Assembly (NCBI GenBank): GCA_021741645.1
Contig: JAIOXK010000002.1
Coordinates: 23,982-87,981, forward strand
Reading direction: 5' to 3'
Length of the DNA: 64,000 nt
Source of the DNA: Candidatus Nanopelagicales bacterium
Lineage (GTDB): Bacteria > Actinomycetota > Actinomycetes > S36-B12
Within the stretch, counting starts at the first letter, position 1; the number at the start of each line of letters is the position of its first letter. Below are positions 1-64,000 of this stretch, one piece after another. The translations under genes were made by a program, and so were the position numbers. Under the pieces are notes generated by a model, which saw nothing but the letters and a program-made list of their open reading frames with translations, made no database searches and was not told where the DNA came from.

Positions 1-11
1 TTGGTAGCAGA

Positions 12-314
12 GTGAACGAGTACCTCGTCGTCCTCGACTTCGACGTGCCCCCGCTCCCCGACGAAGAGCTGGCGAGCCTTCGGCTACGCGAGGCCGAGCG
101 CTCGCAGGAGCTCCAGAACCTGGGCATCATCACTGGGCTGTGGCGCCTTCCTGGGCGCCGAGCATCGTGCTCGATCTGGCGGGTGCCAGATGCAGACGCT
201 CTCCACGAGGCCTTGACCTCGCTTCCGTTCTGGCCCTGGATGTCGGCAACGGTCACACCGTTGGCCCGGCACCCGAACTGGGGCGGAGGTCCCCATGCCG
301 CTGCTGGGTGTTGA
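12..314 (+). CDS. Muconolactone delta-isomerase family protein
   Basis: ~100 aa; EYLVVLD...REAERSQELQ..G....LWRLPG....SIW......LHEALTSLPFWPWM...VTPLARHPN matches the CatC/MIase pattern. Confidence 0.8.
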   Translation: MNEYLVVLDFDVPPLPDEELASLRLREAERSQELQNLGIITGLWRLPGRRASCSIWRVPDADALHEALTSLPFWPWMSATVTPLARHPNWGGGPHAAAGC

Positions 315-1158
315 CACGTACACCTTCCACCGCAGGTTCGGGGTCGAACGGACGACACGTAGACCCCCGTGCACGACATGGACCGTTTCTGAGCTCGTTC
401 AGGCGGTGGCTGAGCTGAGCCCGGACATCGTGAGTTACCAGACGATGTTCCTGCCGGACTCCTCCAGTGCCGCATGTGCTGCCGCGGTGGGGGTGATCCG
501 TACAGGCCCGGCGGCGATGTTCTCGTGGGGCGGGGATCTCGGGCTAGACGGCGGGCGCCGCCCGGAGCGCCTGAACGATCTCGCCGCCTGGTGCCGACAC
601 TCAGAGACCGTAGGGGCGAACCTCATGCGCATCGTGATCGGCGGACCTCGAACGAGACTCGAGACGTCCTTCGACCAACGGCTCGAGCTGCTCGCACCTC
701 TCCTTCGCGCGGCGTGCACGATCGCCGAGACCTACGGCGTGGCCCTCGCGATCGAGACGCACGCCGACAACACGGTGACCGAACTCCTCGAGATCATTGA
801 GGTGACGGGCCACCCCGGGATGGGCGTCGTGCTCGATGTGGCCAATGCTGTCCGCGTCCTGGACGATCCCCTGTTGGCGGCGGATGCCCTCCGAGGCTCG
901 CTCAGGATGCTGCACATCCGTGACCTTCCGCTCCGTGTGCTGCGCGACGAGGCCACTGCCGGGGAGCCGTGCGTGCCTCCGGGGTACGGCTCCATTCCGC
1001 TGAAGGACCTGCTGGATCAGCTTCGAGTGGCTACCTTCCGCGGCATCCTCGCCCTCGAGTACGTCGCCCTCACCGAGGACTGGCCCGACGAGGTTGAGGC
1101 GACGCGTGCGGGCATGGCATGGCTGAGGTCGACGACCACGGAATGGAGCACCGCATGA
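295..1158 (+). CDS. Sugar phosphate isomerase/epimerase (xylose isomerase-like TIM barrel)
   Basis: Metal ligands ETH, LDVAN, HIRD and LEY typical of the AP-endonuclease-2/IolE-like family. Confidence 0.8.
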   Translation: MPLLGVDTYTFHRRFGVERTTRRPPCTTWTVSELVQAVAELSPDIVSYQTMFLPDSSSAACAAAVGVIRTGPAAMFSWGGDLGLDGGRRPERLNDLAAWCRHSETVGANLMRIVIGGPRTRLETSFDQRLELLAPLLRAACTIAETYGVALAIETHADNTVTELLEIIEVTGHPGMGVVLDVANAVRVLDDPLLAADALRGSLRMLHIRDLPLRVLRDEATAGEPCVPPGYGSIPLKDLLDQLRVATFRGILALEYVALTEDWPDEVEATRAGMAWLRSTTTEWSTA

Positions 1159-2096
1159 GAGTCACAGTTCTGGGCGGCACGAGATTCATGGGCCGGCGGA
1201 TCGTCTCAAACCTCGTCCGCGATGGCCACGACGTCACGATCGTGCACAGGGGAAGCCACGCGGGTTCGGCCACCTCTGGCGCGGCGGAGATCATCGGCGA
1301 CCGCTCCGACCCGCGAGTGCTCGCGGCCGTCAGGGAGTCCGAGCCGGACGCGGTCGTCGACATGTCCGCGTACACCGCTCAGCAGTGCGCTGAACTTCTG
1401 GAGGTCGTGGGGGACGTGCCGCGCTGGGTGCACTGCTCAACAGGGGCCGTCTACGAGCCGAGTCCCATCTTCCCCTGGGTCGAGGACGCGCCTTCCGGCC
1501 CCTGGCCCCTTTGGGGGCAGTATGGAGTGGAGAAGCTGGAGTGTGAGCGCCTGCTCCGCGAGCGGCGTCCGTCGCACGTGACCGTCGCCTTCAGGCCTCC
1601 CTATGTGCTCGGCCCGGGCAACTACGCCCCCCGCGAGGAGTTCATACTCAATCGACTCCTCGACGGGGTTGAGATCCTCATCCCGGGCGATGGGCAGGCC
1701 CTCCTTCACATGGTGTCGTACGACGAGATCGGGCAGATGTTCGCGCGTGCCGTGGTCCACCCCCTCCCAACCGGCTTCCACGCGTTCAACGCGACCGGAC
1801 CAAACTGCGTCTCAAGCCTTGGGCTCGTTCACCTCCTCGCGGAGATGAGCGGCACAACACCCCAGGTCCGACACGTCAGTCGTCCCCCGGACGGAACGCC
1901 ATTCAACACAGCAGATCACGTCTTCCCCTTCCCCGACGTGCCCTACGTTCTGGACGGTTCGCGACTGGTCGAGCATGGGCTCGTCCCCGTGCCGACTCCA
2001 CTCGTCGACGTTCTCCACGAGTCGTTCGAGTACCTCATGCACAATCCCCCTCGCCGCCTGTGGGCCCGCACCGCGGCGGAGCTCGCGGCCACGTAG
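1155..2096 (+). CDS. NAD-dependent epimerase/dehydratase family protein
   Basis: ATG at 1155 overlaps the upstream TGA; VLGGTRFMG Rossmann motif, YGVEK (YxxxK), RPPYVLGP. Confidence 0.85.
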   Translation: MRVTVLGGTRFMGRRIVSNLVRDGHDVTIVHRGSHAGSATSGAAEIIGDRSDPRVLAAVRESEPDAVVDMSAYTAQQCAELLEVVGDVPRWVHCSTGAVYEPSPIFPWVEDAPSGPWPLWGQYGVEKLECERLLRERRPSHVTVAFRPPYVLGPGNYAPREEFILNRLLDGVEILIPGDGQALLHMVSYDEIGQMFARAVVHPLPTGFHAFNATGPNCVSSLGLVHLLAEMSGTTPQVRHVSRPPDGTPFNTADHVFPFPDVPYVLDGSRLVEHGLVPVPTPLVDVLHESFEYLMHNPPRRLWARTAAELAAT

Positions 2097-2323
2097 CGGA
2101 TGTCGCGATCAGCGCAGGCCGAGCCTTGCCCGAGTCACGGTCAGCGATCGCGGCCCGCGCCACACAGTCCGCCGCTAGGAGCGCCCAGGTTCGGCCTCCT
2201 AACCGGCGTGGCGGGCCCATCGAGGCGCCGACCTGCCGATCGCTTCCTACGCCGGACTGAACTGCCGACGACTAGCGCACGCCCACGCATTCCGCGAGGA
2301 AATCAGCGGGATTAGTCTCAAGA

Positions 2324-2557
2324 CCGGGGCATCGGCGGCGCTGCAACGGACGATGCGGACACCTTGACTGAAGTCCCCCATCGACGTAGCCAGTTGAAGC
2401 GCAACGGTTTTCGACCGCGAGCAGCCTCGGGGAATTGAGCCCCGGACCTACGCATTACGAGCCGTTCGCAAGCCCCCTGAGCCTACGCTCTTACTCGTGC
2501 ATACTCCGGGCTACCCCGGCATGTTCGGCCATATCTGCGCCTTGTTCCGGGGCATTC
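2324..2557. repeat. attP-like junction unit, copy 1 (degenerate)
   Basis: Homologous to 18301-18603 and 27048-27350; tRNA-Thr fragment with CCGGGGCAT arm repeats at 2324 and 2547 (the latter 86 nt from the fragment end, as in the other copies). Confidence 0.8.
2419..2461 (-). tRNA. 3'-half fragment of tRNA-Thr(CGT), mutated; att core, not a functional tRNA
   Basis: Reverse complement CTCGTAATGCGTAGGTCCGGGGCTCAATTCCCCGAGGCTGCTC: anticodon loop, mutated T-arm and acceptor 3' strand; no D arm. Confidence 0.75.
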
Positions 2558-2750
2558 CGCGACTCCCACGTCGAGAATCCACGGACCTCATGCCCGGCGC
2601 TTCAGCTGAACTCGGCACGCTTGCTCTGACGAAGCGAGTCGTCCACCACGTGCCCGAATTGGCGCCGTAAGCGTTGCAGAGGGTGGGCCTGTCAACGCCG
2701 ACTGAAAACTGACCCCCTGGCGATGATCGAAAATTGACCCCTCTCGGTGG

Positions 2751-3545
2751 CTATTCGGTCTTGGCGGGTGGGGTGCGGCCGAGGTCGCGGTCCTTGAGGC
2801 GGTAGCTGTCGCCTTTGATGGGGACGATGTCGGCGTGGTGGACGAGGCGGTCGATCATGGCGGCGGCGACGGTGTCGTCGCCGAAGACCTCGCCCCAGCG
2901 GCTGAAGGGCTTGTTCGACGTGACGATGACGGACGCCCTTTCGTAGCGGGCGGAGATGAGCTGGAAGAACAGGTTCGCTGCCTCGGGTTCGAAGGGCAGG
3001 TAGTCGATCTCGTCGATGATCAGCAGCGGGATCCGGCCCAGGCGCTTGAGCTCGTCGGGGAACCTGCCCGCGTGGTGGGCGTCGGCCAGGCGGGTGACCC
3101 ATTCGGCGGCGGTCGCGAACTCGACGCGGTGCCCGGCGTGACAGGCCTTGATCGCCAGGCCAGTGGCGAGGTGGGTCTTCCCGGTGCCGGGCGGTCCGAG
3201 GAAGATCACGTTCTCTCTCGCGGTGATGAAGTCCAGAGTTCCGAGGTGGGCGATCTGGTCGCGCTTGATGCTCGAGGCGTGGGCGTAGTCGAACTCCTCG
3301 AGGGACTTGCGGGCGGGGAACTTCGCGGCCTTCACGCGCAGCTCTCCGCCGTGCGCGGACCTCGCGGTGACCTCCCGCTCGAGGCAGGCGGCGAGGAACT
3401 GCTCATGGGACCAGCCCTCCGAGCGTGCCCGATCCGCGAGGCGGTCGATGGCCTGGCGCATCGTGGGGGCCTTCAACGCGCGGGTCAGATACGCCAGCTC
3501 CGCGGTCACGTCCGGCGCCGTGGCCGTCGTGGTTCGGGCGGCCAT
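2751..3545 (-). CDS. istB: IS21 helper ATPase IstB
   Basis: GPPGTGKTHLA Walker A, LLIIDE Walker B, TSNKPFSRWGEVFGD, IDRLVHHA. Confidence 0.95.
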   Translation of the reverse strand: MAARTTTATAPDVTAELAYLTRALKAPTMRQAIDRLADRARSEGWSHEQFLAACLEREVTARSAHGGELRVKAAKFPARKSLEEFDYAHASSIKRDQIAHLGTLDFITARENVIFLGPPGTGKTHLATGLAIKACHAGHRVEFATAAEWVTRLADAHHAGRFPDELKRLGRIPLLIIDEIDYLPFEPEAANLFFQLISARYERASVIVTSNKPFSRWGEVFGDDTVAAAMIDRLVHHADIVPIKGDSYRLKDRDLGRTPPAKTE

Positions 3546-4777
3546 CAGGCGACCGTCTCGTGCAGGCCGAATGCCCGGTCGTAGTCGGCCAGCGACCGGA
3601 CCTGCACGTCATCATCGGCGGGGACCGGTCCGGCGATCCGCCCGGCCCGCAGTCGCATCGCCGTCGCTGCCGCCGCATGAATCGGGTCGGTGATCGTCTG
3701 ATGCCAGCCCCAATGCCGGTCGTGGACGCCGACGACACGGTCGCCCCAGCGGACCGTCACCGTCGTCAGGTCCGCGAGGATGTCGATGCGGCGACCGATC
3801 GCGATGGGGTCGACGGAGTAGTCGTTCGACCCGATCCGCACGTAGTGGTCCCGCGGCAGCCGGGTCGACGCCGTCCAGCCCAGCCGCGGCATCACCGGCG
3901 GCAGGGTCAGCATCGCGGACCGGTCCGCCTCCAGCCGGTCGAACGGCCGGCAGCCCAGCGTGCGATGCATCCGCATGATCGCCTTGTCGTTCAGACAGGC
4001 GGACAGCTGGGCGTTGAAGTCCACCGGCGAGGTGAACGTCCGGCCGGGCAGGAACGAGGTCTCCAGATAGCCGTTGAACCGCTCGACCAGCCCCTTGGCC
4101 TCCGGGTCGCCGGGCTTGCAGATGATCACCTTGACCCCGAGCATCCCGCGGAACGCCTCGAACTCGTCGCCGAGCTTGACCTTCCCGCCGCGGCGTGAGC
4201 TCAGCGCGGACTCCCCTTCCCAGACCAGCGCCCGCGGGACCGAGCCCCAGCCCGACAGCACGTCCCAGTGACCAGCGATCAGGTCCTCGGCCTGCCGCGT
4301 GGGGATCATCACCGCGCCCGGCAGCCGCGAATACCCCGACGTCATCGTCAGCACCGGCAGCCTCGCGACCTGGCCGAGACCGACCGGGATGTCGACCGGC
4401 GGGAACCACAGATCGCATTGCGCGAGCTCCCCGGGCGCGTACGACGTCCGCGACGCCGGATCCCGCGGCGCATAGATCGGCCGCAGTTCGGCCACCCGTG
4501 CACGGAACACGCTGATCGACCGAGTCCAGCCCACCCGTTCGGCGATCACCGTCGCCGGCATGTCCGGGAACTCCGCCAGCAGCTCCCGGATCCTCGGATC
4601 GAACGCGTCGACCGCCGACCCCCTGGGCGGCCGCTCATACTTCGGCGGCTCATCACACGCCAACGCGCTCTTCACCGTGTTCTTCGAGATCCCCAACCGG
4701 CGGGCGATCGCCTTGATCGGCATCCCCTCCGCCCGATGCAGCCGACGGATCTCTGCCCAGTTCTCCACACTGATCAC
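3545..4777 (-). CDS. istA: IS21 transposase IstA
   Basis: N-terminal HTH (IKAIARRLGISKNTV), PGELAQCDLW, KGLVER; overlaps the istB start. Confidence 0.95.
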   Translation of the reverse strand: MISVENWAEIRRLHRAEGMPIKAIARRLGISKNTVKSALACDEPPKYERPPRGSAVDAFDPRIRELLAEFPDMPATVIAERVGWTRSISVFRARVAELRPIYAPRDPASRTSYAPGELAQCDLWFPPVDIPVGLGQVARLPVLTMTSGYSRLPGAVMIPTRQAEDLIAGHWDVLSGWGSVPRALVWEGESALSSRRGGKVKLGDEFEAFRGMLGVKVIICKPGDPEAKGLVERFNGYLETSFLPGRTFTSPVDFNAQLSACLNDKAIMRMHRTLGCRPFDRLEADRSAMLTLPPVMPRLGWTASTRLPRDHYVRIGSNDYSVDPIAIGRRIDILADLTTVTVRWGDRVVGVHDRHWGWHQTITDPIHAAAATAMRLRAGRIAGPVPADDDVQVRSLADYDRAFGLHETVA

Positions 4778-5059
4778 TCCCCAATCGTTGAGGAGGGGTC
4801 AGAATTCAATCCTCGCTGCGGGGTCAGTATTCAGAGATCGCTGACAGGGCCTGGCCGCCAACGCTGCGGTGCGCAGCCCATAGGTGGTGAGGAGCTGCCA
4901 ATGGCCCATTCGACTGCGCTGTTCGCATGAGCCGATCGACCGGCGGGGTTCTGCAGTTGGGCCGAGCCGGTTGCGAACGAACTCCGATGCGCTCCCGGCG
5001 TGCCTCGCAAAGCTGCGGTGTAGGACCTCCCGGCGTGAGTCGGTAGGTAGGCTCGGGCC

Positions 5060-5860
5060 ATGGAGAATCCAGCACCTGCCCCTGACTGGGTGACGTTGCT
5101 GACGCTTGAGCAGTCGAGTTTCGTGCCGAAGTACATTCAGCTTGCCGATCGGCTTCGCAACGCCCTGCAGGCACTCCCCGAAGGAACCACGGTTCCCAGT
5201 GAGAAGGAACTGATGGACCTCACCGGTGTGGGTAGGGCTACCGCAAGGGCCGCCGTCACCGAGCTCGTCCGGGAAGGGCTCCTCGTCGCGCACCGCGGAC
5301 GCGGGACCTTCAAGCAACGAGCGCGACTCGACACAAGTCTGGCAAGGCCGAGCGGCTTTTCGGAATCGATGACGGCGTTGGGGCGCAAGCCCAGCAGTCG
5401 CGTTCTCTCGGTAACAACCCTTCCGGCCAACGAGTCTTTTGCGGGCCGCCTCGGGGTCGATGTCGGGACGAGTCTGCTCTGCATCGAGCGCCTCCGGCTC
5501 ATAGATGATGAGCCTTGCATGCTGGAGCGTACGCACCTGATCGCTGGACTCGTGCCCGGACTGGCTGAACTCGACCTCACCGGCTCGTTGTACGAGATCC
5601 TTCGCGTGAGGTACGGACTGGTTCCTTCGCGCGGCACCGAGTCCATCCTGTCGCTCAACGCGGACGCGCACGTTGCTCACATTCTGGGCGTCCCCATTGC
5701 CGCTGCGGTTCTCGCGACGACTCGCGTGACCCACACATCGTCCGGGAGTCCGGTCGAGTACACGTTGCGTCACGCGCGCGGTGACCTGTGCTCGTTCACG
5801 GTCTCCCTGGATTCGGGTCCGGCTGCGGACGGCAGTCCCGTGGGCCTGCTGGTCAGCTAG
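5060..5860 (+). CDS. GntR (HutC/UTRA) transcriptional regulator
   Basis: PSEKEL...GVGRATARAAV..L..EGL....GRGTF wHTH plus UTRA domain. Confidence 0.9.
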   Translation: MENPAPAPDWVTLLTLEQSSFVPKYIQLADRLRNALQALPEGTTVPSEKELMDLTGVGRATARAAVTELVREGLLVAHRGRGTFKQRARLDTSLARPSGFSESMTALGRKPSSRVLSVTTLPANESFAGRLGVDVGTSLLCIERLRLIDDEPCMLERTHLIAGLVPGLAELDLTGSLYEILRVRYGLVPSRGTESILSLNADAHVAHILGVPIAAAVLATTRVTHTSSGSPVEYTLRHARGDLCSFTVSLDSGPAADGSPVGLLVS

Positions 5861-6765
5861 CCAGGGACGTCAAGCCCGTCCCACATGTGGAGGGCCTCCA
5901 CGAATGCGGGCGCCTGGACGATGCGGGCCGCTGCTCGGCAGCCGAAGTGGGCTGCTTCGCTGAGATTGAGGCCACGAATCAGCGCGACCGCGAGTGCCGC
6001 GTTGAACGCGTCCCCGGCGCCGCTGGTGTCCACGACCCGCACGGGCACCGCGGGCACGATCACGGCCTGCCCCCCGCGAGATTGAATGAGCGCCCCGCGG
6101 CTGCCCAGCGTGATGACAACCGCGTGGGCGCCCAGTTCGAGCAGCGCGGCGGCTTGCCGTTCCGGTTGGGTCTCCCCGGTGAGGAAGTGCGCTTCAGTCT
6201 CGTTGGGGGTGACGACGTCGCAGAGGGGGAGGAGCGGGGAGATGGCGGCCGGTTCGGTTGCCGGTGCCGGATTGAGTATTGCGAGTACTCCACTGGCGCG
6301 GGCCACGTTGAGGGCTTGTGCCGCCGCGGACACGGGGATCTCCAGGCTCACGAGGCAGACATCACTGCTGCGGATCAGTTCTGCCCGGGAGTCGACTGTC
6401 GCTGCACTCATGGCGGACAAGGCCCCCGGTGCAATGACGATGCTGTTCTCTCCACTTGGTTCGATCATCAGTACGCCCAACATGGTCGCAGCGTCCTGGT
6501 CGATGACGACTCCGGCGACGTCCACTCCGTGGTCGCGCAGCGTCGCGGTGGCAAGGTCTCCCATCGGGTCACTGCCAATGGCAGTGATGATGCATGACGT
6601 GCCTCCGAGCTTGGCGGCTCCGATGGCTTGATTCGCTGCCTTGCCTCCGCCTACATAACTCAGGTTGTCGCTGATCAGTGTTTCGCCGACCAGTGCGCTT
6701 CGCGGCACCCGGAAGCTGAGTCCGACCCCGGACCCTCCGACGGTGCACACTCGGCCAGGCTTCAC
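5857..6765 (-). CDS. Ribokinase/PfkB family carbohydrate kinase
   Basis: GGKAANQA, PNETEA and DTSGAGDAF PfkB signatures. Confidence 0.9.
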   Translation of the reverse strand: MKPGRVCTVGGSGVGLSFRVPRSALVGETLISDNLSYVGGGKAANQAIGAAKLGGTSCIITAIGSDPMGDLATATLRDHGVDVAGVVIDQDAATMLGVLMIEPSGENSIVIAPGALSAMSAATVDSRAELIRSSDVCLVSLEIPVSAAAQALNVARASGVLAILNPAPATEPAAISPLLPLCDVVTPNETEAHFLTGETQPERQAAALLELGAHAVVITLGSRGALIQSRGGQAVIVPAVPVRVVDTSGAGDAFNAALAVALIRGLNLSEAAHFGCRAAARIVQAPAFVEALHMWDGLDVPG

Positions 6766-7532
6766 TAGTACATGCTCCGTCCGCCGTCGACATTGATCAA
6801 CTGCCCTGTCAGGTAGGAGGCCTCGTCCGAGGCCAGGAACGCGATGGCGCCGACAACGTCTTCGGGTGCGCCGATCCTCTTGATCGCCTGGTCTCGACGA
6901 GACTGAAGAGTCTCCTCCCTGTCGAGCACCCCCTCCTCAAAGTACTGCTCGAATCCCTCCGTCAGAGTCTTTCCAGTGGAGACGGCATTGACGGTGATCC
7001 CGTCGTCCCCAAGGGCACGCGCCAGCGATCGCGTCAGGCCGATGAGCGCCCCCTTGCTGGCGGCGTAGTGGGCGAGGTGAGATGACCCGGTGAGGAAGGT
7101 GGCACTGGCCATCGAGATGATCCGCCCCCAGCCCTCTGCCTGCATCCCCGGGGCAAAGGCCTTCGCGGTGAGCCACGCCGCCCTGACATTGACGTCGAAA
7201 ACGTTCTCCCACGTCTCCAGCGTGACCTCGTCCCATGCCCTCCACGGGAAGACCGCTGCGTTGTTAACGACGATGCTGACCGTGCCAAGGTCCCGCTGGA
7301 CTTGAGTCGCCATGTCGAGGATCTGCGCGGGGTCGGCAAGGTCCGCCGCCACGGTGATGGCACGCACGCCTGATGCTCGTATCGCCCGTGCGACGTCCTC
7401 GGCCTGGTCGGGATGGGATCGATAGTTGACGGCGACGTCTGCACCTCCACGTGCCAGGCGCAAGGCGGTTGCCCGCCCGATGCCTTGGGAGGCGCCCGTC
7501 ACGAGCGCAACCTTCCCCGTGAGCGCGGGCAT
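6765..7532 (-). CDS. SDR family NAD(P)-dependent oxidoreductase
   Basis: TGASQGIG, NNAA, YAASK. Confidence 0.92.
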   Translation of the reverse strand: MPALTGKVALVTGASQGIGRATALRLARGGADVAVNYRSHPDQAEDVARAIRASGVRAITVAADLADPAQILDMATQVQRDLGTVSIVVNNAAVFPWRAWDEVTLETWENVFDVNVRAAWLTAKAFAPGMQAEGWGRIISMASATFLTGSSHLAHYAASKGALIGLTRSLARALGDDGITVNAVSTGKTLTEGFEQYFEEGVLDREETLQSRRDQAIKRIGAPEDVVGAIAFLASDEASYLTGQLINVDGGRSMY

Positions 7533-7535
7533 CTG

Positions 7536-8297
7536 CTAGCCCCTCTTCAGGACGTGCTGCTCGTAGGCCGCGATGCACTCGTCGAACCGCTGCTCGCTGC
7601 GCTCGTGACCCACCAGGTGAGGACTTGCGAACACCAGCGGGTGACCTCCAAGTTGCAGCAGAGTGGAGGCCGTGCCAGCCGTGATCGCGTCCATCACTGC
7701 GAGGTTGAGCACGCTTGCACTGGCGCCCACTCGCTCATCCAAACCATCCAGTTCGACGAGTGCATCCCCAACGGGGACCTGGTTGTCGATCGTCAGGTCG
7801 GCAATGTCGGCCAGCCGGCGAGCCCCGCTGCGCTCCTCGGAGGCCGCTCGCGAGTAGGCGCCGCTGGTGACGGCGATGACGGTGAGTCCAGCTTCCAGGG
7901 CGGCGTCGGCGAAGTCCATGATGACGTGCTCGACGCCGCTGGAGCTGAAGATGATGACGGCGTCTCCGGTGCGAGTGTCGGCTTCGTCGAAGATCACCTT
8001 CCCGTAGCCCGGGACACGTTCCAGGAACAGGGCCTGACGCAGGCCGCTGCCCCCCACCACGGGCGTGAAGTAGGTGACGGCGAGTTCGACGATGGGGTGG
8101 AACCCGACGACGGCGCCGATGCGGGGGTACGCCTCCTCGCACATCATGCGCGAGTGCCCGGCGCCGAACACGTGGACCACGCCACCGCGATGGATTGTCT
8201 CGGCGCAGCGGTCGGCAGCGCCTTGGATCGCTGCGGCCTGGTGGCGAAGCAGGGTGACACGTTCGGCGATGGCGTTGAGGTAGGTGAGGGAGGTCAC
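7536..8297 (-). CDS. SIS-domain sugar isomerase
   Basis: VFGAGHS, IFSSSG, DNQVPVGDA; GTG start at 8297 after an AGGAG RBS. Confidence 0.85.
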   Translation of the reverse strand: MTSLTYLNAIAERVTLLRHQAAAIQGAADRCAETIHRGGVVHVFGAGHSRMMCEEAYPRIGAVVGFHPIVELAVTYFTPVVGGSGLRQALFLERVPGYGKVIFDEADTRTGDAVIIFSSSGVEHVIMDFADAALEAGLTVIAVTSGAYSRAASEERSGARRLADIADLTIDNQVPVGDALVELDGLDERVGASASVLNLAVMDAITAGTASTLLQLGGHPLVFASPHLVGHERSEQRFDECIAAYEQHVLKRG

Positions 8298-8328
8298 GGG
8301 CTTCTCCTGTGTGTGGGTGGTCGTCGGA

Positions 8329-9285
8329 TCATGCGGGGGTAAAGGACAGTGCGCGGGCGGGATTAGTGGTGAGGAATGCGTCGACGACGGATGCTCCGAG
8401 TTCGTCGCGGAACCTTGCGGCAAGGAGGGTCAGGACCCCAGCCATGCCAGGAGCGCCGGCGGTGCGGCGCAGAGATCGCCGTGCGATGTCACCGCCCAGG
8501 ACGATGCGGTCGGCGTGACCGTGGGTCACCAGGACCTTGACGGCGTTGACGACGTCACTGAGGGGCCGGTACTTCTCCCGGAACAGCCCGTCGATGCAGA
8601 TGGTGGCGCCCTGCTCGGCAACCGCGGTGAACGTGGCGAGATCCGGGGCTCGGTCAAGATGGCTCAGGATGACGCTCTCCGCCGGAACCCCCGCGTCACC
8701 CAGGAGGGCTAGCTGCTCCAGCGCATAGGTGCCGTGCTCCGTGTGCGTCAGTACTGGAAGCGCCGTGAGGTGATGCACCTCAGCGACGGCCCTCAACCAC
8801 TGCCGCTCCTGCGGCCGTGCCGCCCAGTAGCTGGTCGCGACTTTCAGCAGGCCGGGTCGCACACCGGTCGGTTCGCGATCCGGTGTCGGCTCGCCATCAT
8901 TCGCATCTATGCCGGCGACACACTCATGCAGCAGCAAGGCCACGAGCTGATCATGGCTCGCCGAGCGCGCCCAGTGGCTGGCCGCGTAGTAGGAGTCGGT
9001 GTGGAAACCGGATGTCGCGATGATCTTCACTCCGGTCGCTCTGCTCGCGCGCTGGAGTATCAGCGGGCGACGGCCGCAGCCAGCGGGAAGGGCGTCCACG
9101 ACCGCACCACCACCCTCGTCATGGAAGGCGTCGAGCTCGGCCACGGCCTCGTCCTCGTCGTCGAGAAGAAGGTCCGGGTCACGCTCTACCGCTGGTCCGC
9201 CCGCAATGATGAGGTGGTCGTGGGTATCCACCGCGCCGAGGGATGCAGGGTCGAGGTCTCCTAGGACGGTCCGCACGACCCTCAT
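8329..9285 (-). CDS. Phosphotriesterase-like amidohydrolase/lactonase
   Basis: VRTVLG, HDH, bridging K (LLKVA), THTE, SHLD and GGD metal ligands. Confidence 0.88.
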   Translation of the reverse strand: MRVVRTVLGDLDPASLGAVDTHDHLIIAGGPAVERDPDLLLDDEDEAVAELDAFHDEGGGAVVDALPAGCGRRPLILQRASRATGVKIIATSGFHTDSYYAASHWARSASHDQLVALLLHECVAGIDANDGEPTPDREPTGVRPGLLKVATSYWAARPQERQWLRAVAEVHHLTALPVLTHTEHGTYALEQLALLGDAGVPAESVILSHLDRAPDLATFTAVAEQGATICIDGLFREKYRPLSDVVNAVKVLVTHGHADRIVLGGDIARRSLRRTAGAPGMAGVLTLLAARFRDELGASVVDAFLTTNPARALSFTPA

Positions 9286-10553
9286 GCGGCCTCCTCCAGG
9301 GTTGCACCCGATCGGACAAGGCGATCGCGCAGCAAGTCGAAGGGAACCTCACCGACAAGGCATCGACGCCGCGCCGCCAACGCGGCCGACTCGCCAGCCG
9401 CTTGGCCCATGGCCATGCACGTGCCCATGGACCGGGCGCTCGCGTGGGCGGCGTGGGTCGCGGACAGGCAACGACCCGCCACGACGACGCCTTGGACCGT
9501 CGACGGGAGCAGCGTGGTCCATGGGACGCCGTAGACGCCCGAGCCCCCCACATGCAGCCACCTGGTTGTGTCAGAACTGAGATCCTCGACCGGTGCGCCG
9601 CACAGCGCGATCTGGTCTTCGCTCAACCTGCCCGAAAGGACGTCGTCCTCGGTGAGGGTACGGCGCCCCTCAACTCGTCGCGTCTCTCGCACCCCGGTCA
9701 TCGCGCCGATCGCGGAGATTCGAGCGGCTTCGAAGCCTGGCATCATCAATGTCAGGAAGTGCGCCCAGTCGTCGACCTGCAGCAGGGCATCCATCTCCAT
9801 GCGCCCGCACGAACATGGGTCATCAAGGTCGGGCGCGGCCACACGTGTGAGTGCGGTCAGTACGGTGCCGGGGATTCCGGACTCGTGCAGGCTGCCGCCA
9901 TTGCCCGGCAGGTTCATGCCGGACCGCCGGCCTGCGTCGACGAGTTCCTTTAGGTGTGGTCGGCCGAGCGCGCGGAAGCGTGCGATGTCAACAGGGGCCA
10001 TGCGGAACGTCAGGGTCGCAGGCTGGGTGAGTTCGGTATCAGGCTGCATGGGTCCACCGGCTCGAGCCACGAGATCCGCGTCACCGGTGGCGTCTACGAA
10101 GGTGTGTGCCTGCAGGCGGACCAAGCCGGCTCGCCCGGCGATGATGACGGCGGAGACGCGATCGTCGACCAGTACAGCATCGGCGACGACCGAGTGGAGC
10201 ATGGTGGTGACGCCCGCGTCACGCAGTAGCCGTGCCCAGACAAGCTTCAGCGTCTCGGGGTCGTAGGTGTAGCCGAGGCCTGAGCCGAAGCTGTTGGGGC
10301 GCTCGCGCAGCACGCCGCGTTCACGGAGCATCGTGACCGGCAGGTCCGGCAGTCCCGATACCACCTTGCGCCCATCCGCCCCCGCGGTGAAGAAGGCATA
10401 GAACGTGTCCAGCACCGCCGTGCTCGTGCCTCCAGGAAACGGGAGGCGATCCACGAGGACGGTCCGTGCGCCCGCCTGCGCGGCGGCGAGGGCGGCGATG
10501 CATCCTGCGGACCCGCCCCCCAGTACGGCCACGTCGAACTCCAGGGCAGTCAT
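9282..10553 (-). CDS. FAD-dependent oxidoreductase
   Basis: DVAVLGGGSAG, DATGDADL, GVRETRR, AGRCLSATH, MAMGQAAG. Confidence 0.88.
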   Translation of the reverse strand: MTALEFDVAVLGGGSAGCIAALAAAQAGARTVLVDRLPFPGGTSTAVLDTFYAFFTAGADGRKVVSGLPDLPVTMLRERGVLRERPNSFGSGLGYTYDPETLKLVWARLLRDAGVTTMLHSVVADAVLVDDRVSAVIIAGRAGLVRLQAHTFVDATGDADLVARAGGPMQPDTELTQPATLTFRMAPVDIARFRALGRPHLKELVDAGRRSGMNLPGNGGSLHESGIPGTVLTALTRVAAPDLDDPCSCGRMEMDALLQVDDWAHFLTLMMPGFEAARISAIGAMTGVRETRRVEGRRTLTEDDVLSGRLSEDQIALCGAPVEDLSSDTTRWLHVGGSGVYGVPWTTLLPSTVQGVVVAGRCLSATHAAHASARSMGTCMAMGQAAGESAALAARRRCLVGEVPFDLLRDRLVRSGATLEEAA

Positions 10554-11422
10554 GCGACGGCCACGTCCACGGCCGTGGCGATCGCGACGGATTCGCCCGC
10601 ATCCGGCATCCGCAGCGGCGGGCGCGGCCGGCCGCCGGGGAGTCCTCGCACGGAAGCACCCGCATGGAGTGCGCCGATGGTCGGAGATCGGAGGACGGCT
10701 GCCACCGCGTCGATCTTGAGCTGAATGCTTCGGGCGGCGTGGAGGTCAGCAGACTGCATGGCGTTGAACAGGCCCACGAAGAGCTCGGGCACGACGTTGG
10801 TGATGGTCGAGATCGTGCCCCGGGCACCCATCGCAAGCGCCGCCGTGTTGAGCGTGGAATTGGCCATCCACACCGGTACGCCTGCGGCTACCAGGGCGTG
10901 CATGTCGGCCACGGAGTCTGACGCCTGCTTGACACCGGCGATCAACCCTTCCGCATGCATGCTCTGTGCATGCGAGGGTCGCAGGTCGAAGCCCGTCGCG
11001 GGGGGGTTGTTGTAGGCGAGCAGCGGCAGGTCGGAAGCCGCGGCCAGGGCTCGGTAGTAGTCGGTCACCGCACGCGCATCGGGGCGGTAGTACACCGGCG
11101 GAACGCTGGAGATCGCATAGGCGCCAGCGTCCGCTGCATCCGCTGCGAGGTCCGCGGCCGTTTCAGTGGGCATTGCTCCGATGTGTGCCACCACGGCGAG
11201 CCGGTGGGCCGATGCCGCCGTGATCTCCCGCAGCAGAGCCTTGCGTTCGGCGGGCGTGAACATTGGGCCCTGCCCGGCTGTTCCCAGCACGAAGAGACCG
11301 ACCACGCCTGCCTGGACCTGTGCATCGACGAGCGGGCCGAGTGCATCGATGTCGACTGACCCATCGGGACGGCAGGGCGTGATGAGGGCGGTGATGGCTC
11401 CGGACAGCCGGGTGGTGTTCAC
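10550..11422 (-). CDS. DHDPS/N-acetylneuraminate lyase family aldolase
   Basis: GTAGQ, PPVYY, YNNP, catalytic K in GVKQA; GTG at 11422 overlaps the upstream stop. Confidence 0.88.
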   Translation of the reverse strand: MNTTRLSGAITALITPCRPDGSVDIDALGPLVDAQVQAGVVGLFVLGTAGQGPMFTPAERKALLREITAASAHRLAVVAHIGAMPTETAADLAADAADAGAYAISSVPPVYYRPDARAVTDYYRALAAASDLPLLAYNNPPATGFDLRPSHAQSMHAEGLIAGVKQASDSVADMHALVAAGVPVWMANSTLNTAALAMGARGTISTITNVVPELFVGLFNAMQSADLHAARSIQLKIDAVAAVLRSPTIGALHAGASVRGLPGGRPRPPLRMPDAGESVAIATAVDVAVA

Positions 11423-12492
11423 AGGGGGATCTCCTCGATCGGGACGGTGCGGCGCTGGGCCGCGGACTGGTAGCACGCCTCGACCAGGCGCAGGGTCTTC
11501 AGGTTGTCCCGTCCGCTGTTGGACGGCTCGGTGCCGGCGGCAATCGCATCGAAGAGTGCCCCCATGGTCCCGGCGAACGCGTCGGGGAACCACTTGCCCG
11601 TGAGGACGGGCTCGACCCACTCGGAAGCCGCGGCCGCGTTGGCGTACTTGATCTCGGAGTGCCCACCCGTGGGCCAGCCGATCCGACCGAGCGCGATGGC
11701 GTCGGTGCCCTCAATCCGCCACGTGACGGACCAATCGGGTAGCCAGGGGAAGCCGTCATCCAGGCTCATCGCCAGCATCCCGTTGGGATAGTGCAGCGTG
11801 TAGGAGGCTATGGACTCTCCCGGCCATGGTTGCCCGGGATAGCGGGTGGTGATGCAGGTGACGGCATCCGGCTCTCCGAACAGGAGTCGGTACTGGTCGA
11901 GGTGGTGGATGGACATTCCCAGCACCATGAGCCGGGGGTACGCGGCGCTCTCCCAGAATGTCTGCCAGGGCTGTCGCGTCCGCAGCTCCATGGTGGCCAG
12001 GACGAGGTGTCCGAACACCCCCTGGTCGATGAGGGCCTTCGCCGCCCTGATCGACGGGTCGAAGCGCCCGTTCTGGTTCACCGCGAAGACGATGCCGGCA
12101 TCGTCGGCTTCCTCGACGAGGGCGCGGGCCGTGTCGAGATCGAGGGCCATGGGCTTTTGGACGAGCACGTGCTTGCCGGCTGCGAAGGCTGCTCTGCACA
12201 CCTCGGGCTGGAGGTGCACCGGCAGGCTGATGTCGATGACGTCGACATCGTCTGCATCGATGACCTCGTGCCAATCGCCGGTGGCGACGGGGATGTCGAA
12301 CTGCTCGGCGGCCGCCTGGGCGCCCGCTCCGGTGCGCGACGCGATGCGGCTGACCTGCCAGCCGCGCTGCGCGTACGCGGGCAGGTGCGATCCGGTCACG
12401 ATGCCGCCGGCGCCAATCAAGCCGATGCGATACGCGCGCTGCGGCTCGGGGATCACTAGGTCGAGGGGGTCGCGAGCGGGGTGGCTGGTCAC
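11419..12492 (-). CDS. Gfo/Idh/MocA family oxidoreductase
   Basis: IGLIGAGGI, GKHVLVQKP, NQNGRF, IHHLD; GTG start at 12492. Confidence 0.88.
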   Translation of the reverse strand: MTSHPARDPLDLVIPEPQRAYRIGLIGAGGIVTGSHLPAYAQRGWQVSRIASRTGAGAQAAAEQFDIPVATGDWHEVIDADDVDVIDISLPVHLQPEVCRAAFAAGKHVLVQKPMALDLDTARALVEEADDAGIVFAVNQNGRFDPSIRAAKALIDQGVFGHLVLATMELRTRQPWQTFWESAAYPRLMVLGMSIHHLDQYRLLFGEPDAVTCITTRYPGQPWPGESIASYTLHYPNGMLAMSLDDGFPWLPDWSVTWRIEGTDAIALGRIGWPTGGHSEIKYANAAAASEWVEPVLTGKWFPDAFAGTMGALFDAIAAGTEPSNSGRDNLKTLRLVEACYQSAAQRRTVPIEEIPL

Positions 12493-13571
12493 AGGGTGAC
12501 CGTCCGTCCCTGTGCGCTCGAGGTGTAGAGCGCCTGGATGGTCTCGACGATGTCGAGGGCGTGACTGACGGGGATCTCGGCCGGGTTTCCCGAGCGGATA
12601 TCTGCGATGAACCTCTGCAGCTCGGCCCGGTAGAACGCCCGGTGTTGCACGGCGTGCCACACGTGCTTGGCCTCGTGATCCAACCAGGACACGTTGAACT
12701 GGGTGGCCTCGTGACGGTTCCAGCCGGCCGCATAGCCACCGGCCGCCTCTCGCACGAAGACGGCGAAACGCTCGGGGAGAGGTCCGGCCTCGACCGTGCC
12801 GCGCTCGCCGTACAGTGCGAGCTGCCATGTCTCCAGCCACTCGTTGGCCTCCCAGCCGACGAGCGTCAGGGTGGCTACCTTGTCGGGCCAGGCCAGGGTG
12901 CAGGCTGCGGCATCCTCGTAGCGGTGGCCGTGCTGCTCGGTGAGATCGTCGTACTTGGCAACGTGCGCGGTAACTGACGTCGGGCGGCCGAACAGGTCGA
13001 TGATGAGGTCGATCATGTGGCAGCCGTCCTCGAAAAGGACCCCGCCGATGTCGGTCTCCAGGTTGAACCACGGCGTGATTGCGTCTGGGGCCGGAACGGA
13101 GACGTGGAAGCGGGCAGCGATGACGCGCCCCAAGGTGCCATCGGCGAGCAGGGCCTTGAGCCTTACTTGGACCGGTGTCTGACGGACCATGTAGCCGACC
13201 GTCACATACCCGTCGGTCTCATCCACGACACCGGCGAGCTCGCGCAGCGCCGCTGGGGTGTTGCCTCCCGGCTTCTCGAGCAGGACCTTCTTGCCTGCGC
13301 GAAGTGCCTTCGCCGCGAGCCCGGCCATGTTCTGGGTCCAGGACTCGACGATCACGGCATCGATGTCGGATCTCGCGAGGAGCTCGTCGACGTCATCCAT
13401 GCGCTCGACGCTGTATCGCTCGGCAAAGGTTGCGGCGTTGGCATCGTCCTCGTCGTCCCACACGGCAACGAGGCGGACGTCGTCCATGTCGCTGAGCAGG
13501 TCGGCGCGCGTGTAGACGTGCGGGTGAGTAACGGCGAGGAAGCCGATGCCGATCGGCTGCGTGTCAGTCAT
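12489..13571 (-). CDS. Gfo/Idh/MocA family oxidoreductase
   Basis: GKKVLLEKPG, GGVLFEDGCHMID. Confidence 0.88.
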   Translation of the reverse strand: MTDTQPIGIGFLAVTHPHVYTRADLLSDMDDVRLVAVWDDEDDANAATFAERYSVERMDDVDELLARSDIDAVIVESWTQNMAGLAAKALRAGKKVLLEKPGGNTPAALRELAGVVDETDGYVTVGYMVRQTPVQVRLKALLADGTLGRVIAARFHVSVPAPDAITPWFNLETDIGGVLFEDGCHMIDLIIDLFGRPTSVTAHVAKYDDLTEQHGHRYEDAAACTLAWPDKVATLTLVGWEANEWLETWQLALYGERGTVEAGPLPERFAVFVREAAGGYAAGWNRHEATQFNVSWLDHEAKHVWHAVQHRAFYRAELQRFIADIRSGNPAEIPVSHALDIVETIQALYTSSAQGRTVTL

Positions 13572-13648
13572 GGTTGTCTCCGGGGGTCGTGATCCTGGTG
13601 GGGCCGCTGGGGCAGCCTCTCGTGAAGGCTGCCCCAGCGGGGTGTCTT

Positions 13649-14737
13649 TCAGCTACCGCAAGGCGCTTCGAGCGCGAACGCCGTGGACTCCTCGGTCGGC
13701 ACCCAGGGCTGGGCATCGGCGAGGTTGTCGGCCGTGACGACGACGGTCGGCGTGTTGCATAGCGTCGGATCCGGCACTGTGCCTTCGCGCAGGAAGTCGA
13801 CCAGGCGCACCAGCGCCATCTGGGCCTCCTGAGCGGGGCTCCAGGCGACAGTCGCGGCGATCTCGCCGCTCTCGATCGCCGCGATCCCATCCGGGCTGCC
13901 GTTCTGGCTCACGACTGTGACCTGATCCTCTTTGCCCGCTGCCTTGATCGCGGCGACGGCGCCGAGGGCCATGTCCTCGTTCTGGACGAACACGGCTGCC
14001 AGGTCCGGATTCGCCGTGAGCACGTCGGCCATCGCTGCCTGCGCCTTCGCTCGATCCCAGCTGGCCTCGGGCGTGGCCACGACTGTGAGCTTCGGGTTGG
14101 CGGCGAGTGCGGCGGTGAAGCTCTCCGTGTACGCCTCCGCGTCACCGCGGCCAAGTGCACCCTGAATGATGGCCACTTCGCCCTCCGCGACGTTGGCGGC
14201 GACCCAGTCGCCCGCCTGCTGGCCCGTGACAGTCACGGGAGCCTGGATGAAGACCAATCCGTCTTCCTCGATGGCTGCGTCGTAGCCGTACAGCACGGCG
14301 ACGGGAATGCCTGCTTCCTTCGCCTTGGCCAGATCAGCCTCGAGTGAGGACTTGCCCACGGAGAAGACGATGAGGCCGTCGACGCCCTGCGAGATCGCAT
14401 CCTCGACGTTGGCGATCTCCTTCTCGGGCTTGCCGTCAGAGTTGAACACGGAGATGGTCGCCCCGAGCGACGGAGCAGCGGCGTTTGCACCGTCGACGCC
14501 ACGGACGTAGTAGTCGTAGGGACCGGTCTGGATGTATCCGATGGTGAGCGGCTCGGCGCTCGGGCTTTCGCTCGCGGCGGGGGTTTCGGCGGCCGCCGAG
14601 GATGCCGGCGCCTCGCTGGGCGCCTCGGCGCTGGACGAAGTGGAGGAGCTGCTGCTGCCGCATGCGGCGAGCAGGGTGGCCGCTGCGGCGGCGACCGCCA
14701 GTGACCATCCGCGGTGGCGGCGTGATGCGTTCTGCAC
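13649..14737 (-). CDS. Sugar ABC transporter substrate-binding lipoprotein (RbsB-like)
   Basis: Signal peptide with LAAC lipobox, Ser/Ala/Glu linker, QNEDMALGA. Confidence 0.9.
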   Translation of the reverse strand: MQNASRRHRGWSLAVAAAAATLLAACGSSSSSTSSSAEAPSEAPASSAAAETPAASESPSAEPLTIGYIQTGPYDYYVRGVDGANAAAPSLGATISVFNSDGKPEKEIANVEDAISQGVDGLIVFSVGKSSLEADLAKAKEAGIPVAVLYGYDAAIEEDGLVFIQAPVTVTGQQAGDWVAANVAEGEVAIIQGALGRGDAEAYTESFTAALAANPKLTVVATPEASWDRAKAQAAMADVLTANPDLAAVFVQNEDMALGAVAAIKAAGKEDQVTVVSQNGSPDGIAAIESGEIAATVAWSPAQEAQMALVRLVDFLREGTVPDPTLCNTPTVVVTADNLADAQPWVPTEESTAFALEAPCGS

Positions 14738-14765
14738 GGGCTTGCCTTTCTGTTGGTGGATGGGA

Positions 14766-15737
14766 CTAGCGGGAGCGCTGGCTCATGACGGCGACGACGA
14801 TGACGAGGCCCTGGAAGACGTACTGGTAGGCCCCGGAAACGCCAAGGAGATTCAGGGAGTTGCTGATGACGCCGAGCAGGAGGACGCCGAGGATGGTTCC
14901 GGCGATTCCGCCGCGGCCTCCGGCCAACGGCGTTCCGCCAACCGCGACGGCGGCGATCGCCTGCAGTTCGTATCCGTTGCCCATCAGGGGCTGAGCGCTG
15001 GCGATCCTGGACATCAGGACGATGGCCGCGATCGCGACGATCAGCCCGTTTGCGGCGTACAGGAGGACCTTGAGGCGGCGAACGGGAACCCCGGCGAGGC
15101 GGGTGGCCTGTTCGCTGCCACCCAGGGCGTACAGGCGGCGTCCGAAGACCGTGAACCGCAGCACGATGGCGACGACGACGAGCACGAGGACCGCCGTCCA
15201 GACGGGCTTGGGGATGCCGAGGAATCGGCCGGCGCCGAAGTCGACCAACGCTTCATCGATGCTCGAGATCGGGGATCCACCGGTGACGGCGATGGCCAGT
15301 CCTTGAAGGACGATTGCCATGCCCAGCGTGATGATGAAGGGGTGGTTGGTCGAGTAGGCGGCCAGCGTGCCGTTGACCGCGCCTATTCCCATCCCGATGA
15401 GTGCGGCAAGACCGAGGGCGGGGAGGAGCCCCATGCCTGATTGCATGAAGGTGGCGGCGCTGACCCCGACGAGGCTCATGGCGGCACCGATCGACAGGTC
15501 GATTCCCCCGGCAACCATCAGCATGGTGGTCCCCGCCGCGGCGATGGACAGGACGGACACCTGCAGGAACACGTTCCGCAGGTTGTCCACGCTGAGGAAC
15601 ACATCCGAACGTGTCGCCGTGATGACGCACAGGATGAGCAGGACAGCCGTGAGGGCGAGGAGCGCGGAATGCGGCCGAGCCCAGTCCTTGACGCGATCCG
15701 CGGTCGTGGGCTGCATGGTCATCGTTGCAGTGGTCAT
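14766..15737 (-). CDS. Sugar ABC transporter permease (RbsC-like)
   Basis: GGIDLSIG, PFIITLG, YELQAIAAVAVGGT. Confidence 0.92.
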   Translation of the reverse strand: MTTATMTMQPTTADRVKDWARPHSALLALTAVLLILCVITATRSDVFLSVDNLRNVFLQVSVLSIAAAGTTMLMVAGGIDLSIGAAMSLVGVSAATFMQSGMGLLPALGLAALIGMGIGAVNGTLAAYSTNHPFIITLGMAIVLQGLAIAVTGGSPISSIDEALVDFGAGRFLGIPKPVWTAVLVLVVVAIVLRFTVFGRRLYALGGSEQATRLAGVPVRRLKVLLYAANGLIVAIAAIVLMSRIASAQPLMGNGYELQAIAAVAVGGTPLAGGRGGIAGTILGVLLLGVISNSLNLLGVSGAYQYVFQGLVIVVAVMSQRSR

Positions 15738-17230
15738 GAGGCTTCCAGACTTGCTCCGACGGCCGCGGCCATCAGGAGCGTCGGGTTGTAGGGAGGTTGG
15801 AATGTCGCCACGGCGTGCCCTCTCTCCAGGACGGTGATGCGGTCCGACAGGGCCATGAGTTCGGGCAGGTCGCTGCTGACGAGCAACACGGCCGTACCGG
15901 TGACGGTCACTTTCTGGATGGCCTGGTGGATGTCTTCCTTTGCTGAGACGTCGACGCCGCGCGTGGGCTCGTCGAGTACGAGGACGACCGGGTCGAGGCC
16001 CAGGGCACGCCCGAGGACGAGTTTCTGCTGGTTCCCGCCGCTGAGCTGGCGCGCGGTCATGCGGGGCCGTCGCGGTCTCACGTCGAGTTCGTCGAGGGTC
16101 GTGGATGCCTGGCGAATCTCGGCGCGCATGGTCAGGAACCCCGAGGCAGAGGGCAGACGAGGGAATACGACGTTAGTGGCCTGCGACGCGTCTCCGAAGA
16201 GGCTGTCCCGCCAGCGATCCTCCGGCGCGAAGGCAACGCCACGGCTCATGGCGGACCTGGGGTTCGCCGGAGAGTAGGGCGTCCCCGCAAGGGTCATCTG
16301 TCCCGATTGAACGGGTGCGATGCCGGCGACCACGGACGCCAGTCGGCTTCGGCTCGAGCCGACGATTCCAGCGATGCCATGGATCTCGCCGGGCCGGATG
16401 TCCAGGCTCACCGACCGCAGCCGTCCCGACGAGACGTCGGACAGGACCAGCACGGGCGCCTCGCCGATTCGGTCAGCGCTCGCCCTGACAAGGGCAGCGT
16501 CGACGTCCCGGCCGGCCATCGCAGACGCCAGCCCGTGTGCGTCGAAGCTCGACGTCTCGCCCGAGGCGACACGTCGCCCGTCACGTAGGACGACGACGTC
16601 GTCCGTGATTTCCAGGATCTCGTCCAGTCGATGGCTGACGTAGGCGACAGCGGCGCCTTTGGCGGCCAGCGACCTGGTGATGTCGAACAGGCGTGCGACT
16701 TCCAGGGGGGTCAGGCACGCCGTGGGTTCGTCGAAGAACAGCACCTTGGCGCCCGACCCAAGTGCACGGGCGATCTCCACGAGCTGCCGGTCGGCTGGCC
16801 GGAGGTCTCCCACCCTGGTTGCGGGATCGAGTGGAGCGGCGACGTCAGCCAGCCATTGCGTGGCCAGGGCCCGGCGTTGACGGCGCCGAACCAGCCCGAC
16901 GCGTGACGGCTCGATGCCCAGAAGCAGGTTCTCCTCAATGGACAGTTCCGGGACCAGCACCGGTTCCTGCCGAATGGCAGCGATGCCGAGGCGCAGTGCT
17001 ACTGACGGTGTGAGGCTGGCGAGCGTTCCGCCCATCGTGGTGATCTCGCCCGAGTCCGGTCGCGTGGACCCGGTCAAGACCGAGATCAGGGTGGACTTGC
17101 CCGCGCCGTTCTCACCAATCAGGGCCAGTACTCTGCCGGAGTTCAGCGCGACGTCGACATGGTCGAGGGCAACAGCGCCGCCGAAGCGCTTGCTGACGCC
17201 AGTGCAGGACAGCACCGCCTGGCCGTTCAC
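15734..17230 (-). CDS. Sugar ABC transporter ATP-binding protein (RbsA-like, two NBDs)
   Basis: GENGAGKST, FDEPT, LSGGNQQK, DEPTRGVD; GTG start at 17230. Confidence 0.92.
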   Translation of the reverse strand: MNGQAVLSCTGVSKRFGGAVALDHVDVALNSGRVLALIGENGAGKSTLISVLTGSTRPDSGEITTMGGTLASLTPSVALRLGIAAIRQEPVLVPELSIEENLLLGIEPSRVGLVRRRQRRALATQWLADVAAPLDPATRVGDLRPADRQLVEIARALGSGAKVLFFDEPTACLTPLEVARLFDITRSLAAKGAAVAYVSHRLDEILEITDDVVVLRDGRRVASGETSSFDAHGLASAMAGRDVDAALVRASADRIGEAPVLVLSDVSSGRLRSVSLDIRPGEIHGIAGIVGSSRSRLASVVAGIAPVQSGQMTLAGTPYSPANPRSAMSRGVAFAPEDRWRDSLFGDASQATNVVFPRLPSASGFLTMRAEIRQASTTLDELDVRPRRPRMTARQLSGGNQQKLVLGRALGLDPVVLVLDEPTRGVDVSAKEDIHQAIQKVTVTGTAVLLVSSDLPELMALSDRITVLERGHAVATFQPPYNPTLLMAAAVGASLEAS

Positions 17231-18024
17231 AGGACACCCACCCGCAGGGGATGCTCGGCTGAGGTACCGGCCGACAGCGTGGCGCTCGCATTGAGGTCGA
17301 TGCCGAAAGAGCACATATCGCCTCGCGCCTGCCGAAGCGTGTACTCCAACGGCACACCGTCGGCAGTCTGGGTCGTGCGCAGTGTTGACAAGAGTGCCGC
17401 CGCGATCGGCACCCCCAATAGGCGCGCCGCATCGCGATCGGCGTTGATGGCAATGATGGTCTCCTGCCCGCGGGCGGCGATCAGGCCCCAGCGCTCCTCA
17501 AGGACCCGATAGAGACTGCCCTCCAGGTCGGCGGCTGCGAGCCCCGGCGCCAAGGCCGCCGCGAGGTGGGTGGTTTCGATCATGCACGGTTCCCCGCGAA
17601 GAAGGCGGAGCCGTTCGATCCGCAGTACCTCCGCCCCATCCTGAAGTCCAAGCCCGCGGGCGACCGAGCCGACGGCGGAGGTCGACTCCAGTCGCAGCAG
17701 TCGGGTCACGGGCTCCAGGCCCCGAGCGCGCATGGCCTCGGTGAATCCCACAGGGCGGCTCAGCTCAGTCGTCACACGGGGTCCGGCGATGAATGTTCCC
17801 TTGCCGCGCGCCGAATAGACCAGGCCTTCGCCGACGAGGTCCCCCACGGCCTTACGCGCCGTTGCGCGGCTGACACCCGTGTAGGCCATGAGTTCCGTCT
17901 CCGACGGCATCAAGGTGCCGGCTGGGAGATCACGGCAGGCCTCGCGCAGCCGGTCCGCCAACTGTGCGTACAGCGGCGTGAAGCTGTCCGACGACAGCTC
18001 CAAACGTGCACGCCAGTCCATCAA
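17227..18024 (-). CDS. GntR (HutC/UTRA) transcriptional regulator, paralog of 5060-5860
   Basis: PLYAQLADRLR, PSETEL, GKGTF, UTRA domain; C-terminus closely resembles the 5060 protein. Confidence 0.9.
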   Translation of the reverse strand: MMDWRARLELSSDSFTPLYAQLADRLREACRDLPAGTLMPSETELMAYTGVSRATARKAVGDLVGEGLVYSARGKGTFIAGPRVTTELSRPVGFTEAMRARGLEPVTRLLRLESTSAVGSVARGLGLQDGAEVLRIERLRLLRGEPCMIETTHLAAALAPGLAAADLEGSLYRVLEERWGLIAARGQETIIAINADRDAARLLGVPIAAALLSTLRTTQTADGVPLEYTLRQARGDMCSFGIDLNASATLSAGTSAEHPLRVGVL

Positions 18025-18026
18025 TC

Positions 18027-18077
18027 CTCCGGTTATTCGAATAACCGGAGATTAGGTCACGAGCGTGTGAGTGTCAA
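18027..18077 (-). promoter_or_regulatory. Sigma70-type promoter with overlapping 24-bp palindromic operator
   Basis: Minus strand TTGACA (18077-18072), 17 nt, TAATCT (18054-18049); perfect palindrome CTCCGGTTATTCGAATAACCGGAG at 18027-18050. Confidence 0.75.
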
Positions 18078-18300
18078 CAACTGCGCCAGAATAGTTCGGA
18101 TGTCCGAATATTCGAGCAGGGCGCCTCCCACATGGCCTGTGTGGCAAGTGGGGTTCGGGGTCGCCGACCGTCGCGAGTCGAATGCGTGCCACGGCGGACC
18201 GAAGCGCCACAGGTTTGATGTCGCGCCCAATCGGGGCGTGAACACCCTGGAAGCGGCGGCCCCCAGAGGCCGACGCCACGGTCTCCAGCAATCAAGTCAC

Positions 18301-18603
18301 CTCGACCTACGCATTCCGTGCGTAGGTCGAGCGAAATGCCGTTCAGACCGGGGCATTTCCGGGGCATTTGGGGATGGGAACCGGACGAATCGGACCCCTT
18401 GACGAGGGTCTTGGATCGCCGTAACCTGTTGCAGCGCAACGGATTTTGACGCAGAGCCGCCTCGGGGATTTGAACCCCGGACCTACGCATTACGAGCCGT
18501 TCGCAGGCCCCCTAAGACCACGTTCTTACTCGTGCACGCTCCGGCATACCCCGCCATCGGCGGCCATGTGCACGCCATGTTCCGGGTCATTTCCGGGGCA
18601 TTT
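18301..18603. repeat. attP-like junction unit, copy 2
   Basis: Inverted repeat 18301-18331, CCGGGGCATTT x2 (18348-18369), tRNA-Thr 3' half, CCGGG(T/G)CATTT x2 (18582-18603). Confidence 0.9.
18454..18496 (-). tRNA. 3'-half fragment of tRNA-Thr(CGT); att core, not a functional tRNA
   Basis: Reverse complement CTCGTAATGCGTAGGTCCGGGGTTCAAATCCCCGAGGCGGCTC; no 5' half. Confidence 0.85.
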
Positions 18604-18662
18604 GCCCGAGACGGATCCACGCCCGTCATGCAGCCGGCCGTGGGGAGTAGCGATTGTCGGGG

Positions 18663-18995
18663 CTACAGCGCCTGCGCGACGGTCAGTAGGACGGCGCAGT
18701 CCTCGAGTGCGTGCAGGCCGTGTCGCTCGTCCGGTATGACCGCGATGTCTCCCGCGGCCAGCTGGCTCGCATCGGTCGTGGTCGTCAGGCGCACGAGGCC
18801 CGTGAGGACCTGGATGGTCGCCTCGCCGGGGCTCTCGTGCTCTGCCAGCTCCTGGCGGGCGGCGAGGGCGATCAGTGTCTGCCGCAGCGCGTGGTCATGG
18901 CCGCCGAATACGGTGTGGGCGCTGCGGCCGCTGCTGGCCGTCCGGGCCAGGGCCAGGTGCTCCTGTGCGAGTGCGGTGAGCGAGATGGCTTCCAT
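18663..18995 (-). CDS. Cupin domain protein
   Basis: LAEHESPGEATIQVLTG...IPDERHGLHALED; ATG at 18995 after an AAGG RBS. Confidence 0.8.
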   Translation of the reverse strand: MEAISLTALAQEHLALARTASSGRSAHTVFGGHDHALRQTLIALAARQELAEHESPGEATIQVLTGLVRLTTTTDASQLAAGDIAVIPDERHGLHALEDCAVLLTVAQAL

Positions 18996-19045
18996 TGTGT
19001 GCCTTTCGATTGTCGTGCCGGGAATTGCCATGGGTCCGGGGCCGA

Positions 19046-19354
19046 TCAGGTGACGTCGACGTGGACGAGGCCGTCGATGATGCGTACCGGGAACGTGCGC
19101 ACGGGTTCGGTGGCCGGAAGGCTGAGCGCTGCGCCAGTGCGCAGATCGAATCGTGATCCGTGCAGCCAGCACTCGATCGTGCTGCCATCCACCTCGCCTT
19201 CGGACAGCGGGACGGCGCCGTGAGTGCATTCGTCGCGCAGCGCGAAGACCCCCTCCGCAGTTCGGACGATGCAGACGTCGATCCCGGCGACGCGGACGCC
19301 GACGGGCTCGCCGATGGCCGCGCTGTTGAGGTCACACGCCGGCTGCCACGTCAT
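19046..19354 (-). CDS. Rieske [2Fe-2S] ferredoxin
   Basis: CTH...CWLHGSRFDLRTG. Confidence 0.9.
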   Translation of the reverse strand: MTWQPACDLNSAAIGEPVGVRVAGIDVCIVRTAEGVFALRDECTHGAVPLSEGEVDGSTIECWLHGSRFDLRTGAALSLPATEPVRTFPVRIIDGLVHVDVT

Positions 19355-19779
19355 CACGCGGTGCTCACCACGCGCTGCCAGGCCGGTCCGTCGAGGGCGA
19401 TGACTGCTGCCGGGAACAGCCCGTTCTCCTCCTTGTCGATATGCCGCCGCAGGATGCCCTCCAGCATTCCCACCGCCGAAAGGTCGCCCTCGGCGACGCG
19501 GGCGAATGCGCCGTCGATCTCGCGGTGCTCGGCACACAGCCCGTCGACGTGCTCGGTGAACTCCGCATCCAGGCGCAGCTCCGCGAACAGGGACCGCTCC
19601 TCGCTTGCGGTGTGCGGCTCCAGCAAGCCCGCCAGGTCGCCGCCCGCCACGCGGGCACCGTCACGGTCACCCGCGCTCGCGGCGCGGCGAAGAAGGCCCA
19701 TGGCGTTGATGATCTCGTCGTGCTCCGCGGAGTACCGGGCGATTACGGTATTGGCCCGGCACCCGCAGTAGGAGCACAC
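19354..19779 (-). CDS. Hemerythrin domain protein
   Basis: CSYCGC N-terminus; EH, HTASEE, EH and HIDKEE motifs. Confidence 0.88.
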   Translation of the reverse strand: MCSYCGCRANTVIARYSAEHDEIINAMGLLRRAASAGDRDGARVAGGDLAGLLEPHTASEERSLFAELRLDAEFTEHVDGLCAEHREIDGAFARVAEGDLSAVGMLEGILRRHIDKEENGLFPAAVIALDGPAWQRVVSTA

Positions 19780-19786
19780 GACCGGG

Positions 19787-20083
19787 CTACCGCGCCAGCC
19801 GCAGGTGCCAGGCGTCCGGCCCGCTGTGGAGGTAGTCCACCGTCAGGCCGTCGGGGTACCGGCTGCGCGCCTGGTCCAGCAAGGGCAACGGGTCATGCGG
19901 GGCGATGAGCACCATCGCCCCACCGCGGCCAAGCGAGTCCAGCGCCCCGAAGATGGCGCCGTGCCGGATGGCATGCGGGATGGTGCGCGCGTCGAGCACG
20001 GGGTCGGCGTGCGCCCCGGCGTCCGAGCAGCCGCAGCCCGTGCTCACCTCGGTGACGGGAAGGGTCGGGTAGGGCTGGCTCAT
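19787..20083 (-). CDS. DUF2249 domain protein
   Basis: CGC, LDARTIPHAIRHGAIF, APHDPLPLL, GPDAW. Confidence 0.82.
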   Translation of the reverse strand: MSQPYPTLPVTEVSTGCGCSDAGAHADPVLDARTIPHAIRHGAIFGALDSLGRGGAMVLIAPHDPLPLLDQARSRYPDGLTVDYLHSGPDAWHLRLAR

Positions 20084-20150
20084 GGGTTCCTCGCAGGGGT
20101 CGGCTGGCGTCCAGACTCGCAACATTACTACAGTATGTGCTGTGTTAAAT

Positions 20151-20843
20151 ATGGGACCGGCACCGGCCCGTCGCAGCGATCGGGCGGCCGCCCTGACCCG
20201 GCCCCGTGCGCGGGTGCTGGAACTGCTCCAGCAACTGGACTCCCCGGTGTCCGCCGAGGACGTCGCACGTCGGTTCGGCCAGCACGTGAACACGGTTCGC
20301 CTGCACCTGGACTACCTCGCCCAGACCGGCCTGGCAGTGCGCGAGCGCGCCCCAGGCGCCGGTCGTGGGCGCCCCTCCTGGCATTACCGCGCCAATCCGG
20401 ACCGTCCCGAGCCCGATCCGCGGGTACGCGAGTACAGCGCCCTCGCCGGTGCCCTGGCCGCCCACATCGTCCGGACCAGCCTGCTGCCCACGGACGACGC
20501 GCACGCCGCCGGCCTGGAGTGGGGCCGCCAGGAAGCGCGCGAGCGCGGCCTCCGCGGCACGTCCGGTGCGGACGCACGCCGCACCGTGGTGTCAATCCTC
20601 GACGAACTCGGATTCGCCCCCGCCGCGAACCAGCGGCAGACGACGGTGCACCTGACGAACTGCCCGCTGCTGGACGTCGCCGCGCACTACCCCGACGTGA
20701 TCTGCCAGGTCCACCGAGGACTGATCGCGGGCTTGCTCGAGGCGCTGGGCAAAGACCCCGAGGGAGCCGACCTGCGACCTTTCTCCGACCCCGGATCCTG
20801 CCGACTGCACCTAGACGCCAGCAATGCTTCGACGCGGTCATGA
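20151..20843 (+). CDS. HTH transcriptional regulator with C-terminal Cys/His sensor domain
   Basis: HVNTVRLHLDYL HTH, GRGRP, NCPLL...CQVHRGL. Confidence 0.85.
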   Translation: MGPAPARRSDRAAALTRPRARVLELLQQLDSPVSAEDVARRFGQHVNTVRLHLDYLAQTGLAVRERAPGAGRGRPSWHYRANPDRPEPDPRVREYSALAGALAAHIVRTSLLPTDDAHAAGLEWGRQEARERGLRGTSGADARRTVVSILDELGFAPAANQRQTTVHLTNCPLLDVAAHYPDVICQVHRGLIAGLLEALGKDPEGADLRPFSDPGSCRLHLDASNASTRS

Positions 20844-21979
20844 GTGACGACCTGGCCGGGCCTGTCCAGCGGTCCGTTCCCTCGCCGAGGCTGCTCAGCG
20901 GCAACGTCCATGGCGGGCGGACCCGGGTGCGGGGACGCGTTGCCCTGCTGCTGCTCGGCGGCGTCTCGATGCTCCTGGGGCTGTCCGCGGGACTGATGCT
21001 CCTCGGGCTGCCGGCCCCGATCACGGCCGAGCGGCTGCTCGAGGTGCACGGGCAGCTCATGATCGTCGGGTTCCTGGGCACCTTGATCGCGCTGGAGCGG
21101 GCGATCGCATTGAGGCGGGCATGGGCCTACGCCGCACCCCTGGCCACGGGCGTCGGGGCGCTGCTCCTGGTCACCCCCGTGCCCATGGCCGTGGGACTCG
21201 CGGTGCAGGCCGTCGGCCTCGGGATCCTCGTCACCATCTATGCCGCCGTCTGGCGCCGTGCCGCGTCGACCGCGCTGGCGATCCAGTGGCTCGGCTCCTT
21301 CCTTGCCTTGGCCGCGGGCCTGCTGTGGCTGGCGCAGGTGCCGACCGGCGCGCTGTTCCCCCTCCTTGCCGGCTTCCTCGTGCTGACGATCGCGGGAGAA
21401 CGCCTGGAGCTCGCCCACGTCGCCTCTCCCCGACCAGGCGCCGCCCGGGCGCTGATGCTGATCTCCGCGGCGGTCGCCATCACCAGTGCTGCGGCTCTCC
21501 TGTGGCCGACTCCGGGCAGCGAGCTGTTCGGTGCGTCGCTTCTGGCGACTGTCCTGTGGCTCCTGCGCTTCGACGTGGCCACGCGCACGATCCGGTCCGT
21601 CGGGCTGCCCCGCTACACCGCGGTCAACCTCCTCCTGGGCATGGCGTGGCTGGCCGTCGCCGCATTCACGTGGCTCACGCTCGGGCCGCAGCCCGATGGG
21701 CCGGGCTACGACATCGTGGTGCATGCGATCGGCCTGGGCTTCGCCATGTCCATGGTCCTGGCGCATGCGCCGATCATCCTGCCGGCGGTGCTCATCCGGC
21801 CCCTGCCGTACCGCCCGGTGCTCTACCTGGCCACGTTCGCGCTGCAGGCGTCCCTGCTCCTGCGGGTGGCCGGTGACGTCCGCGGGTCGGGCTGGGCCTG
21901 GCAGTCCGGCGGCGCCGGAAACGTCGCCGCCCTCATGGCCTTCGTCGCAATGGCCGCGGCCCTGGTGATCCGCCGATGA
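20840..21979 (+). CDS. Polytopic membrane protein associated with nitrite reductase (NnrS-like)
   Basis: HGQLMIVGFLGTLIALERA, TIAGERLELA, YDIVVHAIGLGF; many TM helices. Confidence 0.7.
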   Translation: MSDDLAGPVQRSVPSPRLLSGNVHGGRTRVRGRVALLLLGGVSMLLGLSAGLMLLGLPAPITAERLLEVHGQLMIVGFLGTLIALERAIALRRAWAYAAPLATGVGALLLVTPVPMAVGLAVQAVGLGILVTIYAAVWRRAASTALAIQWLGSFLALAAGLLWLAQVPTGALFPLLAGFLVLTIAGERLELAHVASPRPGAARALMLISAAVAITSAAALLWPTPGSELFGASLLATVLWLLRFDVATRTIRSVGLPRYTAVNLLLGMAWLAVAAFTWLTLGPQPDGPGYDIVVHAIGLGFAMSMVLAHAPIILPAVLIRPLPYRPVLYLATFALQASLLLRVAGDVRGSGWAWQSGGAGNVAALMAFVAMAAALVIRR

Positions 21980-24585
21980 CCCGTTCCTCCTGGCACATCC
22001 GCACCTCAGCCGTCGTCCTGGCCTGGATGACGGCTGCCGCCACCGCCGCAGCCATGCACCGCCAGCTGCCCGCAGCCACCTGGCTCATGGTGCACCTGCT
22101 GCTGCTCGGCGCGGTCACGACCGCGCTGCTCGTGTGGAGCTGGCACTTCAGCGTCGCCGTCCTGCACGCGCCGCAGGCGCCCACGCGCCGCGGCGAGGCG
22201 ATCCGGATCACCACGGCCAACATCGGGGCGCTCGGCGTCATCAGTGGGGTGATGGCGAATGCCCCCGCCGTCACCATCCTCGGGGCCGCGGCCGTCGCGG
22301 CCGCCGTCGCCGCACACGTCGTGGCACTGGCGATCCGCCTCCGCCATGCACTCCCGGGCCGCTTCGCGTTCACGGTCCGCGCCTACATCGGCGCCGGGCT
22401 GCTGCTGGTCCCGGGCATCGCGCTGGGCGTCGTGATGGCACGCGGATCCTGGGACGCCAGCACCTACTCCCGGCTGCTCCTGGGCCATGTCACGGTCAAC
22501 CTCCTGGGCTGGGTGGTCCTGCCGATCCTCGGCACGCTGGTGACCCTGTGGCCCACGATGCTGCACACCCGGCTGGCGCCCGATGCCGAGCAGAAGGCCC
22601 GCCGCGCCCTGCCCCTGCTCATCGGCGGCACCCTCGTCACCACCACAGGAGCGCTGACCGGACTGGACCTGCTGGCCGCGGCAGGGGTCGCCGGCTACCT
22701 GATCGGCATTGGCCTGACCGTCGCGCCCATGGTGACCGAGATGCGCCAGCGACCCCCTTCGGCCTTCGCCTCCTGGTCAGCCCTGGCCGGTGTCGCATGG
22801 CTGTCAGGAACCCTGGTCGCCTTCGGCATCGCGCTGGTCGGCGGATCAGCCGACGCACTGAGCGGATTCGCCGGGCAACTGGTCGCCGCAGCCCTGATCG
22901 GCGGCGTGCTGCAGGTCCTGCTCGGATCGCTCAGCTACCTGGTCCCCGTCATGGTGGGCGGAGGCCCGGCAGCGATGCGACGGCGCAACGCCCGCGTCAA
23001 CCGGGCGATGGCCCCACGCCTGGTGATGCTGAACACGGCCCTCGCCGTCTGCGTCCTGCCCTCCCCCAGCGCCGTCCGCGTGCTCGCCTCCACCCTCGTC
23101 CTCGTCGCCGTCGGGTGGACGATCCTGCTCATCGCCGACAGCCTGCGCCGGAGCCCGGGCGACACCTCGAGGACCACCGCCGACAGCCCGGCACCGAAGC
23201 CCCCTGCCCATCACAGCGGCGGCGGCGTGGTCGCCCTGGCCGTCGTGCTGCTGGCCATCGTCGGGGGCGTCGCCTACGACCCGGCCGCCGTCGGCGCGGG
23301 AACGGTGTCCGCGGCCCCCGCATCCGCAGGGGTCACCGCCACTGGGGAGGCCACCGAGGTGACCGTCACCATCGAGGGGATGCGCTTCACCCCCGACCGG
23401 ATCCAGGTCCCGGCAGGCAACACCCTGACCGTGACCGTCATGAACGGCGGGGACGACGTGCACGACCTGGTCCTGGAGACCGGCCAGCGCACCCCCCGAC
23501 TGTCGCCCGGGCAGGCCGCGACGATCGAGGTCGGCGTCATCGGCCGGCCACTCGCGGGCTGGTGCTCGGTCGCCGGACACCGCCAGATGGGCATGGTGCT
23601 CAGCATCGAGGCGATCGGCGGGACCGAAGCGGCGACGGCGGCCAGCGGGCAGACCCCTGCCGGACACACCAGCAACGGCGCCGCGGCCGGCAGCGAACCC
23701 GTCGCCGTGGATGGCATCGACCTGATGGCCGAGCCCGGGCCGGGCACCGCGATCCGCGACCCACGCCTGCCGCCCGCCGCGGCCGCCCGCATCCACCGGG
23801 TGCGCCTGGTCGTGACCGAAGTGGAGGCAGAGGTCGCCCCCGGCGTCCGCCAGACCCGGTGGACGTTCGGCGGCACGGCCCCCGGGCCGGTCCTGCGCGG
23901 CAAGGTCGGCGACACGTTCATCATCACCCTGGTGAACGACGGCAGCATCGGGCATTCCATCGACTTCCACGCCGGCGCCCTGGCGCCCGACGAGCCAATG
24001 CGCACCATCGCCCCGGGAGAGACTCTGGCGTACCGGTTCACGGCGACCCGAGCCGGGATCTGGATGTACCACTGCTCCACCATGCCGATGTCCATGCACA
24101 TCGCCAACGGCATGTTCGGCGCCGTCATCATCGACCCACCCGACCTCGCACCCGTCGACCGCGAGTTCGTCCTCGTCCAGTCCGAGTCCTACCTCGGGCC
24201 CCAGGGCGGCACTGCCGATGCGGACTCCATCGACGCCGGCCAGCACAACCTGGTCGCGTTCAACGGCTACCCCATGCAGTACGACCACGCACCGCTGCAG
24301 GCCACCGTGGGCGACCGCGTCCGCATCTGGGTCCTCGCCGCCGGGCCCAACGTCGGGTCGTCCTTCCACGTCGTCGGGGGCCAGTTCGACACCGTCTACC
24401 GGGAGGGTGCCTACGAACTGACCCCCGGAACCGGCGGCTCGCAGGTCCTCGGACTGTTCCCGGCCCAAGGCGGCTTCGTCGAGCTCGTCCTCCCCGAAGC
24501 CGGCACCTACCCATTCGTCTCGCACGTCATGTCCGACGCCGAGAAGGGAGCCCACGGCCTCCTGCACGTCAGCAGGGCGGATTGA
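21976..24585 (+). CDS. nirK: Membrane domain + cupredoxin + copper-containing nitrite reductase (NirK/AniA-like) fusion
   Basis: N-terminal TM domain; extra type-1 Cu site (HDL...CSVAGHRQMGM); NirK motifs HSIDFH, YHCS..MSMHIANGM, SFHVVG, YPFVSH. Confidence 0.85.
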   Translation: MTRSSWHIRTSAVVLAWMTAAATAAAMHRQLPAATWLMVHLLLLGAVTTALLVWSWHFSVAVLHAPQAPTRRGEAIRITTANIGALGVISGVMANAPAVTILGAAAVAAAVAAHVVALAIRLRHALPGRFAFTVRAYIGAGLLLVPGIALGVVMARGSWDASTYSRLLLGHVTVNLLGWVVLPILGTLVTLWPTMLHTRLAPDAEQKARRALPLLIGGTLVTTTGALTGLDLLAAAGVAGYLIGIGLTVAPMVTEMRQRPPSAFASWSALAGVAWLSGTLVAFGIALVGGSADALSGFAGQLVAAALIGGVLQVLLGSLSYLVPVMVGGGPAAMRRRNARVNRAMAPRLVMLNTALAVCVLPSPSAVRVLASTLVLVAVGWTILLIADSLRRSPGDTSRTTADSPAPKPPAHHSGGGVVALAVVLLAIVGGVAYDPAAVGAGTVSAAPASAGVTATGEATEVTVTIEGMRFTPDRIQVPAGNTLTVTVMNGGDDVHDLVLETGQRTPRLSPGQAATIEVGVIGRPLAGWCSVAGHRQMGMVLSIEAIGGTEAATAASGQTPAGHTSNGAAAGSEPVAVDGIDLMAEPGPGTAIRDPRLPPAAAARIHRVRLVVTEVEAEVAPGVRQTRWTFGGTAPGPVLRGKVGDTFIITLVNDGSIGHSIDFHAGALAPDEPMRTIAPGETLAYRFTATRAGIWMYHCSTMPMSMHIANGMFGAVIIDPPDLAPVDREFVLVQSESYLGPQGGTADADSIDAGQHNLVAFNGYPMQYDHAPLQATVGDRVRIWVLAAGPNVGSSFHVVGGQFDTVYREGAYELTPGTGGSQVLGLFPAQGGFVELVLPEAGTYPFVSHVMSDAEKGAHGLLHVSRAD

Positions 24586-24684
24586 ATGCCATACCGCCAT
24601 CACCGATGCGCGCAGGCTGGCCGGGGGCACCGGCGGGCCGCATGCGTCGCATCCCTGCATCTGGGACCCGTGCGATGCGGCGGA

Positions 24685-26121
24685 TCAGGCGGGCACGGGA
24701 GCGCCTTCCAGCCAGGCCACGACGTCTGCGGCTGTCCACCCGTGCGGGAATGCGGCGTTGAGCCGGGTGGGGCCGTCGAGGTCGGCACCGAGGGTGACCA
24801 GGGCGGGCTCGTCGTAGCCGTCGCGTCGGTGCTGTCCCATGCCGACCGTGGCGGACAGGCCGTTGCATAGGCACACCCGCCCCGCCGTGTCCTCGGCGCG
24901 GCCCCCCTTGAGCAGGTACGTGCGTTCGGCCTCCGCCGGGCAACGGTAGCCGACCGAGCCGTCGTCCTTCTGGAACGGCGAGCGCAGGAAGCCCAGGTCG
25001 CACTGGCGGCTGCGAGCGGCGTAGACCTGCGGGTCAGTGATCGTGCCCGGCAGGTCGACGACCTTGAACGGGAATCCGGTGGGCGATGCGGTGGCACTGG
25101 TGCGCACCGACACCGCGTCGTCGGCCAGGCCCGCCCGCAGGCGCCGGCGCACGTCATCATTCAGCCCGGACTCGGCGGCCAGCGCAAACACGGTGCCGGC
25201 CTGGATCCCGCGGGCGCCCGCCGCCCTGGCGGCGGCGAGGCCCTCCGGAGTGCCGGTGGCCCCGGCCATCCAGAACGGCAGTCCCAGGGCGGCGATCCTC
25301 CCCGCGTCGGGCTCGTCGCGCGGTCCGAACAGCACGTTGCCGTCGCCGTCGAGCTCGGGCCGCCGGGGCGGGGCGTTGTGGCCACCGGCGGGCGACGCCT
25401 CGAGCACGAAGCCGTCCGGGCGGATCGCCGGATCGCGGGCAAGGTAGGTCGCCAGCACGTGCGAGGACACGATGGCCAGGAACACCGGCCGGTGCAGGGC
25501 CGGCAGCGACGGGCCCAATAGGGCGGCCGGGTCGAGGGTGACCGCGTGCGCATTCTCGTCGGCCCCGTGCACGTCGACGGCGTACTGCGCAGGCCGGCCG
25601 GCGGCTAGGGAGTCGAGCAGTGCAGGGAGCTGCCGCGGCACACCGGCCCCGACGAGCACGACGTCGACCCCGGCCAGCATCGCCCCGAAGACCATCGTGG
25701 GGACCGCCATCTGGATCTTCTCCAGCAGGTTGATCCCCACCAGCCCGTCATGGCCATCCCGGGCCAGCCACACCTCGGCGAACGATCCGAGAACGGCCAG
25801 CTCGACCGACGCCGGCTGCGGGTGCAGGACCAGTCGGGGCACCGGGCGATACGAGGCACCGGAAGGGCGCCCGGCAGGCAGGAAGTAGCGGGCCAGGGCG
25901 CGGCCGGCCATCGCCTGGTCCGGGAAGTGCGCGAGCGCCCGCCGATAGTGGCCACCCGGGTCTCCGTCCTGAAGGCGGCGGGCCAGGGCAAGGTCGAGGG
26001 CGGTCCCGGACACGACCCCGAGCTGCCCGCATCGGGCGACCGCGGCCGCCAGCTGCCACGAGGAGACCTGGACGCCCATGCCTCCCTGGATCATGGGGGG
26101 CAACGCCTCGACAGCGACCAT
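24685..26121 (-). CDS. Nitronate monooxygenase / FabK-like FMN enzyme
   Basis: IQGGMG, AGGHNAPPR, GIQAGT, Cys-containing C-terminus (CDLG, CPAE, CLCNGL). Confidence 0.85.
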   Translation of the reverse strand: MVAVEALPPMIQGGMGVQVSSWQLAAAVARCGQLGVVSGTALDLALARRLQDGDPGGHYRRALAHFPDQAMAGRALARYFLPAGRPSGASYRPVPRLVLHPQPASVELAVLGSFAEVWLARDGHDGLVGINLLEKIQMAVPTMVFGAMLAGVDVVLVGAGVPRQLPALLDSLAAGRPAQYAVDVHGADENAHAVTLDPAALLGPSLPALHRPVFLAIVSSHVLATYLARDPAIRPDGFVLEASPAGGHNAPPRRPELDGDGNVLFGPRDEPDAGRIAALGLPFWMAGATGTPEGLAAARAAGARGIQAGTVFALAAESGLNDDVRRRLRAGLADDAVSVRTSATASPTGFPFKVVDLPGTITDPQVYAARSRQCDLGFLRSPFQKDDGSVGYRCPAEAERTYLLKGGRAEDTAGRVCLCNGLSATVGMGQHRRDGYDEPALVTLGADLDGPTRLNAAFPHGWTAADVVAWLEGAPVPA

Positions 26122-26152
26122 CGGGACTCCTGTTCACGGGCCGGGATCAAGC

Positions 26153-26190
26153 AAGGTTACGGCAGCGTAGGTTACGGTACCGTAAGTTAT
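26153..26190. promoter_or_regulatory. Candidate operator (palindrome plus direct repeat)
   Basis: Perfect palindrome TTACGGTACCGTAA at 26172-26185 and AGGTTACGG twice, between divergent genes. Confidence 0.5.
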
Positions 26191-26248
26191 CAGAATCCGG
26201 AAGCTTCGAGCCCAGGCGGGACGTTGGTCACTGGCCGCCGACCCGCGC

Positions 26249-26773
26249 ATGGCTGACACTTGGCCGATGTTCGTGGCCCAGGAAGTCCAGCTGCCGTTCG
26301 CCATCGACGCGGCCGGCGCCCGACTGCTCGCGCTCCTGCGCCTTGATGGACTGCAAGGCAGTTCCGAGGACGCGTTCGACGTGGGACGAGGCCTGTTCAT
26401 GAGTGCGGGGGTCGGCGCGGTGTCGAAGCAGGTACTGGTCCAGCTGCTGCGTCCCTACCCGCACGACCGGGTCCTCATCGTCCCCTTGCGCTGGGTGGCC
26501 ACCGGCCCGTCCGGGGCGATGTTCCCGCAGCTCGACGGGAACCTCGAACTCGCGCCCGTAGATGAGGACCGATCGACCCTGCGGCTCAACGGCGCCTACC
26601 GCCCACCCCTGGCCGCGGTCGGCGCCCGCCTCGACCAGTTGCTGCTCCACCACGTCGCCGACGCCACCATCCACCGCCTTCTGCAGGACATCGCGGCCGC
26701 CATCACGGCGCTCCCCGAGGCCAGCCTCGTCTTCGACACTGACCGCCACGAAGCGCACGGAATCCAGCCATAG
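26249..26773 (+). CDS. Hypothetical protein (possibly SRPBCC-like)
   Basis: GC3-rich ORF; FPQLDGNLEL...LRLNGAYRPPL. Confidence 0.65.
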   Translation: MADTWPMFVAQEVQLPFAIDAAGARLLALLRLDGLQGSSEDAFDVGRGLFMSAGVGAVSKQVLVQLLRPYPHDRVLIVPLRWVATGPSGAMFPQLDGNLELAPVDEDRSTLRLNGAYRPPLAAVGARLDQLLLHHVADATIHRLLQDIAAAITALPEASLVFDTDRHEAHGIQP

Positions 26774-27047
26774 GTGTGGCCCCGCATGGCGGCGCCAGCC
26801 TGCACGTCTCGCATCGCGTCGGGCACACGGCGCCCTGATCCGGTGAGGGCCAGTACCTCCGACTCGAAGTCCGCCCGGGCGCCTGCCAGCCATTCGCCGT
26901 GAATCGATACTGGTGGCGAGCACGCCCACTACGCGGCCCTCAAGCGAGAGCCACAACCCGCATGGGAGCGGCACAGAACCTCGGGCGCTTCACTGGCGCG
27001 GCTAGGTGTCTGAATTTCGTGTCGGCCCGAGGCCGCCGACAAAGGGC

Positions 27048-27350
27048 GTTGACCTACGCATGAAATGTGTAGGTCAACGAAACCGGCCTCACGACCGGGG
27101 CATTTCCGGGGCGTTTGCTCGCTAGAAACGGATGAATCGGACCCGTTGACTAGGTGGCCGAAACGTTGTAATCTGTTGCAGCGCAACGGATTTCGACCGA
27201 GAGCCGCCTCGGGGACTTGAACCCCGGACCTACGCATTACGAGCCGTTCGCGACCCCACAACGATCATGCTCTTACTCGACCCTACTCCGGCTTACCCCG
27301 CCATAGGCGGCGCTGCGCACGCCATGTTCCGGGTCATTTCCGGGTCATTT
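27048..27350. repeat. attP-like junction unit, copy 3
   Basis: Inverted repeat 27047-27079, CCGGGGC(A/G)TTT x2 (27095-27116), tRNA-Thr 3' half, CCGGGTCATTT x2 (27329-27350); same spacings as copy 2. Confidence 0.9.
27201..27243 (-). tRNA. 3'-half fragment of tRNA-Thr(CGT); att core, not a functional tRNA
   Basis: Reverse complement CTCGTAATGCGTAGGTCCGGGGTTCAAGTCCCCGAGGCGGCTC. Confidence 0.85.
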
Positions 27351-27522
27351 CGCTGTACCCGCCAGGGTTCTGCCTTACAGGCCTTTCCGGTCGCCGGACA
27401 GGACTGACACGGATGACGCTCAAGGCCCCTCCATTGCTGACGTCGGCCGACAGGTACTCGGGTGCTGCGGGTTCATAGACTGTCAGTTCAGTAGTCAATG
27501 GTGCGCGACGCGGTGACCAGCG

Positions 27523-30500
27523 CTAACTCGCCGTGGTGTCTCCGTTGCTCTCCGGAATCAGGCCTCCATGTTCGACGTCGCTAAGAGTCGAGAACTCGAA
27601 TGAGGCGCGGACGAAGGCGGCAGGAACCGGGTATCTCGTGACGAAACGTGCGACTACGACATACGGATCGTCCGCGGGGCGCGCAGGCAGCCCGAGGGCC
27701 TCCGCAATCGCGCTCGCATGGGGAGCGAGATCCTCGAGTTTCTGCCGCAACTTCGTGGCATACGGCGGCCTGGCAGGGTCGGACTCGTCGTAGAAGCGGT
27801 CCAATGTCCGACGGATCTCAGGCGTCGTGAAAACGTCGACCGGATCCTTGACCTCCAAGAGCCAGATGACTCTAGCGTCGGTCCTGCCCGCAACAGCATC
27901 AATTTCCGACCGAAGCACAGGCAGCCCGAGTCGATGCGGCGTCTGCTCCTTGACGTTCTCGATCACAGTCCATCCATGACTACGCAGCGCGTTGACCACG
28001 TCGACCTCCAGCGCCTTGTTGCGTCGATCTCGAATTTCGTCCATGGCGTCCTCGACAGCGCGAGGCGGCTTCGGCTGGCTCCACGGAAGTTGCCCTTGCC
28101 GCAGGTAGTTCATGTAGACCGAGAGTGTCCCGAGACAAGCGTGCGGGCTTACCACAATCCTGTCGTCGCTGAGCGTTGCCAGCGGCTGCACCGCAAGCCG
28201 TCGCCTCCTGCTGCGCGTATGCCATGGTTTCCAATCGTCTGCCGCGAACTCAGCCGCGTTGCCCGTCAGTAGCGAGAGGGCAGCACGGATCCGCGTTTCG
28301 CCGTCGGCCAGCTCGCCGAGGAGCGTCTCGTCGCGGACGTACTTCACGATGTCTTCGAGCGATGCTGGAACAGCGTCGGGCTCGTCCTCACCCAGTGGCC
28401 ACGCAGCCAGCGCGAACAAGGTCGTCAGAATGTCCAGTCCGGTGGCTCCGAACGCTGTGAGCATGGCGTCATCGAGGTTCGAATCAGTCAGCCCAATGGC
28501 GCCCGGCCCGGGCACGCGTTCAGCCTCCATACCCTCATCCGCGTCGGCAAGCTGGTACTGCGAGCGCATGGCCGACAAGGCTTCGATGTCGAGGTCGTAG
28601 GCGTTGCCGCTCGCACTAGACCGCTCGGATTCACCAGTAGGTGATCCATCCTTGGCAATGCTGATCTCGTACGACTCGCTGACCTCGATCGCGCTGGGGT
28701 TGAGTTGGTGGTGCACGGCTTCGCTGCGCATGGTGGCGTGCATGTACGCGTCGGCGGCAGCCAAGATCCGCTGCCAGGAGAGGTCGTCGAGCGTGCGGCT
28801 GCCTTGCGGCTGGAGTCTTAGGGCCGCCTCGACAGCCGCTTCCTGACTCCTGCGCAGTAGGAGGTGCTCGTGCATAACCTCACGGTGTCGAGCCACAGCG
28901 TCCCACTCGATAGCCAGATGCTGGGAAGAACGCCGTATGTCGCTCTCAAGCTCCCTGCGCTTCGCGAGCGACCGTTCGATTTGCTGCATTCCAAACTCGA
29001 TGACGTCATCCATCGCATACCCGTCAAGTGCGTCGTTGAGGATTCCCAATGCGATCGGTGCCAAGTGTTCGCGGTCCAGGGCGCCAGCCTTGACCCCCTG
29101 ATAGGTCCCAGGCGTGACCCCGCCGTCCTTGAGGGATTCCGCCATGATCCGCTGAATCTCCGAGGCCAGTGACTCATCGACGGCCAGCGGAGATCGCAAG
29201 GTAGCGCGAGCGGTGACGGCGGCTCCCACTTGCACTACCAGCGTGGGAGGCGCAGTTGACCACGCGCCCCGAATGGCTGCGCAGTCATCGCTCTTCATTC
29301 CGGCGGACCGAACAACCATCTCCATCGCAGCGGCCATCAAGGCTCGTCCAACTGTTATGTCCTGCGCCGCGGCTCGAGTAAACGAGTCGACGGGGATGTT
29401 CAGTGTCGCGTGAACGACCCTGCCGTGCGCTCGGTCATCGATGAGGACATTTGCAACTTCGATGTCCGCATCGACGCGCTCGACATTTGCCAGCGCAAGG
29501 ACATAGCCACTCTCGTCGCCGTTGTGGCTCGCGTTCCATGTTTCGCGAATCTGTCTTAACCCAAACGTGAATGCTCCGGCAATGTCGTACAACAGGCTGT
29601 CGACATCGCGCGTCCAAGTGGGGCCGAACAGAGACACCGCGACTGGCACAGGGCCAGGGTGAAGGCTCCATCCGACTAGTTCGGGTCGACGACGCTCGGG
29701 GGTGACTGGCGTTGCGCGTACCCCCAACAGCGAGCCCGTAGCTCGCGCTTTCCAGTGAAAGGCCGTCACAGCTGCATGTTCGGGTTCGTCCAGACCATCG
29801 AGATCGCGGAGACCCGGAAGTCCCAGGGTTGCCAGGTCGCGTTCGATGGGGCTCCACCGGGCTCCCCGGTCCCATTCGGCGTTCCCTTCGTGAGCGGCGA
29901 ACACGATCCCCATCGGAGCTGCACCTTGGGTGTGAATCGCCTTGCCATTCGCAATCCACCATTGCCAGATATTGATCGCTTCCCACCCCATCAGCATCGG
30001 CATTCCGGGACGGGACAAGTCCCGGCAGTAGTTGTACAGATCAGTGTCAGCCGTGGCCGTTGTCGCTGCCCACCGGAGGTCGTCCAGTGACATTCCCGGA
30101 AGGCCGGGCCTTGACGGCACGGCAATATGCCCGGGGGAGGCGATGACAAGAAGCGGCACGAGTTCCACTTGTGGGTCAAGAGTCACCGAGTCACCCCCAG
30201 CGAGGGTGAGCCGCGTGGGCAAGGCACCAGGTGATTCGCGTACAGCAGCGAGGACAGCGGGGTCGTCGTCGAAGGGCAGTACTCCGTTCAGGGTCGCGAC
30301 CACCTGGACCGCAATCGCGTGTGTGCTGCCGACCGGCACAACCCACTGCACGCGGTTGAGCGGGGACACCGCCGGACCAAATGCGGTATCAGGGCTGCCT
30401 GCAACAACATCGCTGAATCTCCAGAGTGCTTCGCGCGCTTGGCCGGCTGCGCGGGATGCGAACCGCTGACACGACATGGGGTCGTGCGAGGCAATCGCGC

Positions 30501-31278
30501 CGAGCTCGCACACCGCTTGCCCTAGCGCTTCTGGAATAAAGGCCAACGGCATCCAGCGCGGTTCCGCTCCCGGAGTTTCGCGTGTTCGCAGGAATCGTCC
30601 GAACACGCTCGATGGGTCCCGGAAATCGTATGGGAGGGTGTCGGTGGGACTCGTCACCCAATCCAGGGCGCGCGACATCGCCTCGGTCCGTACGAGAGAC
30701 GCAGGCGTGCCAAGAGCGATCAGATCCTTCGCAATGGCGAGTTCGCCGATTGTCACCTGCGGTCCGTCGTCATCGGAATGGGCGTCGGGCCACGCCGCTA
30801 CAAACCTAGAGATCGCGAGATCCGCGTAGCTCAGCGCGACCTCCGCAAGGTCGGTGACACCGAAACCCATGATGCTGGTCAGGTACTCGTCAGCAGAGTG
30901 TCCGACCAGCAGGGCGCGGTCTACGTCGGCAATCGGGCGCTCCACGTTTCCAGGGAAGAGGCGCACCGTTCGTGCTCCGAGCCTGACACTTACGTCTTCG
31001 CGCGGGTCGTTAGCTAGGAAGTCCTCACCAACGGCGAGGCCGGGCGCGGATCTGGCCGCAAGATCGAGCAGGCGGGCAAACTGGTCTGCGGCGACCGGTC
31101 GGGATCCCGAGTGCTTCGCGTGAAGACTGGCGTTAACGAGGTGTCCGACCGTGCTCCAGCGATGGCGGACCCGGGGTGACGCGCCTGCCGCTATGAGCAG
31201 TGCCCACAGCGCTTGCGCATCAAACGGTGCGAGCTCACGCGGCAGGTTCGGCCTCTTCCCGGAGCGGCTCTTTCCCAC
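27523..31278 (-). CDS. Large hypothetical protein with C-terminal PD-(D/E)xK nuclease-like domain
   Basis: ~1250 aa (ORF open to 31440); C-terminal ALEVDV...EIDAVAG...WLLEVKD. Confidence 0.7.
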   Translation of the reverse strand: MGKSRSGKRPNLPRELAPFDAQALWALLIAAGASPRVRHRWSTVGHLVNASLHAKHSGSRPVAADQFARLLDLAARSAPGLAVGEDFLANDPREDVSVRLGARTVRLFPGNVERPIADVDRALLVGHSADEYLTSIMGFGVTDLAEVALSYADLAISRFVAAWPDAHSDDDGPQVTIGELAIAKDLIALGTPASLVRTEAMSRALDWVTSPTDTLPYDFRDPSSVFGRFLRTRETPGAEPRWMPLAFIPEALGQAVCELGAIASHDPMSCQRFASRAAGQAREALWRFSDVVAGSPDTAFGPAVSPLNRVQWVVPVGSTHAIAVQVVATLNGVLPFDDDPAVLAAVRESPGALPTRLTLAGGDSVTLDPQVELVPLLVIASPGHIAVPSRPGLPGMSLDDLRWAATTATADTDLYNYCRDLSRPGMPMLMGWEAINIWQWWIANGKAIHTQGAAPMGIVFAAHEGNAEWDRGARWSPIERDLATLGLPGLRDLDGLDEPEHAAVTAFHWKARATGSLLGVRATPVTPERRRPELVGWSLHPGPVPVAVSLFGPTWTRDVDSLLYDIAGAFTFGLRQIRETWNASHNGDESGYVLALANVERVDADIEVANVLIDDRAHGRVVHATLNIPVDSFTRAAAQDITVGRALMAAAMEMVVRSAGMKSDDCAAIRGAWSTAPPTLVVQVGAAVTARATLRSPLAVDESLASEIQRIMAESLKDGGVTPGTYQGVKAGALDREHLAPIALGILNDALDGYAMDDVIEFGMQQIERSLAKRRELESDIRRSSQHLAIEWDAVARHREVMHEHLLLRRSQEAAVEAALRLQPQGSRTLDDLSWQRILAAADAYMHATMRSEAVHHQLNPSAIEVSESYEISIAKDGSPTGESERSSASGNAYDLDIEALSAMRSQYQLADADEGMEAERVPGPGAIGLTDSNLDDAMLTAFGATGLDILTTLFALAAWPLGEDEPDAVPASLEDIVKYVRDETLLGELADGETRIRAALSLLTGNAAEFAADDWKPWHTRSRRRRLAVQPLATLSDDRIVVSPHACLGTLSVYMNYLRQGQLPWSQPKPPRAVEDAMDEIRDRRNKALEVDVVNALRSHGWTVIENVKEQTPHRLGLPVLRSEIDAVAGRTDARVIWLLEVKDPVDVFTTPEIRRTLDRFYDESDPARPPYATKLRQKLEDLAPHASAIAEALGLPARPADDPYVVVARFVTRYPVPAAFVRASFEFSTLSDVEHGGLIPESNGDTTAS

Positions 31279-31692
31279 CAGATCCCCTGTCGTGGTGCCC
31301 GGAATGCTCTTGTCGGACTTGCCGATGGCGAGTCCAGTATGGAGGAGGGGTCGGTGAAGGCGCTGACCTCGACAGAGGCACGTCGGGTCGACGCTTCTGA
31401 ACTGCGACGCCTCAAATCGTCCGAAGAACTCGACGACCACCCGGACGAATTCTTCGACTGTGGGTCCTGGTTGCGTTCGCCAGCCCAGGCTCTGTCACAA
31501 GTGAGGCCGGCTGTCGGGCATCGAAGACAAGGAGCAACAGGGACGCGGAGCGGGATCGGCCAGCTCGCACGATGGATTCGGGAAGGACTTTCGCACTCAA
31601 GTGGGGCTTGACGGCTATTCCTTCGTGACTACTTGTCCTGAAAGGAACTTTGCAGGGTAGCAATGTCACTCAAATGGGTTTAGAGTGACATT

Positions 31693-32892
31693 GTGGACTT
31701 GAAATCATTCGGAATTGACTCATCAGGAACTCTCGTGCCCATTCAGGGCGTCGATCCACATCTTGGAGTATGGGAGCACTTTGCGTTCATTCCCCAGCCG
31801 CTCCCAGACCAAACCCCCATGATGACGCCTGAAACCCACCTTCAGGTTGCCAACGCTCGAGCTGCCCTTGCTTCCCTTGACTCGACCGCACGCCAACTAC
31901 CCAACGCTCAACTCTTCCGGTACCCGACGTTGCGCTACGAAGCCCAGAGCACCTCCGCGCTCGAGGGAACCTACGCCCCCCTTTCAGAGGTTCTCCTAGC
32001 TGACGAAGACGACGAGCCGACGGGGGACATGCGAGAGATTCTCAACTACGTCGCAGCCGCCGAGCAGAGTTTCGCGTGGCAGCATGACGGTCGGCCAGTC
32101 ACCCCCGCGATGCTCTCCGAGCTTCAGCGCAGCCTAGTCAACCGCACCCGATCGGACTCGGACGAAGCCGGTCACATTCGTGACCAACAGGTCGTGATCG
32201 GCAGGGGGTCCGGTCCCCATCCTGTCGAATCGGCTCGATTCGTCCCGCATCCTGGCGGCGACGAACTGCGCCGACGTGTACAGGAACTCACCGACTGGAT
32301 GTCACAGGATCACGCGAGACGGATCGATCCAGTCGTTAAGGCGGGCATGGTCCACTACCAGTTCGAAACGCTGCACCCCTTCAACGACGGCAACGGTCGA
32401 ATCGGTCGCCTTCTGATCGTCCTGGAACTGCTCTCGCTGGGCGTCCTGAGTGAGCCGACCCTCAGCGTCTCCCCCTGGTTCGAGCAGCGGCGAACTGAGT
32501 ACTACGACCGACTGCTAGGAGTAAGCACGCACTCGTCCTGGGATGCATGGCTCGGATTCTTCGCAAATGGGCTAGAGCAGTCGGCACGAGCGACTCGCAC
32601 TCAGATGCTGGACTTGGTTGCGGTTCAGTCCGAACTGCATGACGCAGTGCGTGCCTCGACACTGCGCGCCGACTCAGCCCACGCCGTCGTTGACTATGCG
32701 CTTGCGCGTCCCACGTTTACCGTTCGCGCCCTGGAAAGGGATCTGAACCTCTCGTACGGACGCGCCAACAAACTCGTGTTGCAGTTGACGGAGATAGGTG
32801 TTCTTGAACTTGCACCTGGTCGCAACGCGTATCGACGGCGCTTCCGAGCACCCGCGGTGATGCGGGTTCTCCTGAAATCTCCTTCCTCTTAA
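31693..32892 (+). CDS. Fic family protein
   Basis: HPFNDGNGRIGR Fic motif; EAQSTSALEGT N-terminal domain; C-terminal wHTH. Confidence 0.92.
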   Translation: MDLKSFGIDSSGTLVPIQGVDPHLGVWEHFAFIPQPLPDQTPMMTPETHLQVANARAALASLDSTARQLPNAQLFRYPTLRYEAQSTSALEGTYAPLSEVLLADEDDEPTGDMREILNYVAAAEQSFAWQHDGRPVTPAMLSELQRSLVNRTRSDSDEAGHIRDQQVVIGRGSGPHPVESARFVPHPGGDELRRRVQELTDWMSQDHARRIDPVVKAGMVHYQFETLHPFNDGNGRIGRLLIVLELLSLGVLSEPTLSVSPWFEQRRTEYYDRLLGVSTHSSWDAWLGFFANGLEQSARATRTQMLDLVAVQSELHDAVRASTLRADSAHAVVDYALARPTFTVRALERDLNLSYGRANKLVLQLTEIGVLELAPGRNAYRRRFRAPAVMRVLLKSPSS

Positions 32893-32965
32893 GGCTCCGG
32901 ACCGAGGCGGCAAGGCCTGCGGTCGCCACTGCTGTCATTGGAGTTGTCCCGTGGTGTCGCCGTCC

Positions 32966-34363
32966 TCATTCAAGGCCGTGGAGCCGTCGGACGGACGAGT
33001 GGGTGTCGTCGGTGGTGCCGGAGTAGAAGCGACGGACCGTTTCCGCGTCTTGCCAGGAGCCCTGTTGGAGGAGTTGCTCTTCGGTGTATCCCCATTCGTG
33101 GATGGCGGTGTTTGCATACCGGTCGCGAAGGGAGTGGAGCGTGAAGCGGCTGAGCGCCATGCGCCGTCCCGTGGCGGTCACGTATTCCTCCATGCGCCAG
33201 CCCATCTCCGCGGCCGCGGGTCCCCAGACGCGGTTACGCAGGTTGTTCTCCTCGAACACGTTCATCGCCCCATTGGGGAAGATCAAGGCCCTCCGGTTCT
33301 TGCCGTGCTCCTGCTCGGCCAGGGCTTGTTCGACGCGGTCGGGGAGCCACTCCCAGATGTTGAACCCTGCCGGCGCTGCGGTGGGGATGATGATGTCGCG
33401 GATCTTGGCGTTCTTCGGCAGGTCCAGCTTGGGGCCTTTGCCGGTGCCGGCCTGGTGGCGGATGAGGATCTCCCCGCGGTCGAGGGCGACGAAGTTTCCA
33501 CGGCCGGCGTCGGCGACGTCCCGGCTGGCGGTGAGGACGCGGATCTCGCCACTGCGGGTTCCGAGCAGGGCACACGTATGGATGAGAGCGAGTCCGTGGG
33601 TCCATCGGCGCTGGCATGCGTCTGCCCAGTCGGCGACCTGCTGGTGGGTGAGGACGTTGCCACCCGTGGCGATGTCGACTTGAGCTTTGGCCTGGTCGCG
33701 TCGTGAGGCCTGCTGGATGTAGCCCTCGGGTGGGACCCAGCGGATGCCCGCGACGGCGTCGGCCTGGTCGCGGGTGAAGTACCCGGCGTGCCGGCCGAAC
33801 CGCAGCATGGTGCCGGTGATGTTGAGCAGGGTCCTACCCCGGTTGACCGTTCCGGCGCTGGCGATGAACTCGCGCAGGATGGCGGCGTTGAGCTCACGGC
33901 ACATGAGGTTCCGCTTGGCCGCGAGGTCGCGCAGCGGCCTGAAGTCGTTGCCGCGGTCGCGTTGGGTGCGCTCGCGCCACTTGCCGTCGGGTCCTCGGCG
34001 GGCGATGTAGGAGTCGACGAACTCCACCAGCGGTGCGGCCTCGTTCTCCGGCGCGCCGACGTGACCGGCGCGCATGGAGGCGAGCCATGCGTTGGCGTCG
34101 AGGTAGGCGGCGTAGGCCAGGCCCGGCGTCGAGCCGGTCTTGGCGTCGAACGTCAGGCCGGCGAAGTGGGTCTTGATGCGCCAGTACTTGCGGCCCTCGG
34201 CGGGCGGGATGAGGCTGACCTCGTTGATGCGCACGACGCTGCCGCTGCGGGCCCCGGCGGTCAAGGCCTTGAGCAGGCGGGGCGGCGGTTCGACGGGCTG
34301 TCTATGCGGACGCACGGTCCGCCTCGCGGGGCGCGCGCACCGTGATGGTGGCGTTGCGAGCAT
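32966..34363 (-). CDS. Tyrosine recombinase/integrase (start uncertain)
   Basis: LGTRSGE (R), LPKN (K), HSLR (HxxR), GSW, VRRFY (catalytic Y). Confidence 0.85.
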   Translation of the reverse strand: MLATPPSRCARPARRTVRPHRQPVEPPPRLLKALTAGARSGSVVRINEVSLIPPAEGRKYWRIKTHFAGLTFDAKTGSTPGLAYAAYLDANAWLASMRAGHVGAPENEAAPLVEFVDSYIARRGPDGKWRERTQRDRGNDFRPLRDLAAKRNLMCRELNAAILREFIASAGTVNRGRTLLNITGTMLRFGRHAGYFTRDQADAVAGIRWVPPEGYIQQASRRDQAKAQVDIATGGNVLTHQQVADWADACQRRWTHGLALIHTCALLGTRSGEIRVLTASRDVADAGRGNFVALDRGEILIRHQAGTGKGPKLDLPKNAKIRDIIIPTAAPAGFNIWEWLPDRVEQALAEQEHGKNRRALIFPNGAMNVFEENNLRNRVWGPAAAEMGWRMEEYVTATGRRMALSRFTLHSLRDRYANTAIHEWGYTEEQLLQQGSWQDAETVRRFYSGTTDDTHSSVRRLHGLE

Positions 34364-34598
34364 CCATCCGGTCGGCAGGTCGGGTGGGCAGGGCGGGCAG
34401 CGGTGTGGAGCGCAGGTGCCGCGGATCGTTGATGTAGTCCAGGACGCCGGTGGCGGGCCACTTGCGGTTGCGTCGATGCCCGAACAGCGGAGGTGGGAAT
34501 CCCGGCTGGCTGACGTACACGTAGGCCTGCGAGGTGCTCACTCGAAAGAGAGCCGCGATGTCCGGGATGGTGAGGACGGGCTGCTGGGTCGGGTCCAT
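34302..34598 (-). CDS. Excisionase / AlpA-like HTH protein
   Basis: LTIPDIAALFRVSTSQAY....GFPPP.....RKW....V; AAGGAGG RBS; directly upstream of the integrase. Confidence 0.75.
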   Translation of the reverse strand: MDPTQQPVLTIPDIAALFRVSTSQAYVYVSQPGFPPPLFGHRRNRKWPATGVLDYINDPRHLRSTPLPALPTRPADRMDARNATITVRAPREADRASA

Positions 34599-35029
34599 GT
34601 CGCCTCCTTCCGGGCCGGTCGGGTGAGGTCGAGGAGCGGCCGGGTCGGCGTTCCGCCGGGGTGCAGGAGTCTGCGGATGTCGGCGTCAGTCATGGGAATC
34701 CGCTGCGCGGGTGTCTCGTGGTCGAGGGTGAGGATGCCCTGGTAGCCCGTCGGGTCGTCGCGAAAGCACACCAGGGCCTGGTCCGCGGCGGGGTCGGTCG
34801 CCAGGCACAGTCCGGCAGCACGGACCGCGCGGTCCTCGCGTGCCTGCGCGCCGCCCTCGACGCGATCCCGCACGATCAACCCGTGACCGGGCGACTTCGT
34901 CAGTGAGCCGTCCGCGTCGATGACGGTGAACCACCATGCCTCGAACGCGACACCGGCAGCGTCCACGCCGTTGCTGACGTCCACATCTACGGCGAACACG
35001 CCGGCGTCATTCTCGATGCGGTAGTGCAT
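34538..35029 (-). CDS. Hypothetical protein
   Basis: AAGGAG RBS; first gene of the xis-int operon. Confidence 0.6.
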   Translation of the reverse strand: MHYRIENDAGVFAVDVDVSNGVDAAGVAFEAWWFTVIDADGSLTKSPGHGLIVRDRVEGGAQAREDRAVRAAGLCLATDPAADQALVCFRDDPTGYQGILTLDHETPAQRIPMTDADIRRLLHPGGTPTRPLLDLTRPARKEATWTRPSSPSSPSRTSRLSFE

Positions 35030-35059
35030 CCGTCCGCTCCTTCAGTCGATCCGGTAAGT

Positions 35060-35116
35060 CACAGTTACCAAGGTCGAGTAACTGTGTATCACTGTTGTTG
35101 AAGTCTGGTAACTGTG
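35060..35116. promoter_or_regulatory. Candidate XRE operator region
   Basis: CACAGTTAC (35060-35068) inverted against GTAACTGTG (35078-35086), third half-site near 35108-35116; AT-rich divergent intergenic region. Confidence 0.6.
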
Positions 35117-35146
35117 TGTGGAAGCCTGACGGCTGTGATCACGCTT

Positions 35147-35593
35147 GTGGATAACCGCGCGTTCGGCCGACTCGTCCATGCCCTCCGCACGCGCCGGGGC
35201 TTGACGCAGGCGGCGCTGGCGACGGCGATGGGAGTGAGCCAGAACACGGTCAACCGGCTCGAGGCCGGCGACAAGGGCGGCCTGCGCCAGGCCACGTTCA
35301 CGGCACTGGCGCAGTCGCTCGTCGTGGACGAGGCAGCGCTGGCGGCGTTCGCCCAGGGCCAGACCGACTGGTCTGTCGATGAGGCGGTGATCCGGCTCGC
35401 CGGGCCCACCGCGGACGGACCCGACGCCGACAGCGTCGTGGAACGGCTCCTCGCCGACCGCTCGTCCGTGGCATACAGCGTCGGCGTCGCCACGCACTCC
35501 GTCCTGGCCGCGGACCTGCTGTGGTCGCAGTTCCTGTCGAGCCTGGAGCGCATCGGCACTCTCACACGGTCGACACGCGAACGTTCCACCTGA
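35147..35593 (+). CDS. XRE family HTH transcriptional regulator
   Basis: LRTRRGLTQAALATAMGVSQNTVNRLEAG; start uncertain (35114-35147). Confidence 0.85.
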   Translation: MDNRAFGRLVHALRTRRGLTQAALATAMGVSQNTVNRLEAGDKGGLRQATFTALAQSLVVDEAALAAFAQGQTDWSVDEAVIRLAGPTADGPDADSVVERLLADRSSVAYSVGVATHSVLAADLLWSQFLSSLERIGTLTRSTRERST

Positions 35594-35721
35594 CCCAGCA
35601 GCCGAGGCTGGCGGCGCCCATCGGTGCCACAGCGTGAGACCGCGCCCGAACAGGTCAGCCCACCGGTGAGTGCGTGCCCCATGCCGCGCCCCCATCCCGT
35701 GTGGGGACCTGACTGGTCCCT

Positions 35722-35830
35722 CTACCCGCTCAACGGTGTCGGGGCCTCGGTGCCTCGCATTCGGGCATCGCGCACGCTCGATCAGCACCCGAATGCGGGG
35801 CCCCGAGGGGGTCACACCGTTGACCGGGTA
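35722..35830. promoter_or_regulatory. Divergent pair of ICE motifs (imperfect ~110-bp palindrome)
   Basis: Minus CCCGAATGCGAGGCACCGAGGCCCCGACACCGTTGAGCGGGTAG; plus CCCGAATGCGGGGCCCCGAGGGGGTCACACCGTTGACCGGGTA. Confidence 0.75.
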
Positions 35831-35900
35831 ACGGCGCTTCCGCGTCGCCGCCGGTGGCCTCGCGTTGCCGGGACATCACTGCCGTGAAAGGACATCCCTG

Positions 35901-37094
35901 ATGTCGGACTCCGTGATCACCACTGCTGGCCGGATGACCCTGTCCAGCCCCGACGCGTTCCTCGCCTCGATCCCGCACATGATTGGCTTCCCGACGAACG
36001 AGTCGATCGTCATCGTCGGCCTCGCGCCCGACCACCCGGATGCCGCACCGACGGTCCGCGTGACCCAGCGCTTCGACCGACCAGAAGCCGACATGACCAC
36101 CGACCAGGCTCGGCAGCTCGCCGAACGGGCCGCCGAGCCGATGATCAGGTCCGGGTCGACCGAGGTGATCATCGCCGTGTTCGCCGACCAGTACCCCGAG
36201 CTCGATCGGGAACTGCCCAACGCTGCGTTGGTCGATGCGCTCATCACCGCCCTGGATGACGGCGGTGTCGGCATCCGCGACGCCCTCTACACCGACGGCA
36301 CGTCCCGCTGGTCCTACGGCTGCGACAACCCGTCCTGCTGCCCTCCCACCGGACGGGTCATCTCGGAGAAGGTGCGGACCCTGGTCGCGGCGGAGTTCGC
36401 GCTGGCCGGATCGGCGATGGTCGAGTCCCGCGAAGCGCTCGCCGCCGAGGTCGCGACCATCGACGCAGCCGAACGGGCGGAGGTCGCCGAGCACGTCCGC
36501 GCAGCCGAACGGGCCCGCGACGAGGCGCTCGCTGCTGCCGGCACCGGGCCCACCGCCACCCGTGGCCCGTCTCGTGCCCGGGAGGACTGGCGCGACCAGT
36601 CCATCACCCAGATCGCCGGCGTCACGTCGGGGGCACCGGCCGGCGCCCGGGAAATCGCCCGCGTCGCCGTGGGCCTGGGCGACATCCGCGTCCGCGACAC
36701 GGTGCTGTGGGACCTGATGCAGCCGACGGCAGACACTTCAGCGGCGATCGCGAGCCTTGCGAAGACCGTCCGGCACGCCCCCGAGGGCCACGTGGCGCCG
36801 GCCGCAACCGTCCTGGCGATCTGCCACTGGACCACCGGCGACGGCGCCCGCGCGAACGTTGCTCTCCAGCGCGCCGACGACGACAATCCCGACTACTCGC
36901 TGGCGGCCCTGGTCCGCACCAGCCTCAGCGCAGGGCTGCCGCCCCAGACGTGGCGCGACGCCCTGGCGGGCCTGACCCGCGACACCTGCCGGCACGGCGA
37001 GCCCACGCGAACGCCGCAAGCCACCGTCCCTGCCGTGGCCGCGCCCCGAGCACGCGCCTCGATCACCGCATCCCCGCAGGGCCTGGCCCTGTAG
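35901..37094 (+). CDS. DUF4192 domain protein
   Basis: LSSPDAFLASIPHMIGFPTNESIV, CCPPTG, DIRVRD, GDGARA..AL..A....PDYSLA. Confidence 0.85.
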   Translation: MSDSVITTAGRMTLSSPDAFLASIPHMIGFPTNESIVIVGLAPDHPDAAPTVRVTQRFDRPEADMTTDQARQLAERAAEPMIRSGSTEVIIAVFADQYPELDRELPNAALVDALITALDDGGVGIRDALYTDGTSRWSYGCDNPSCCPPTGRVISEKVRTLVAAEFALAGSAMVESREALAAEVATIDAAERAEVAEHVRAAERARDEALAAAGTGPTATRGPSRAREDWRDQSITQIAGVTSGAPAGAREIARVAVGLGDIRVRDTVLWDLMQPTADTSAAIASLAKTVRHAPEGHVAPAATVLAICHWTTGDGARANVALQRADDDNPDYSLAALVRTSLSAGLPPQTWRDALAGLTRDTCRHGEPTRTPQATVPAVAAPRARASITASPQGLAL

Positions 37095-37097
37095 CCC

Positions 37098-37136
37098 GGG
37101 GCCTGTGGACAACCTTCCCCACTGTCCACAGGCCCC
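37098..37136 (+). terminator. Stem-loop after the DUF4192 gene (arms contain DnaA-box-like 9-mers)
   Basis: GGGGCCTGTGGACA...TGTCCACAGGCCCC 14-bp stem. Confidence 0.55.
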
Positions 37137-37241
37137 GCCGGGTCACCGTTCCCGGGCGCGGCGCCCCGTGACCATCACCGCACGACCCGGCCCGAAGCGC
37201 TCGGACCACTGCACCCTGCCCACCCATCGAAGGAGATAGCC

Positions 37242-37643
37242 ATGGACATCGCCGACTGGATCGACCTCATCGACGCCCGGATCGCCCGCCGGCCCCGAGC
37301 GGCCGACCGCGCATGGGCGTGGGCTCACATCGCCCACCTCATCGCCCTGAACGACCTGCTCACCGACCGTTCCACCGCACGGAGCGCGGCGTGCTGGGTC
37401 GAGCCGCGGATCGCGTGGACCCTCGACGACCTGGCCAGCGCCGGCACCCGCACCGACCCGGTCCGGCTTCCCCTCGTCGATCCGGCGGACACCCCGGAGG
37501 CGCTGCAGCGGGTCCTCGACCGGCTCATCCTTACCGCCGGTACCTCGGACGCTCACGCCACCGCCGCGCAGGCCGACGCCTGCGCCCAGGCCGTCACCCG
37601 CGCGGTCGCCGCGCGCCTCGACTACGCCACCTCACCGACGTGA
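37242..37643 (+). CDS. Hypothetical protein
   Basis: AAGGAG RBS; GC3-rich; stop overlaps the next GTG. Confidence 0.7.
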   Translation: MDIADWIDLIDARIARRPRAADRAWAWAHIAHLIALNDLLTDRSTARSAACWVEPRIAWTLDDLASAGTRTDPVRLPLVDPADTPEALQRVLDRLILTAGTSDAHATAAQADACAQAVTRAVAARLDYATSPT

Positions 37644-38938
37644 TCGCCGCCGATCCTGTTTCCGCGGCGCCCCATCCGACGTACGGCGAGCTCATGGACC
37701 GGGCACGCTGGCATGCCACCAAGGCGTTCCTGCTCCTCACCAGGGCGCCGATGGCCTCCGAGGATCACGCCCGGCACGCGGTTCGCTCGCGGGCGGACCT
37801 GCTCACCGGGCTCGCCGCCCACGCCCACGCCGTCATCGGCCCCGCGCACCTGGCGGCGCTGCGCGAGCACCCGGTCACTCGGCGGACCCCCGACGCCGTG
37901 GACCCCCGGGTGCGGCACCTGCTCGCGTGGATCGACGCCCTCACCGAACCGAGCCGGCGGTTACCGTCAACGGCGCACGAGACCCACGACGGAGATGTCC
38001 GGGACACCCGTGATCGGGGACCGGTCGCTGAGGCCTACGGCGCCGCAACCCTTGCTGTGGCCACGGCCACCGATCTCGTCGCCACCCACCACGACGGGGC
38101 CACCGGGGCGGCGCGTCCGTGGACGCCCCCGCAGTTGGCGGGATCCGGCTATGGCCTTCTCGTGGTGGAGGCCGCGCGGGTGGCCGCCCTTGCGGCCGCG
38201 ATCGAACCGCTCGCGTTGCGCTGCCGGGAAGCCGGACTGACCCGATCCGAGGTCGACCTGCACCTGCCACTGGCGGACCGACTGGTCGACGCCACCTGGT
38301 CGATGGCTGCCGAGTGGGGCTTTCCCGAGCCCGGGATCCGGGACATCACCGTGGCACGGCCCCCAATACGCACCGGCGACCCGGCCGCCGAATGGACCGA
38401 CCGGATCCGCTGTGTGCGCGATCGGATGCGGGCGCACCAGGACACCGGGCACGCCGGGGTGCGCACCCTGCAGGACGTCGCCCGCCTCGGCACCGTCGTA
38501 TCCCACATCCTGGCCACCAGCCGCCCCGACGCATCGGCCCAGCAGTCCGCGATCACGGCGACGTGGCGGTCGATCTCCGAGTACCTGGCCCCGCTGCGCA
38601 GCACCGAACCGGCCGACCGCACCATCCGCGGCCACGTGGAGCGGATGCTCGAGCTGGCCCGCCCGGCCCACACCGAGGACTCCCCCCGGGCACGGGACCG
38701 GCTGCTGCGGGCCATCACCGACACGACGCCGGTCCTGGACGAGTGCGCCGCCATCGCCGATCGGCTCGCGGCCTCCAGCGCCGACCTGTGGATCCCCGCC
38801 AAGAGCACTCGCCCCTACCTGCGATCGATCCGCACCAGCGGCCTGGCAGCCCGCCGGCCGACCGAGGCGCCGCGTGCGTGGCCCCGCCCCACCCGCGCCC
38901 CCGCCTCCGGGACGGCTCGATGGGTCGGCCTGTCATGA
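37640..38938 (+). CDS. Hypothetical protein
   Basis: GTGA coupling to the upstream gene; helical, GC3-rich ORF. Confidence 0.65.
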   Translation: MIAADPVSAAPHPTYGELMDRARWHATKAFLLLTRAPMASEDHARHAVRSRADLLTGLAAHAHAVIGPAHLAALREHPVTRRTPDAVDPRVRHLLAWIDALTEPSRRLPSTAHETHDGDVRDTRDRGPVAEAYGAATLAVATATDLVATHHDGATGAARPWTPPQLAGSGYGLLVVEAARVAALAAAIEPLALRCREAGLTRSEVDLHLPLADRLVDATWSMAAEWGFPEPGIRDITVARPPIRTGDPAAEWTDRIRCVRDRMRAHQDTGHAGVRTLQDVARLGTVVSHILATSRPDASAQQSAITATWRSISEYLAPLRSTEPADRTIRGHVERMLELARPAHTEDSPRARDRLLRAITDTTPVLDECAAIADRLAASSADLWIPAKSTRPYLRSIRTSGLAARRPTEAPRAWPRPTRAPASGTARWVGLS

Positions 38939-38996
38939 CCTGAGGCCGACACACCTGGGGCTGCCATCGCGGGCGGGCTGGCCTCACCGTGGGCGG

Positions 38997-39041
38997 CCGG
39001 ATGCGCGGCACCAGCGCGCTGGACACCGTTGACCCATGTAG
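38997..39041 (+). promoter_or_regulatory. ICE motif copy
   Basis: CCGGATGCGCGGCACCAGCGCGCTGGACACCGTTGACCCATGTAG upstream of the pentapeptide gene. Confidence 0.7.
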
Positions 39042-39113
39042 AGGGACGACTCGTCCCGTGGCGCGAAGGAGCACAGGTGTCCCAGTCCTCACCCCCGTAT
39101 GGCCCGGTGACTC

Positions 39114-39806
39114 ATGCCTGACCCAGAGCCGGCACGCGATTTCCGTGGTCGATCCCTGCCCGGAGCGGTCTTCGACGGGCAGGACCTGCGCGGAGCACGG
39201 TTCGACCGGGCCGACCTCGCCGGGGCGTCGTTCGTCGGCGCCCGCCTCGACGGGGCGAGCTTCCACGGAGCGGACCTCATGGGCGCCTTGCTGCGGGAAG
39301 CGGTCCTGGACGCCGCAGACCTTCAGGGCGCCTGCCTGCGCGCGGCCGACCTGACGCAGGCGACCGGCCTGTATGCCGACCTGCGGCGTGCCGACCTGGG
39401 TGGATCGACCCTCACCGACACCGACCTCACGTGCGCGACCCTCACGGGCGCTGACGCGCAAGGGGCGACGTTCACCCGCACAAAGCTGTCGGGGGCGACC
39501 CTGCGCGGGGCCAATCTCACCGGCGCCATGTTCCCTGGCGCGAACTTGGCCGACGCCGACCTGGCCGGCAGCGACCTGACCGGGGTGCAGTTCCCCGACA
39601 CCTCGGGTGCGGCCGTCGCGGTGTTCCTCGCCCGGGCCGAGGCGCACTGGTCGACCGGGCAGATGCTGTCCCGGATCGCCGATGACCTGGGCATCGCCGA
39701 GTACACCCACGACATCCAGCCGCTGGTCGACCGGACCGTCGAGGCCGGACGCCCGGTGTCGGCGCCGCGCACCACCCGGCAGCCTCCCCCGATCTCGTGG
39801 GCATGA
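39114..39806 (+). CDS. Pentapeptide repeat protein
   Basis: Long A(D/N/T)LxG/R five-residue repeats. Confidence 0.92.
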   Translation: MPDPEPARDFRGRSLPGAVFDGQDLRGARFDRADLAGASFVGARLDGASFHGADLMGALLREAVLDAADLQGACLRAADLTQATGLYADLRRADLGGSTLTDTDLTCATLTGADAQGATFTRTKLSGATLRGANLTGAMFPGANLADADLAGSDLTGVQFPDTSGAAVAVFLARAEAHWSTGQMLSRIADDLGIAEYTHDIQPLVDRTVEAGRPVSAPRTTRQPPPISWA

Positions 39807-39812
39807 GCCCGG

Positions 39813-40235
39813 TCAGTCCCGCGGACGCAGGCGGGTCCGCAGCCCCGGCTGGGTGGCCTCCAAGGACGCGAGGACGGCGACGAGCGCCGCCTCCACGACG
39901 GAGGCATCACCGGCGTCGATGTCGATGACGAGCGACGCCCCGCCGTGGAGCGTCTGCTCGGCCAGGAGGTCGGTCGCGGTCGTGAACGGGTCGGGGCGCC
40001 TGGCGTTGGCGGCCAGCGCGACGAGAGCAGAGGCCGGCACGGAGAGGCCGTGGGCGAGGTGCTCGATGGTCGCGGGCCGGTAGCTGTCCCGGGATCCGGT
40101 GACCACGTTGACGACGGTGTTCACCGACAGGCCGCTGGCGGTGGCGAGATCGGCCTGGGTGTGGTGGCCGCGCAGGACCATCGCCTGACGGATCACCGCC
40201 CCGAACCAGGCGGGGTGTCGCACGGTCACGGCCAC
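39813..40235 (-). CDS. XRE family HTH transcriptional regulator
   Basis: TQADLATASGLSVNTVVNV..G.....RPATIEHLAHGL; GTG at 40235 after AAGGAGG. Confidence 0.82.
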   Translation of the reverse strand: MAVTVRHPAWFGAVIRQAMVLRGHHTQADLATASGLSVNTVVNVVTGSRDSYRPATIEHLAHGLSVPASALVALAANARRPDPFTTATDLLAEQTLHGGASLVIDIDAGDASVVEAALVAVLASLEATQPGLRTRLRPRD

Positions 40236-40396
40236 GGCAGCCTCCTTCGCCCCCACAGGTTACCCACGAATCACCCGGCTCCCGATAGCAATCTGACACC
40301 GACAGGTTTATCCCTGCGTAAACAGGGGCATACCGGTGACTGACAGGTTGCACAGTCGCCGGGTTGCCGGCCCTCCCAGGACGCGGGGTACCACTG

Positions 40397-41275
40397 ATGG
40401 ACGACAAGGATCTGGAGCACCTTGTGCGGGATCCGGCGATGGCCTCGCCGGCGGCGGCGTACGCCCTGATCGCGCTGGCCGACGAGGTGACGTTCGATCC
40501 GGACGTGGCCGGTGACGTCGTGCTGCTGCTGACCGAGCGGCTGAGACCGGGCGGGTCGCTGGCCCGGGCCCTGCCGTCCCACCCGAACCCGTGCGCCCTG
40601 CTCACCGCGGCCGCGAAGAACGCCGCCCTGCAGGCGATCGAGGCCACCGGCCGCTACAAGCGGGCCATGCACCTGACCGACGACGGCGACATCGCCGCCC
40701 TGGAGATCCCCGCCGCCCCGACCGTCCCAACGGCGGGAATCTTCGAGCTGCTCGACGACCTCGGATGGAGCCCCGCGCACCTGCAGGCCTTGGCGATCCC
40801 CCGGCAGCGGGCCGGCCGCTCGATCCACCCCGGAATCGAGGACGTGCTGGACAAGGTCGCGCTCTGCTACGGCATCACAGTGCGCTGCCCCGGCTGCCCC
40901 AGCCCGATGGACCTGCAACGCCTGGACCTCAACGGTCCCCGATCATGGCCCGCCCTGGTCCAGGTGGCCGGCGAATGGGGCTGGTCACCGGACCTCATCG
41001 ACTACCTGACCACCACGCCCGCGAACATCGGGCACTGGCGCCGCCTGGGCGTCACCCCGCCGCCGCGGCAGGAGCGGCGCATGGTCGAAATCGTCCGCAA
41101 GATGCGCTGGGAGCCGTGGCTGCTGACCGACCCCCAAGTGATCCGCGACTCCGTCAAGCCACGCGACATCCGCCTCGGCCCCCTCGCATCGACACCCACC
41201 GCCGGCGGTCCCCCACCGTGCCGCATGGACACCCGAATGCGCGACACCGCGGGGGTCACACCGTTGACCGGGTAG
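40397..41275 (+). CDS. Hypothetical protein with sigma-70 region-2-like N-terminus and CxxC
   Basis: DVAGDVVLLL...ALLTAAAKNAALQAIEATGRYKR loosely resembles ECF region 2; divergent from the XRE gene; function inferred. Confidence 0.55.
   Translation: MDDKDLEHLVRDPAMASPAAAYALIALADEVTFDPDVAGDVVLLLTERLRPGGSLARALPSHPNPCALLTAAAKNAALQAIEATGRYKRAMHLTDDGDIAALEIPAAPTVPTAGIFELLDDLGWSPAHLQALAIPRQRAGRSIHPGIEDVLDKVALCYGITVRCPGCPSPMDLQRLDLNGPRSWPALVQVAGEWGWSPDLIDYLTTTPANIGHWRRLGVTPPPRQERRMVEIVRKMRWEPWLLTDPQVIRDSVKPRDIRLGPLASTPTAGGPPPCRMDTRMRDTAGVTPLTG
41232..41275 (+). promoter_or_regulatory. ICE motif copy
   Basis: CCCGAATGCGCGACACCGCGGGGGTCACACCGTTGACCGGGTAG; overlaps the 3' end of the upstream ORF. Confidence 0.7.
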
Positions 41276-41318
41276 GGACCGCGGCCGCGGCCCGGTCCAG
41301 CGACCCGCGGAGACACCC

Positions 41319-42074
41319 ATGCGCGCACCGACGATCGAGGAAGTCCTCGCGGCACTGGCCACCCACCGTCCCGCCGACATCGCCGCCGCCCTCTACGCCG
41401 CCCACGACATCGAGGTCGTCGAGAACCTGATCACCGCTCTCGTCGACGCGTCCACCCGGCTCGCGACCTACCCCCGCCCCCTGGTCGTCGACGAGGCCGA
41501 CGCGTTGCTGTACGACACCCTGCGCGCGCCGATCGCCGACGCGACCCCGTCCGGCACGGTCGACGTCGACCCCATTGAGCTCGCCCGCCATCGCGGCATC
41601 ACCGTGGCGGAGGCGGCCGCGCTGCTCGACCGGATCCGGTGCACCGACGCCGACGCCGCCCGCCGCCTGGTCGACAGCGGCCTCGACCCCAACTGGACTC
41701 TGGCGCAGCAGCAGGTGATGACCTGCATCCGCGAGCTGCTCGCCGCCGACGTCACCCCCACGAGGGCACGGGTCGTGGAGCACGCGACGACCCGCGCCCG
41801 CCAGGTGATGCGACCGCACGAGGGCAGCGAGCCATTCGCCTACCCGGCGAACCCGGCGCTGCCGCCGCGGATCCTCAGCCCGTCCGCGATGACCTGCGTC
41901 CCGGCGTGGATGGCACGGATGGACGCCCACCCGCCCTGCCTGGACCTCGCGGAGGACCGCATCGCCTACCTGCTCGCCGCGAAGGCCGCGATGGCACGCG
42001 CCAGCCGCGCCAGCCACCGCCTCCCGTTCGTCCCGGCGCCACCCCGACCGCGACCGGCACTCACGCTCGCGTGA
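41319..42074 (+). CDS. Hypothetical protein
   Basis: GGAG RBS; GC3-rich ORF. Confidence 0.65.
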   Translation: MRAPTIEEVLAALATHRPADIAAALYAAHDIEVVENLITALVDASTRLATYPRPLVVDEADALLYDTLRAPIADATPSGTVDVDPIELARHRGITVAEAAALLDRIRCTDADAARRLVDSGLDPNWTLAQQQVMTCIRELLAADVTPTRARVVEHATTRARQVMRPHEGSEPFAYPANPALPPRILSPSAMTCVPAWMARMDAHPPCLDLAEDRIAYLLAAKAAMARASRASHRLPFVPAPPRPRPALTLA

Positions 42075-42082
42075 GCGCCACG

Positions 42083-42127
42083 CCGAGTGCGAGGCACCAT
42101 GCTCGCTCGCACCGTTGACCTCAGTAG
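42083..42127 (+). promoter_or_regulatory. ICE motif copy
   Basis: CCGAGTGCGAGGCACCATGCTCGCTCGCACCGTTGACCTCAGTAG. Confidence 0.7.
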
Positions 42128-42165
42128 AGGCGGGCACCGGTCCGTCGCCGCCCCCGGGAGAGTGC

Positions 42166-42768
42166 GTGTCGAAGGTCCTGGCCATGGTCGCCGCACTTAG
42201 CCTCCTCGTGGTCGTCCTGCCCGCCGGATGTCTGGGCGCGGTGGTAGTCGGGGCCGGGGCGATCGCCGCCGCCACCACGACCACCACCTGCGCCCCCGTC
42301 GGTTGCGACCCCACCGCGCCGACACCCGGCACCGTCGTCGACCCGGCATCGATCCCCGCACCCGACGCGCAGGCCGCGATCGCGGTGGCCGCCGCCCTGA
42401 CCGGGGTCCACTCGGGGGGCCGGTACATCGCCGAAGGCAACGGCCCGATCGACTTCGACTGCTCCGGGCTCACCGCGTGGGCGTGGCGCCAGGCCGGCGT
42501 CGACCTCGTCGACTACTCCTACACCCAGCGCGCGGCAACGACGGCGATCCCGCGCAGTGCTGTGCAGCCCGGTGACCTGGTGTTCTGGTTCGGCGGCGAC
42601 GTGCACCACGTCGCCATCGTCACCGCCGTCGACGGCGATCAGATCACCATCGCCGAGGCGTCGAACCCGACCAGCGGCCTGGGTGTCCGCACCCTGGGCG
42701 GAGCCTGGGATGACGCGCACCTGTCCGGCTTCGGTCGCGTCACCCGCGCCCAGTACCGGGCCAGTTGA
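42166..42768 (+). CDS. NlpC/P60 (C40) peptidoglycan hydrolase
   Basis: FDCSGLTAWAW, QPGDLVFW, HHVAI; N-terminal TM segment. Confidence 0.9.
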   Translation: MSKVLAMVAALSLLVVVLPAGCLGAVVVGAGAIAAATTTTTCAPVGCDPTAPTPGTVVDPASIPAPDAQAAIAVAAALTGVHSGGRYIAEGNGPIDFDCSGLTAWAWRQAGVDLVDYSYTQRAATTAIPRSAVQPGDLVFWFGGDVHHVAIVTAVDGDQITIAEASNPTSGLGVRTLGGAWDDAHLSGFGRVTRAQYRAS

Positions 42769-42771
42769 CAG

Positions 42772-42816
42772 GCGAATGCGCGGCACCGACCTGCCGGACA
42801 CCGTTGACCTAGGTAG
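42772..42816 (+). promoter_or_regulatory. ICE motif copy
   Basis: GCGAATGCGCGGCACCGACCTGCCGGACACCGTTGACCTAGGTAG upstream of the T4SS operon. Confidence 0.7.
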
Positions 42817-42871
42817 AGGCCGAACCTCGGCCCGCCCCGTGCACGCACCGATCCGCGAAAGAGGTCCCACC

Positions 42872-43144
42872 ATGCCCACCACTACCGTCGTCGCGGCGTT
42901 GACGATGCCGTACCAGAACTTCCTGTCCGAGCTGGCGACCAGCGTGCAGGTGTACGGCACCGCCCTGGCGACGATCGTCCTGGTCGTCTGCGCGTTCGGC
43001 TACATGGCCGCCAAGGGCGTCAGCCCGCAGAACGCGTCCCGCTGGATGGGCGGCATGTTCGCCGCCGTCTTCGCCGCCATCGTCTGCGTCGGCGCACCCA
43101 GCCTGGTCACCATCGTGCAGGGCTGGGCAGCGACCGCGGCGTAG
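42872..43144 (+). CDS. VirB2/TrbC-like small membrane protein
   Basis: 90 aa with two TM helices; first gene of the transfer operon; GAGG RBS. Confidence 0.65.
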   Translation: MPTTTVVAALTMPYQNFLSELATSVQVYGTALATIVLVVCAFGYMAAKGVSPQNASRWMGGMFAAVFAAIVCVGAPSLVTIVQGWAATAA

Positions 43145-43167
43145 CCGACCGCTCACCCCCACCACCC

Positions 43168-44589
43168 ATGGACAGCCTCCTCGACGGGATCTTCGGAACC
43201 CTGTTCGACCAAGTCGACCCACTCGGGATGATCCTGCGCACCCTGATGGCGCTGCTCGCCGACTCCCTGGCCACCCTCATCACCACCGTCTACGCAGGGC
43301 TGTTCGAGATCACCACCGTCGACCTGTCCGCCACCGCGGTGCGCAACATCTGGGCCATCACCACCGGCATCTCCGCATCCCTGGCGGTGATCCTGCTGGT
43401 CATCGCCGCGTTCCGCGCCATGATCGCCCAATCCAACCGCTACCTGCTCGAGGCCCTGCCCGGGGTGGTGCTGGCGATCCTGGGACCGCAGTTCATCACC
43501 GTGTTCCTGCCCTGGCTCGCCGGCGCGTCCACCGACCTCGCCCAGGGCATCGTCGCCTCCGCCACGCCCGACCTCGCGGCATCGATGCGGCTGCTGGCCG
43601 GAGTCGGCCCCAACCCCCTGTACGAAGGGCTCGGGCTGATGGCGCCGATCATCGCGGCGATGCTGCTGTTCGGCATGTCGATGGTGTTCTTCGTCCTGCT
43701 GTTCTGCATGGCCGGCGCCGTCGTGCTCTATGTGCTCAGCCCGTTCGCGTTCGCCGGCCTCGTCATGGCCCCCACCCGCGCCTGGTTCACCAAGTGGGCC
43801 ACCGCGATGTTCGCGCTGCTGTTCGCGAAGGTCCCCATCGCGATCCTCCTCGCCCTGTCGGTGTCGCTGTTCGCGAACTCCGCGCATGCTGGCGGCGCCC
43901 AGAGCTTCGTCAACGCCGGCGCCGGCCTGATCCTCGGACTCGGCGCCCTGCTGTCCCCGCTGCTCGCCTACGGACTGTTCTCGTTCATGGGCACCGCCGC
44001 GACCCGACCCGCGGTCCCGTCGACCAACCCCACCCAGGCGATGGGCAGCACCTACTACGGCACCCAGATGGGCCGCGCCGGCATCACCAGCGTCAAGAAC
44101 GCCGCCACCCGTATCCGCCGCGGCTCGACTACCGGCACCGGCGCCACCCCCGGCAGCCCGTCCGCCGGCCCAGCCGGTAGTAGTGGCGCGCCAGGCTCCG
44201 GTCGCGCCGGCAGCGCGTCCGGCCCGTCCCCATCGTCGAGCGGTCGGGCACGATCCCCCGTCCCGGCACCGATGCGGTCCGCACCCACACGCGGCAACGG
44301 CGCCAGCACGTCTGCGAGATCTGCCCGCACCGCCACTGCGGCTCGTGCCAGTGGGGCTGCGACCTCGGGCTCCGCCGCTACCGGTGGCGCGGCAGCCGGC
44401 GGCGCGACTGCCGGGACGGCGGCTGTCGCGGGGGCCGCGACGGCCGGTGTCGGTGCCCTCGTCGTCATTGGCGCGGCCGCGGGGGCCAAGGCAGGGCGCA
44501 GCATCAAGCACGGCGTCACCAACACGGCCGGCACGGTCGCCACCGGCACCGGCACCGCTCCTGGGATCACCCCGCGCACCGCACCCTGA
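43168..44589 (+). CDS. VirB6/TrbL-like polytopic membrane protein
   Basis: Multiple TM helices followed by a Gly/Ala/Ser-rich tail. Confidence 0.75.
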   Translation: MDSLLDGIFGTLFDQVDPLGMILRTLMALLADSLATLITTVYAGLFEITTVDLSATAVRNIWAITTGISASLAVILLVIAAFRAMIAQSNRYLLEALPGVVLAILGPQFITVFLPWLAGASTDLAQGIVASATPDLAASMRLLAGVGPNPLYEGLGLMAPIIAAMLLFGMSMVFFVLLFCMAGAVVLYVLSPFAFAGLVMAPTRAWFTKWATAMFALLFAKVPIAILLALSVSLFANSAHAGGAQSFVNAGAGLILGLGALLSPLLAYGLFSFMGTAATRPAVPSTNPTQAMGSTYYGTQMGRAGITSVKNAATRIRRGSTTGTGATPGSPSAGPAGSSGAPGSGRAGSASGPSPSSSGRARSPVPAPMRSAPTRGNGASTSARSARTATAARASGAATSGSAATGGAAAGGATAGTAAVAGAATAGVGALVVIGAAAGAKAGRSIKHGVTNTAGTVATGTGTAPGITPRTAP

Positions 44590-44620
44590 CCCACCCGCGC
44601 GACCGATGAAGGAGTCGACG

Positions 44621-46108
44621 ATGACGATCACCGTGACCGACCCGACGGACGACGTGACCGCGGCATTCCCGCGCCGGCCCCGCGCGGGCATCGTCATGGG
44701 CCTGCGCGCCGGGCAGATCGCCCTCATCGCCACGGCAGGCGTCGCCGTGCTCGTGGCCCTGTTCTCCGGGATAGTGCCCGGCGCGGGCCGCGGCCTCGTG
44801 ATCGGCATTGCGGGCGCAGCGATCCTGCTGGCCGTGACCAAGGTCGAGGACCGCCCCGGGTACCGGTGGGTCGCAGCCCGCACCTCGCAGGCGGTCCGGG
44901 CCCGACGCGGCAACACCACCGTGTCCCGTCCGATCCACGTCGGCGCCGCGCCGATCCCCTCTCTGCGTCGGGTGATCGGCCTGCTGCCCGGACGGGCCGC
45001 CTCCATCCAGCTCCACGAGCTCGACGGCGTCGGCTACCTGATCCACCCGCATCACGGCACCATCACCGCCGTCGTCGAGGTCACCAGCCCGGAGTTCCTG
45101 CTGCGCGACCCCGCCGACCGCAACTCCCGCGTCGCCGGCTGGGGCCGCGTCCTAGCCGCCGCCACCCGAACCGGTGCGATCCGGCAGGTCCAGCTCCTCG
45201 AGCGGTCGATCCCCGACGACGGCTCCGCCCTGAGCACCTATACGCAGCTGCACCTGACCCCTGAGCCGCAGTACGCGACGCTGACCGACACCTACCGGGA
45301 CCTCGTCGGCGACCTGCGCGGCGGCGCGGACCGACATCAGAGCTTCCTGGCGGTCACCGTCGACCGGGCGCATGCCGCCGGTGCGGTCAAGGCCGCCGGC
45401 GGGAAGGTCACCGGGCTCATCGCGGTGTGGCAGCAGGAGTTCACCCTGCTCGCCAGGATGCTGCCCGCCGCTGGCCTGGAGGTCATCGACCCGCTGTCCG
45501 CGCGCCGGATCGGTGAGGTGATCCGCACCGGCTTCGACCCGTCGTCCGCGCTGCGCATCTCTGTCGATACCGGAGTCGACCCCGGTGTCGCCGGCCCCGC
45601 GGCAGGCCGTGAGGAGTGGGCGTACTTGCGCACCGACGGGGCGTTCCATGCGGTGCTGTGGGTCGCCGAATGGCCCAACGGGCGCACCGCTGCGGACTTC
45701 CTGTGGCCGGTGATCTTCCCCTCCGGCGTGCAGCGCACCTTGTCCCTGTTCTACCGGCCCTACACCCGAGCCCAGTCCGAGGCCGCGATCCGCGCCAAGC
45801 ATTCCGAGATCATCCAATCGAGCTTCCTGAAGGACAAGCTCGGCCGCGTCGAGACCCTCACCGATTCCAAGGAGATGACCGACGTGCTCACCCGGGAGGG
45901 CGAACTGCTCGCCGGCCACGGCGAAGTCGGACTCCTGGGAATGGTCACCGTGTCCGCGAGCACTCTGGACGATCTCGAGGCCGCCGTCACCTCCGTGCAT
46001 GCCGCCGCGACGGCGGCGTCGATGGACCTGCGCCGCGTCCACGGGCAGCAGATGCAGGCCTTCACGGCCGCCGCCCTGCCCCTGGGCATCCCGGTCGTCA
46101 CCTCATGA
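44621..46108 (+). CDS. SCO6880/PrgI-like conjugation protein
   Basis: GIVMGL..GQ, two TMs, WGRVLA, H...WVAEWP, QMQAFTAAALPLG. Confidence 0.8.
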   Translation: MTITVTDPTDDVTAAFPRRPRAGIVMGLRAGQIALIATAGVAVLVALFSGIVPGAGRGLVIGIAGAAILLAVTKVEDRPGYRWVAARTSQAVRARRGNTTVSRPIHVGAAPIPSLRRVIGLLPGRAASIQLHELDGVGYLIHPHHGTITAVVEVTSPEFLLRDPADRNSRVAGWGRVLAAATRTGAIRQVQLLERSIPDDGSALSTYTQLHLTPEPQYATLTDTYRDLVGDLRGGADRHQSFLAVTVDRAHAAGAVKAAGGKVTGLIAVWQQEFTLLARMLPAAGLEVIDPLSARRIGEVIRTGFDPSSALRISVDTGVDPGVAGPAAGREEWAYLRTDGAFHAVLWVAEWPNGRTAADFLWPVIFPSGVQRTLSLFYRPYTRAQSEAAIRAKHSEIIQSSFLKDKLGRVETLTDSKEMTDVLTREGELLAGHGEVGLLGMVTVSASTLDDLEAAVTSVHAAATAASMDLRRVHGQQMQAFTAAALPLGIPVVTS

Positions 46109-47553
46109 GACGGCGCAAAGGACGCGAAGACTCCCTGCCCGATCCGGGCCGGGACTGGGCGCGCGCCGCGTACTCGGCGGCGGGGCGCCGTGGTCAGGGT
46201 GCGGACCGCACACGCTTCACCCTGCCGGGGCTGCGGGTGTCCACCGCGACCGCCGCGATCGCGTACCCCTTCCTCGCGCAGGCACCCTTGACCCACAAGG
46301 GCACGTTCCTCGGCACCAACCTGGGGACCGGGGCGCCGTTCACGTTCTCCCCGTTCGAGCTGTACCGCGACGGCCTCATCACCAACCCGAACATCCTCAT
46401 CGCCGGGGAGATCGGCTCCGGCAAGACGAACGCCACCTGCGCCCTGACCCTGCGCTCCATCCCCCTGGGCTACAAGGTCGCCGCCGTCGACGCGAAGTCC
46501 GACTGGGCCCGATTCGCGAAGAGCTACGGCGGATCGGCGATCAGCCTGGGACCCGGCCGCGGGAACCGCCTCAACCCGTTGGATGTGTCCGACGCCCTGC
46601 TGTCGGCCCGCGTTGACGCCGAAGGTCAGCGCATCGACCCCGTGGCCGTCGCGAAGAACGCCCAGCTGCGGCTGCTCGAGGCCCTCATCGAGATCCGCCT
46701 CGAGCGCTCCCTGCAGGTCGACGAGCGCACCGCACTTGCGCTCGCCCTCGAGCAGGCACTTCGGGCCAGCGGCGGGTCACCGATTCTGTCCGACGTCGCC
46801 GCCGCCCTGCGCACCCCCGACCCCCAGCTGGCCGCGGGCATCGCCCGCACCGTCACCGAGGTGCAGCTGGCCGGGAACACCGCGCGGTGGGCGTTCGACG
46901 GACTGCTGTCCACGGTGGCGAAGGACCTGTTCGATGGGCCGTCGACCACCCGGTTCGACTCCACCGCCCCCATCGTCGCGATCGACCTGTCCGACCTCTA
47001 CAACGACAACGCGAACCTGTCGATCGCGTTCACCTGCGCCTCCGCCTGGATGGAAGCGGCGCTGGCGACCCCCGGGAACGGGCAGCGGTTCGCCGTCTAC
47101 GACGAGGCGTGGCGGGTCCTCGCGCACGCGCACGGCGCCATCGATCGGCTGCAGCAGCAGTTCCGCCTCGCCCGCTCCTGGGGGCTGTCCAACGTCCTGG
47201 TGCTGCACAACCTGCGCGACACCCTCAACATCGGCGCCGCGGACTCTGCCGAACGCAACAAGGCCGAATCCCTCCTCGCCCTGGCGGGGGCCAAGATCAT
47301 CGGCTACCAGCCCGCCAAGGAGATCCCGCTGACCACTCAGGCCCTGGACCTCACCGCCGCCGAAGCCCACATCATCGCCACCGCGTCCCGTGGGGAGTTC
47401 CTCGTCAAGTTGCAGACCATCCACGGCATGCGGTCCTACCGCCTGCAAGTCGACCTGCATCCTTACGAGCTCCAGTGGTGGGACACCACTGCCGGCATGA
47501 GCGCACCCGCCCGGGCGACAGTCGCGCGGGACGCCGATGAGGACGCGTCGTGA
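46105..47553 (+). CDS. VirB4-like conjugative ATPase
   Basis: AYPFLA, GEIGSGKT Walker A, RLNPLD, YDEAW, RLARSWG. Confidence 0.88.
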   Translation: MRRRKGREDSLPDPGRDWARAAYSAAGRRGQGADRTRFTLPGLRVSTATAAIAYPFLAQAPLTHKGTFLGTNLGTGAPFTFSPFELYRDGLITNPNILIAGEIGSGKTNATCALTLRSIPLGYKVAAVDAKSDWARFAKSYGGSAISLGPGRGNRLNPLDVSDALLSARVDAEGQRIDPVAVAKNAQLRLLEALIEIRLERSLQVDERTALALALEQALRASGGSPILSDVAAALRTPDPQLAAGIARTVTEVQLAGNTARWAFDGLLSTVAKDLFDGPSTTRFDSTAPIVAIDLSDLYNDNANLSIAFTCASAWMEAALATPGNGQRFAVYDEAWRVLAHAHGAIDRLQQQFRLARSWGLSNVLVLHNLRDTLNIGAADSAERNKAESLLALAGAKIIGYQPAKEIPLTTQALDLTAAEAHIIATASRGEFLVKLQTIHGMRSYRLQVDLHPYELQWWDTTAGMSAPARATVARDADEDAS

Positions 47554-49397
47554 GCGCGCCGGGGTCGCCGAATCCGGGTGCGTTCGCCATCGAGAAGGCG
47601 GTCGTCATCATCGTTGCGACGGGGCTGGCACTGGTGGCCGCGATCCACGCCACCGGCTGGCTGCTCGCCTTCCTCACCGCACACCCCACCCCACGGTTCA
47701 CCCCTACCCGCGCCATCAGCGCCCTCGCCCTCGACCCATACGTGCCCGGCGTCCCCGTGGCCGTCCACGCCACAGCGCTGCTGCTCCTGGCCGCCGCCGT
47801 GACGTTGGCGATCGCGCGGGTGCAGCGGCACCGCCGCTACCGAACGACTGCACCGAAGCGTCGCGCTGCCAGCTTCGACACCCGCGACGGATGGGCCACC
47901 CGCGAGGCCGTCACCCGCGCCGCCTCACCGCGAGCACTCATGAGCCAGGCCGCCACTCTGCGCCCCACCCTGGCGAACCCGGCCCCGGACGATGTCGGCT
48001 ACTACCTCGGCACCTCCCGCGGGCAGGACGTGTGGGCGTCGGTGGAGCGCAGCATCCTGGTCGTCGGACCGCCCGGTTCCGGCAAGGGCCTGCACATCGC
48101 GATCAACGCGATCCTCGACGCCCCCGGCGCCGTCATCACCACGTCCACCAAGCCCGACAACATCAAGGCCACCCTCACCTCCCGCGCCGCGATCGGTCCG
48201 GTCGGGGTGTTCGACCCCCAGGGCATGCTCGGCGCCGGATTCGCCCACCAGGTGGCGTGGGATGCGATCGCCGGCTGCGAGGACCCCATCCGCGCCGCCA
48301 CCCGCGCCGAGGCACTCGCCGCGAACACTGGCATCACCGCCAGCGGGGAGAACGCCGTGTGGCGGGGGCACGCCAAGACGATCATCGAGACGGTCCTGCA
48401 CGCCGCCGCCCTCAACGGCAACGACATCGACACCGCCTACCGGTGGATGCAGTCCCCCCATGCCATGGACATCGCCCTGGCGATCCTCGAGAACCACCCT
48501 GACGCCTGCCTGACCTGGGACTCCCGTCTGCGGGGCCTCATCCACAACCCCGACCCGCGGTTTGTCGGGTCCGTGATGAGCGTCGTGTCCTCCGCCATCA
48601 CACCCTTGTCCCTGCCGACCGTCCGTGCAGCCCTCACCCCTACGCCAGAGCGGCCGGCGATCTCCGCGGAGTCCCTGCTGCGCGACCACGGCACGCTCTA
48701 CTGCCTGGCCACCGACCGCGGCGCCGCCGCCTCGGCCGGGTTCGTGTCCGCCCTCATCGAGGACGTCGCCTACACCGCCCGCGTCTCCGCTGCACGGTCC
48801 CCGGGGGGCCGGATGGACCCGCCCGTGCTGTTCCTGCTCGACGAGTGCGCGAACGTCGCCCCGATCCCGTCCCTGCCCAACCTGCTCGCCGACGGGCGCG
48901 GGCAGTCGCTGACGATCATGCCGATCTTCCAGACCCTCGCTCAGGTCCGCTCCCGCTACGGCGACGAGGACGCCTCCACCGTGTTCAGTGCCAGCCAGAT
49001 CAAGCTCATCCTCGGCGGCTCGGATGACGCCGAGGACTGTCGCGACATCTCCGGACTCATCGGCGAACGCGACGACTGGTACACCACCAGCAGCGGTTCC
49101 GCCCACGCCCTCGCCATCGACCCCGGCGCAACCACGTCCACGTCGCTGCGGAAGGTCCCGATCCTGCCCCCCGACGCGATCCGCGCGATCCCCTTCGGGT
49201 CCGCCGTCATGCTGCAATCACAGACCGACCCCTTCCCGCTGCGGATGCGACCGTGGACCGCCCGCCCCGACGCCGCCCGCATCACCGTGCAGCAACGCGA
49301 CATCGAGGACGCGATCCTGCACTCCGGCGGCACCGGCCTCGCCACACCATGGACGCCCCAGCCCGCATCGGACCTGCCGCTGCCGGACGCGCCATGA
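47550..49397 (+). CDS. VirD4/TraG-like type IV coupling protein
   Basis: N-terminal TMs, GPPGSGKG, TSTKPD, LDECANV, QTLAQ. Confidence 0.9.
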   Translation: MSAPGSPNPGAFAIEKAVVIIVATGLALVAAIHATGWLLAFLTAHPTPRFTPTRAISALALDPYVPGVPVAVHATALLLLAAAVTLAIARVQRHRRYRTTAPKRRAASFDTRDGWATREAVTRAASPRALMSQAATLRPTLANPAPDDVGYYLGTSRGQDVWASVERSILVVGPPGSGKGLHIAINAILDAPGAVITTSTKPDNIKATLTSRAAIGPVGVFDPQGMLGAGFAHQVAWDAIAGCEDPIRAATRAEALAANTGITASGENAVWRGHAKTIIETVLHAAALNGNDIDTAYRWMQSPHAMDIALAILENHPDACLTWDSRLRGLIHNPDPRFVGSVMSVVSSAITPLSLPTVRAALTPTPERPAISAESLLRDHGTLYCLATDRGAAASAGFVSALIEDVAYTARVSAARSPGGRMDPPVLFLLDECANVAPIPSLPNLLADGRGQSLTIMPIFQTLAQVRSRYGDEDASTVFSASQIKLILGGSDDAEDCRDISGLIGERDDWYTTSSGSAHALAIDPGATTSTSLRKVPILPPDAIRAIPFGSAVMLQSQTDPFPLRMRPWTARPDAARITVQQRDIEDAILHSGGTGLATPWTPQPASDLPLPDAP

Positions 49398-49573
49398 CCT
49401 GTCCGACCGGCAAGCGGATCTTCGACACCCGCGCCCAGGCCCGCGCGCTGCGCAAGCAGCACCCCGGCGCACCCCGACGTGCCTACTACTGCGACGCCTG
49501 CCACGGATGGCACCTCGGTCGCCTCACCCGACCGGTCAAGCACGGCGTTGCCCACAATCGGGATGCCACATGA
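49394..49573 (+). CDS. Small Cys/His (Zn-binding?) protein
   Basis: CPTGKRIF...AYYCDACHGWHL; ATGA-coupled at both ends. Confidence 0.65.
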   Translation: MTCPTGKRIFDTRAQARALRKQHPGAPRRAYYCDACHGWHLGRLTRPVKHGVAHNRDAT

Positions 49574-50355
49574 CCGGCGCCAGCGAGCTGCGCGCGGACG
49601 AACTACCGATCAACCCGAAGGATCAGCAACGGCTCGAGGCGATCCTCACCCGGATCGGCGCCGAGCACGACGACCGGCTCAACGCGCCCTGGCACCACCC
49701 CGGATCACCCTTGGCCATACCAGGGGGAGGCCCGCGCGGCGGCCTCGGCACCTCGGTCAACTGGCACGAGATGGAGGACGACGTCTTCGCCAGCACCTTC
49801 GGCGCACTGTGCACATTCCTGGAATGGGCCATCCCGCGCTGGAACTTCACCACCGAACAGTTCCCCCACCACTGCTGGTGGATGCACACCGACGTGTTCG
49901 AGGAGATCACCGCCTGGTGGGGACTGTGGCTGACCTACATCCTCAACCCCCACGCCGACATCGCCGACGCCGTGACGTTCCACGAACGCACCGACGCTCT
50001 CAAGGACCGCCTCGCGACCACCTACAGGGGACGCTGCCGCCATAAGCACGAACCTGCCCCCGACGCGCCCTTGGTCCAGGTCCCGGATCTCGCCAGCCTT
50101 GGACTACTCATAGCGTCGCCAAGCACATCATTGCTCGGCCTCAGGACCCTGACCTATTCACGTATCGATGACGGTGTCCCCGTCTCTGTGCTTGGGGTCG
50201 AGTCCTCCCGGGAGACATCTGCACACATCCAAGACTATTCAACCGCTCATTCGAGATTGAGCCCTTCGCCCGCAGGACAGTCATCGCACCATGAGACGTC
50301 ACCTGGTACCGATAACCTTCGAGGAGACCCAGCATTCATCGATTGCGAGGACTAA
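49570..50355 (+). CDS. DUF4913-like ICE protein; C-terminal ~80 aa probably read-through into inserted DNA
   Basis: CWWMH....EEITAWW..W; composition shifts after ~50090. Confidence 0.55.
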   Translation: MTGASELRADELPINPKDQQRLEAILTRIGAEHDDRLNAPWHHPGSPLAIPGGGPRGGLGTSVNWHEMEDDVFASTFGALCTFLEWAIPRWNFTTEQFPHHCWWMHTDVFEEITAWWGLWLTYILNPHADIADAVTFHERTDALKDRLATTYRGRCRHKHEPAPDAPLVQVPDLASLGLLIASPSTSLLGLRTLTYSRIDDGVPVSVLGVESSRETSAHIQDYSTAHSRLSPSPAGQSSHHETSPGTDNLRGDPAFIDCED

Positions 50356-51449
50356 TGCCGACGCCAGGCAAACCAGCGGAGCAACTGACTGGCCTACTCC
50401 TAGATGGCGATTGGACGGTAGGCGCAGTGCTGCCGCGGGGGCCTGGCGCCACTGGCGGAAACTTCTCTGTTGGATACTCCGTGGAGCGGGTCGGACCAGG
50501 TGGGATCTCACAGCGTGGATTTCTCAAGGCGATGGACTTGACCTCGGCTCTCGCAATGCCGGGATCCTTCATCGACAACTTGAACACGGCAACGAGCCTG
50601 TATAAGCACGAACGAGACCTCGTCGTTCACTGCACGAGCAATCGATTCGACAACGTCGTCGTCAGTTTGGCAGCAGGTGAAGTTGCCGTTCCGCCGGCTC
50701 TCATCGAGCCGCAGTTCGCTGGCTTCGGCGAGGTGCCGTACATCATCTTCGAAGAAGCATCGAGCGGTGACGCTCGGAATGCCCTGAAGAACGGTCTCGT
50801 CGTCGCAGATACCTCCTGGGCGTTGCGAATGCTGCACGGTACGGCCAATGGGCTTCGGCAGTTGCATGCGGCAGGCATTTCACACCAGGACATCAAGCCG
50901 TCCAACGTCATGGTGTTCGACCACACGTCGAAAGTCGGGGACCTTGGCAGGGCATCATTCGGAGGTGGCAGAGGCCCGTTCGACGCAGAGCCGATCGCAG
51001 GCGACCGAACCTACGCACCACCGGAACTGCGCTATGAATTCCTACTGCAGGATGACCGCGCACGTCGCCGTTCCGCCGACATTTATCAACTCGGAAGCCT
51101 CGTAGCATTCTTCTTTGCCGACTCTGCCCTCTCTGCGTTGATTGACTCTGAACTTGACCCCGTCTTCCATTGGTCTCGATGGCCGCAGGACTACCTGAGT
51201 GCGTTGCCCTACGTGCGTCAAGCATTCGACCAGGCAATGATCGGGGTAGCACCGAAATTGCCCGAGTTCTGCAGGAAGGAACTGCTGCAGATCGTTAGGG
51301 AACTATGCGACCCAGATCCGAGACTGCGGGGAAATCCCAGATCCGGAGTAGGCACGCAGCGCTACGAGTTAAGTCGATACGTCTCCGTATTTGATCGCCT
51401 TGCCGTTCGAGCCGAATACACGGTTAAGAAGGCACTGGCGGCCCCCTGA
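50355..51449 (+). CDS. Ser/Thr protein kinase (Hanks type)
   Basis: GGNFSVGY, FLKA, HQDIKPSN, GDLG, TYAPPE, DIYQLG. Confidence 0.9.
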   Translation: MPTPGKPAEQLTGLLLDGDWTVGAVLPRGPGATGGNFSVGYSVERVGPGGISQRGFLKAMDLTSALAMPGSFIDNLNTATSLYKHERDLVVHCTSNRFDNVVVSLAAGEVAVPPALIEPQFAGFGEVPYIIFEEASSGDARNALKNGLVVADTSWALRMLHGTANGLRQLHAAGISHQDIKPSNVMVFDHTSKVGDLGRASFGGGRGPFDAEPIAGDRTYAPPELRYEFLLQDDRARRRSADIYQLGSLVAFFFADSALSALIDSELDPVFHWSRWPQDYLSALPYVRQAFDQAMIGVAPKLPEFCRKELLQIVRELCDPDPRLRGNPRSGVGTQRYELSRYVSVFDRLAVRAEYTVKKALAAP

Positions 51450-52975
51450 TGCAATTGGAGGATCGAGACCGTCACGTCGTTCCCCGATGGCGGAGCGTGC
51501 GCCGAACCATCACGGCCGGGGAGTTTCAGGTTCTGTCAATGCCCAAGGCGCTTGACGTTCGTCACCTCGAAGAGTTGCAGAGATTCGCGCAGTTGTGGGA
51601 AGCAAGTCCGCGACGCGAGACGGCGGTTGACCTCCTTGGCGCCGCCGTTGTTGCAGGTCGTCATGACTTGACTGTGTCACCCGCGAGCTACTTGGTCGAA
51701 GTAGCTACGGATGGGCCGATAGGGCTCATGGCAACGCGCGCCTTGGCAACTCGTGATTCGCCAGACGTGACAGACGACAGGGAGCGTGAACTCGATCCCG
51801 ACACTCTCGAGCCAGATCAGATCCGCGAGTGGATTGGACGGCAGAAGGACCGGCTCGCAGACGATCCCCGGAACGCCTTGGCGTGGGCGAGTCTCGCCCG
51901 GCGTTACGTCGCTCTAGGCCAGAACTGGAAGGCCGACTACGCACTAACCATTGCGACAAGCCTTGCTCCTAGAAGCCGCTATATCTTGCGGGTTTTCACT
52001 CGCTTCTGCGTGCATATTGGGGAACCACAACGAGCAATACGACTCCTTGAGGACTCTGGGCGAGTTCAGAGCGATCCGCTCATCCACGCCGCCTACCTCT
52101 CAGCAATCGGTGCTGGGTCGGCTCGCGTTCCGAGCCTGCGCCCGGCGCGCCAACTGCTTGACAATGACGCATTCAAACCGATCGAGCGATCCGACCTTGC
52201 CAGCGAAGTCGGTACGCTCGAACTCGCTGCCGGTGCTGACCGCCGCACCCGCAAACTATTCGAACGCAGTCTTGCCAGTCCAACCGACAATAGCCTCGCC
52301 CAGGCGGAGTGGGCTTCGCACAGGGTGTTGAGCCTGGAGGTGCCGCTGGCCCAGACCAAGGTCCCCTTCGCTGCCGAGGCTCAGGCTCAAGCGGCCTTTC
52401 AGCAGGGTGATTGGGAGTCAGCGCTGCTGAACGCCAAGACATGGCAACAGGATCAGCCGTTCGACACGTCAGCGGCCTTTCTAGGGACCATCGTGGCGCT
52501 TGTGGGCCTCGAGCGCTGGCACGATGGCTTGGAGTTCTGCCGAGTGGGGCTGCGCACACATCCCGGACATCCGATGTTGCTCAATGACCTGGCGTACGCC
52601 CTCATCGAGCTTGGTCAACTTGAGGAGGCGACGAAGGCGCTTGACGAAGTTGGCGAACCCACGGGCACTGAACCCACGGACATCGCTGTACGTGCGACGA
52701 GAGGCCTACTGGCATTCCGCAGAGGTGATGTCGAAGAAGGGCGCAGGCGCTACTTGGATGCAGTATCGGCTTCGCAGACTGCATCGAATCGCGACTACGA
52801 AGCGATGGCCCTTGCGATGCTGCTCCGTGAAGAGTGTCGTCTCGCAGCCCCGGACCGGATCAAGATGCTGGCCGCGAGCATCGCGGCGGTGAGCCCTTAC
52901 GTGAGCAACCTTGCGGTCCGCACTTGCGTCACGCGGGCCCTTGGTCTCGCCGATGCGGCACTCTCGGACAAATAG
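51449..52975 (+). CDS. Tetratricopeptide-repeat protein
   Basis: DPRNALAWASLAR.Y..LGQ, HPMLLNDLAYALIELGQLEEA; TGATG coupling to the kinase. Confidence 0.8.
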   Translation: MQLEDRDRHVVPRWRSVRRTITAGEFQVLSMPKALDVRHLEELQRFAQLWEASPRRETAVDLLGAAVVAGRHDLTVSPASYLVEVATDGPIGLMATRALATRDSPDVTDDRERELDPDTLEPDQIREWIGRQKDRLADDPRNALAWASLARRYVALGQNWKADYALTIATSLAPRSRYILRVFTRFCVHIGEPQRAIRLLEDSGRVQSDPLIHAAYLSAIGAGSARVPSLRPARQLLDNDAFKPIERSDLASEVGTLELAAGADRRTRKLFERSLASPTDNSLAQAEWASHRVLSLEVPLAQTKVPFAAEAQAQAAFQQGDWESALLNAKTWQQDQPFDTSAAFLGTIVALVGLERWHDGLEFCRVGLRTHPGHPMLLNDLAYALIELGQLEEATKALDEVGEPTGTEPTDIAVRATRGLLAFRRGDVEEGRRRYLDAVSASQTASNRDYEAMALAMLLREECRLAAPDRIKMLAASIAAVSPYVSNLAVRTCVTRALGLADAALSDK

Positions 52976-53093
52976 GCACTCGATCCCGCGAAGCGTCCAC
53001 CACTCTGTCCATTCCCTATCCAGCAGGTTGCTTCGTCAACAAGGGCATGAGTGAGCAAGGCGAACCCGCGCGGAGGTTCGCGTCCATCCGACG

Positions 53094-56000
53094 TCAGTTC
53101 GCCAGCGAGGCGATACGTTCGATCGCCTTAGTGCGGCTCCTGACACCAGTGGGCAGGGGTGTTCCACTGACTTCATGTGCAGTTCGGGCGTCGGTGAACC
53201 CCGCGGACTCCAGCCGCTCCCCGATGATGGACAGCACCGCATCGCGAATGCCGTCGGGATCGAGTTTGAGCAAGTTCTCGAGTTGCGCGCCGTCGGCGAT
53301 GTCGCACACGTTGACGACGGCGAAGGACTCGTTCTGGCTGCGGGTAAACGCGACGTAGGTGCTGGACAGATCGCGGTCGGCACCGAGGTCGATGGTCAGG
53401 GACCTCACCGTCTGGCCTTGGAGTTTGTGGGTCGTGGTGGCGTAGCCGTGACGGCTGTGGGTGACGGCCTGCTCGACCGTGATTCGATCCTCATGCTGGC
53501 CGTCGGCGTCCCAGTAGGTCAGGTGCACGCCGTCGACGCTGGCGGCAGTGACGAGGGCACGGGTGCCGTTTGTGAGGTCACGCTGCTGGCCGTGTCGTCT
53601 GATGTTGCGGGTGATCTGGATGTGGTCGCCGACGGCGTAGGTGCGCTCGTTTCCGGCGTGCTTGTAGGCCACGTCCTGACCGGTGAGCCATCCGCGTTCG
53701 CGGGCCCAGTGGCGGGCGAGATGATTGAGGACGTCGACCTGGTCGTTGCGTGCGGCCTCGAGTCCGGTCAGGCGCATCCGATCACCCGGACTGCCGAAGG
53801 CGGCGGCCTGGGTCAGCCAAGATTCGATGAGGAGCCGGTTCTTGTCGACTTCGCTTCTGGCCACCTCGAACTGTCCGGCGCCGACCAGGATCTGCAGGGC
53901 GTCGTGGGCGTTTCCGTCGCGCAGGAGGGCGGCGCACTCGCGGCCGATAGCGGTCTTCTGGCGCATGTTCTCGGTCAGTTCCGCGCCGCCGCGGGTCTCT
54001 CGCATCCACCCGAACAGGGAGCTCGGGCCGATGGCTTGGAGTTGCTTGCGGTCTCCAACCAGGGTGACGGACACGTCCTCAGCGATGGCCCAGGCGAGGA
54101 TCCGCGCCTCCTCCGGTGCGGCGAGCATGGAGGCTTCGTCGACGATGAGGTGGTCGATGTGGGGGAGTTCGAAGGTCGCTCGGATGGCCTGTGCCCGCTG
54201 CTGGTCGCGTCGGCGTCCGCTGCGTTCGAGCTGGTCGACACGCAGGCGGGCGGGGTGGTGGTCGTCGGTCGCGTAGTCGATGCGGGCCAGGAGTCGGGCG
54301 ACAGTACTGCCGTCGATGTGGGCGGCGTCCTTGAGTCCCTGGGTGGCGATCGCCGCTGTGGACACTCCGTAGACGGTCATGCCGCGACGCCCGAGGGCGT
54401 AGGAGACGGCGTCCATCGCGGTCGTCTTGCCGCTTCCGGCGGACCCCACCACGGTGCCGATGACGTCGCGGCCGGTGGTCATCTGTCGGTAGAGGGCCAA
54501 CTGCCCGGGGCTGAGGCTATGCCCGGAGCCGACGCTCCCGGAGTGCTCGAGCCACTCCGAAAGGAGACGGTCGGCGTCGACGGGGTGGAGGCGGTGGGTA
54601 TTCGCGTCGAAGCCGGCGGTGAATGCGTTGACGACGCGCTTCTCGGCTTCCAGGACGCGGATGGAGGCGTATTCGGCCGCCCCGATGCGGCCCCGGCGGC
54701 TGGGTTGGTCGGTCGCGGCGCCGGGCAGGAACGCCGTCAACTTGACCGTCTCGACGGTGCGCTGCACGGCGGCGTCGCTCCAGGTGTGGGGGGCGAAGGC
54801 GCGGACGGCGGCCTCGATCTGGACGTCGAGGGCGAACGACTGGCGCTCGCAGACGTACTCGTCGATGGCCACGGCCCAGGTGGCGTCATCCCAGTTCTCG
54901 GGCTGCGAATACGCCTGGTGCCGCGCGGCGGTGAAAGCGGTCGCGAGATCGATGTCGTCCTCGTCGGCTCGGCCATGCATGCGGGCGCGGATGTCGGCCC
55001 AGGTTCGGGTCTGGTCCTCCTTGGAGGCGGTGACCGAGCGCTTCGCGCGGCCGTCCAGGACTCGGCGCCGGCTGCGAGTGATGGCGTCCGCATCCCCCTC
55101 AAGGAGGGCGTCGAGTTCGTCCTGCACGTCGACGTTGCCCTGGGAGTACAGGGCGCGCACGATCGGGTCGCTGCCGGCCACTTCGTACTGCTGGTTGACG
55201 GTGTCGAACTCCCAGCCGGGGACGAGGCCGCGGTCCACGGACAGGGCACGCAGGTGCCGTTCGTACTCGGCCTGGAACCAGGGTGCGTGGTTGATGAGGT
55301 CCCGCCCGCCGTTGGCGATGCCGCGTTCGGCTCCGTCGCTGCACACGATGCGGTTGGGGAACATGACGTGACCGTGAAGGTGCGGGTCCAAGGACCGGGA
55401 GTAGGACTCCACACTGACGGTGGCGGCGTACCCGTCGCCGTCGATGAGTTCGGCGCTCTGGCCGTCTCCCTCGTGCCCGGTGCGGGCGTTGCCGACTCGG
55501 CCCATCAGCCCATCCGTGGCGGCGACCGTTGCGTCATGCACGAGGTCGAGCCACTGCTCTCGGGTCTCCTCATCGCCCAGGAACGCAGCGACGCTAAGCG
55601 ATTTGGGGCAGGTCAGGGTCTGCTCATATCCGGCGTTCCCGTACGGGACAAGCCGCTCGTAGTCCTTCGCGACCGCTTCGTGCACCACCATCCCGAGGCC
55701 GCGGTCGGGCAGGGACAGGTCGAGTGGATCGCCGGGGAGGTTCTCGATCCCTGCGACAGCAAGGCGGCGGTAATGAGCGCCGAGGCGGGTCAGGATGCGG
55801 GCACGATCGAACCGCACGAGGGGCCGTGCGTGCCTGACACCGCGCGTTGACGGTCCGCGGTCGTGCAGTTCCCACGCGGTCTCGTTTCCGCGGAGCAGGG
55901 CTTCGGCGGTGCGGAACACGACCGTGCCCCCGGGCAATCTGGCGGCAGTCTTGGCCAGGGACCGCCACCGAGCCGCGCTGCCCATGCCGCGATACAGGTC

Positions 56001-56396
56001 GGCCGGGTCCACGCCCGCGTTTGCGCAGGCCTCCGTCATCTCGGTGAAGTAGGGAGCAGCAGCGATCTGGGCGTGCGGATTGTGTCGGGCCTTGACCGCG
56101 ATTCGCTCCCCGGTTGCGCGGTCGATGCCGAACATCGCATCGCGAACGACCTGCCCATCCGAGGCCCGCAACACCTCTCCTGGGCGGTACTCCAGGCGCT
56201 GGGAGGTGGCCCCGGACCCGAGGAACCAGACGCGTCGGGAGTCCACCGCACCGGCGCCGAGCCGGTAGTCCACCTGCCGTTCCTGGGCCAGGCGGGAGGC
56301 CGACTTCTCGGGCGTCGCACCGGACAGTCGGTACCCGACTTGGGCGGCCAAACCGGTGCCGTGCTTGAGCACTTGGACGTGCCCGCTACGCGCCAC
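53094..56396 (-). CDS. MobF (TrwC-like) relaxase fused to an SF1/RecD-like helicase
   Basis: VDYRL, PKSLS, DPHLHGH (HUH), GSAGSGKTT, VDEASM, GDRKQL, YATTTHKLQGQT. Confidence 0.92.
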   Translation of the reverse strand: MARSGHVQVLKHGTGLAAQVGYRLSGATPEKSASRLAQERQVDYRLGAGAVDSRRVWFLGSGATSQRLEYRPGEVLRASDGQVVRDAMFGIDRATGERIAVKARHNPHAQIAAAPYFTEMTEACANAGVDPADLYRGMGSAARWRSLAKTAARLPGGTVVFRTAEALLRGNETAWELHDRGPSTRGVRHARPLVRFDRARILTRLGAHYRRLAVAGIENLPGDPLDLSLPDRGLGMVVHEAVAKDYERLVPYGNAGYEQTLTCPKSLSVAAFLGDEETREQWLDLVHDATVAATDGLMGRVGNARTGHEGDGQSAELIDGDGYAATVSVESYSRSLDPHLHGHVMFPNRIVCSDGAERGIANGGRDLINHAPWFQAEYERHLRALSVDRGLVPGWEFDTVNQQYEVAGSDPIVRALYSQGNVDVQDELDALLEGDADAITRSRRRVLDGRAKRSVTASKEDQTRTWADIRARMHGRADEDDIDLATAFTAARHQAYSQPENWDDATWAVAIDEYVCERQSFALDVQIEAAVRAFAPHTWSDAAVQRTVETVKLTAFLPGAATDQPSRRGRIGAAEYASIRVLEAEKRVVNAFTAGFDANTHRLHPVDADRLLSEWLEHSGSVGSGHSLSPGQLALYRQMTTGRDVIGTVVGSAGSGKTTAMDAVSYALGRRGMTVYGVSTAAIATQGLKDAAHIDGSTVARLLARIDYATDDHHPARLRVDQLERSGRRRDQQRAQAIRATFELPHIDHLIVDEASMLAAPEEARILAWAIAEDVSVTLVGDRKQLQAIGPSSLFGWMRETRGGAELTENMRQKTAIGRECAALLRDGNAHDALQILVGAGQFEVARSEVDKNRLLIESWLTQAAAFGSPGDRMRLTGLEAARNDQVDVLNHLARHWARERGWLTGQDVAYKHAGNERTYAVGDHIQITRNIRRHGQQRDLTNGTRALVTAASVDGVHLTYWDADGQHEDRITVEQAVTHSRHGYATTTHKLQGQTVRSLTIDLGADRDLSSTYVAFTRSQNESFAVVNVCDIADGAQLENLLKLDPDGIRDAVLSIIGERLESAGFTDARTAHEVSGTPLPTGVRSRTKAIERIASLAN

Positions 56397-56574
56397 AACG
56401 CACCACCGCAGTGGCAGAACCCGCGCCAGAACTCCCGGCTCGCGCAGTCCGAGTGTGCCGGCCAGCGGCGGCGCGCACCATCGTGATGCCAGCCCGGTTG
56501 GTGTTTCGGCTTGTCCGGTTCGTGATCGGGTTCCGATTCGCGGTCGTGTCGAGCTCGGTTCGGGTGGTGGTCAT
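56386..56574 (-). CDS. Small hypothetical protein upstream of the relaxase
   Basis: GAGGAG RBS; overlaps the relaxase start. Confidence 0.4.
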   Translation of the reverse strand: MTTTRTELDTTANRNPITNRTSRNTNRAGITMVRAAAGRHTRTARAGSSGAGSATAVVRCGA

Positions 56575-56694
56575 CTTGGTCTCCTCGTCACTGGTGGTGG
56601 ATCAGGTGGTCGTCGTGGTCATCGGTCGCTCGCGTGGCTGAGCGTCGATCAGGGGGCTCGAGGGTCGTGCCGACGCTGCCACCGGATCGGGCCT

Positions 56695-56806
56695 CCTGAC
56701 CTGTCAACGGTGTCGGGGCCTCGGTGCCTCGCATCCGGGCGCGTCGCGTGCGCTCGACGGCCCCGGAGGCGAGGCACCGAGCGTGCTCACACCGTTGACC
56801 GTGTAG
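56695..56806. promoter_or_regulatory. Divergent pair of ICE motifs (near-copy of 35722-35830); candidate oriT region
   Basis: Minus CCCGGATGCGAGGCACCGAGGCCCCGACACCGTTGACAGGTCAG; plus CCCGGAGGCGAGGCACCGAGCGTGCTCACACCGTTGACCGTGTAG. Confidence 0.75.
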
Positions 56807-56850
56807 GAGGTCGCAACCGTGACGGCCTCACCGGCAGGACGGAGTCCGTG

Positions 56851-57129
56851 GTGGGCAACGCGTTCCTCGAAGCGTCGGCCGACGCGGCAACTCAGCTGCA
56901 GACCGCGCAGCGCAAGCACGCGTCACTCAGGGCCAAGGCCGATGCGCGGCTGCGGACCGCACAGGACCGTCACCGCATCGAAGTCGCCGACGCGGCCTTG
57001 GTCGAGGCCGCCGGCTGGCGGCTGCTGCTCGAGGTGCCCGGGATGACCGTCAGCACCGCCGCCCGCATCGGTGGGACAAGTGAGTCCACCGTCAGCCGGT
57101 GGCTGGCGCGCGCCAAGGACCCCTCATGA
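56851..57129 (+). CDS. Small coiled-coil + HTH protein
   Basis: GGAG RBS; MTVSTAARIGGTSESTVSRWL HTH. Confidence 0.65.
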   Translation: MGNAFLEASADAATQLQTAQRKHASLRAKADARLRTAQDRHRIEVADAALVEAAGWRLLLEVPGMTVSTAARIGGTSESTVSRWLARAKDPS

Positions 57130-57815
57130 ACCTGACCCCCCGCACCCTGGGCCTGGCAGTCGCCGCCACCGTGACCGGATGCACAGTCCTGGGCATCATG
57201 ACCAGCCTCGACCTTGCCAGCGCCCACCCCAACGCACATAACGCCCCCGCCGCGGGCCCGGCGACGGCCCTGCCCTCCCTCGCTGCCGCGCTCGGCGATT
57301 CCGCCGTCACAGCGACGGAGATCGCGTCACCGCCACGTGAGGCCTCTCCGACTGCCACGGTGCCCGGCCCCCCGACCGAGTCCGCGAGCGCGTCCGACGA
57401 TCGTGTCCCCTCCCCGGGGGACACGACCCCTGACGGGCCGTCGCCGACACCCGCGCGCACCGCGGCCCCCCGCCCCACCCCGACTCCGCCTCCGCCTCCG
57501 TCAACGACGCCTGCCGCGCGTCCCGCACCGGCCGCATCCCCGTCAGCGTCGCGGCCACGTCGACCGGTCATCCGGCGCACGACCGTGCGGAACAGCTGGC
57601 AGGCGCCCGTCCTCCAGGCCGGTGCGACGACCCTCACCGTTCCCCGGCTGACGTCCGGTGCTCCCGTCGCGGTGACCGTCGCCTGCTCTCCCCGATCCGG
57701 CTGCGTGATCGCTGGCCCCCAGTTGCAGGTCGCCACGGGCACGTCAGTGACGCTGACGTGGACGGCTCCTGCTCGTCCCGGCTACACGGCCTGGAGGACC
57801 AGCCGTGTCCTGTGA
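57126..57815 (+). CDS. Secreted/membrane Pro-rich hypothetical protein
   Basis: N-terminal hydrophobic segment, Pro/Thr linker, beta-rich C-terminus. Confidence 0.6.
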   Translation: MNLTPRTLGLAVAATVTGCTVLGIMTSLDLASAHPNAHNAPAAGPATALPSLAAALGDSAVTATEIASPPREASPTATVPGPPTESASASDDRVPSPGDTTPDGPSPTPARTAAPRPTPTPPPPPSTTPAARPAPAASPSASRPRRPVIRRTTVRNSWQAPVLQAGATTLTVPRLTSGAPVAVTVACSPRSGCVIAGPQLQVATGTSVTLTWTAPARPGYTAWRTSRVL

Positions 57816-57864
57816 TCCCATAGCGAACCTCACAACCACGCGGTGCGCGGATTGCCCGACTGGG

Positions 57865-58545
57865 TCAGGCGCCGATCATCGACCACACGTGCTCAAAGTC
57901 GATGCGTGCTCCCGCCTTGCCGTGAACGGTTCGTGTGCCGTCCAAGTGCTGAGTGATCACGCCAATCACCAGTGCCGCCACGGCGAGTGGATCAAGGCCC
58001 GGACGGATCTCCCCTTGGGCGACGCCGTCTGCGAGGAAGTCCGCGATCGCCTCTTGCCGAGGGACGACGACGTGCTCGCGAACGGCCGACAGGAGTTCAG
58101 GGACGGTGTCGCGGTGCACGATGGCGGTCGCCAGGACGGCCGCGAACACCGGGGTCCTGTCGGCGCCGATAGCCAGCGCCCGGGCCAGGCGCTCGGCAAT
58201 GGTTCCTCCGCCATCCGTCAGGCCCGTGAACGTGGGCACCTGGCGTATCGCCGCGACGGCAAGATCGACCTTGGTGGGGTAGTGCCGGTACACCGTGCGC
58301 TTGCTCGCCCCCGCCCGCTCGGCCACCTCGTCCATCACCATGTCGGCGTAGCCCCGTTCGGCCAGCACTCCCAGGGCGGTGACGGCCAACTGGGTGTGCA
58401 GGCGCTCCCACTCCGCCCCACCCTCCCGGATCCCCAACGGCACCCGGCGACGTCCGCCGGCGGTGCGGTTCTCCGGATTCAGCTCGGCCGCGGCACCGTC
58501 GGTCGGGCTCACGGGGGGCTTCTTCGCGGTGGCCATACGGCACAC
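57865..58545 (-). CDS. TetR/AcrR family regulator
   Basis: GYADMVMDEVAERAGASKRTVYRHYPTK. Confidence 0.9.
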   Translation of the reverse strand: MCRMATAKKPPVSPTDGAAAELNPENRTAGGRRRVPLGIREGGAEWERLHTQLAVTALGVLAERGYADMVMDEVAERAGASKRTVYRHYPTKVDLAVAAIRQVPTFTGLTDGGGTIAERLARALAIGADRTPVFAAVLATAIVHRDTVPELLSAVREHVVVPRQEAIADFLADGVAQGEIRPGLDPLAVAALVIGVITQHLDGTRTVHGKAGARIDFEHVWSMIGA

Positions 58546-58589
58546 CGTAGCAACTTCGTGACATTCACAGGTTTACACCCGCACAGCCG

Positions 58590-58601
58590 TGGGTATACCC
58601 A
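58590..58601. promoter_or_regulatory. Candidate TetR operator
   Basis: Perfect palindrome TGGGTATACCCA between the divergent tetR and FnIII genes. Confidence 0.4.
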
Positions 58602-58652
58602 TCACTGTCAGATTGTTGGCGCAGCTCGCGCCCCGTTGAGGAGGACCGAACG

Positions 58653-59909
58653 ATGACCAGAACCGCCACGTCCGTCCGGATGGCCGCCGCGGCCATGACG
58701 CTTGCCATCCTCGCCGCGCCGATAGCCCTGGCTGGCAGTGCCAGCGCGACGACCCCGGCGGACACCGTGATCGCCGCCGACACCACCTCCGCCCCGCCGG
58801 CCACGCCTGTCACGCCTCCGACTGCTCCGGTGTCGCGGGTCGTCGGGATCGACGCCAGCATCGTGAACGGCCTCGTCGTCACCGGTGCGAAGGGCTCCCC
58901 CGTCACACTGGCCGCGCGTGGGGAGAAGACCCGCACCCTCACACCGAAGGGCACCGCTTCGGCGGTGTTCCGCCAGCTCACCCCCGGCGTCACCTACACC
59001 GTGGCGATCGGTGGCACGAAGGTCGGCACCGGTGTCCCCGTCGCCGCGGTCGCCGGTGCGTACGGGCTGACCGTGTCGACCACCGGCACGCCCGATGAGG
59101 TTCTGCTGCGCTGGAATCACACCCCTGCCAAGGCGCAGGGGTCCATCGGCTTCGAGGTGACGGCGACCCCGATCGCCGCGATCGGCCGTGCGAGCAGCGC
59201 TCCCGTCATCTCGGGGTCCACGACGGCGACGGTCACGACGATGGCCCTGGACCCGACGGTGAAGTACACCCTGTCCGTCACCCCTCGCAACAGTGCGGGC
59301 ACCGGCCCGGCCACCGCCGCGACGATGACCCGCACCCTGGCCGAGATGGGCGGCGCGTCCTCCGTCCCCACCACCCCCGCACCCGCCCCAGCCGCACCGA
59401 CGCCCTCCCCTGCCCCGGCACCGACCCCGGCGGCCGACCCCGGACCCGCACCAGCACCGGCTCCCGCGCCGGGGCCGAGCACGAAGACGATCTACGTTTG
59501 CCCGGCGGACACCACGCCGAACGGTGAGCTGTGCCGGAAGGTCTCGCCCTACACGTGGGACCTGAAGGCGTACACGTATCACGCCGAGTCCTACACCTAC
59601 ACCGCGTACGGTCCCGCCTACACCGTCAGCACCGGGGAGATCGGCCCCGGCCCGACGTGCGCGTCCGGCTGGTACCCCGCGTGGGACACCGACCCGGTCC
59701 GCGGCTCGGTGAACCCGCACTGCGAGCAGACCCGCCAGGACCCCTACACCGCCACCGGCTCCCGCGACGTCAAGGACGCGATACCTGCCGGCTACACCGA
59801 CACCGGCACCGGGTGGACGAAGAAGAACACGCCCCCCGCCGGCTACACCGACGACGGCACCACCTGGGTCATCGACCTGCCCAAAGTCGCGACCGTCGTC
59901 CCCGCTTAA
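58653..59909 (+). CDS. Secreted fibronectin type III-like protein, paralog 1
   Basis: Signal peptide; LTPGVTYTV and LDPTVKYTLSVTPRNSAGTG FnIII-like strands; (PA)n linker; Cys-containing C-domain. Confidence 0.75.
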   Translation: MTRTATSVRMAAAAMTLAILAAPIALAGSASATTPADTVIAADTTSAPPATPVTPPTAPVSRVVGIDASIVNGLVVTGAKGSPVTLAARGEKTRTLTPKGTASAVFRQLTPGVTYTVAIGGTKVGTGVPVAAVAGAYGLTVSTTGTPDEVLLRWNHTPAKAQGSIGFEVTATPIAAIGRASSAPVISGSTTATVTTMALDPTVKYTLSVTPRNSAGTGPATAATMTRTLAEMGGASSVPTTPAPAPAAPTPSPAPAPTPAADPGPAPAPAPAPGPSTKTIYVCPADTTPNGELCRKVSPYTWDLKAYTYHAESYTYTAYGPAYTVSTGEIGPGPTCASGWYPAWDTDPVRGSVNPHCEQTRQDPYTATGSRDVKDAIPAGYTDTGTGWTKKNTPPAGYTDDGTTWVIDLPKVATVVPA

Positions 59910-59975
59910 CCAGTCCACCACTCGAGCACTGCCCAGCCGTCGCCCCAGTCCGACTCAATCGTGAAGGAAGAGACC

Positions 59976-61214
59976 ATGTCCCGCACTCAACGCACCGTGC
60001 ATCTGGCCGCGGCCATCGTGGCCGCCGTCCTGTGCATCCCAGTCGTGGCGGGGCCGGCGTTCGCGACCGGCACCGATCCCGGCCCGGTGATCGCGACCAC
60101 GGCCCTCGGCCCGGTCATCGCCACCGACCCCGCCGCCCCCGCGGCTGTCATCGTCGGGGTCGATGCCAGCCTCCTCGCCGGCCTGTCGGTCACCGGCCAC
60201 GCCGGCAAGACCGTCACCCTCACCACCCCCGGGCAGTCACTCCGCGCCATCACCGTCCCGCCGACCAAGCCCGCGGTGTTCCGCAACCTCACCCCCGGCA
60301 AGGCCTACACCGTCGCCATCGGCGGGATACGGGTCGCCACCGCCACACCCGTCGCCCAGGTCACACCGGCGACCGGACTGGTGGTCCGCGCCTCAACCAC
60401 CCCCGGGCAGGTAGACCTCACTTGGCAGCACACTGCGACACGCGCCACCGGCGGCACCCGGATCAGCTACGACCTCACCGCCACGCCCCTCGCCCCCACA
60501 ACGCGGACGACAGAAGTCGTCTCGGGCACGGCCGCGTCCACGACGGCGTCGCTCTCAGGCCTGGACCCGGACACCCGCTACACGATTATCGTCACCCCGC
60601 GGAACTCCGCGAGCACCGGCAAACCGACCGCCGCGACGATGACAGCATCGCTGGCGCAGATCACCGGCATCACAGTGCCCACCACCACCCCGGCTGCCCC
60701 GACACCCGCGAGCCCCGTCCCGGCCGCGGTGCCCGTCACCCCGACCCCCGCACCCGCCCCAGCACCGGCACCGGCACCGGCCCCCGGTCCTGCTCCGGCT
60801 CCTGCTCCGGCGACGAAGACGATCTACGTCTGCCCGGCAGGGTTCCCGGAGAACAGCGCCGGGGTATGCGAGAAGACCACCGCCTACACGTTCCACACCG
60901 TCACGCAGACCTCGCCGCTGACCTACCACGGGGAGTTCGTGGAGACGTCCCGCACGTACCGAGACTGGGGCACCGACTGGTCGGGAACCACCTGCCCGTA
61001 CGGGGGCACCATGCACGACGGCCACTGCCTGGGCTGGGACATCCAGGGCTACACCCAGCAGGTCAAGGACGCCCCGCCCGCCGGATGGCTCGACAACGGC
61101 AGCACCTACGTCAAGGACGTCCCCGTCAAGGACACGCTGCCCGCCGGGTACGCCGACAACGGCACCGCCTGGGTGCAGACGACCGCGAAGGTCGCCACCG
61201 TCGTTCCGGCCTGA
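59976..61214 (+). CDS. Secreted fibronectin type III-like protein, paralog 2
   Basis: Same architecture; LTPGKAYTV, LDPDTRYTIIVTPRNS; shared TKTIYVCPA and KVATVVPA. Confidence 0.75.
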   Translation: MSRTQRTVHLAAAIVAAVLCIPVVAGPAFATGTDPGPVIATTALGPVIATDPAAPAAVIVGVDASLLAGLSVTGHAGKTVTLTTPGQSLRAITVPPTKPAVFRNLTPGKAYTVAIGGIRVATATPVAQVTPATGLVVRASTTPGQVDLTWQHTATRATGGTRISYDLTATPLAPTTRTTEVVSGTAASTTASLSGLDPDTRYTIIVTPRNSASTGKPTAATMTASLAQITGITVPTTTPAAPTPASPVPAAVPVTPTPAPAPAPAPAPAPGPAPAPAPATKTIYVCPAGFPENSAGVCEKTTAYTFHTVTQTSPLTYHGEFVETSRTYRDWGTDWSGTTCPYGGTMHDGHCLGWDIQGYTQQVKDAPPAGWLDNGSTYVKDVPVKDTLPAGYADNGTAWVQTTAKVATVVPA

Positions 61215-61327
61215 CGTCGGCAGTGGCGTCCGGGTGTCACACCCGGGCACCACTGTTCACCTTGTTTAGGTATTTCGTAGGTCCTCTCGAATCAGGGGGA
61301 CCCATCGCGGACGCAGGGAGAGGGACA

Positions 61328-61513
61328 ATGCCGATCTTCATCATCGTGGCGAGTGTGTTCGCCGTTGTCTGTACAGCGGGGCTGGCGCTGCCAGTCATCG
61401 TCCTCGTCATCGTGGCCTTCGCGTGCCGACGCCCCCCGGAAATCCACGACCCGTGGGCCATCGCGACACTGCCGAGCCGGCGCGGCATCCCCGTCGCCGT
61501 CGTCGTGCCGTGA
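61328..61513 (+). CDS. Small membrane protein
   Basis: GAGGG RBS; hydrophobic; stop overlaps the next GTG. Confidence 0.45.
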   Translation: MPIFIIVASVFAVVCTAGLALPVIVLVIVAFACRRPPEIHDPWAIATLPSRRGIPVAVVVP

Positions 61514-62259
61514 CCGACGATGAGGACTCCCCGCTGACCGAGGTTGAGGCGGCACGGTTCGATGACATCGTCGGACGTGAATGGCCCCGTGCTGACCTCG
61601 GCGAAGCAGCGCCGAGCGACTGTCTGAGCGCTCTGGCCCTCGAGACCGCCGGGCCTGCACCGGGGCACATCACGGTCTACCGGCCCCGCCGGCCCCCACC
61701 GCTGCTCGCGTTGGTCAGCCTCATCACGCTCGGCGCGACGGTAGCGGCGACGCGGCACTGGGGGTTGGCTGCCCTCAACGCAACAGTTGATCGGACGCTC
61801 TCCACTGCTACGCGCCTCGACGCCGCCCACACGGTCGCTCTGGTCGGTGGCGCGGCTGGCGTCGGCGTCCTGGTCTCGCTCACGATGGTCGGCGTCTGGA
61901 CGGTGACTTACGCGCGCTATCGCCTGCGCCGATCGGCCTGGCGCATCGCGCTCACCAGGACTGTGCCCCCCGTAGAGCGCCACATCCGCCCGCCAAGCAT
62001 CGCGACGACCCTGGCGTGGACGGGGACTCTCGTCGGCGTCACCATCGCCGCTGGATGGTGGGTCCCGAACCAGCTCGCTCTGCTCGCCGCCGGTCGATCG
62101 GCGGAACTCGAGCAGCACCTCACGGGTCAGTTGACTCTGGCAGCGATCGCGTGGTCCGGCATCGCCGTAGCGTGCATGACGGGCCTGACCGCGTGGGCCT
62201 GTCGCGAGGGTCGCCACCAGATCCGGGTGACGGCGAATCGATCCCTCACTAGCCCCTGA
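61510..62259 (+). CDS. Hypothetical membrane protein
   Basis: About four TM segments. Confidence 0.55.
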   Translation: MTDDEDSPLTEVEAARFDDIVGREWPRADLGEAAPSDCLSALALETAGPAPGHITVYRPRRPPPLLALVSLITLGATVAATRHWGLAALNATVDRTLSTATRLDAAHTVALVGGAAGVGVLVSLTMVGVWTVTYARYRLRRSAWRIALTRTVPPVERHIRPPSIATTLAWTGTLVGVTIAAGWWVPNQLALLAAGRSAELEQHLTGQLTLAAIAWSGIAVACMTGLTAWACREGRHQIRVTANRSLTSP

Positions 62260-62632
62260 GCGAGCGTCGGCGTCGCCGCGTCGTCCGCCAGGACTGCGAC
62301 ACATCTGCAGTCGTTGATAGGCGTCCACGCGCATCCCACCGGTGGATGCTCGCATTCGCCCCGCTGACCGGTACCCGGTTGTCAGTGCCTCCGGTCGACC
62401 ATCGACTCCCAGACAATCGACCGCAATCCAATGACGTCCCCACGCATGGCGTCGCGAGACGGCCGGATCATTCAGGCAGGGGCGATGGGCCGCCACAAGA
62501 TCGGGTGTCCCGCATGATCTAACTCACTGACACCAAGAGGTAGTTGCGCTTGATCGGTGACGGAACCACCGGCGCTCGTTGGGCGTGCGCATGCGGCGCC
62601 GGCGTTGACGCAACTGAACAGTTCGTGTTCGG

Positions 62633-63769
62633 TCAGTCTCTCGCCACGACGTTGATGATGGCCAAGGCCTCGTCCCAGGCGCCGAGCGTGCTCGGCGCAA
62701 CTGCCAAGTGGATGAGTTGCCGGCGCATCAGGCCGCAGAGTCGGGTGACGGCGGGCGTGAAGGCCATGCCGGACCAGATCACTGCATCGCGGAGGAGTTC
62801 GGCTGGTGAGTCGTAGACAGCCGTGAGCACCCCTTGCGTTTCGCTGATCGCGCGCCATTCGCTGCCAAGGGGCTTCTTGCTGTCAGCGTTGACTAGGGCC
62901 GCGTACGCGGCCACGCCGTCGGGGAGTCGGTCGCCGACCTCTTTGGCGAAGGAACGGACGTCGCTCGACCGGACGGTCTTCTGCTTGGCCTCGGCGACAA
63001 GCCGCGAGGTGTCGTTGACGAGCCAGACATCGCCAGGGGTCTTCCTGCTCGGATCGTTGATGCTCACGGGCGTTTCCACATCGTCACCGTGAACCAGACT
63101 CAGGCAGGCAGCGACAAAGGCCTGACCGCGGCGCCCGTTCTCTGTGTCCGCGATCAGGAAGTTCTCGACCGTGAGCAGTACTTCAACAACTGAGAGGTGT
63201 TCAAGGGCCTGGTAGTCGACTGTCGCAAGGGAAGGAGCATCAGGAACTTCCAGCAGAAAGGCGTCGAGTGCCGCCTCGGCTTGGGCTCGGGTGAAGCCGG
63301 CGACCTCCTCCATCCATCCAACGAGCCGATCCACCGTGGCTGTATTGGCGTTGTCGGACCAGCCGCGCTCCAGCAACTTCTTCTGGTCGTAGACCCCGTT
63401 CACGAACGGAGATGACTTCAGCCCGTTGACGCTGATGCTTCCTTGGGCGACTCCATAGAAGCGCGCCCAGACGCTCTGCGCGCTGTACCGGCCCAGCGGC
63501 GTGGGTTTGCCTCCCACCTGGAGGCTCAGTGGGTTGGCCGCCGCATCCGTCGCCCGGGCGAGAAGGCCAGTGACAACAGCCGCGAAGTGAGTGCGGAACC
63601 TGCTGGCCTGGATCTCCACGCTTCGATCTCGCCACAGAACCGGGAGGGTCACGGCGGCCGCTGGATTCTGCCGGTAGGCCTGCCGCCGCCGCAATGCGTC
63701 GCGTGCGGCGTTCTCGACAGCCTCAAGGTCCAGATGCCACTCCGCTCCTTCCGCAGGCGGGTTCGTCAT
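62633..63769 (-). CDS. Type II restriction endonuclease, SacI family-like
   Basis: VTGLLARAT....PLSLQ....YSAQS, PFVN, PGDVW...EAKQK; directly downstream of a C5 methyltransferase. Confidence 0.75.
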   Translation of the reverse strand: MTNPPAEGAEWHLDLEAVENAARDALRRRQAYRQNPAAAVTLPVLWRDRSVEIQASRFRTHFAAVVTGLLARATDAAANPLSLQVGGKPTPLGRYSAQSVWARFYGVAQGSISVNGLKSSPFVNGVYDQKKLLERGWSDNANTATVDRLVGWMEEVAGFTRAQAEAALDAFLLEVPDAPSLATVDYQALEHLSVVEVLLTVENFLIADTENGRRGQAFVAACLSLVHGDDVETPVSINDPSRKTPGDVWLVNDTSRLVAEAKQKTVRSSDVRSFAKEVGDRLPDGVAAYAALVNADSKKPLGSEWRAISETQGVLTAVYDSPAELLRDAVIWSGMAFTPAVTRLCGLMRRQLIHLAVAPSTLGAWDEALAIINVVARD

Positions 63770-63771
63770 GA

Positions 63772-64000
63772 TCAGGCCGCCGCCTCTGCCTCATCCAGCG
63801 GCAGCACGCCCCATGACAACCCAACTGACGCGAAGAGAGCCCGCGCGACATGCTGGGCGACGCCGACGTTGACTCCATTTCCCACCTGCCTATAGGCCGT
63901 CGCGTCGTCCACGCCCGCTTGCGGGAAGACCCAGTCCGGCAGGCCTTGAAGTCGGCCGGCCTCGATGGGTGTGATGCGGCGGCGGCGCGAGCCGATGATG
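63772..64000 (-). CDS. DNA (cytosine-5) methyltransferase, C-terminal part (truncated by the window edge)
   Basis: RRITPIEAGRLQGLPD and AYRQVGNGVNV are motifs IX and X. Confidence 0.85.
   Translation of the reverse strand, partial: IIGSRRRRITPIEAGRLQGLPDWVFPQAGVDDATAYRQVGNGVNVGVAQHVARALFASVGLSWGVLPLDEAEAAA

Follow-up and report, generated by a model that had tools for sequence, protein, structure and literature searches.

Integrase-less units bounded by attP-like junctions are stacked with an ICE at tRNA-Thr(CGT) in a Nanopelagicales genome

Tandem accretion of integrative elements is already known, and so are CIMEs, integrase-less units bounded by att sites beside an ICE; both have been described for ICESt1/ICESt3-related elements and for composites of S. 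salivarius (PMC5704250, PMC7563491). The ssrA islands of Dehalococcoides stand in tandem at one RNA gene with direct repeats between them, and in the part of that report available to us 15 are given without integration module and proposed to be CIMEs (PMC3146451). In the main text on 'Ca. Actinomarinales', fGI1 is presented as a row of small tRNA-anchored cassettes with partial tRNA repeats, which move between genera (PMC7771536). Tycheposons, finally, are cargo elements at tRNAs, where newcomers shift older ones outward and partial tRNAs are left between (bioRxiv 10.1101/2020.12.28.424599).

The array analyzed here lies on contig C55 of a fragmented MAG (G000; 2.39 Mb, 157 contigs), most of it in a stretch of 64,000 nucleotides, in the following called the window. 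From the chromosome to the tRNA it consists of an 18 kb sugar unit (E0), a 16 kb sugar unit (E1), an 8.7 kb nirK unit (E2), a 38 kb ICE and the tRNA gene, with these features (window coordinates unless C55 is stated):

C55 7922-8070, left of the window: fourth core and right arm, opening E0
C55 7965-26399 (18.4 kb; right end at window 1-2418): E0, no integrase
2324-2418, plus strand: E0 left arm, worn, with a single arm-type repeat (2324-2334), promoter-like TTGACT-17-TAGCCA (2364-2392) and GTTG-N5-CAAC (2393-2405)
2419-2461, minus strand: core 1, tRNA-Thr(CGT) 3' half, 3 mismatches
2462-18453 (16.0 kb): E1, sugar ABC transporter and catabolic genes, two GntR regulators, IS21, no site-specific recombinase
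2462-2557, plus strand: E1 right arm, single arm-type repeat (2547-2557)
2751-4777, minus strand: IS21 inside E1 (istB 2751-3545, istA 3545-4777)
18304-18453, plus strand: E1 left arm, with palindrome of the core half-site with 5-nt spacer (18304-18328), tandem arm repeats (18348-18369), promoter-like TTGACG-17-TAACCT (18399-18427) and GTTG-N5-CAAC (18428-18440)
18454-18496, minus strand: core 2, tRNA-Thr(CGT) 3' half, no mismatch
18497-27200 (8.7 kb): E2, nirK unit, no integrase
18497-18603, plus strand: E2 right arm, 107 nt, tandem arm repeats (18582-18603)
27051-27200, plus strand: E2 left arm, with palindrome (27051-27075), arm repeats (27095-27116), promoter-like element (27146-27174) and GTTG-N5-CAAC (27175-27187)
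27201-27243, minus strand: core 3, tRNA-Thr(CGT) 3' half, 1 mismatch
27244-64000 and beyond the window (38.2 kb): ICE, ending at a short left arm and the intact tRNA-Thr(CGT)
27244-27350, plus strand: ICE right arm, tandem arm repeats (27329-27350)
32966-34363, minus strand: P0001, divergent tyrosine integrase, R-K-HxLR-W-Y motifs, no Pfam match
34302-34598, minus strand: small HTH_17 protein, likely Xis (weak match, E 0.003)
47550-49397, plus strand: type IV coupling protein
53094-56396, minus strand: TrwC (MOB-F) relaxase-helicase
C55 89408-89429, beyond the window: repeats of the ICE short left arm, by the intact tRNA
C55 89454-89528, minus strand, 1.5 kb beyond the right edge of the window: intact tRNA-Thr(CGT)

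The three copies of one non-coding unit from which the original prediction started are real (starts 2343, 18378 and 27125; 226 nt; 76-83% identity to copy 2). Each holds a 43-nt 3' half of tRNA-Thr(CGT) with its boundary in the anticodon loop as stated, but the halves are not identical, showing 93%, 100% and 98% identity to the tRNA of the genome in cores 1, 2 and 3. The arm repeats were likewise confirmed at 95, 106 and 106 nt to the left and at 86 nt to the right in all three copies, except that copy 1 keeps a single worn repeat per side, one having been lost on each. The exact 11-mer CCGGG(G/T)CATTT occurs ten times in the 2.39 Mb genome, nine times at array junctions, and the arm repeat is common to both ends of all four units (E0, E1, E2 and the ICE). 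The expected intact tRNA to the right and a further unit to the left of the window are both present. A core that contains the crossover region, flanked on either side by arm-type repeats at constant distances, corresponds to a lambda-type attP, where core and two-sided repeats extend over about 250 bp (PMC8138268), the attP of L5 measuring 240 bp (PMC4111918 Table 1). The proposed attP-like anatomy and the stacking at one tRNA stand, and E0-E2, judged by sequence, keep attL and attR, that is core plus arms at each end. Rfam returned no relevant family.

Each cassette unit holds 9-18 genes, which lie on both strands and include regulators of its own. E0 contains genes for a sugar ABC transporter, enolase-family, Gfo/Idh/MocA and AP-endonuclease-like proteins and an E1 dehydrogenase; the cargo of E1 is absent from 32 genus relatives at E<=1e-60; and E2 encodes cupin, Rieske, hemerythrin and DUF2249 proteins, an HTH regulator, a nitronate monooxygenase and a copper nitrite reductase-like fusion (21976-24585), which reaches 149 bits with TIGR02376, under the cut-off of 296. 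The modules lack an integrase, as had been noted from the sequence, but the description of the 16-kb one as sugar catabolism was incomplete, IS21 being inside it as well. Neither a tyrosine recombinase gene nor a remnant of the kind that would mark ordinary decayed islands was found in E0-E2 with the P0001-family HMM, PF00589 and a panel of 12 integrases, and Pfam scans of the called genes (a few short ORFs being without family) gave no relaxase, coupling protein or T4SS; no ICE remnant was found in these units either. A tycheposon has by definition an integrase of its own and often a replication module as well (bioRxiv 10.1101/2020.12.28.424599), and E0-E2 have neither of these traits, which are also those of an IME. 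The Dehalococcoides islands differ by a serine recombinase, DsiB, and a 20-bp repeat, arm-type sites not being described in the part of the report available (PMC3146451); no resolvase-type serine recombinase was found in the G000 genome, and no PF00589 gene on the array contig.

The sole integrase among the four units lies inside the ICE, together with a Xis-like gene, a T4SS pilin, a coupling protein, a TrwC relaxase, Fic and SacI-like restriction-modification. P0001 probably starts further inside its ORF, and its structure model has an N-terminus of three strands plus a helix, the arm-binding layout of tyrosine integrases (PMC8138268); this predicted domain is a second likeness to lambda-type systems, from which the locus differs in that its sites lie between integrase-less units and that the P0001 family has no sequence match in Pfam or PDB (0 PDB matches for P0001). 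Because its ICE has the arm repeat of the cassettes at both ends, P0001 is likely, as far as sequence can indicate, the partner enzyme for the cassette arms. The original prediction had named this integrase, and as the one enzyme for the window it is retained, but not as a fixed platform, for it rides a passing ICE.

A census of arrays in 19 genomes, all of genus g1, was made after removal of three weak core matches. Cargo and order vary among the relatives, as the original prediction had wanted checked, and among their arrays, which have up to 13 junctions on one contig, are long rows of units of 1-4 kb in which toxin-antitoxin pairs are frequent. No integrase match to the 12-integrase panel was present in 40 of the 53 inter-junction segments (median 3.6 kb); divergent integrases may evade such screens, since P0001 itself has no Pfam match. 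Arm motifs matched at both ends of 28 of the 41 typed segments (13 unmatched; 12 further segments untypable), compared with a shuffled mean of 7.9 and a maximum of 17 in 20,000, a test which overstates the effect, as the same data had served to define the motif classes and the genomes are related to each other. About ten arm types are mixed in these arrays and tied to several integrase families: CCGGGGCATTT occurs with P0001 and its 79% homolog, CCGGTGTA/CGGTTTA with a 54-55% integrase subclade, CCGGGTTAT with a third subclade and GGGGGCG beside PF00589 integrases. The arm motif tracks the integrase subclade and therefore several integrases probably serve the arrays, so that the single enzyme assumed earlier does not hold for the relatives. 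A 20-nt insertion in the tRNA half, which would break the tRNA if reintegrated there, was seen at 10 of 87 junctions.

Arms of the type found in the window (type A) are conserved in a patterned way: right repeats lie at 86 nt in 16 of 21 arms (87 in four, 84 in one), and 8 of 13 left arms have theirs at 106 nt. Homology does not reach past the last motif, which is at about 107 nt on the right and 150 nt on the left. Within left arms the repeats are 92-93% conserved versus 60-74% for the spacers. Compared with four-fold sites of linked cargo, arm identity was higher in only two of four pairs (83 vs 66%, 81 vs 67%, 82 vs 79%, 84 vs 83%). Such arm/cargo pairs could, moreover, stem from integrase-bearing ancestors, and both points count against the reading favoured below. 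Viral contigs yielded no integrase relative and no junction, plasmids no match, and a metagenome scan nine matches, of which only L127 is a type-A left arm at a junction. An exchange of cargo where the core half-site recurs further out (right arm +143/+152, types Ba, E and F) was considered and is not supported; type-Ba homology stops at this half-site, but several shared stretches extend 50-100 nt past it.

CIMEs are resembled in the lack of integrase and transfer genes, the kept att sites, the metabolic cargo, sizes from about 1 kb and the tandem position with an ICE at one target, the 38-kb ICE lying here between E2 and the tRNA and the window units distal to it. Unusual in comparison are the array length of up to 13 junctions per contig, the about ten arm motifs at one tRNA, a cassette left arm unlike that of the ICE, and integrase-less units which often adjoin the tRNA. 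Actinomarinales fGI1 shares the aquatic actinobacterial host and the addition of cassettes at tRNAs; the main text of that report is without the word integrase, and arms or a partner enzyme are not described in it (PMC7771536).

We favour, with fair though not strong confidence, the reading that E0-E2 are integrase-less units stacked with an ICE and probably still substrates of its tyrosine integrase. They are likely CIME-like elements which originated when integrative elements decayed and fused; their arms likely stay under selection, and integrases of passing ICEs likely move them. An element would integrate by crossover in the anticodon loop and rebuild the tRNA with its own 3' half, older units being shifted outward; units would arise by deletion of integrase and transfer genes or by fusion of neighbours across a junction, and such fusion or deletion would give old cargo new arms. 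A stretch from right arm to left arm of one type would be excisable by the corresponding integrase, alone or with the ICE, and units would cross cells in cis with the ICE and remain behind when it leaves alone, selection for mobility keeping the arms intact. Candidate intermediates exist in the relatives. In G012 a backbone of P0001's ICE family, in which no integrase was found, lies between type-A arms, with a contig gap inside it; behind the ICE of G010 come a worn junction and then about 45 kb of metabolic cargo that a type-A left arm closes, and because of this hidden junction an ICE with its own long left arm was rejected there; in G021 a type-A left arm is truncated and joined to one of type B. 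As to movement, the E1 left arm is 95% identical to a left arm with other cargo in G028, versus only 72.6% for the tRNA-adjacent MFS gene, the 5.9-kb nirK module of E2 is 85% identical to a module of G012 whose cassette has a tRNA-Lys core and different arms, and another comparison in G012 finds one cassette next to either of two neighbours, with the core as switch point. For E0-E2 descent from an ICE is putative, since their long left arm is unlike the short one of the neighbouring ICE and no integrase-bearing parent with a long type-A left arm was found among the genomes searched.

At the level of the lineage a bolder proposal, possible and yet doubtful to us, would be an integron-like exchange without resident integrase, that is a cassette pool with about ten orthogonal arm codes, from which single units would be excised, reordered and reinserted at tRNA-Thr(CGT)/tRNA-Lys(TTT) by passing ICE integrases with matching arm-binding domain, the long left arm being a selected, cassette-specific end.

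A rival reading is a dedicated non-autonomous family instead of decayed ICEs, with a standard arm pair without integrase and varied cargo, singly moved in trans, which we regard as unlikely, if worth serious consideration. All 12 of 12 complete segments ending in a long type-A left arm were without integrase match, and the palindrome, promoter-like element and fixed spacing of this arm are absent from the short arm of the ICE, although a long-left-arm parent may be unseen, as most genomes are incomplete. Cis-mobilisation requires only the right arms of the cassettes, yet the left arms are equally well kept; arms within a genome are about as alike as those between genomes. In 9 of 14 arrays no integrase is present in the segment nearest the tRNA, and in G012 four units without integrase are closer to the tRNA than integrase-bearing ones, but an ICE leaving after cis transfer would also yield an integrase-less unit at the tRNA. 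Type-A repeats were present in 25 of 173 family genomes, only three of these 25 with a P0001-subclade integrase, a census in which one mismatch was allowed, so that some matches have no junction nearby. Such a family is opposed by the decay and fusion intermediates and by the lack of any transfer origin or non-coding signal common to cassettes and ICE, shared matches being only 18-37 nt and at chance level; a transfer origin carried by the cassettes was hence dropped.

That the junctions are inert scars, with cargo kept for its metabolic value and arms that look conserved because they are young, seems improbable. Junction 1 is worn, degenerate and hidden junctions occur in relatives, and the two arm-versus-silent-site comparisons without excess conservation fit this explanation, but motifs are conserved where spacers diverged, spacing is almost unchanged across species, homology stops at the last motif instead of at random points, and cores 2 and 3 are near perfect.

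Integrons consist of IntI, attI and attC, the attC sites forming imperfect hairpins, and hold variable rows of cargo with toxin-antitoxin pairs; their cassettes are promoterless, mostly single-gene and read from Pc. The variable row of cargo and the toxin-antitoxin pairs are found here too, and the long rows of 1-4 kb units recall superintegrons. A promoter-like element is present in 13 of 13 type-A left arms (up to two mismatches) and may tentatively be taken from its sequence as a promoter, the scanner having missed it at junction 2, where it counted 8 of 12 matches and its threshold is 9. However, a true platform, where an integrase resident at the tRNA would take up cassettes for expression from junction promoters, is largely refuted and very hard to uphold: there is no IntI, the integrase sits inside the ICE and is missing from many arrays including one in the closed genome G017, the junctions combine a tRNA half with direct arm repeats and are, by sequence, attP-like without attC hairpins, the units are multi-gene with own regulators, and the window genes adjoining right arms all face the junction, against the promoter-like element. 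The array is not an integron, and 'integron-like', the label first given to it, describes an outcome and not the family, since the integrase rides a passing ICE.

An assembly chimera joined via the repeated 43-nt core is scarcely credible: the MAG is fragmented and Logan unitigs break at every core, but similar arrays lie on 0.5-3.7 Mb contigs in G010, G012, G017, G020, G028 and G029, and E1 and E2, their own arms included, each correspond to a single unitig or to a clean succession of unitigs, the unit order in G000 being that of the assembly. Neither an excised circle nor an empty site was seen; as unitigs break at the core, circles and skipped units are invisible in them; one joint that 'goes back' was rejected as a circle, as it was E1's own right arm mapping on the arm of E2. 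Depth in three runs, which may be the source of the genome, was 28.2/62.3/29.4 on the chromosome-side contig versus about 15-21, 33-50 and 16-20 on array pieces, figures that give no share of cells and were not used.

Partial tRNA repeats in islands are usually taken as scars, whereas here they occur with complete, type-matched arms. Integrase-based island finders miss these units, and the partner integrase, too, is without Pfam match. With one integrase, one Xis-like gene and four natural arm pairs, the window is a compact test case for CIME mobilisation in cis versus in trans, and integrases which share one core and differ in arm code could be orthogonal integration tools. With arms of this kind, much of the accessory genome, such as nitrite/nitrate reduction, sugar use, hydrogenase and Calvin-cycle genes and toxin-antitoxin pairs, may stay addressable by integrases that are present only now and then.

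Three copies of one non-coding unit are found in the window, as the original prediction had it, each consisting of the 3' half of tRNA-Thr(CGT), a core of 43 nt, with a left and a right arm. That the same half recurs in each copy was correct as to its extent, the anticodon loop included, but not as to full agreement (identity 93, 100 and 98%); the distance of the arm repeat from the core is indeed fixed at 86 nt on the right of all three copies, and is 95, 106 and 106 nt on the left. The exact type-A repeat, the 11-mer CCGGG(G/T)CATTT, occurs ten times in the 2.39-Mb genome (G+C 66%), nine times at the array. ARAGORN detected no tRNA in the window; the intact tRNA-Thr(CGT), expected to its right, is present 1.5 kb past the right end, and a fourth core with right arm was recovered by BLAST 16 kb to the left of the window. 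The order is thus chromosome, E0 (18.4 kb), E1 (16.0 kb), E2 (8.7 kb), a fourth element (38.2 kb) and tRNA. Just beyond the distal core, near a toxin-antitoxin-like gene pair, a short remnant of a left-arm tail was observed (fetched stretch L001:7872-7889); the island may once have reached further.

E0 and E1 carry genes for sugar transport and catabolism, E1 additionally IS21, and E2 a copper nitrite reductase-like fusion with hemerythrin, Rieske, cupin and nitronate monooxygenase genes. The fourth element is a conjugative element (ICE), since TrwC relaxase, coupling protein, pilin and a small HTH_17 gene are present. Its cargo (window 27523-31440, 31693-32892, 50343-52975, 62633-63769) includes a Fic protein, a kinase-TPR pair and a SacI-like restriction-modification pair, as well as a protein of 1305 aa whose match to anti-phage Upx is no more than weak (E 0.001). 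A motif with CACCGTTGACC, of which contig C142 also has a copy, is repeated between the ICE genes and likely represents operators or promoters of an ICE regulon:
window 35707-35830, intergenic repeat
window 38989-39044, intergenic repeat
window 41230-41274, intergenic repeat
window 42075-42130, intergenic repeat
window 42764-42819, intergenic repeat
window 56681-56805, intergenic repeat

The ICE encodes a divergent tyrosine integrase, P0001 (window 32966-34363, minus strand), without match in Pfam or NCBIfam, which possesses the tyrosine recombinase motifs and resembles tyrosine integrases of the ESM Atlas, where a 99% identical protein scores 0.98. In its structural model (mean pLDDT 84.6) three strands plus one helix are predicted at residues 49-100, an arrangement that PMC8138268 gives for arm-binding domains. 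That the units lack an integrase was confirmed, as an HMM of the P0001 family found no remnant in E0-E2; PF00589 had no match on the array contig, and PF00239 none in the genome (83.7% complete). In two relatives (G012:C10 54-97 kb; G003:C27) the backbone of the window's ICE stands with different arms and an integrase from an unrelated family, an exchange of integrase modules inside one ICE family.

In the P0001 family, three subclades (53-62% identity between, 74-96% within) pair with three related arm motifs, CCGGGGCATTT, CCGGTGTA/CGGTTTA and CCGGGTTAT; GGGGGCG and AAAGGGCG arms adjoin unrelated PF00589 integrases. Such tracking of the integrase subclade by the arm motif is the behaviour expected of arm-type sites. 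Of 173 family genomes, 25 contain tandem type-A repeats, against none with the reversed control; seven of the 25 match the integrase family and three have the P0001 subclade. Most genomes surveyed are incomplete.

Matches to the junction unit were obtained in 50 of 61 genomes, in many of them at the tRNA alone and in several 8-13 times. From 36 fetched stretches, three weak matches being left out, 87 junctions bounding 53 segments were obtained in 19 genomes. The core is common to them and the arms sort into about ten repeat types. Of 41 segments to which a type could be given at each end, 28 have equal motifs there (20,000 shuffles: mean 7.9, maximum 17), a test which overstates, because types were defined from the tested data and the genomes are kin; worn hidden junctions account for some mismatched ends. 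Against a panel of 12 array integrases, 40 segments had no match (median 3.6 kb), 12 a full gene and one a remnant, and the tRNA-proximal segment lacks an integrase in 9 of 14 arrays, including that of a closed genome (G017). Cargo and order vary among relatives as predicted; toxin-antitoxin pairs, regulators, transporters and enzymes were identified by Pfam in selected proteins (93 + 48). The pattern of left-arm palindrome and core occurred in 38 stretches among 185,579 species genomes; titles naming a taxon give Actinomycetes or Actinomycetota, twice 'Candidatus Nanopelagicales' and once Bifidobacteriaceae, the last locus having no junction; the three best-matching sequencing runs were lake water.

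Further observations concern single loci. A type-F segment of 21.7 kb (G017:C1 1632805-1654575; L048, L049) with many short unrelated genes and no recombinase seen may hide finer cassette boundaries, and one junction (G029:C2 ~579600-579760) contains many tandem copies of the initial 13 nt of the core. Two species share a nitrate reductase module of 11.5 kb (90.5% identical), preceded in both by a type-E right arm, with differing left ends. In 10 of 87 junctions from six genomes, with varied arms, the T-arm of the tRNA half carries a shared insertion of 20 nt, which resembles actinobacterial REP-like palindromes; at an intact gene it would break the tRNA. The tRNA-Lys(TTT) has a parallel array, Lys-type cores also occur within the Thr array of G012, and an arm stands behind each of the two called tRNA-Lys(TTT) genes of the source genome (G000).
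G012:C3 46358-57675 and G029:C7 16878-28211, nitrate reductase module
G028:C4 885671, 892788; G018:C3 429380-433529 (L030, L031, L058); also L156, L158, L165, L169, examples of the T-arm insertion
G000 C19, C41, C112; G012:C10 8878-41094; G028:C3 601344-622150; G018:C8; G024:C48, tRNA-Lys(TTT) arrays

The left arm of E1 is 95% identical to one bordering other cargo in G028, the MFS gene by the tRNA 72.6%; arm likeness within versus between genomes is 0.80 versus 0.78 (right) and 0.70 versus 0.72 (left). The 5.9-kb nirK module of E2 recurs in G003 (89% identical; no tRNA core found nearby) and in G012 (85%), there within a Lys-core cassette bearing other arms, and an AbiE pair (92% identical) lies behind a type-A arm in G026 and within a type-Ba unit in G032. 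A search of 32 genus relatives did not recover the E1 cargo, and 11.2 kb of the E0 cargo gave scattered single-gene matches only. In G012 two different neighbours precede one and the same type-A cassette start (3.8 kb, 97% identical), the change falling at the core; these are either two copies or two population variants. Intermediates suggest a route by which deletions create integrase-less units and hand cargo new arms: a backbone of the window's ICE family between type-A arms in G012, integrase not found and a contig gap inside; an ICE, a worn junction and then ~45 kb of cargo up to a type-A left arm in G010; and a cut-off type-A left arm joined to a type-Ba left arm in G021. The ~45 kb (G010:C1 3290616-3336230; L036-L038), integrase-less, contain look-alikes of hydrogenase maturation, RuBisCO, Calvin-cycle and sugar uptake proteins upon inspection of N-terminal sequences.

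The units are probably comparable to cis-mobilizable elements (CIMEs) with live arms. A dedicated non-autonomous family is a rather unlikely alternative. The left arm of the cassettes (~150 nt) has a core half-site palindrome, a promoter-like TTGACG-17-TAACCT (13 of 13 within two mismatches, yet under the threshold of the promoter scanner) and GTTG-N5-CAAC, and all 12 complete segments that terminate in the long type-A arm are without an integrase match. The left arm of the ICE is short and lacks all three features, as is the case in other integrase-bearing elements of the P0001 family (G020, G028, G110), with the exception of a type-G element in G010, whose left arm is long. Of 85 left flanks, 55, belonging to many arm types, have GTTG-N5-CAAC at a distance of ~10 nt from the tRNA 3' end, and four of five exact sites of a longer palindrome in the source genome are at att junctions. 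Additional core half-site copies at the outer edge of arms form palindromes with 5-7 nt spacers, possibly integrase operators or secondary sites.
window 18428-18440, 27175-27187, 2393-2405; G000 C19:1358, C112:8563, GTTG-N5-CAAC
window 18304-18328, 27051-27075; +143/+152 in type Ba, E and F right arms, outer half-site palindromes

Type-A homology extends ~107 nt in right and ~150 nt in left arms and then ends, with fixed spacing (right 86 nt in 16 of 21, left 106 nt in 8 of 13). Left-arm repeats are conserved at 92-93% and spacers at 60-74%, and in pairs sharing arm and cargo the arms exceed four-fold sites in two of four and equal them in two of four, two counts including some spurious ORFs. 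That the junctions are scars is quite improbable.

The anatomy, the like-typed unit ends, the lack of an integrase, the pairing of arm and integrase and the variety in cargo and order are observed. For CIME-like units with live arms, lambda-type recombination provides the established background: crossover would occur in the anticodon loop, the newest unit would stand nearest the tRNA, and any right-left pair of one type could be excised, with Xis. Transfer in cis with the ICE could explain the spread and, after departure of the ICE, a cassette at the tRNA. Since cis transfer needs no left arms in cassettes, left-arm conservation is the main hint of single units excised in trans.

CIMEs are defined by loss of integration and transfer genes with attL and attR kept (PMC5704250). 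In S. salivarius, where their size ranges over 1.2-13 kb, they occur in composites of 2-3 elements, invariably in the position farthest from the target, and 215 were counted at one tRNA-Lys of S. agalactiae (PMC7563491 and citation therein). Integration modules are absent from 15 ssrA islands of Dehalococcoides (PMC3146451), and 'Ca. Actinomarinales' gains cassettes at tRNAs (PMC7771536). Tycheposons likewise form stacks at tRNAs, although with integrases of their own (bioRxiv 10.1101/2020.12.28.424599). The literature searched, with subscription papers and bioRxiv supplements outside, offered no account of arm-bounded arrays with several codes, nor one of the present lineage. The array is a real, well-formed system and represents a variant of CIME-type accretion, not an integron.
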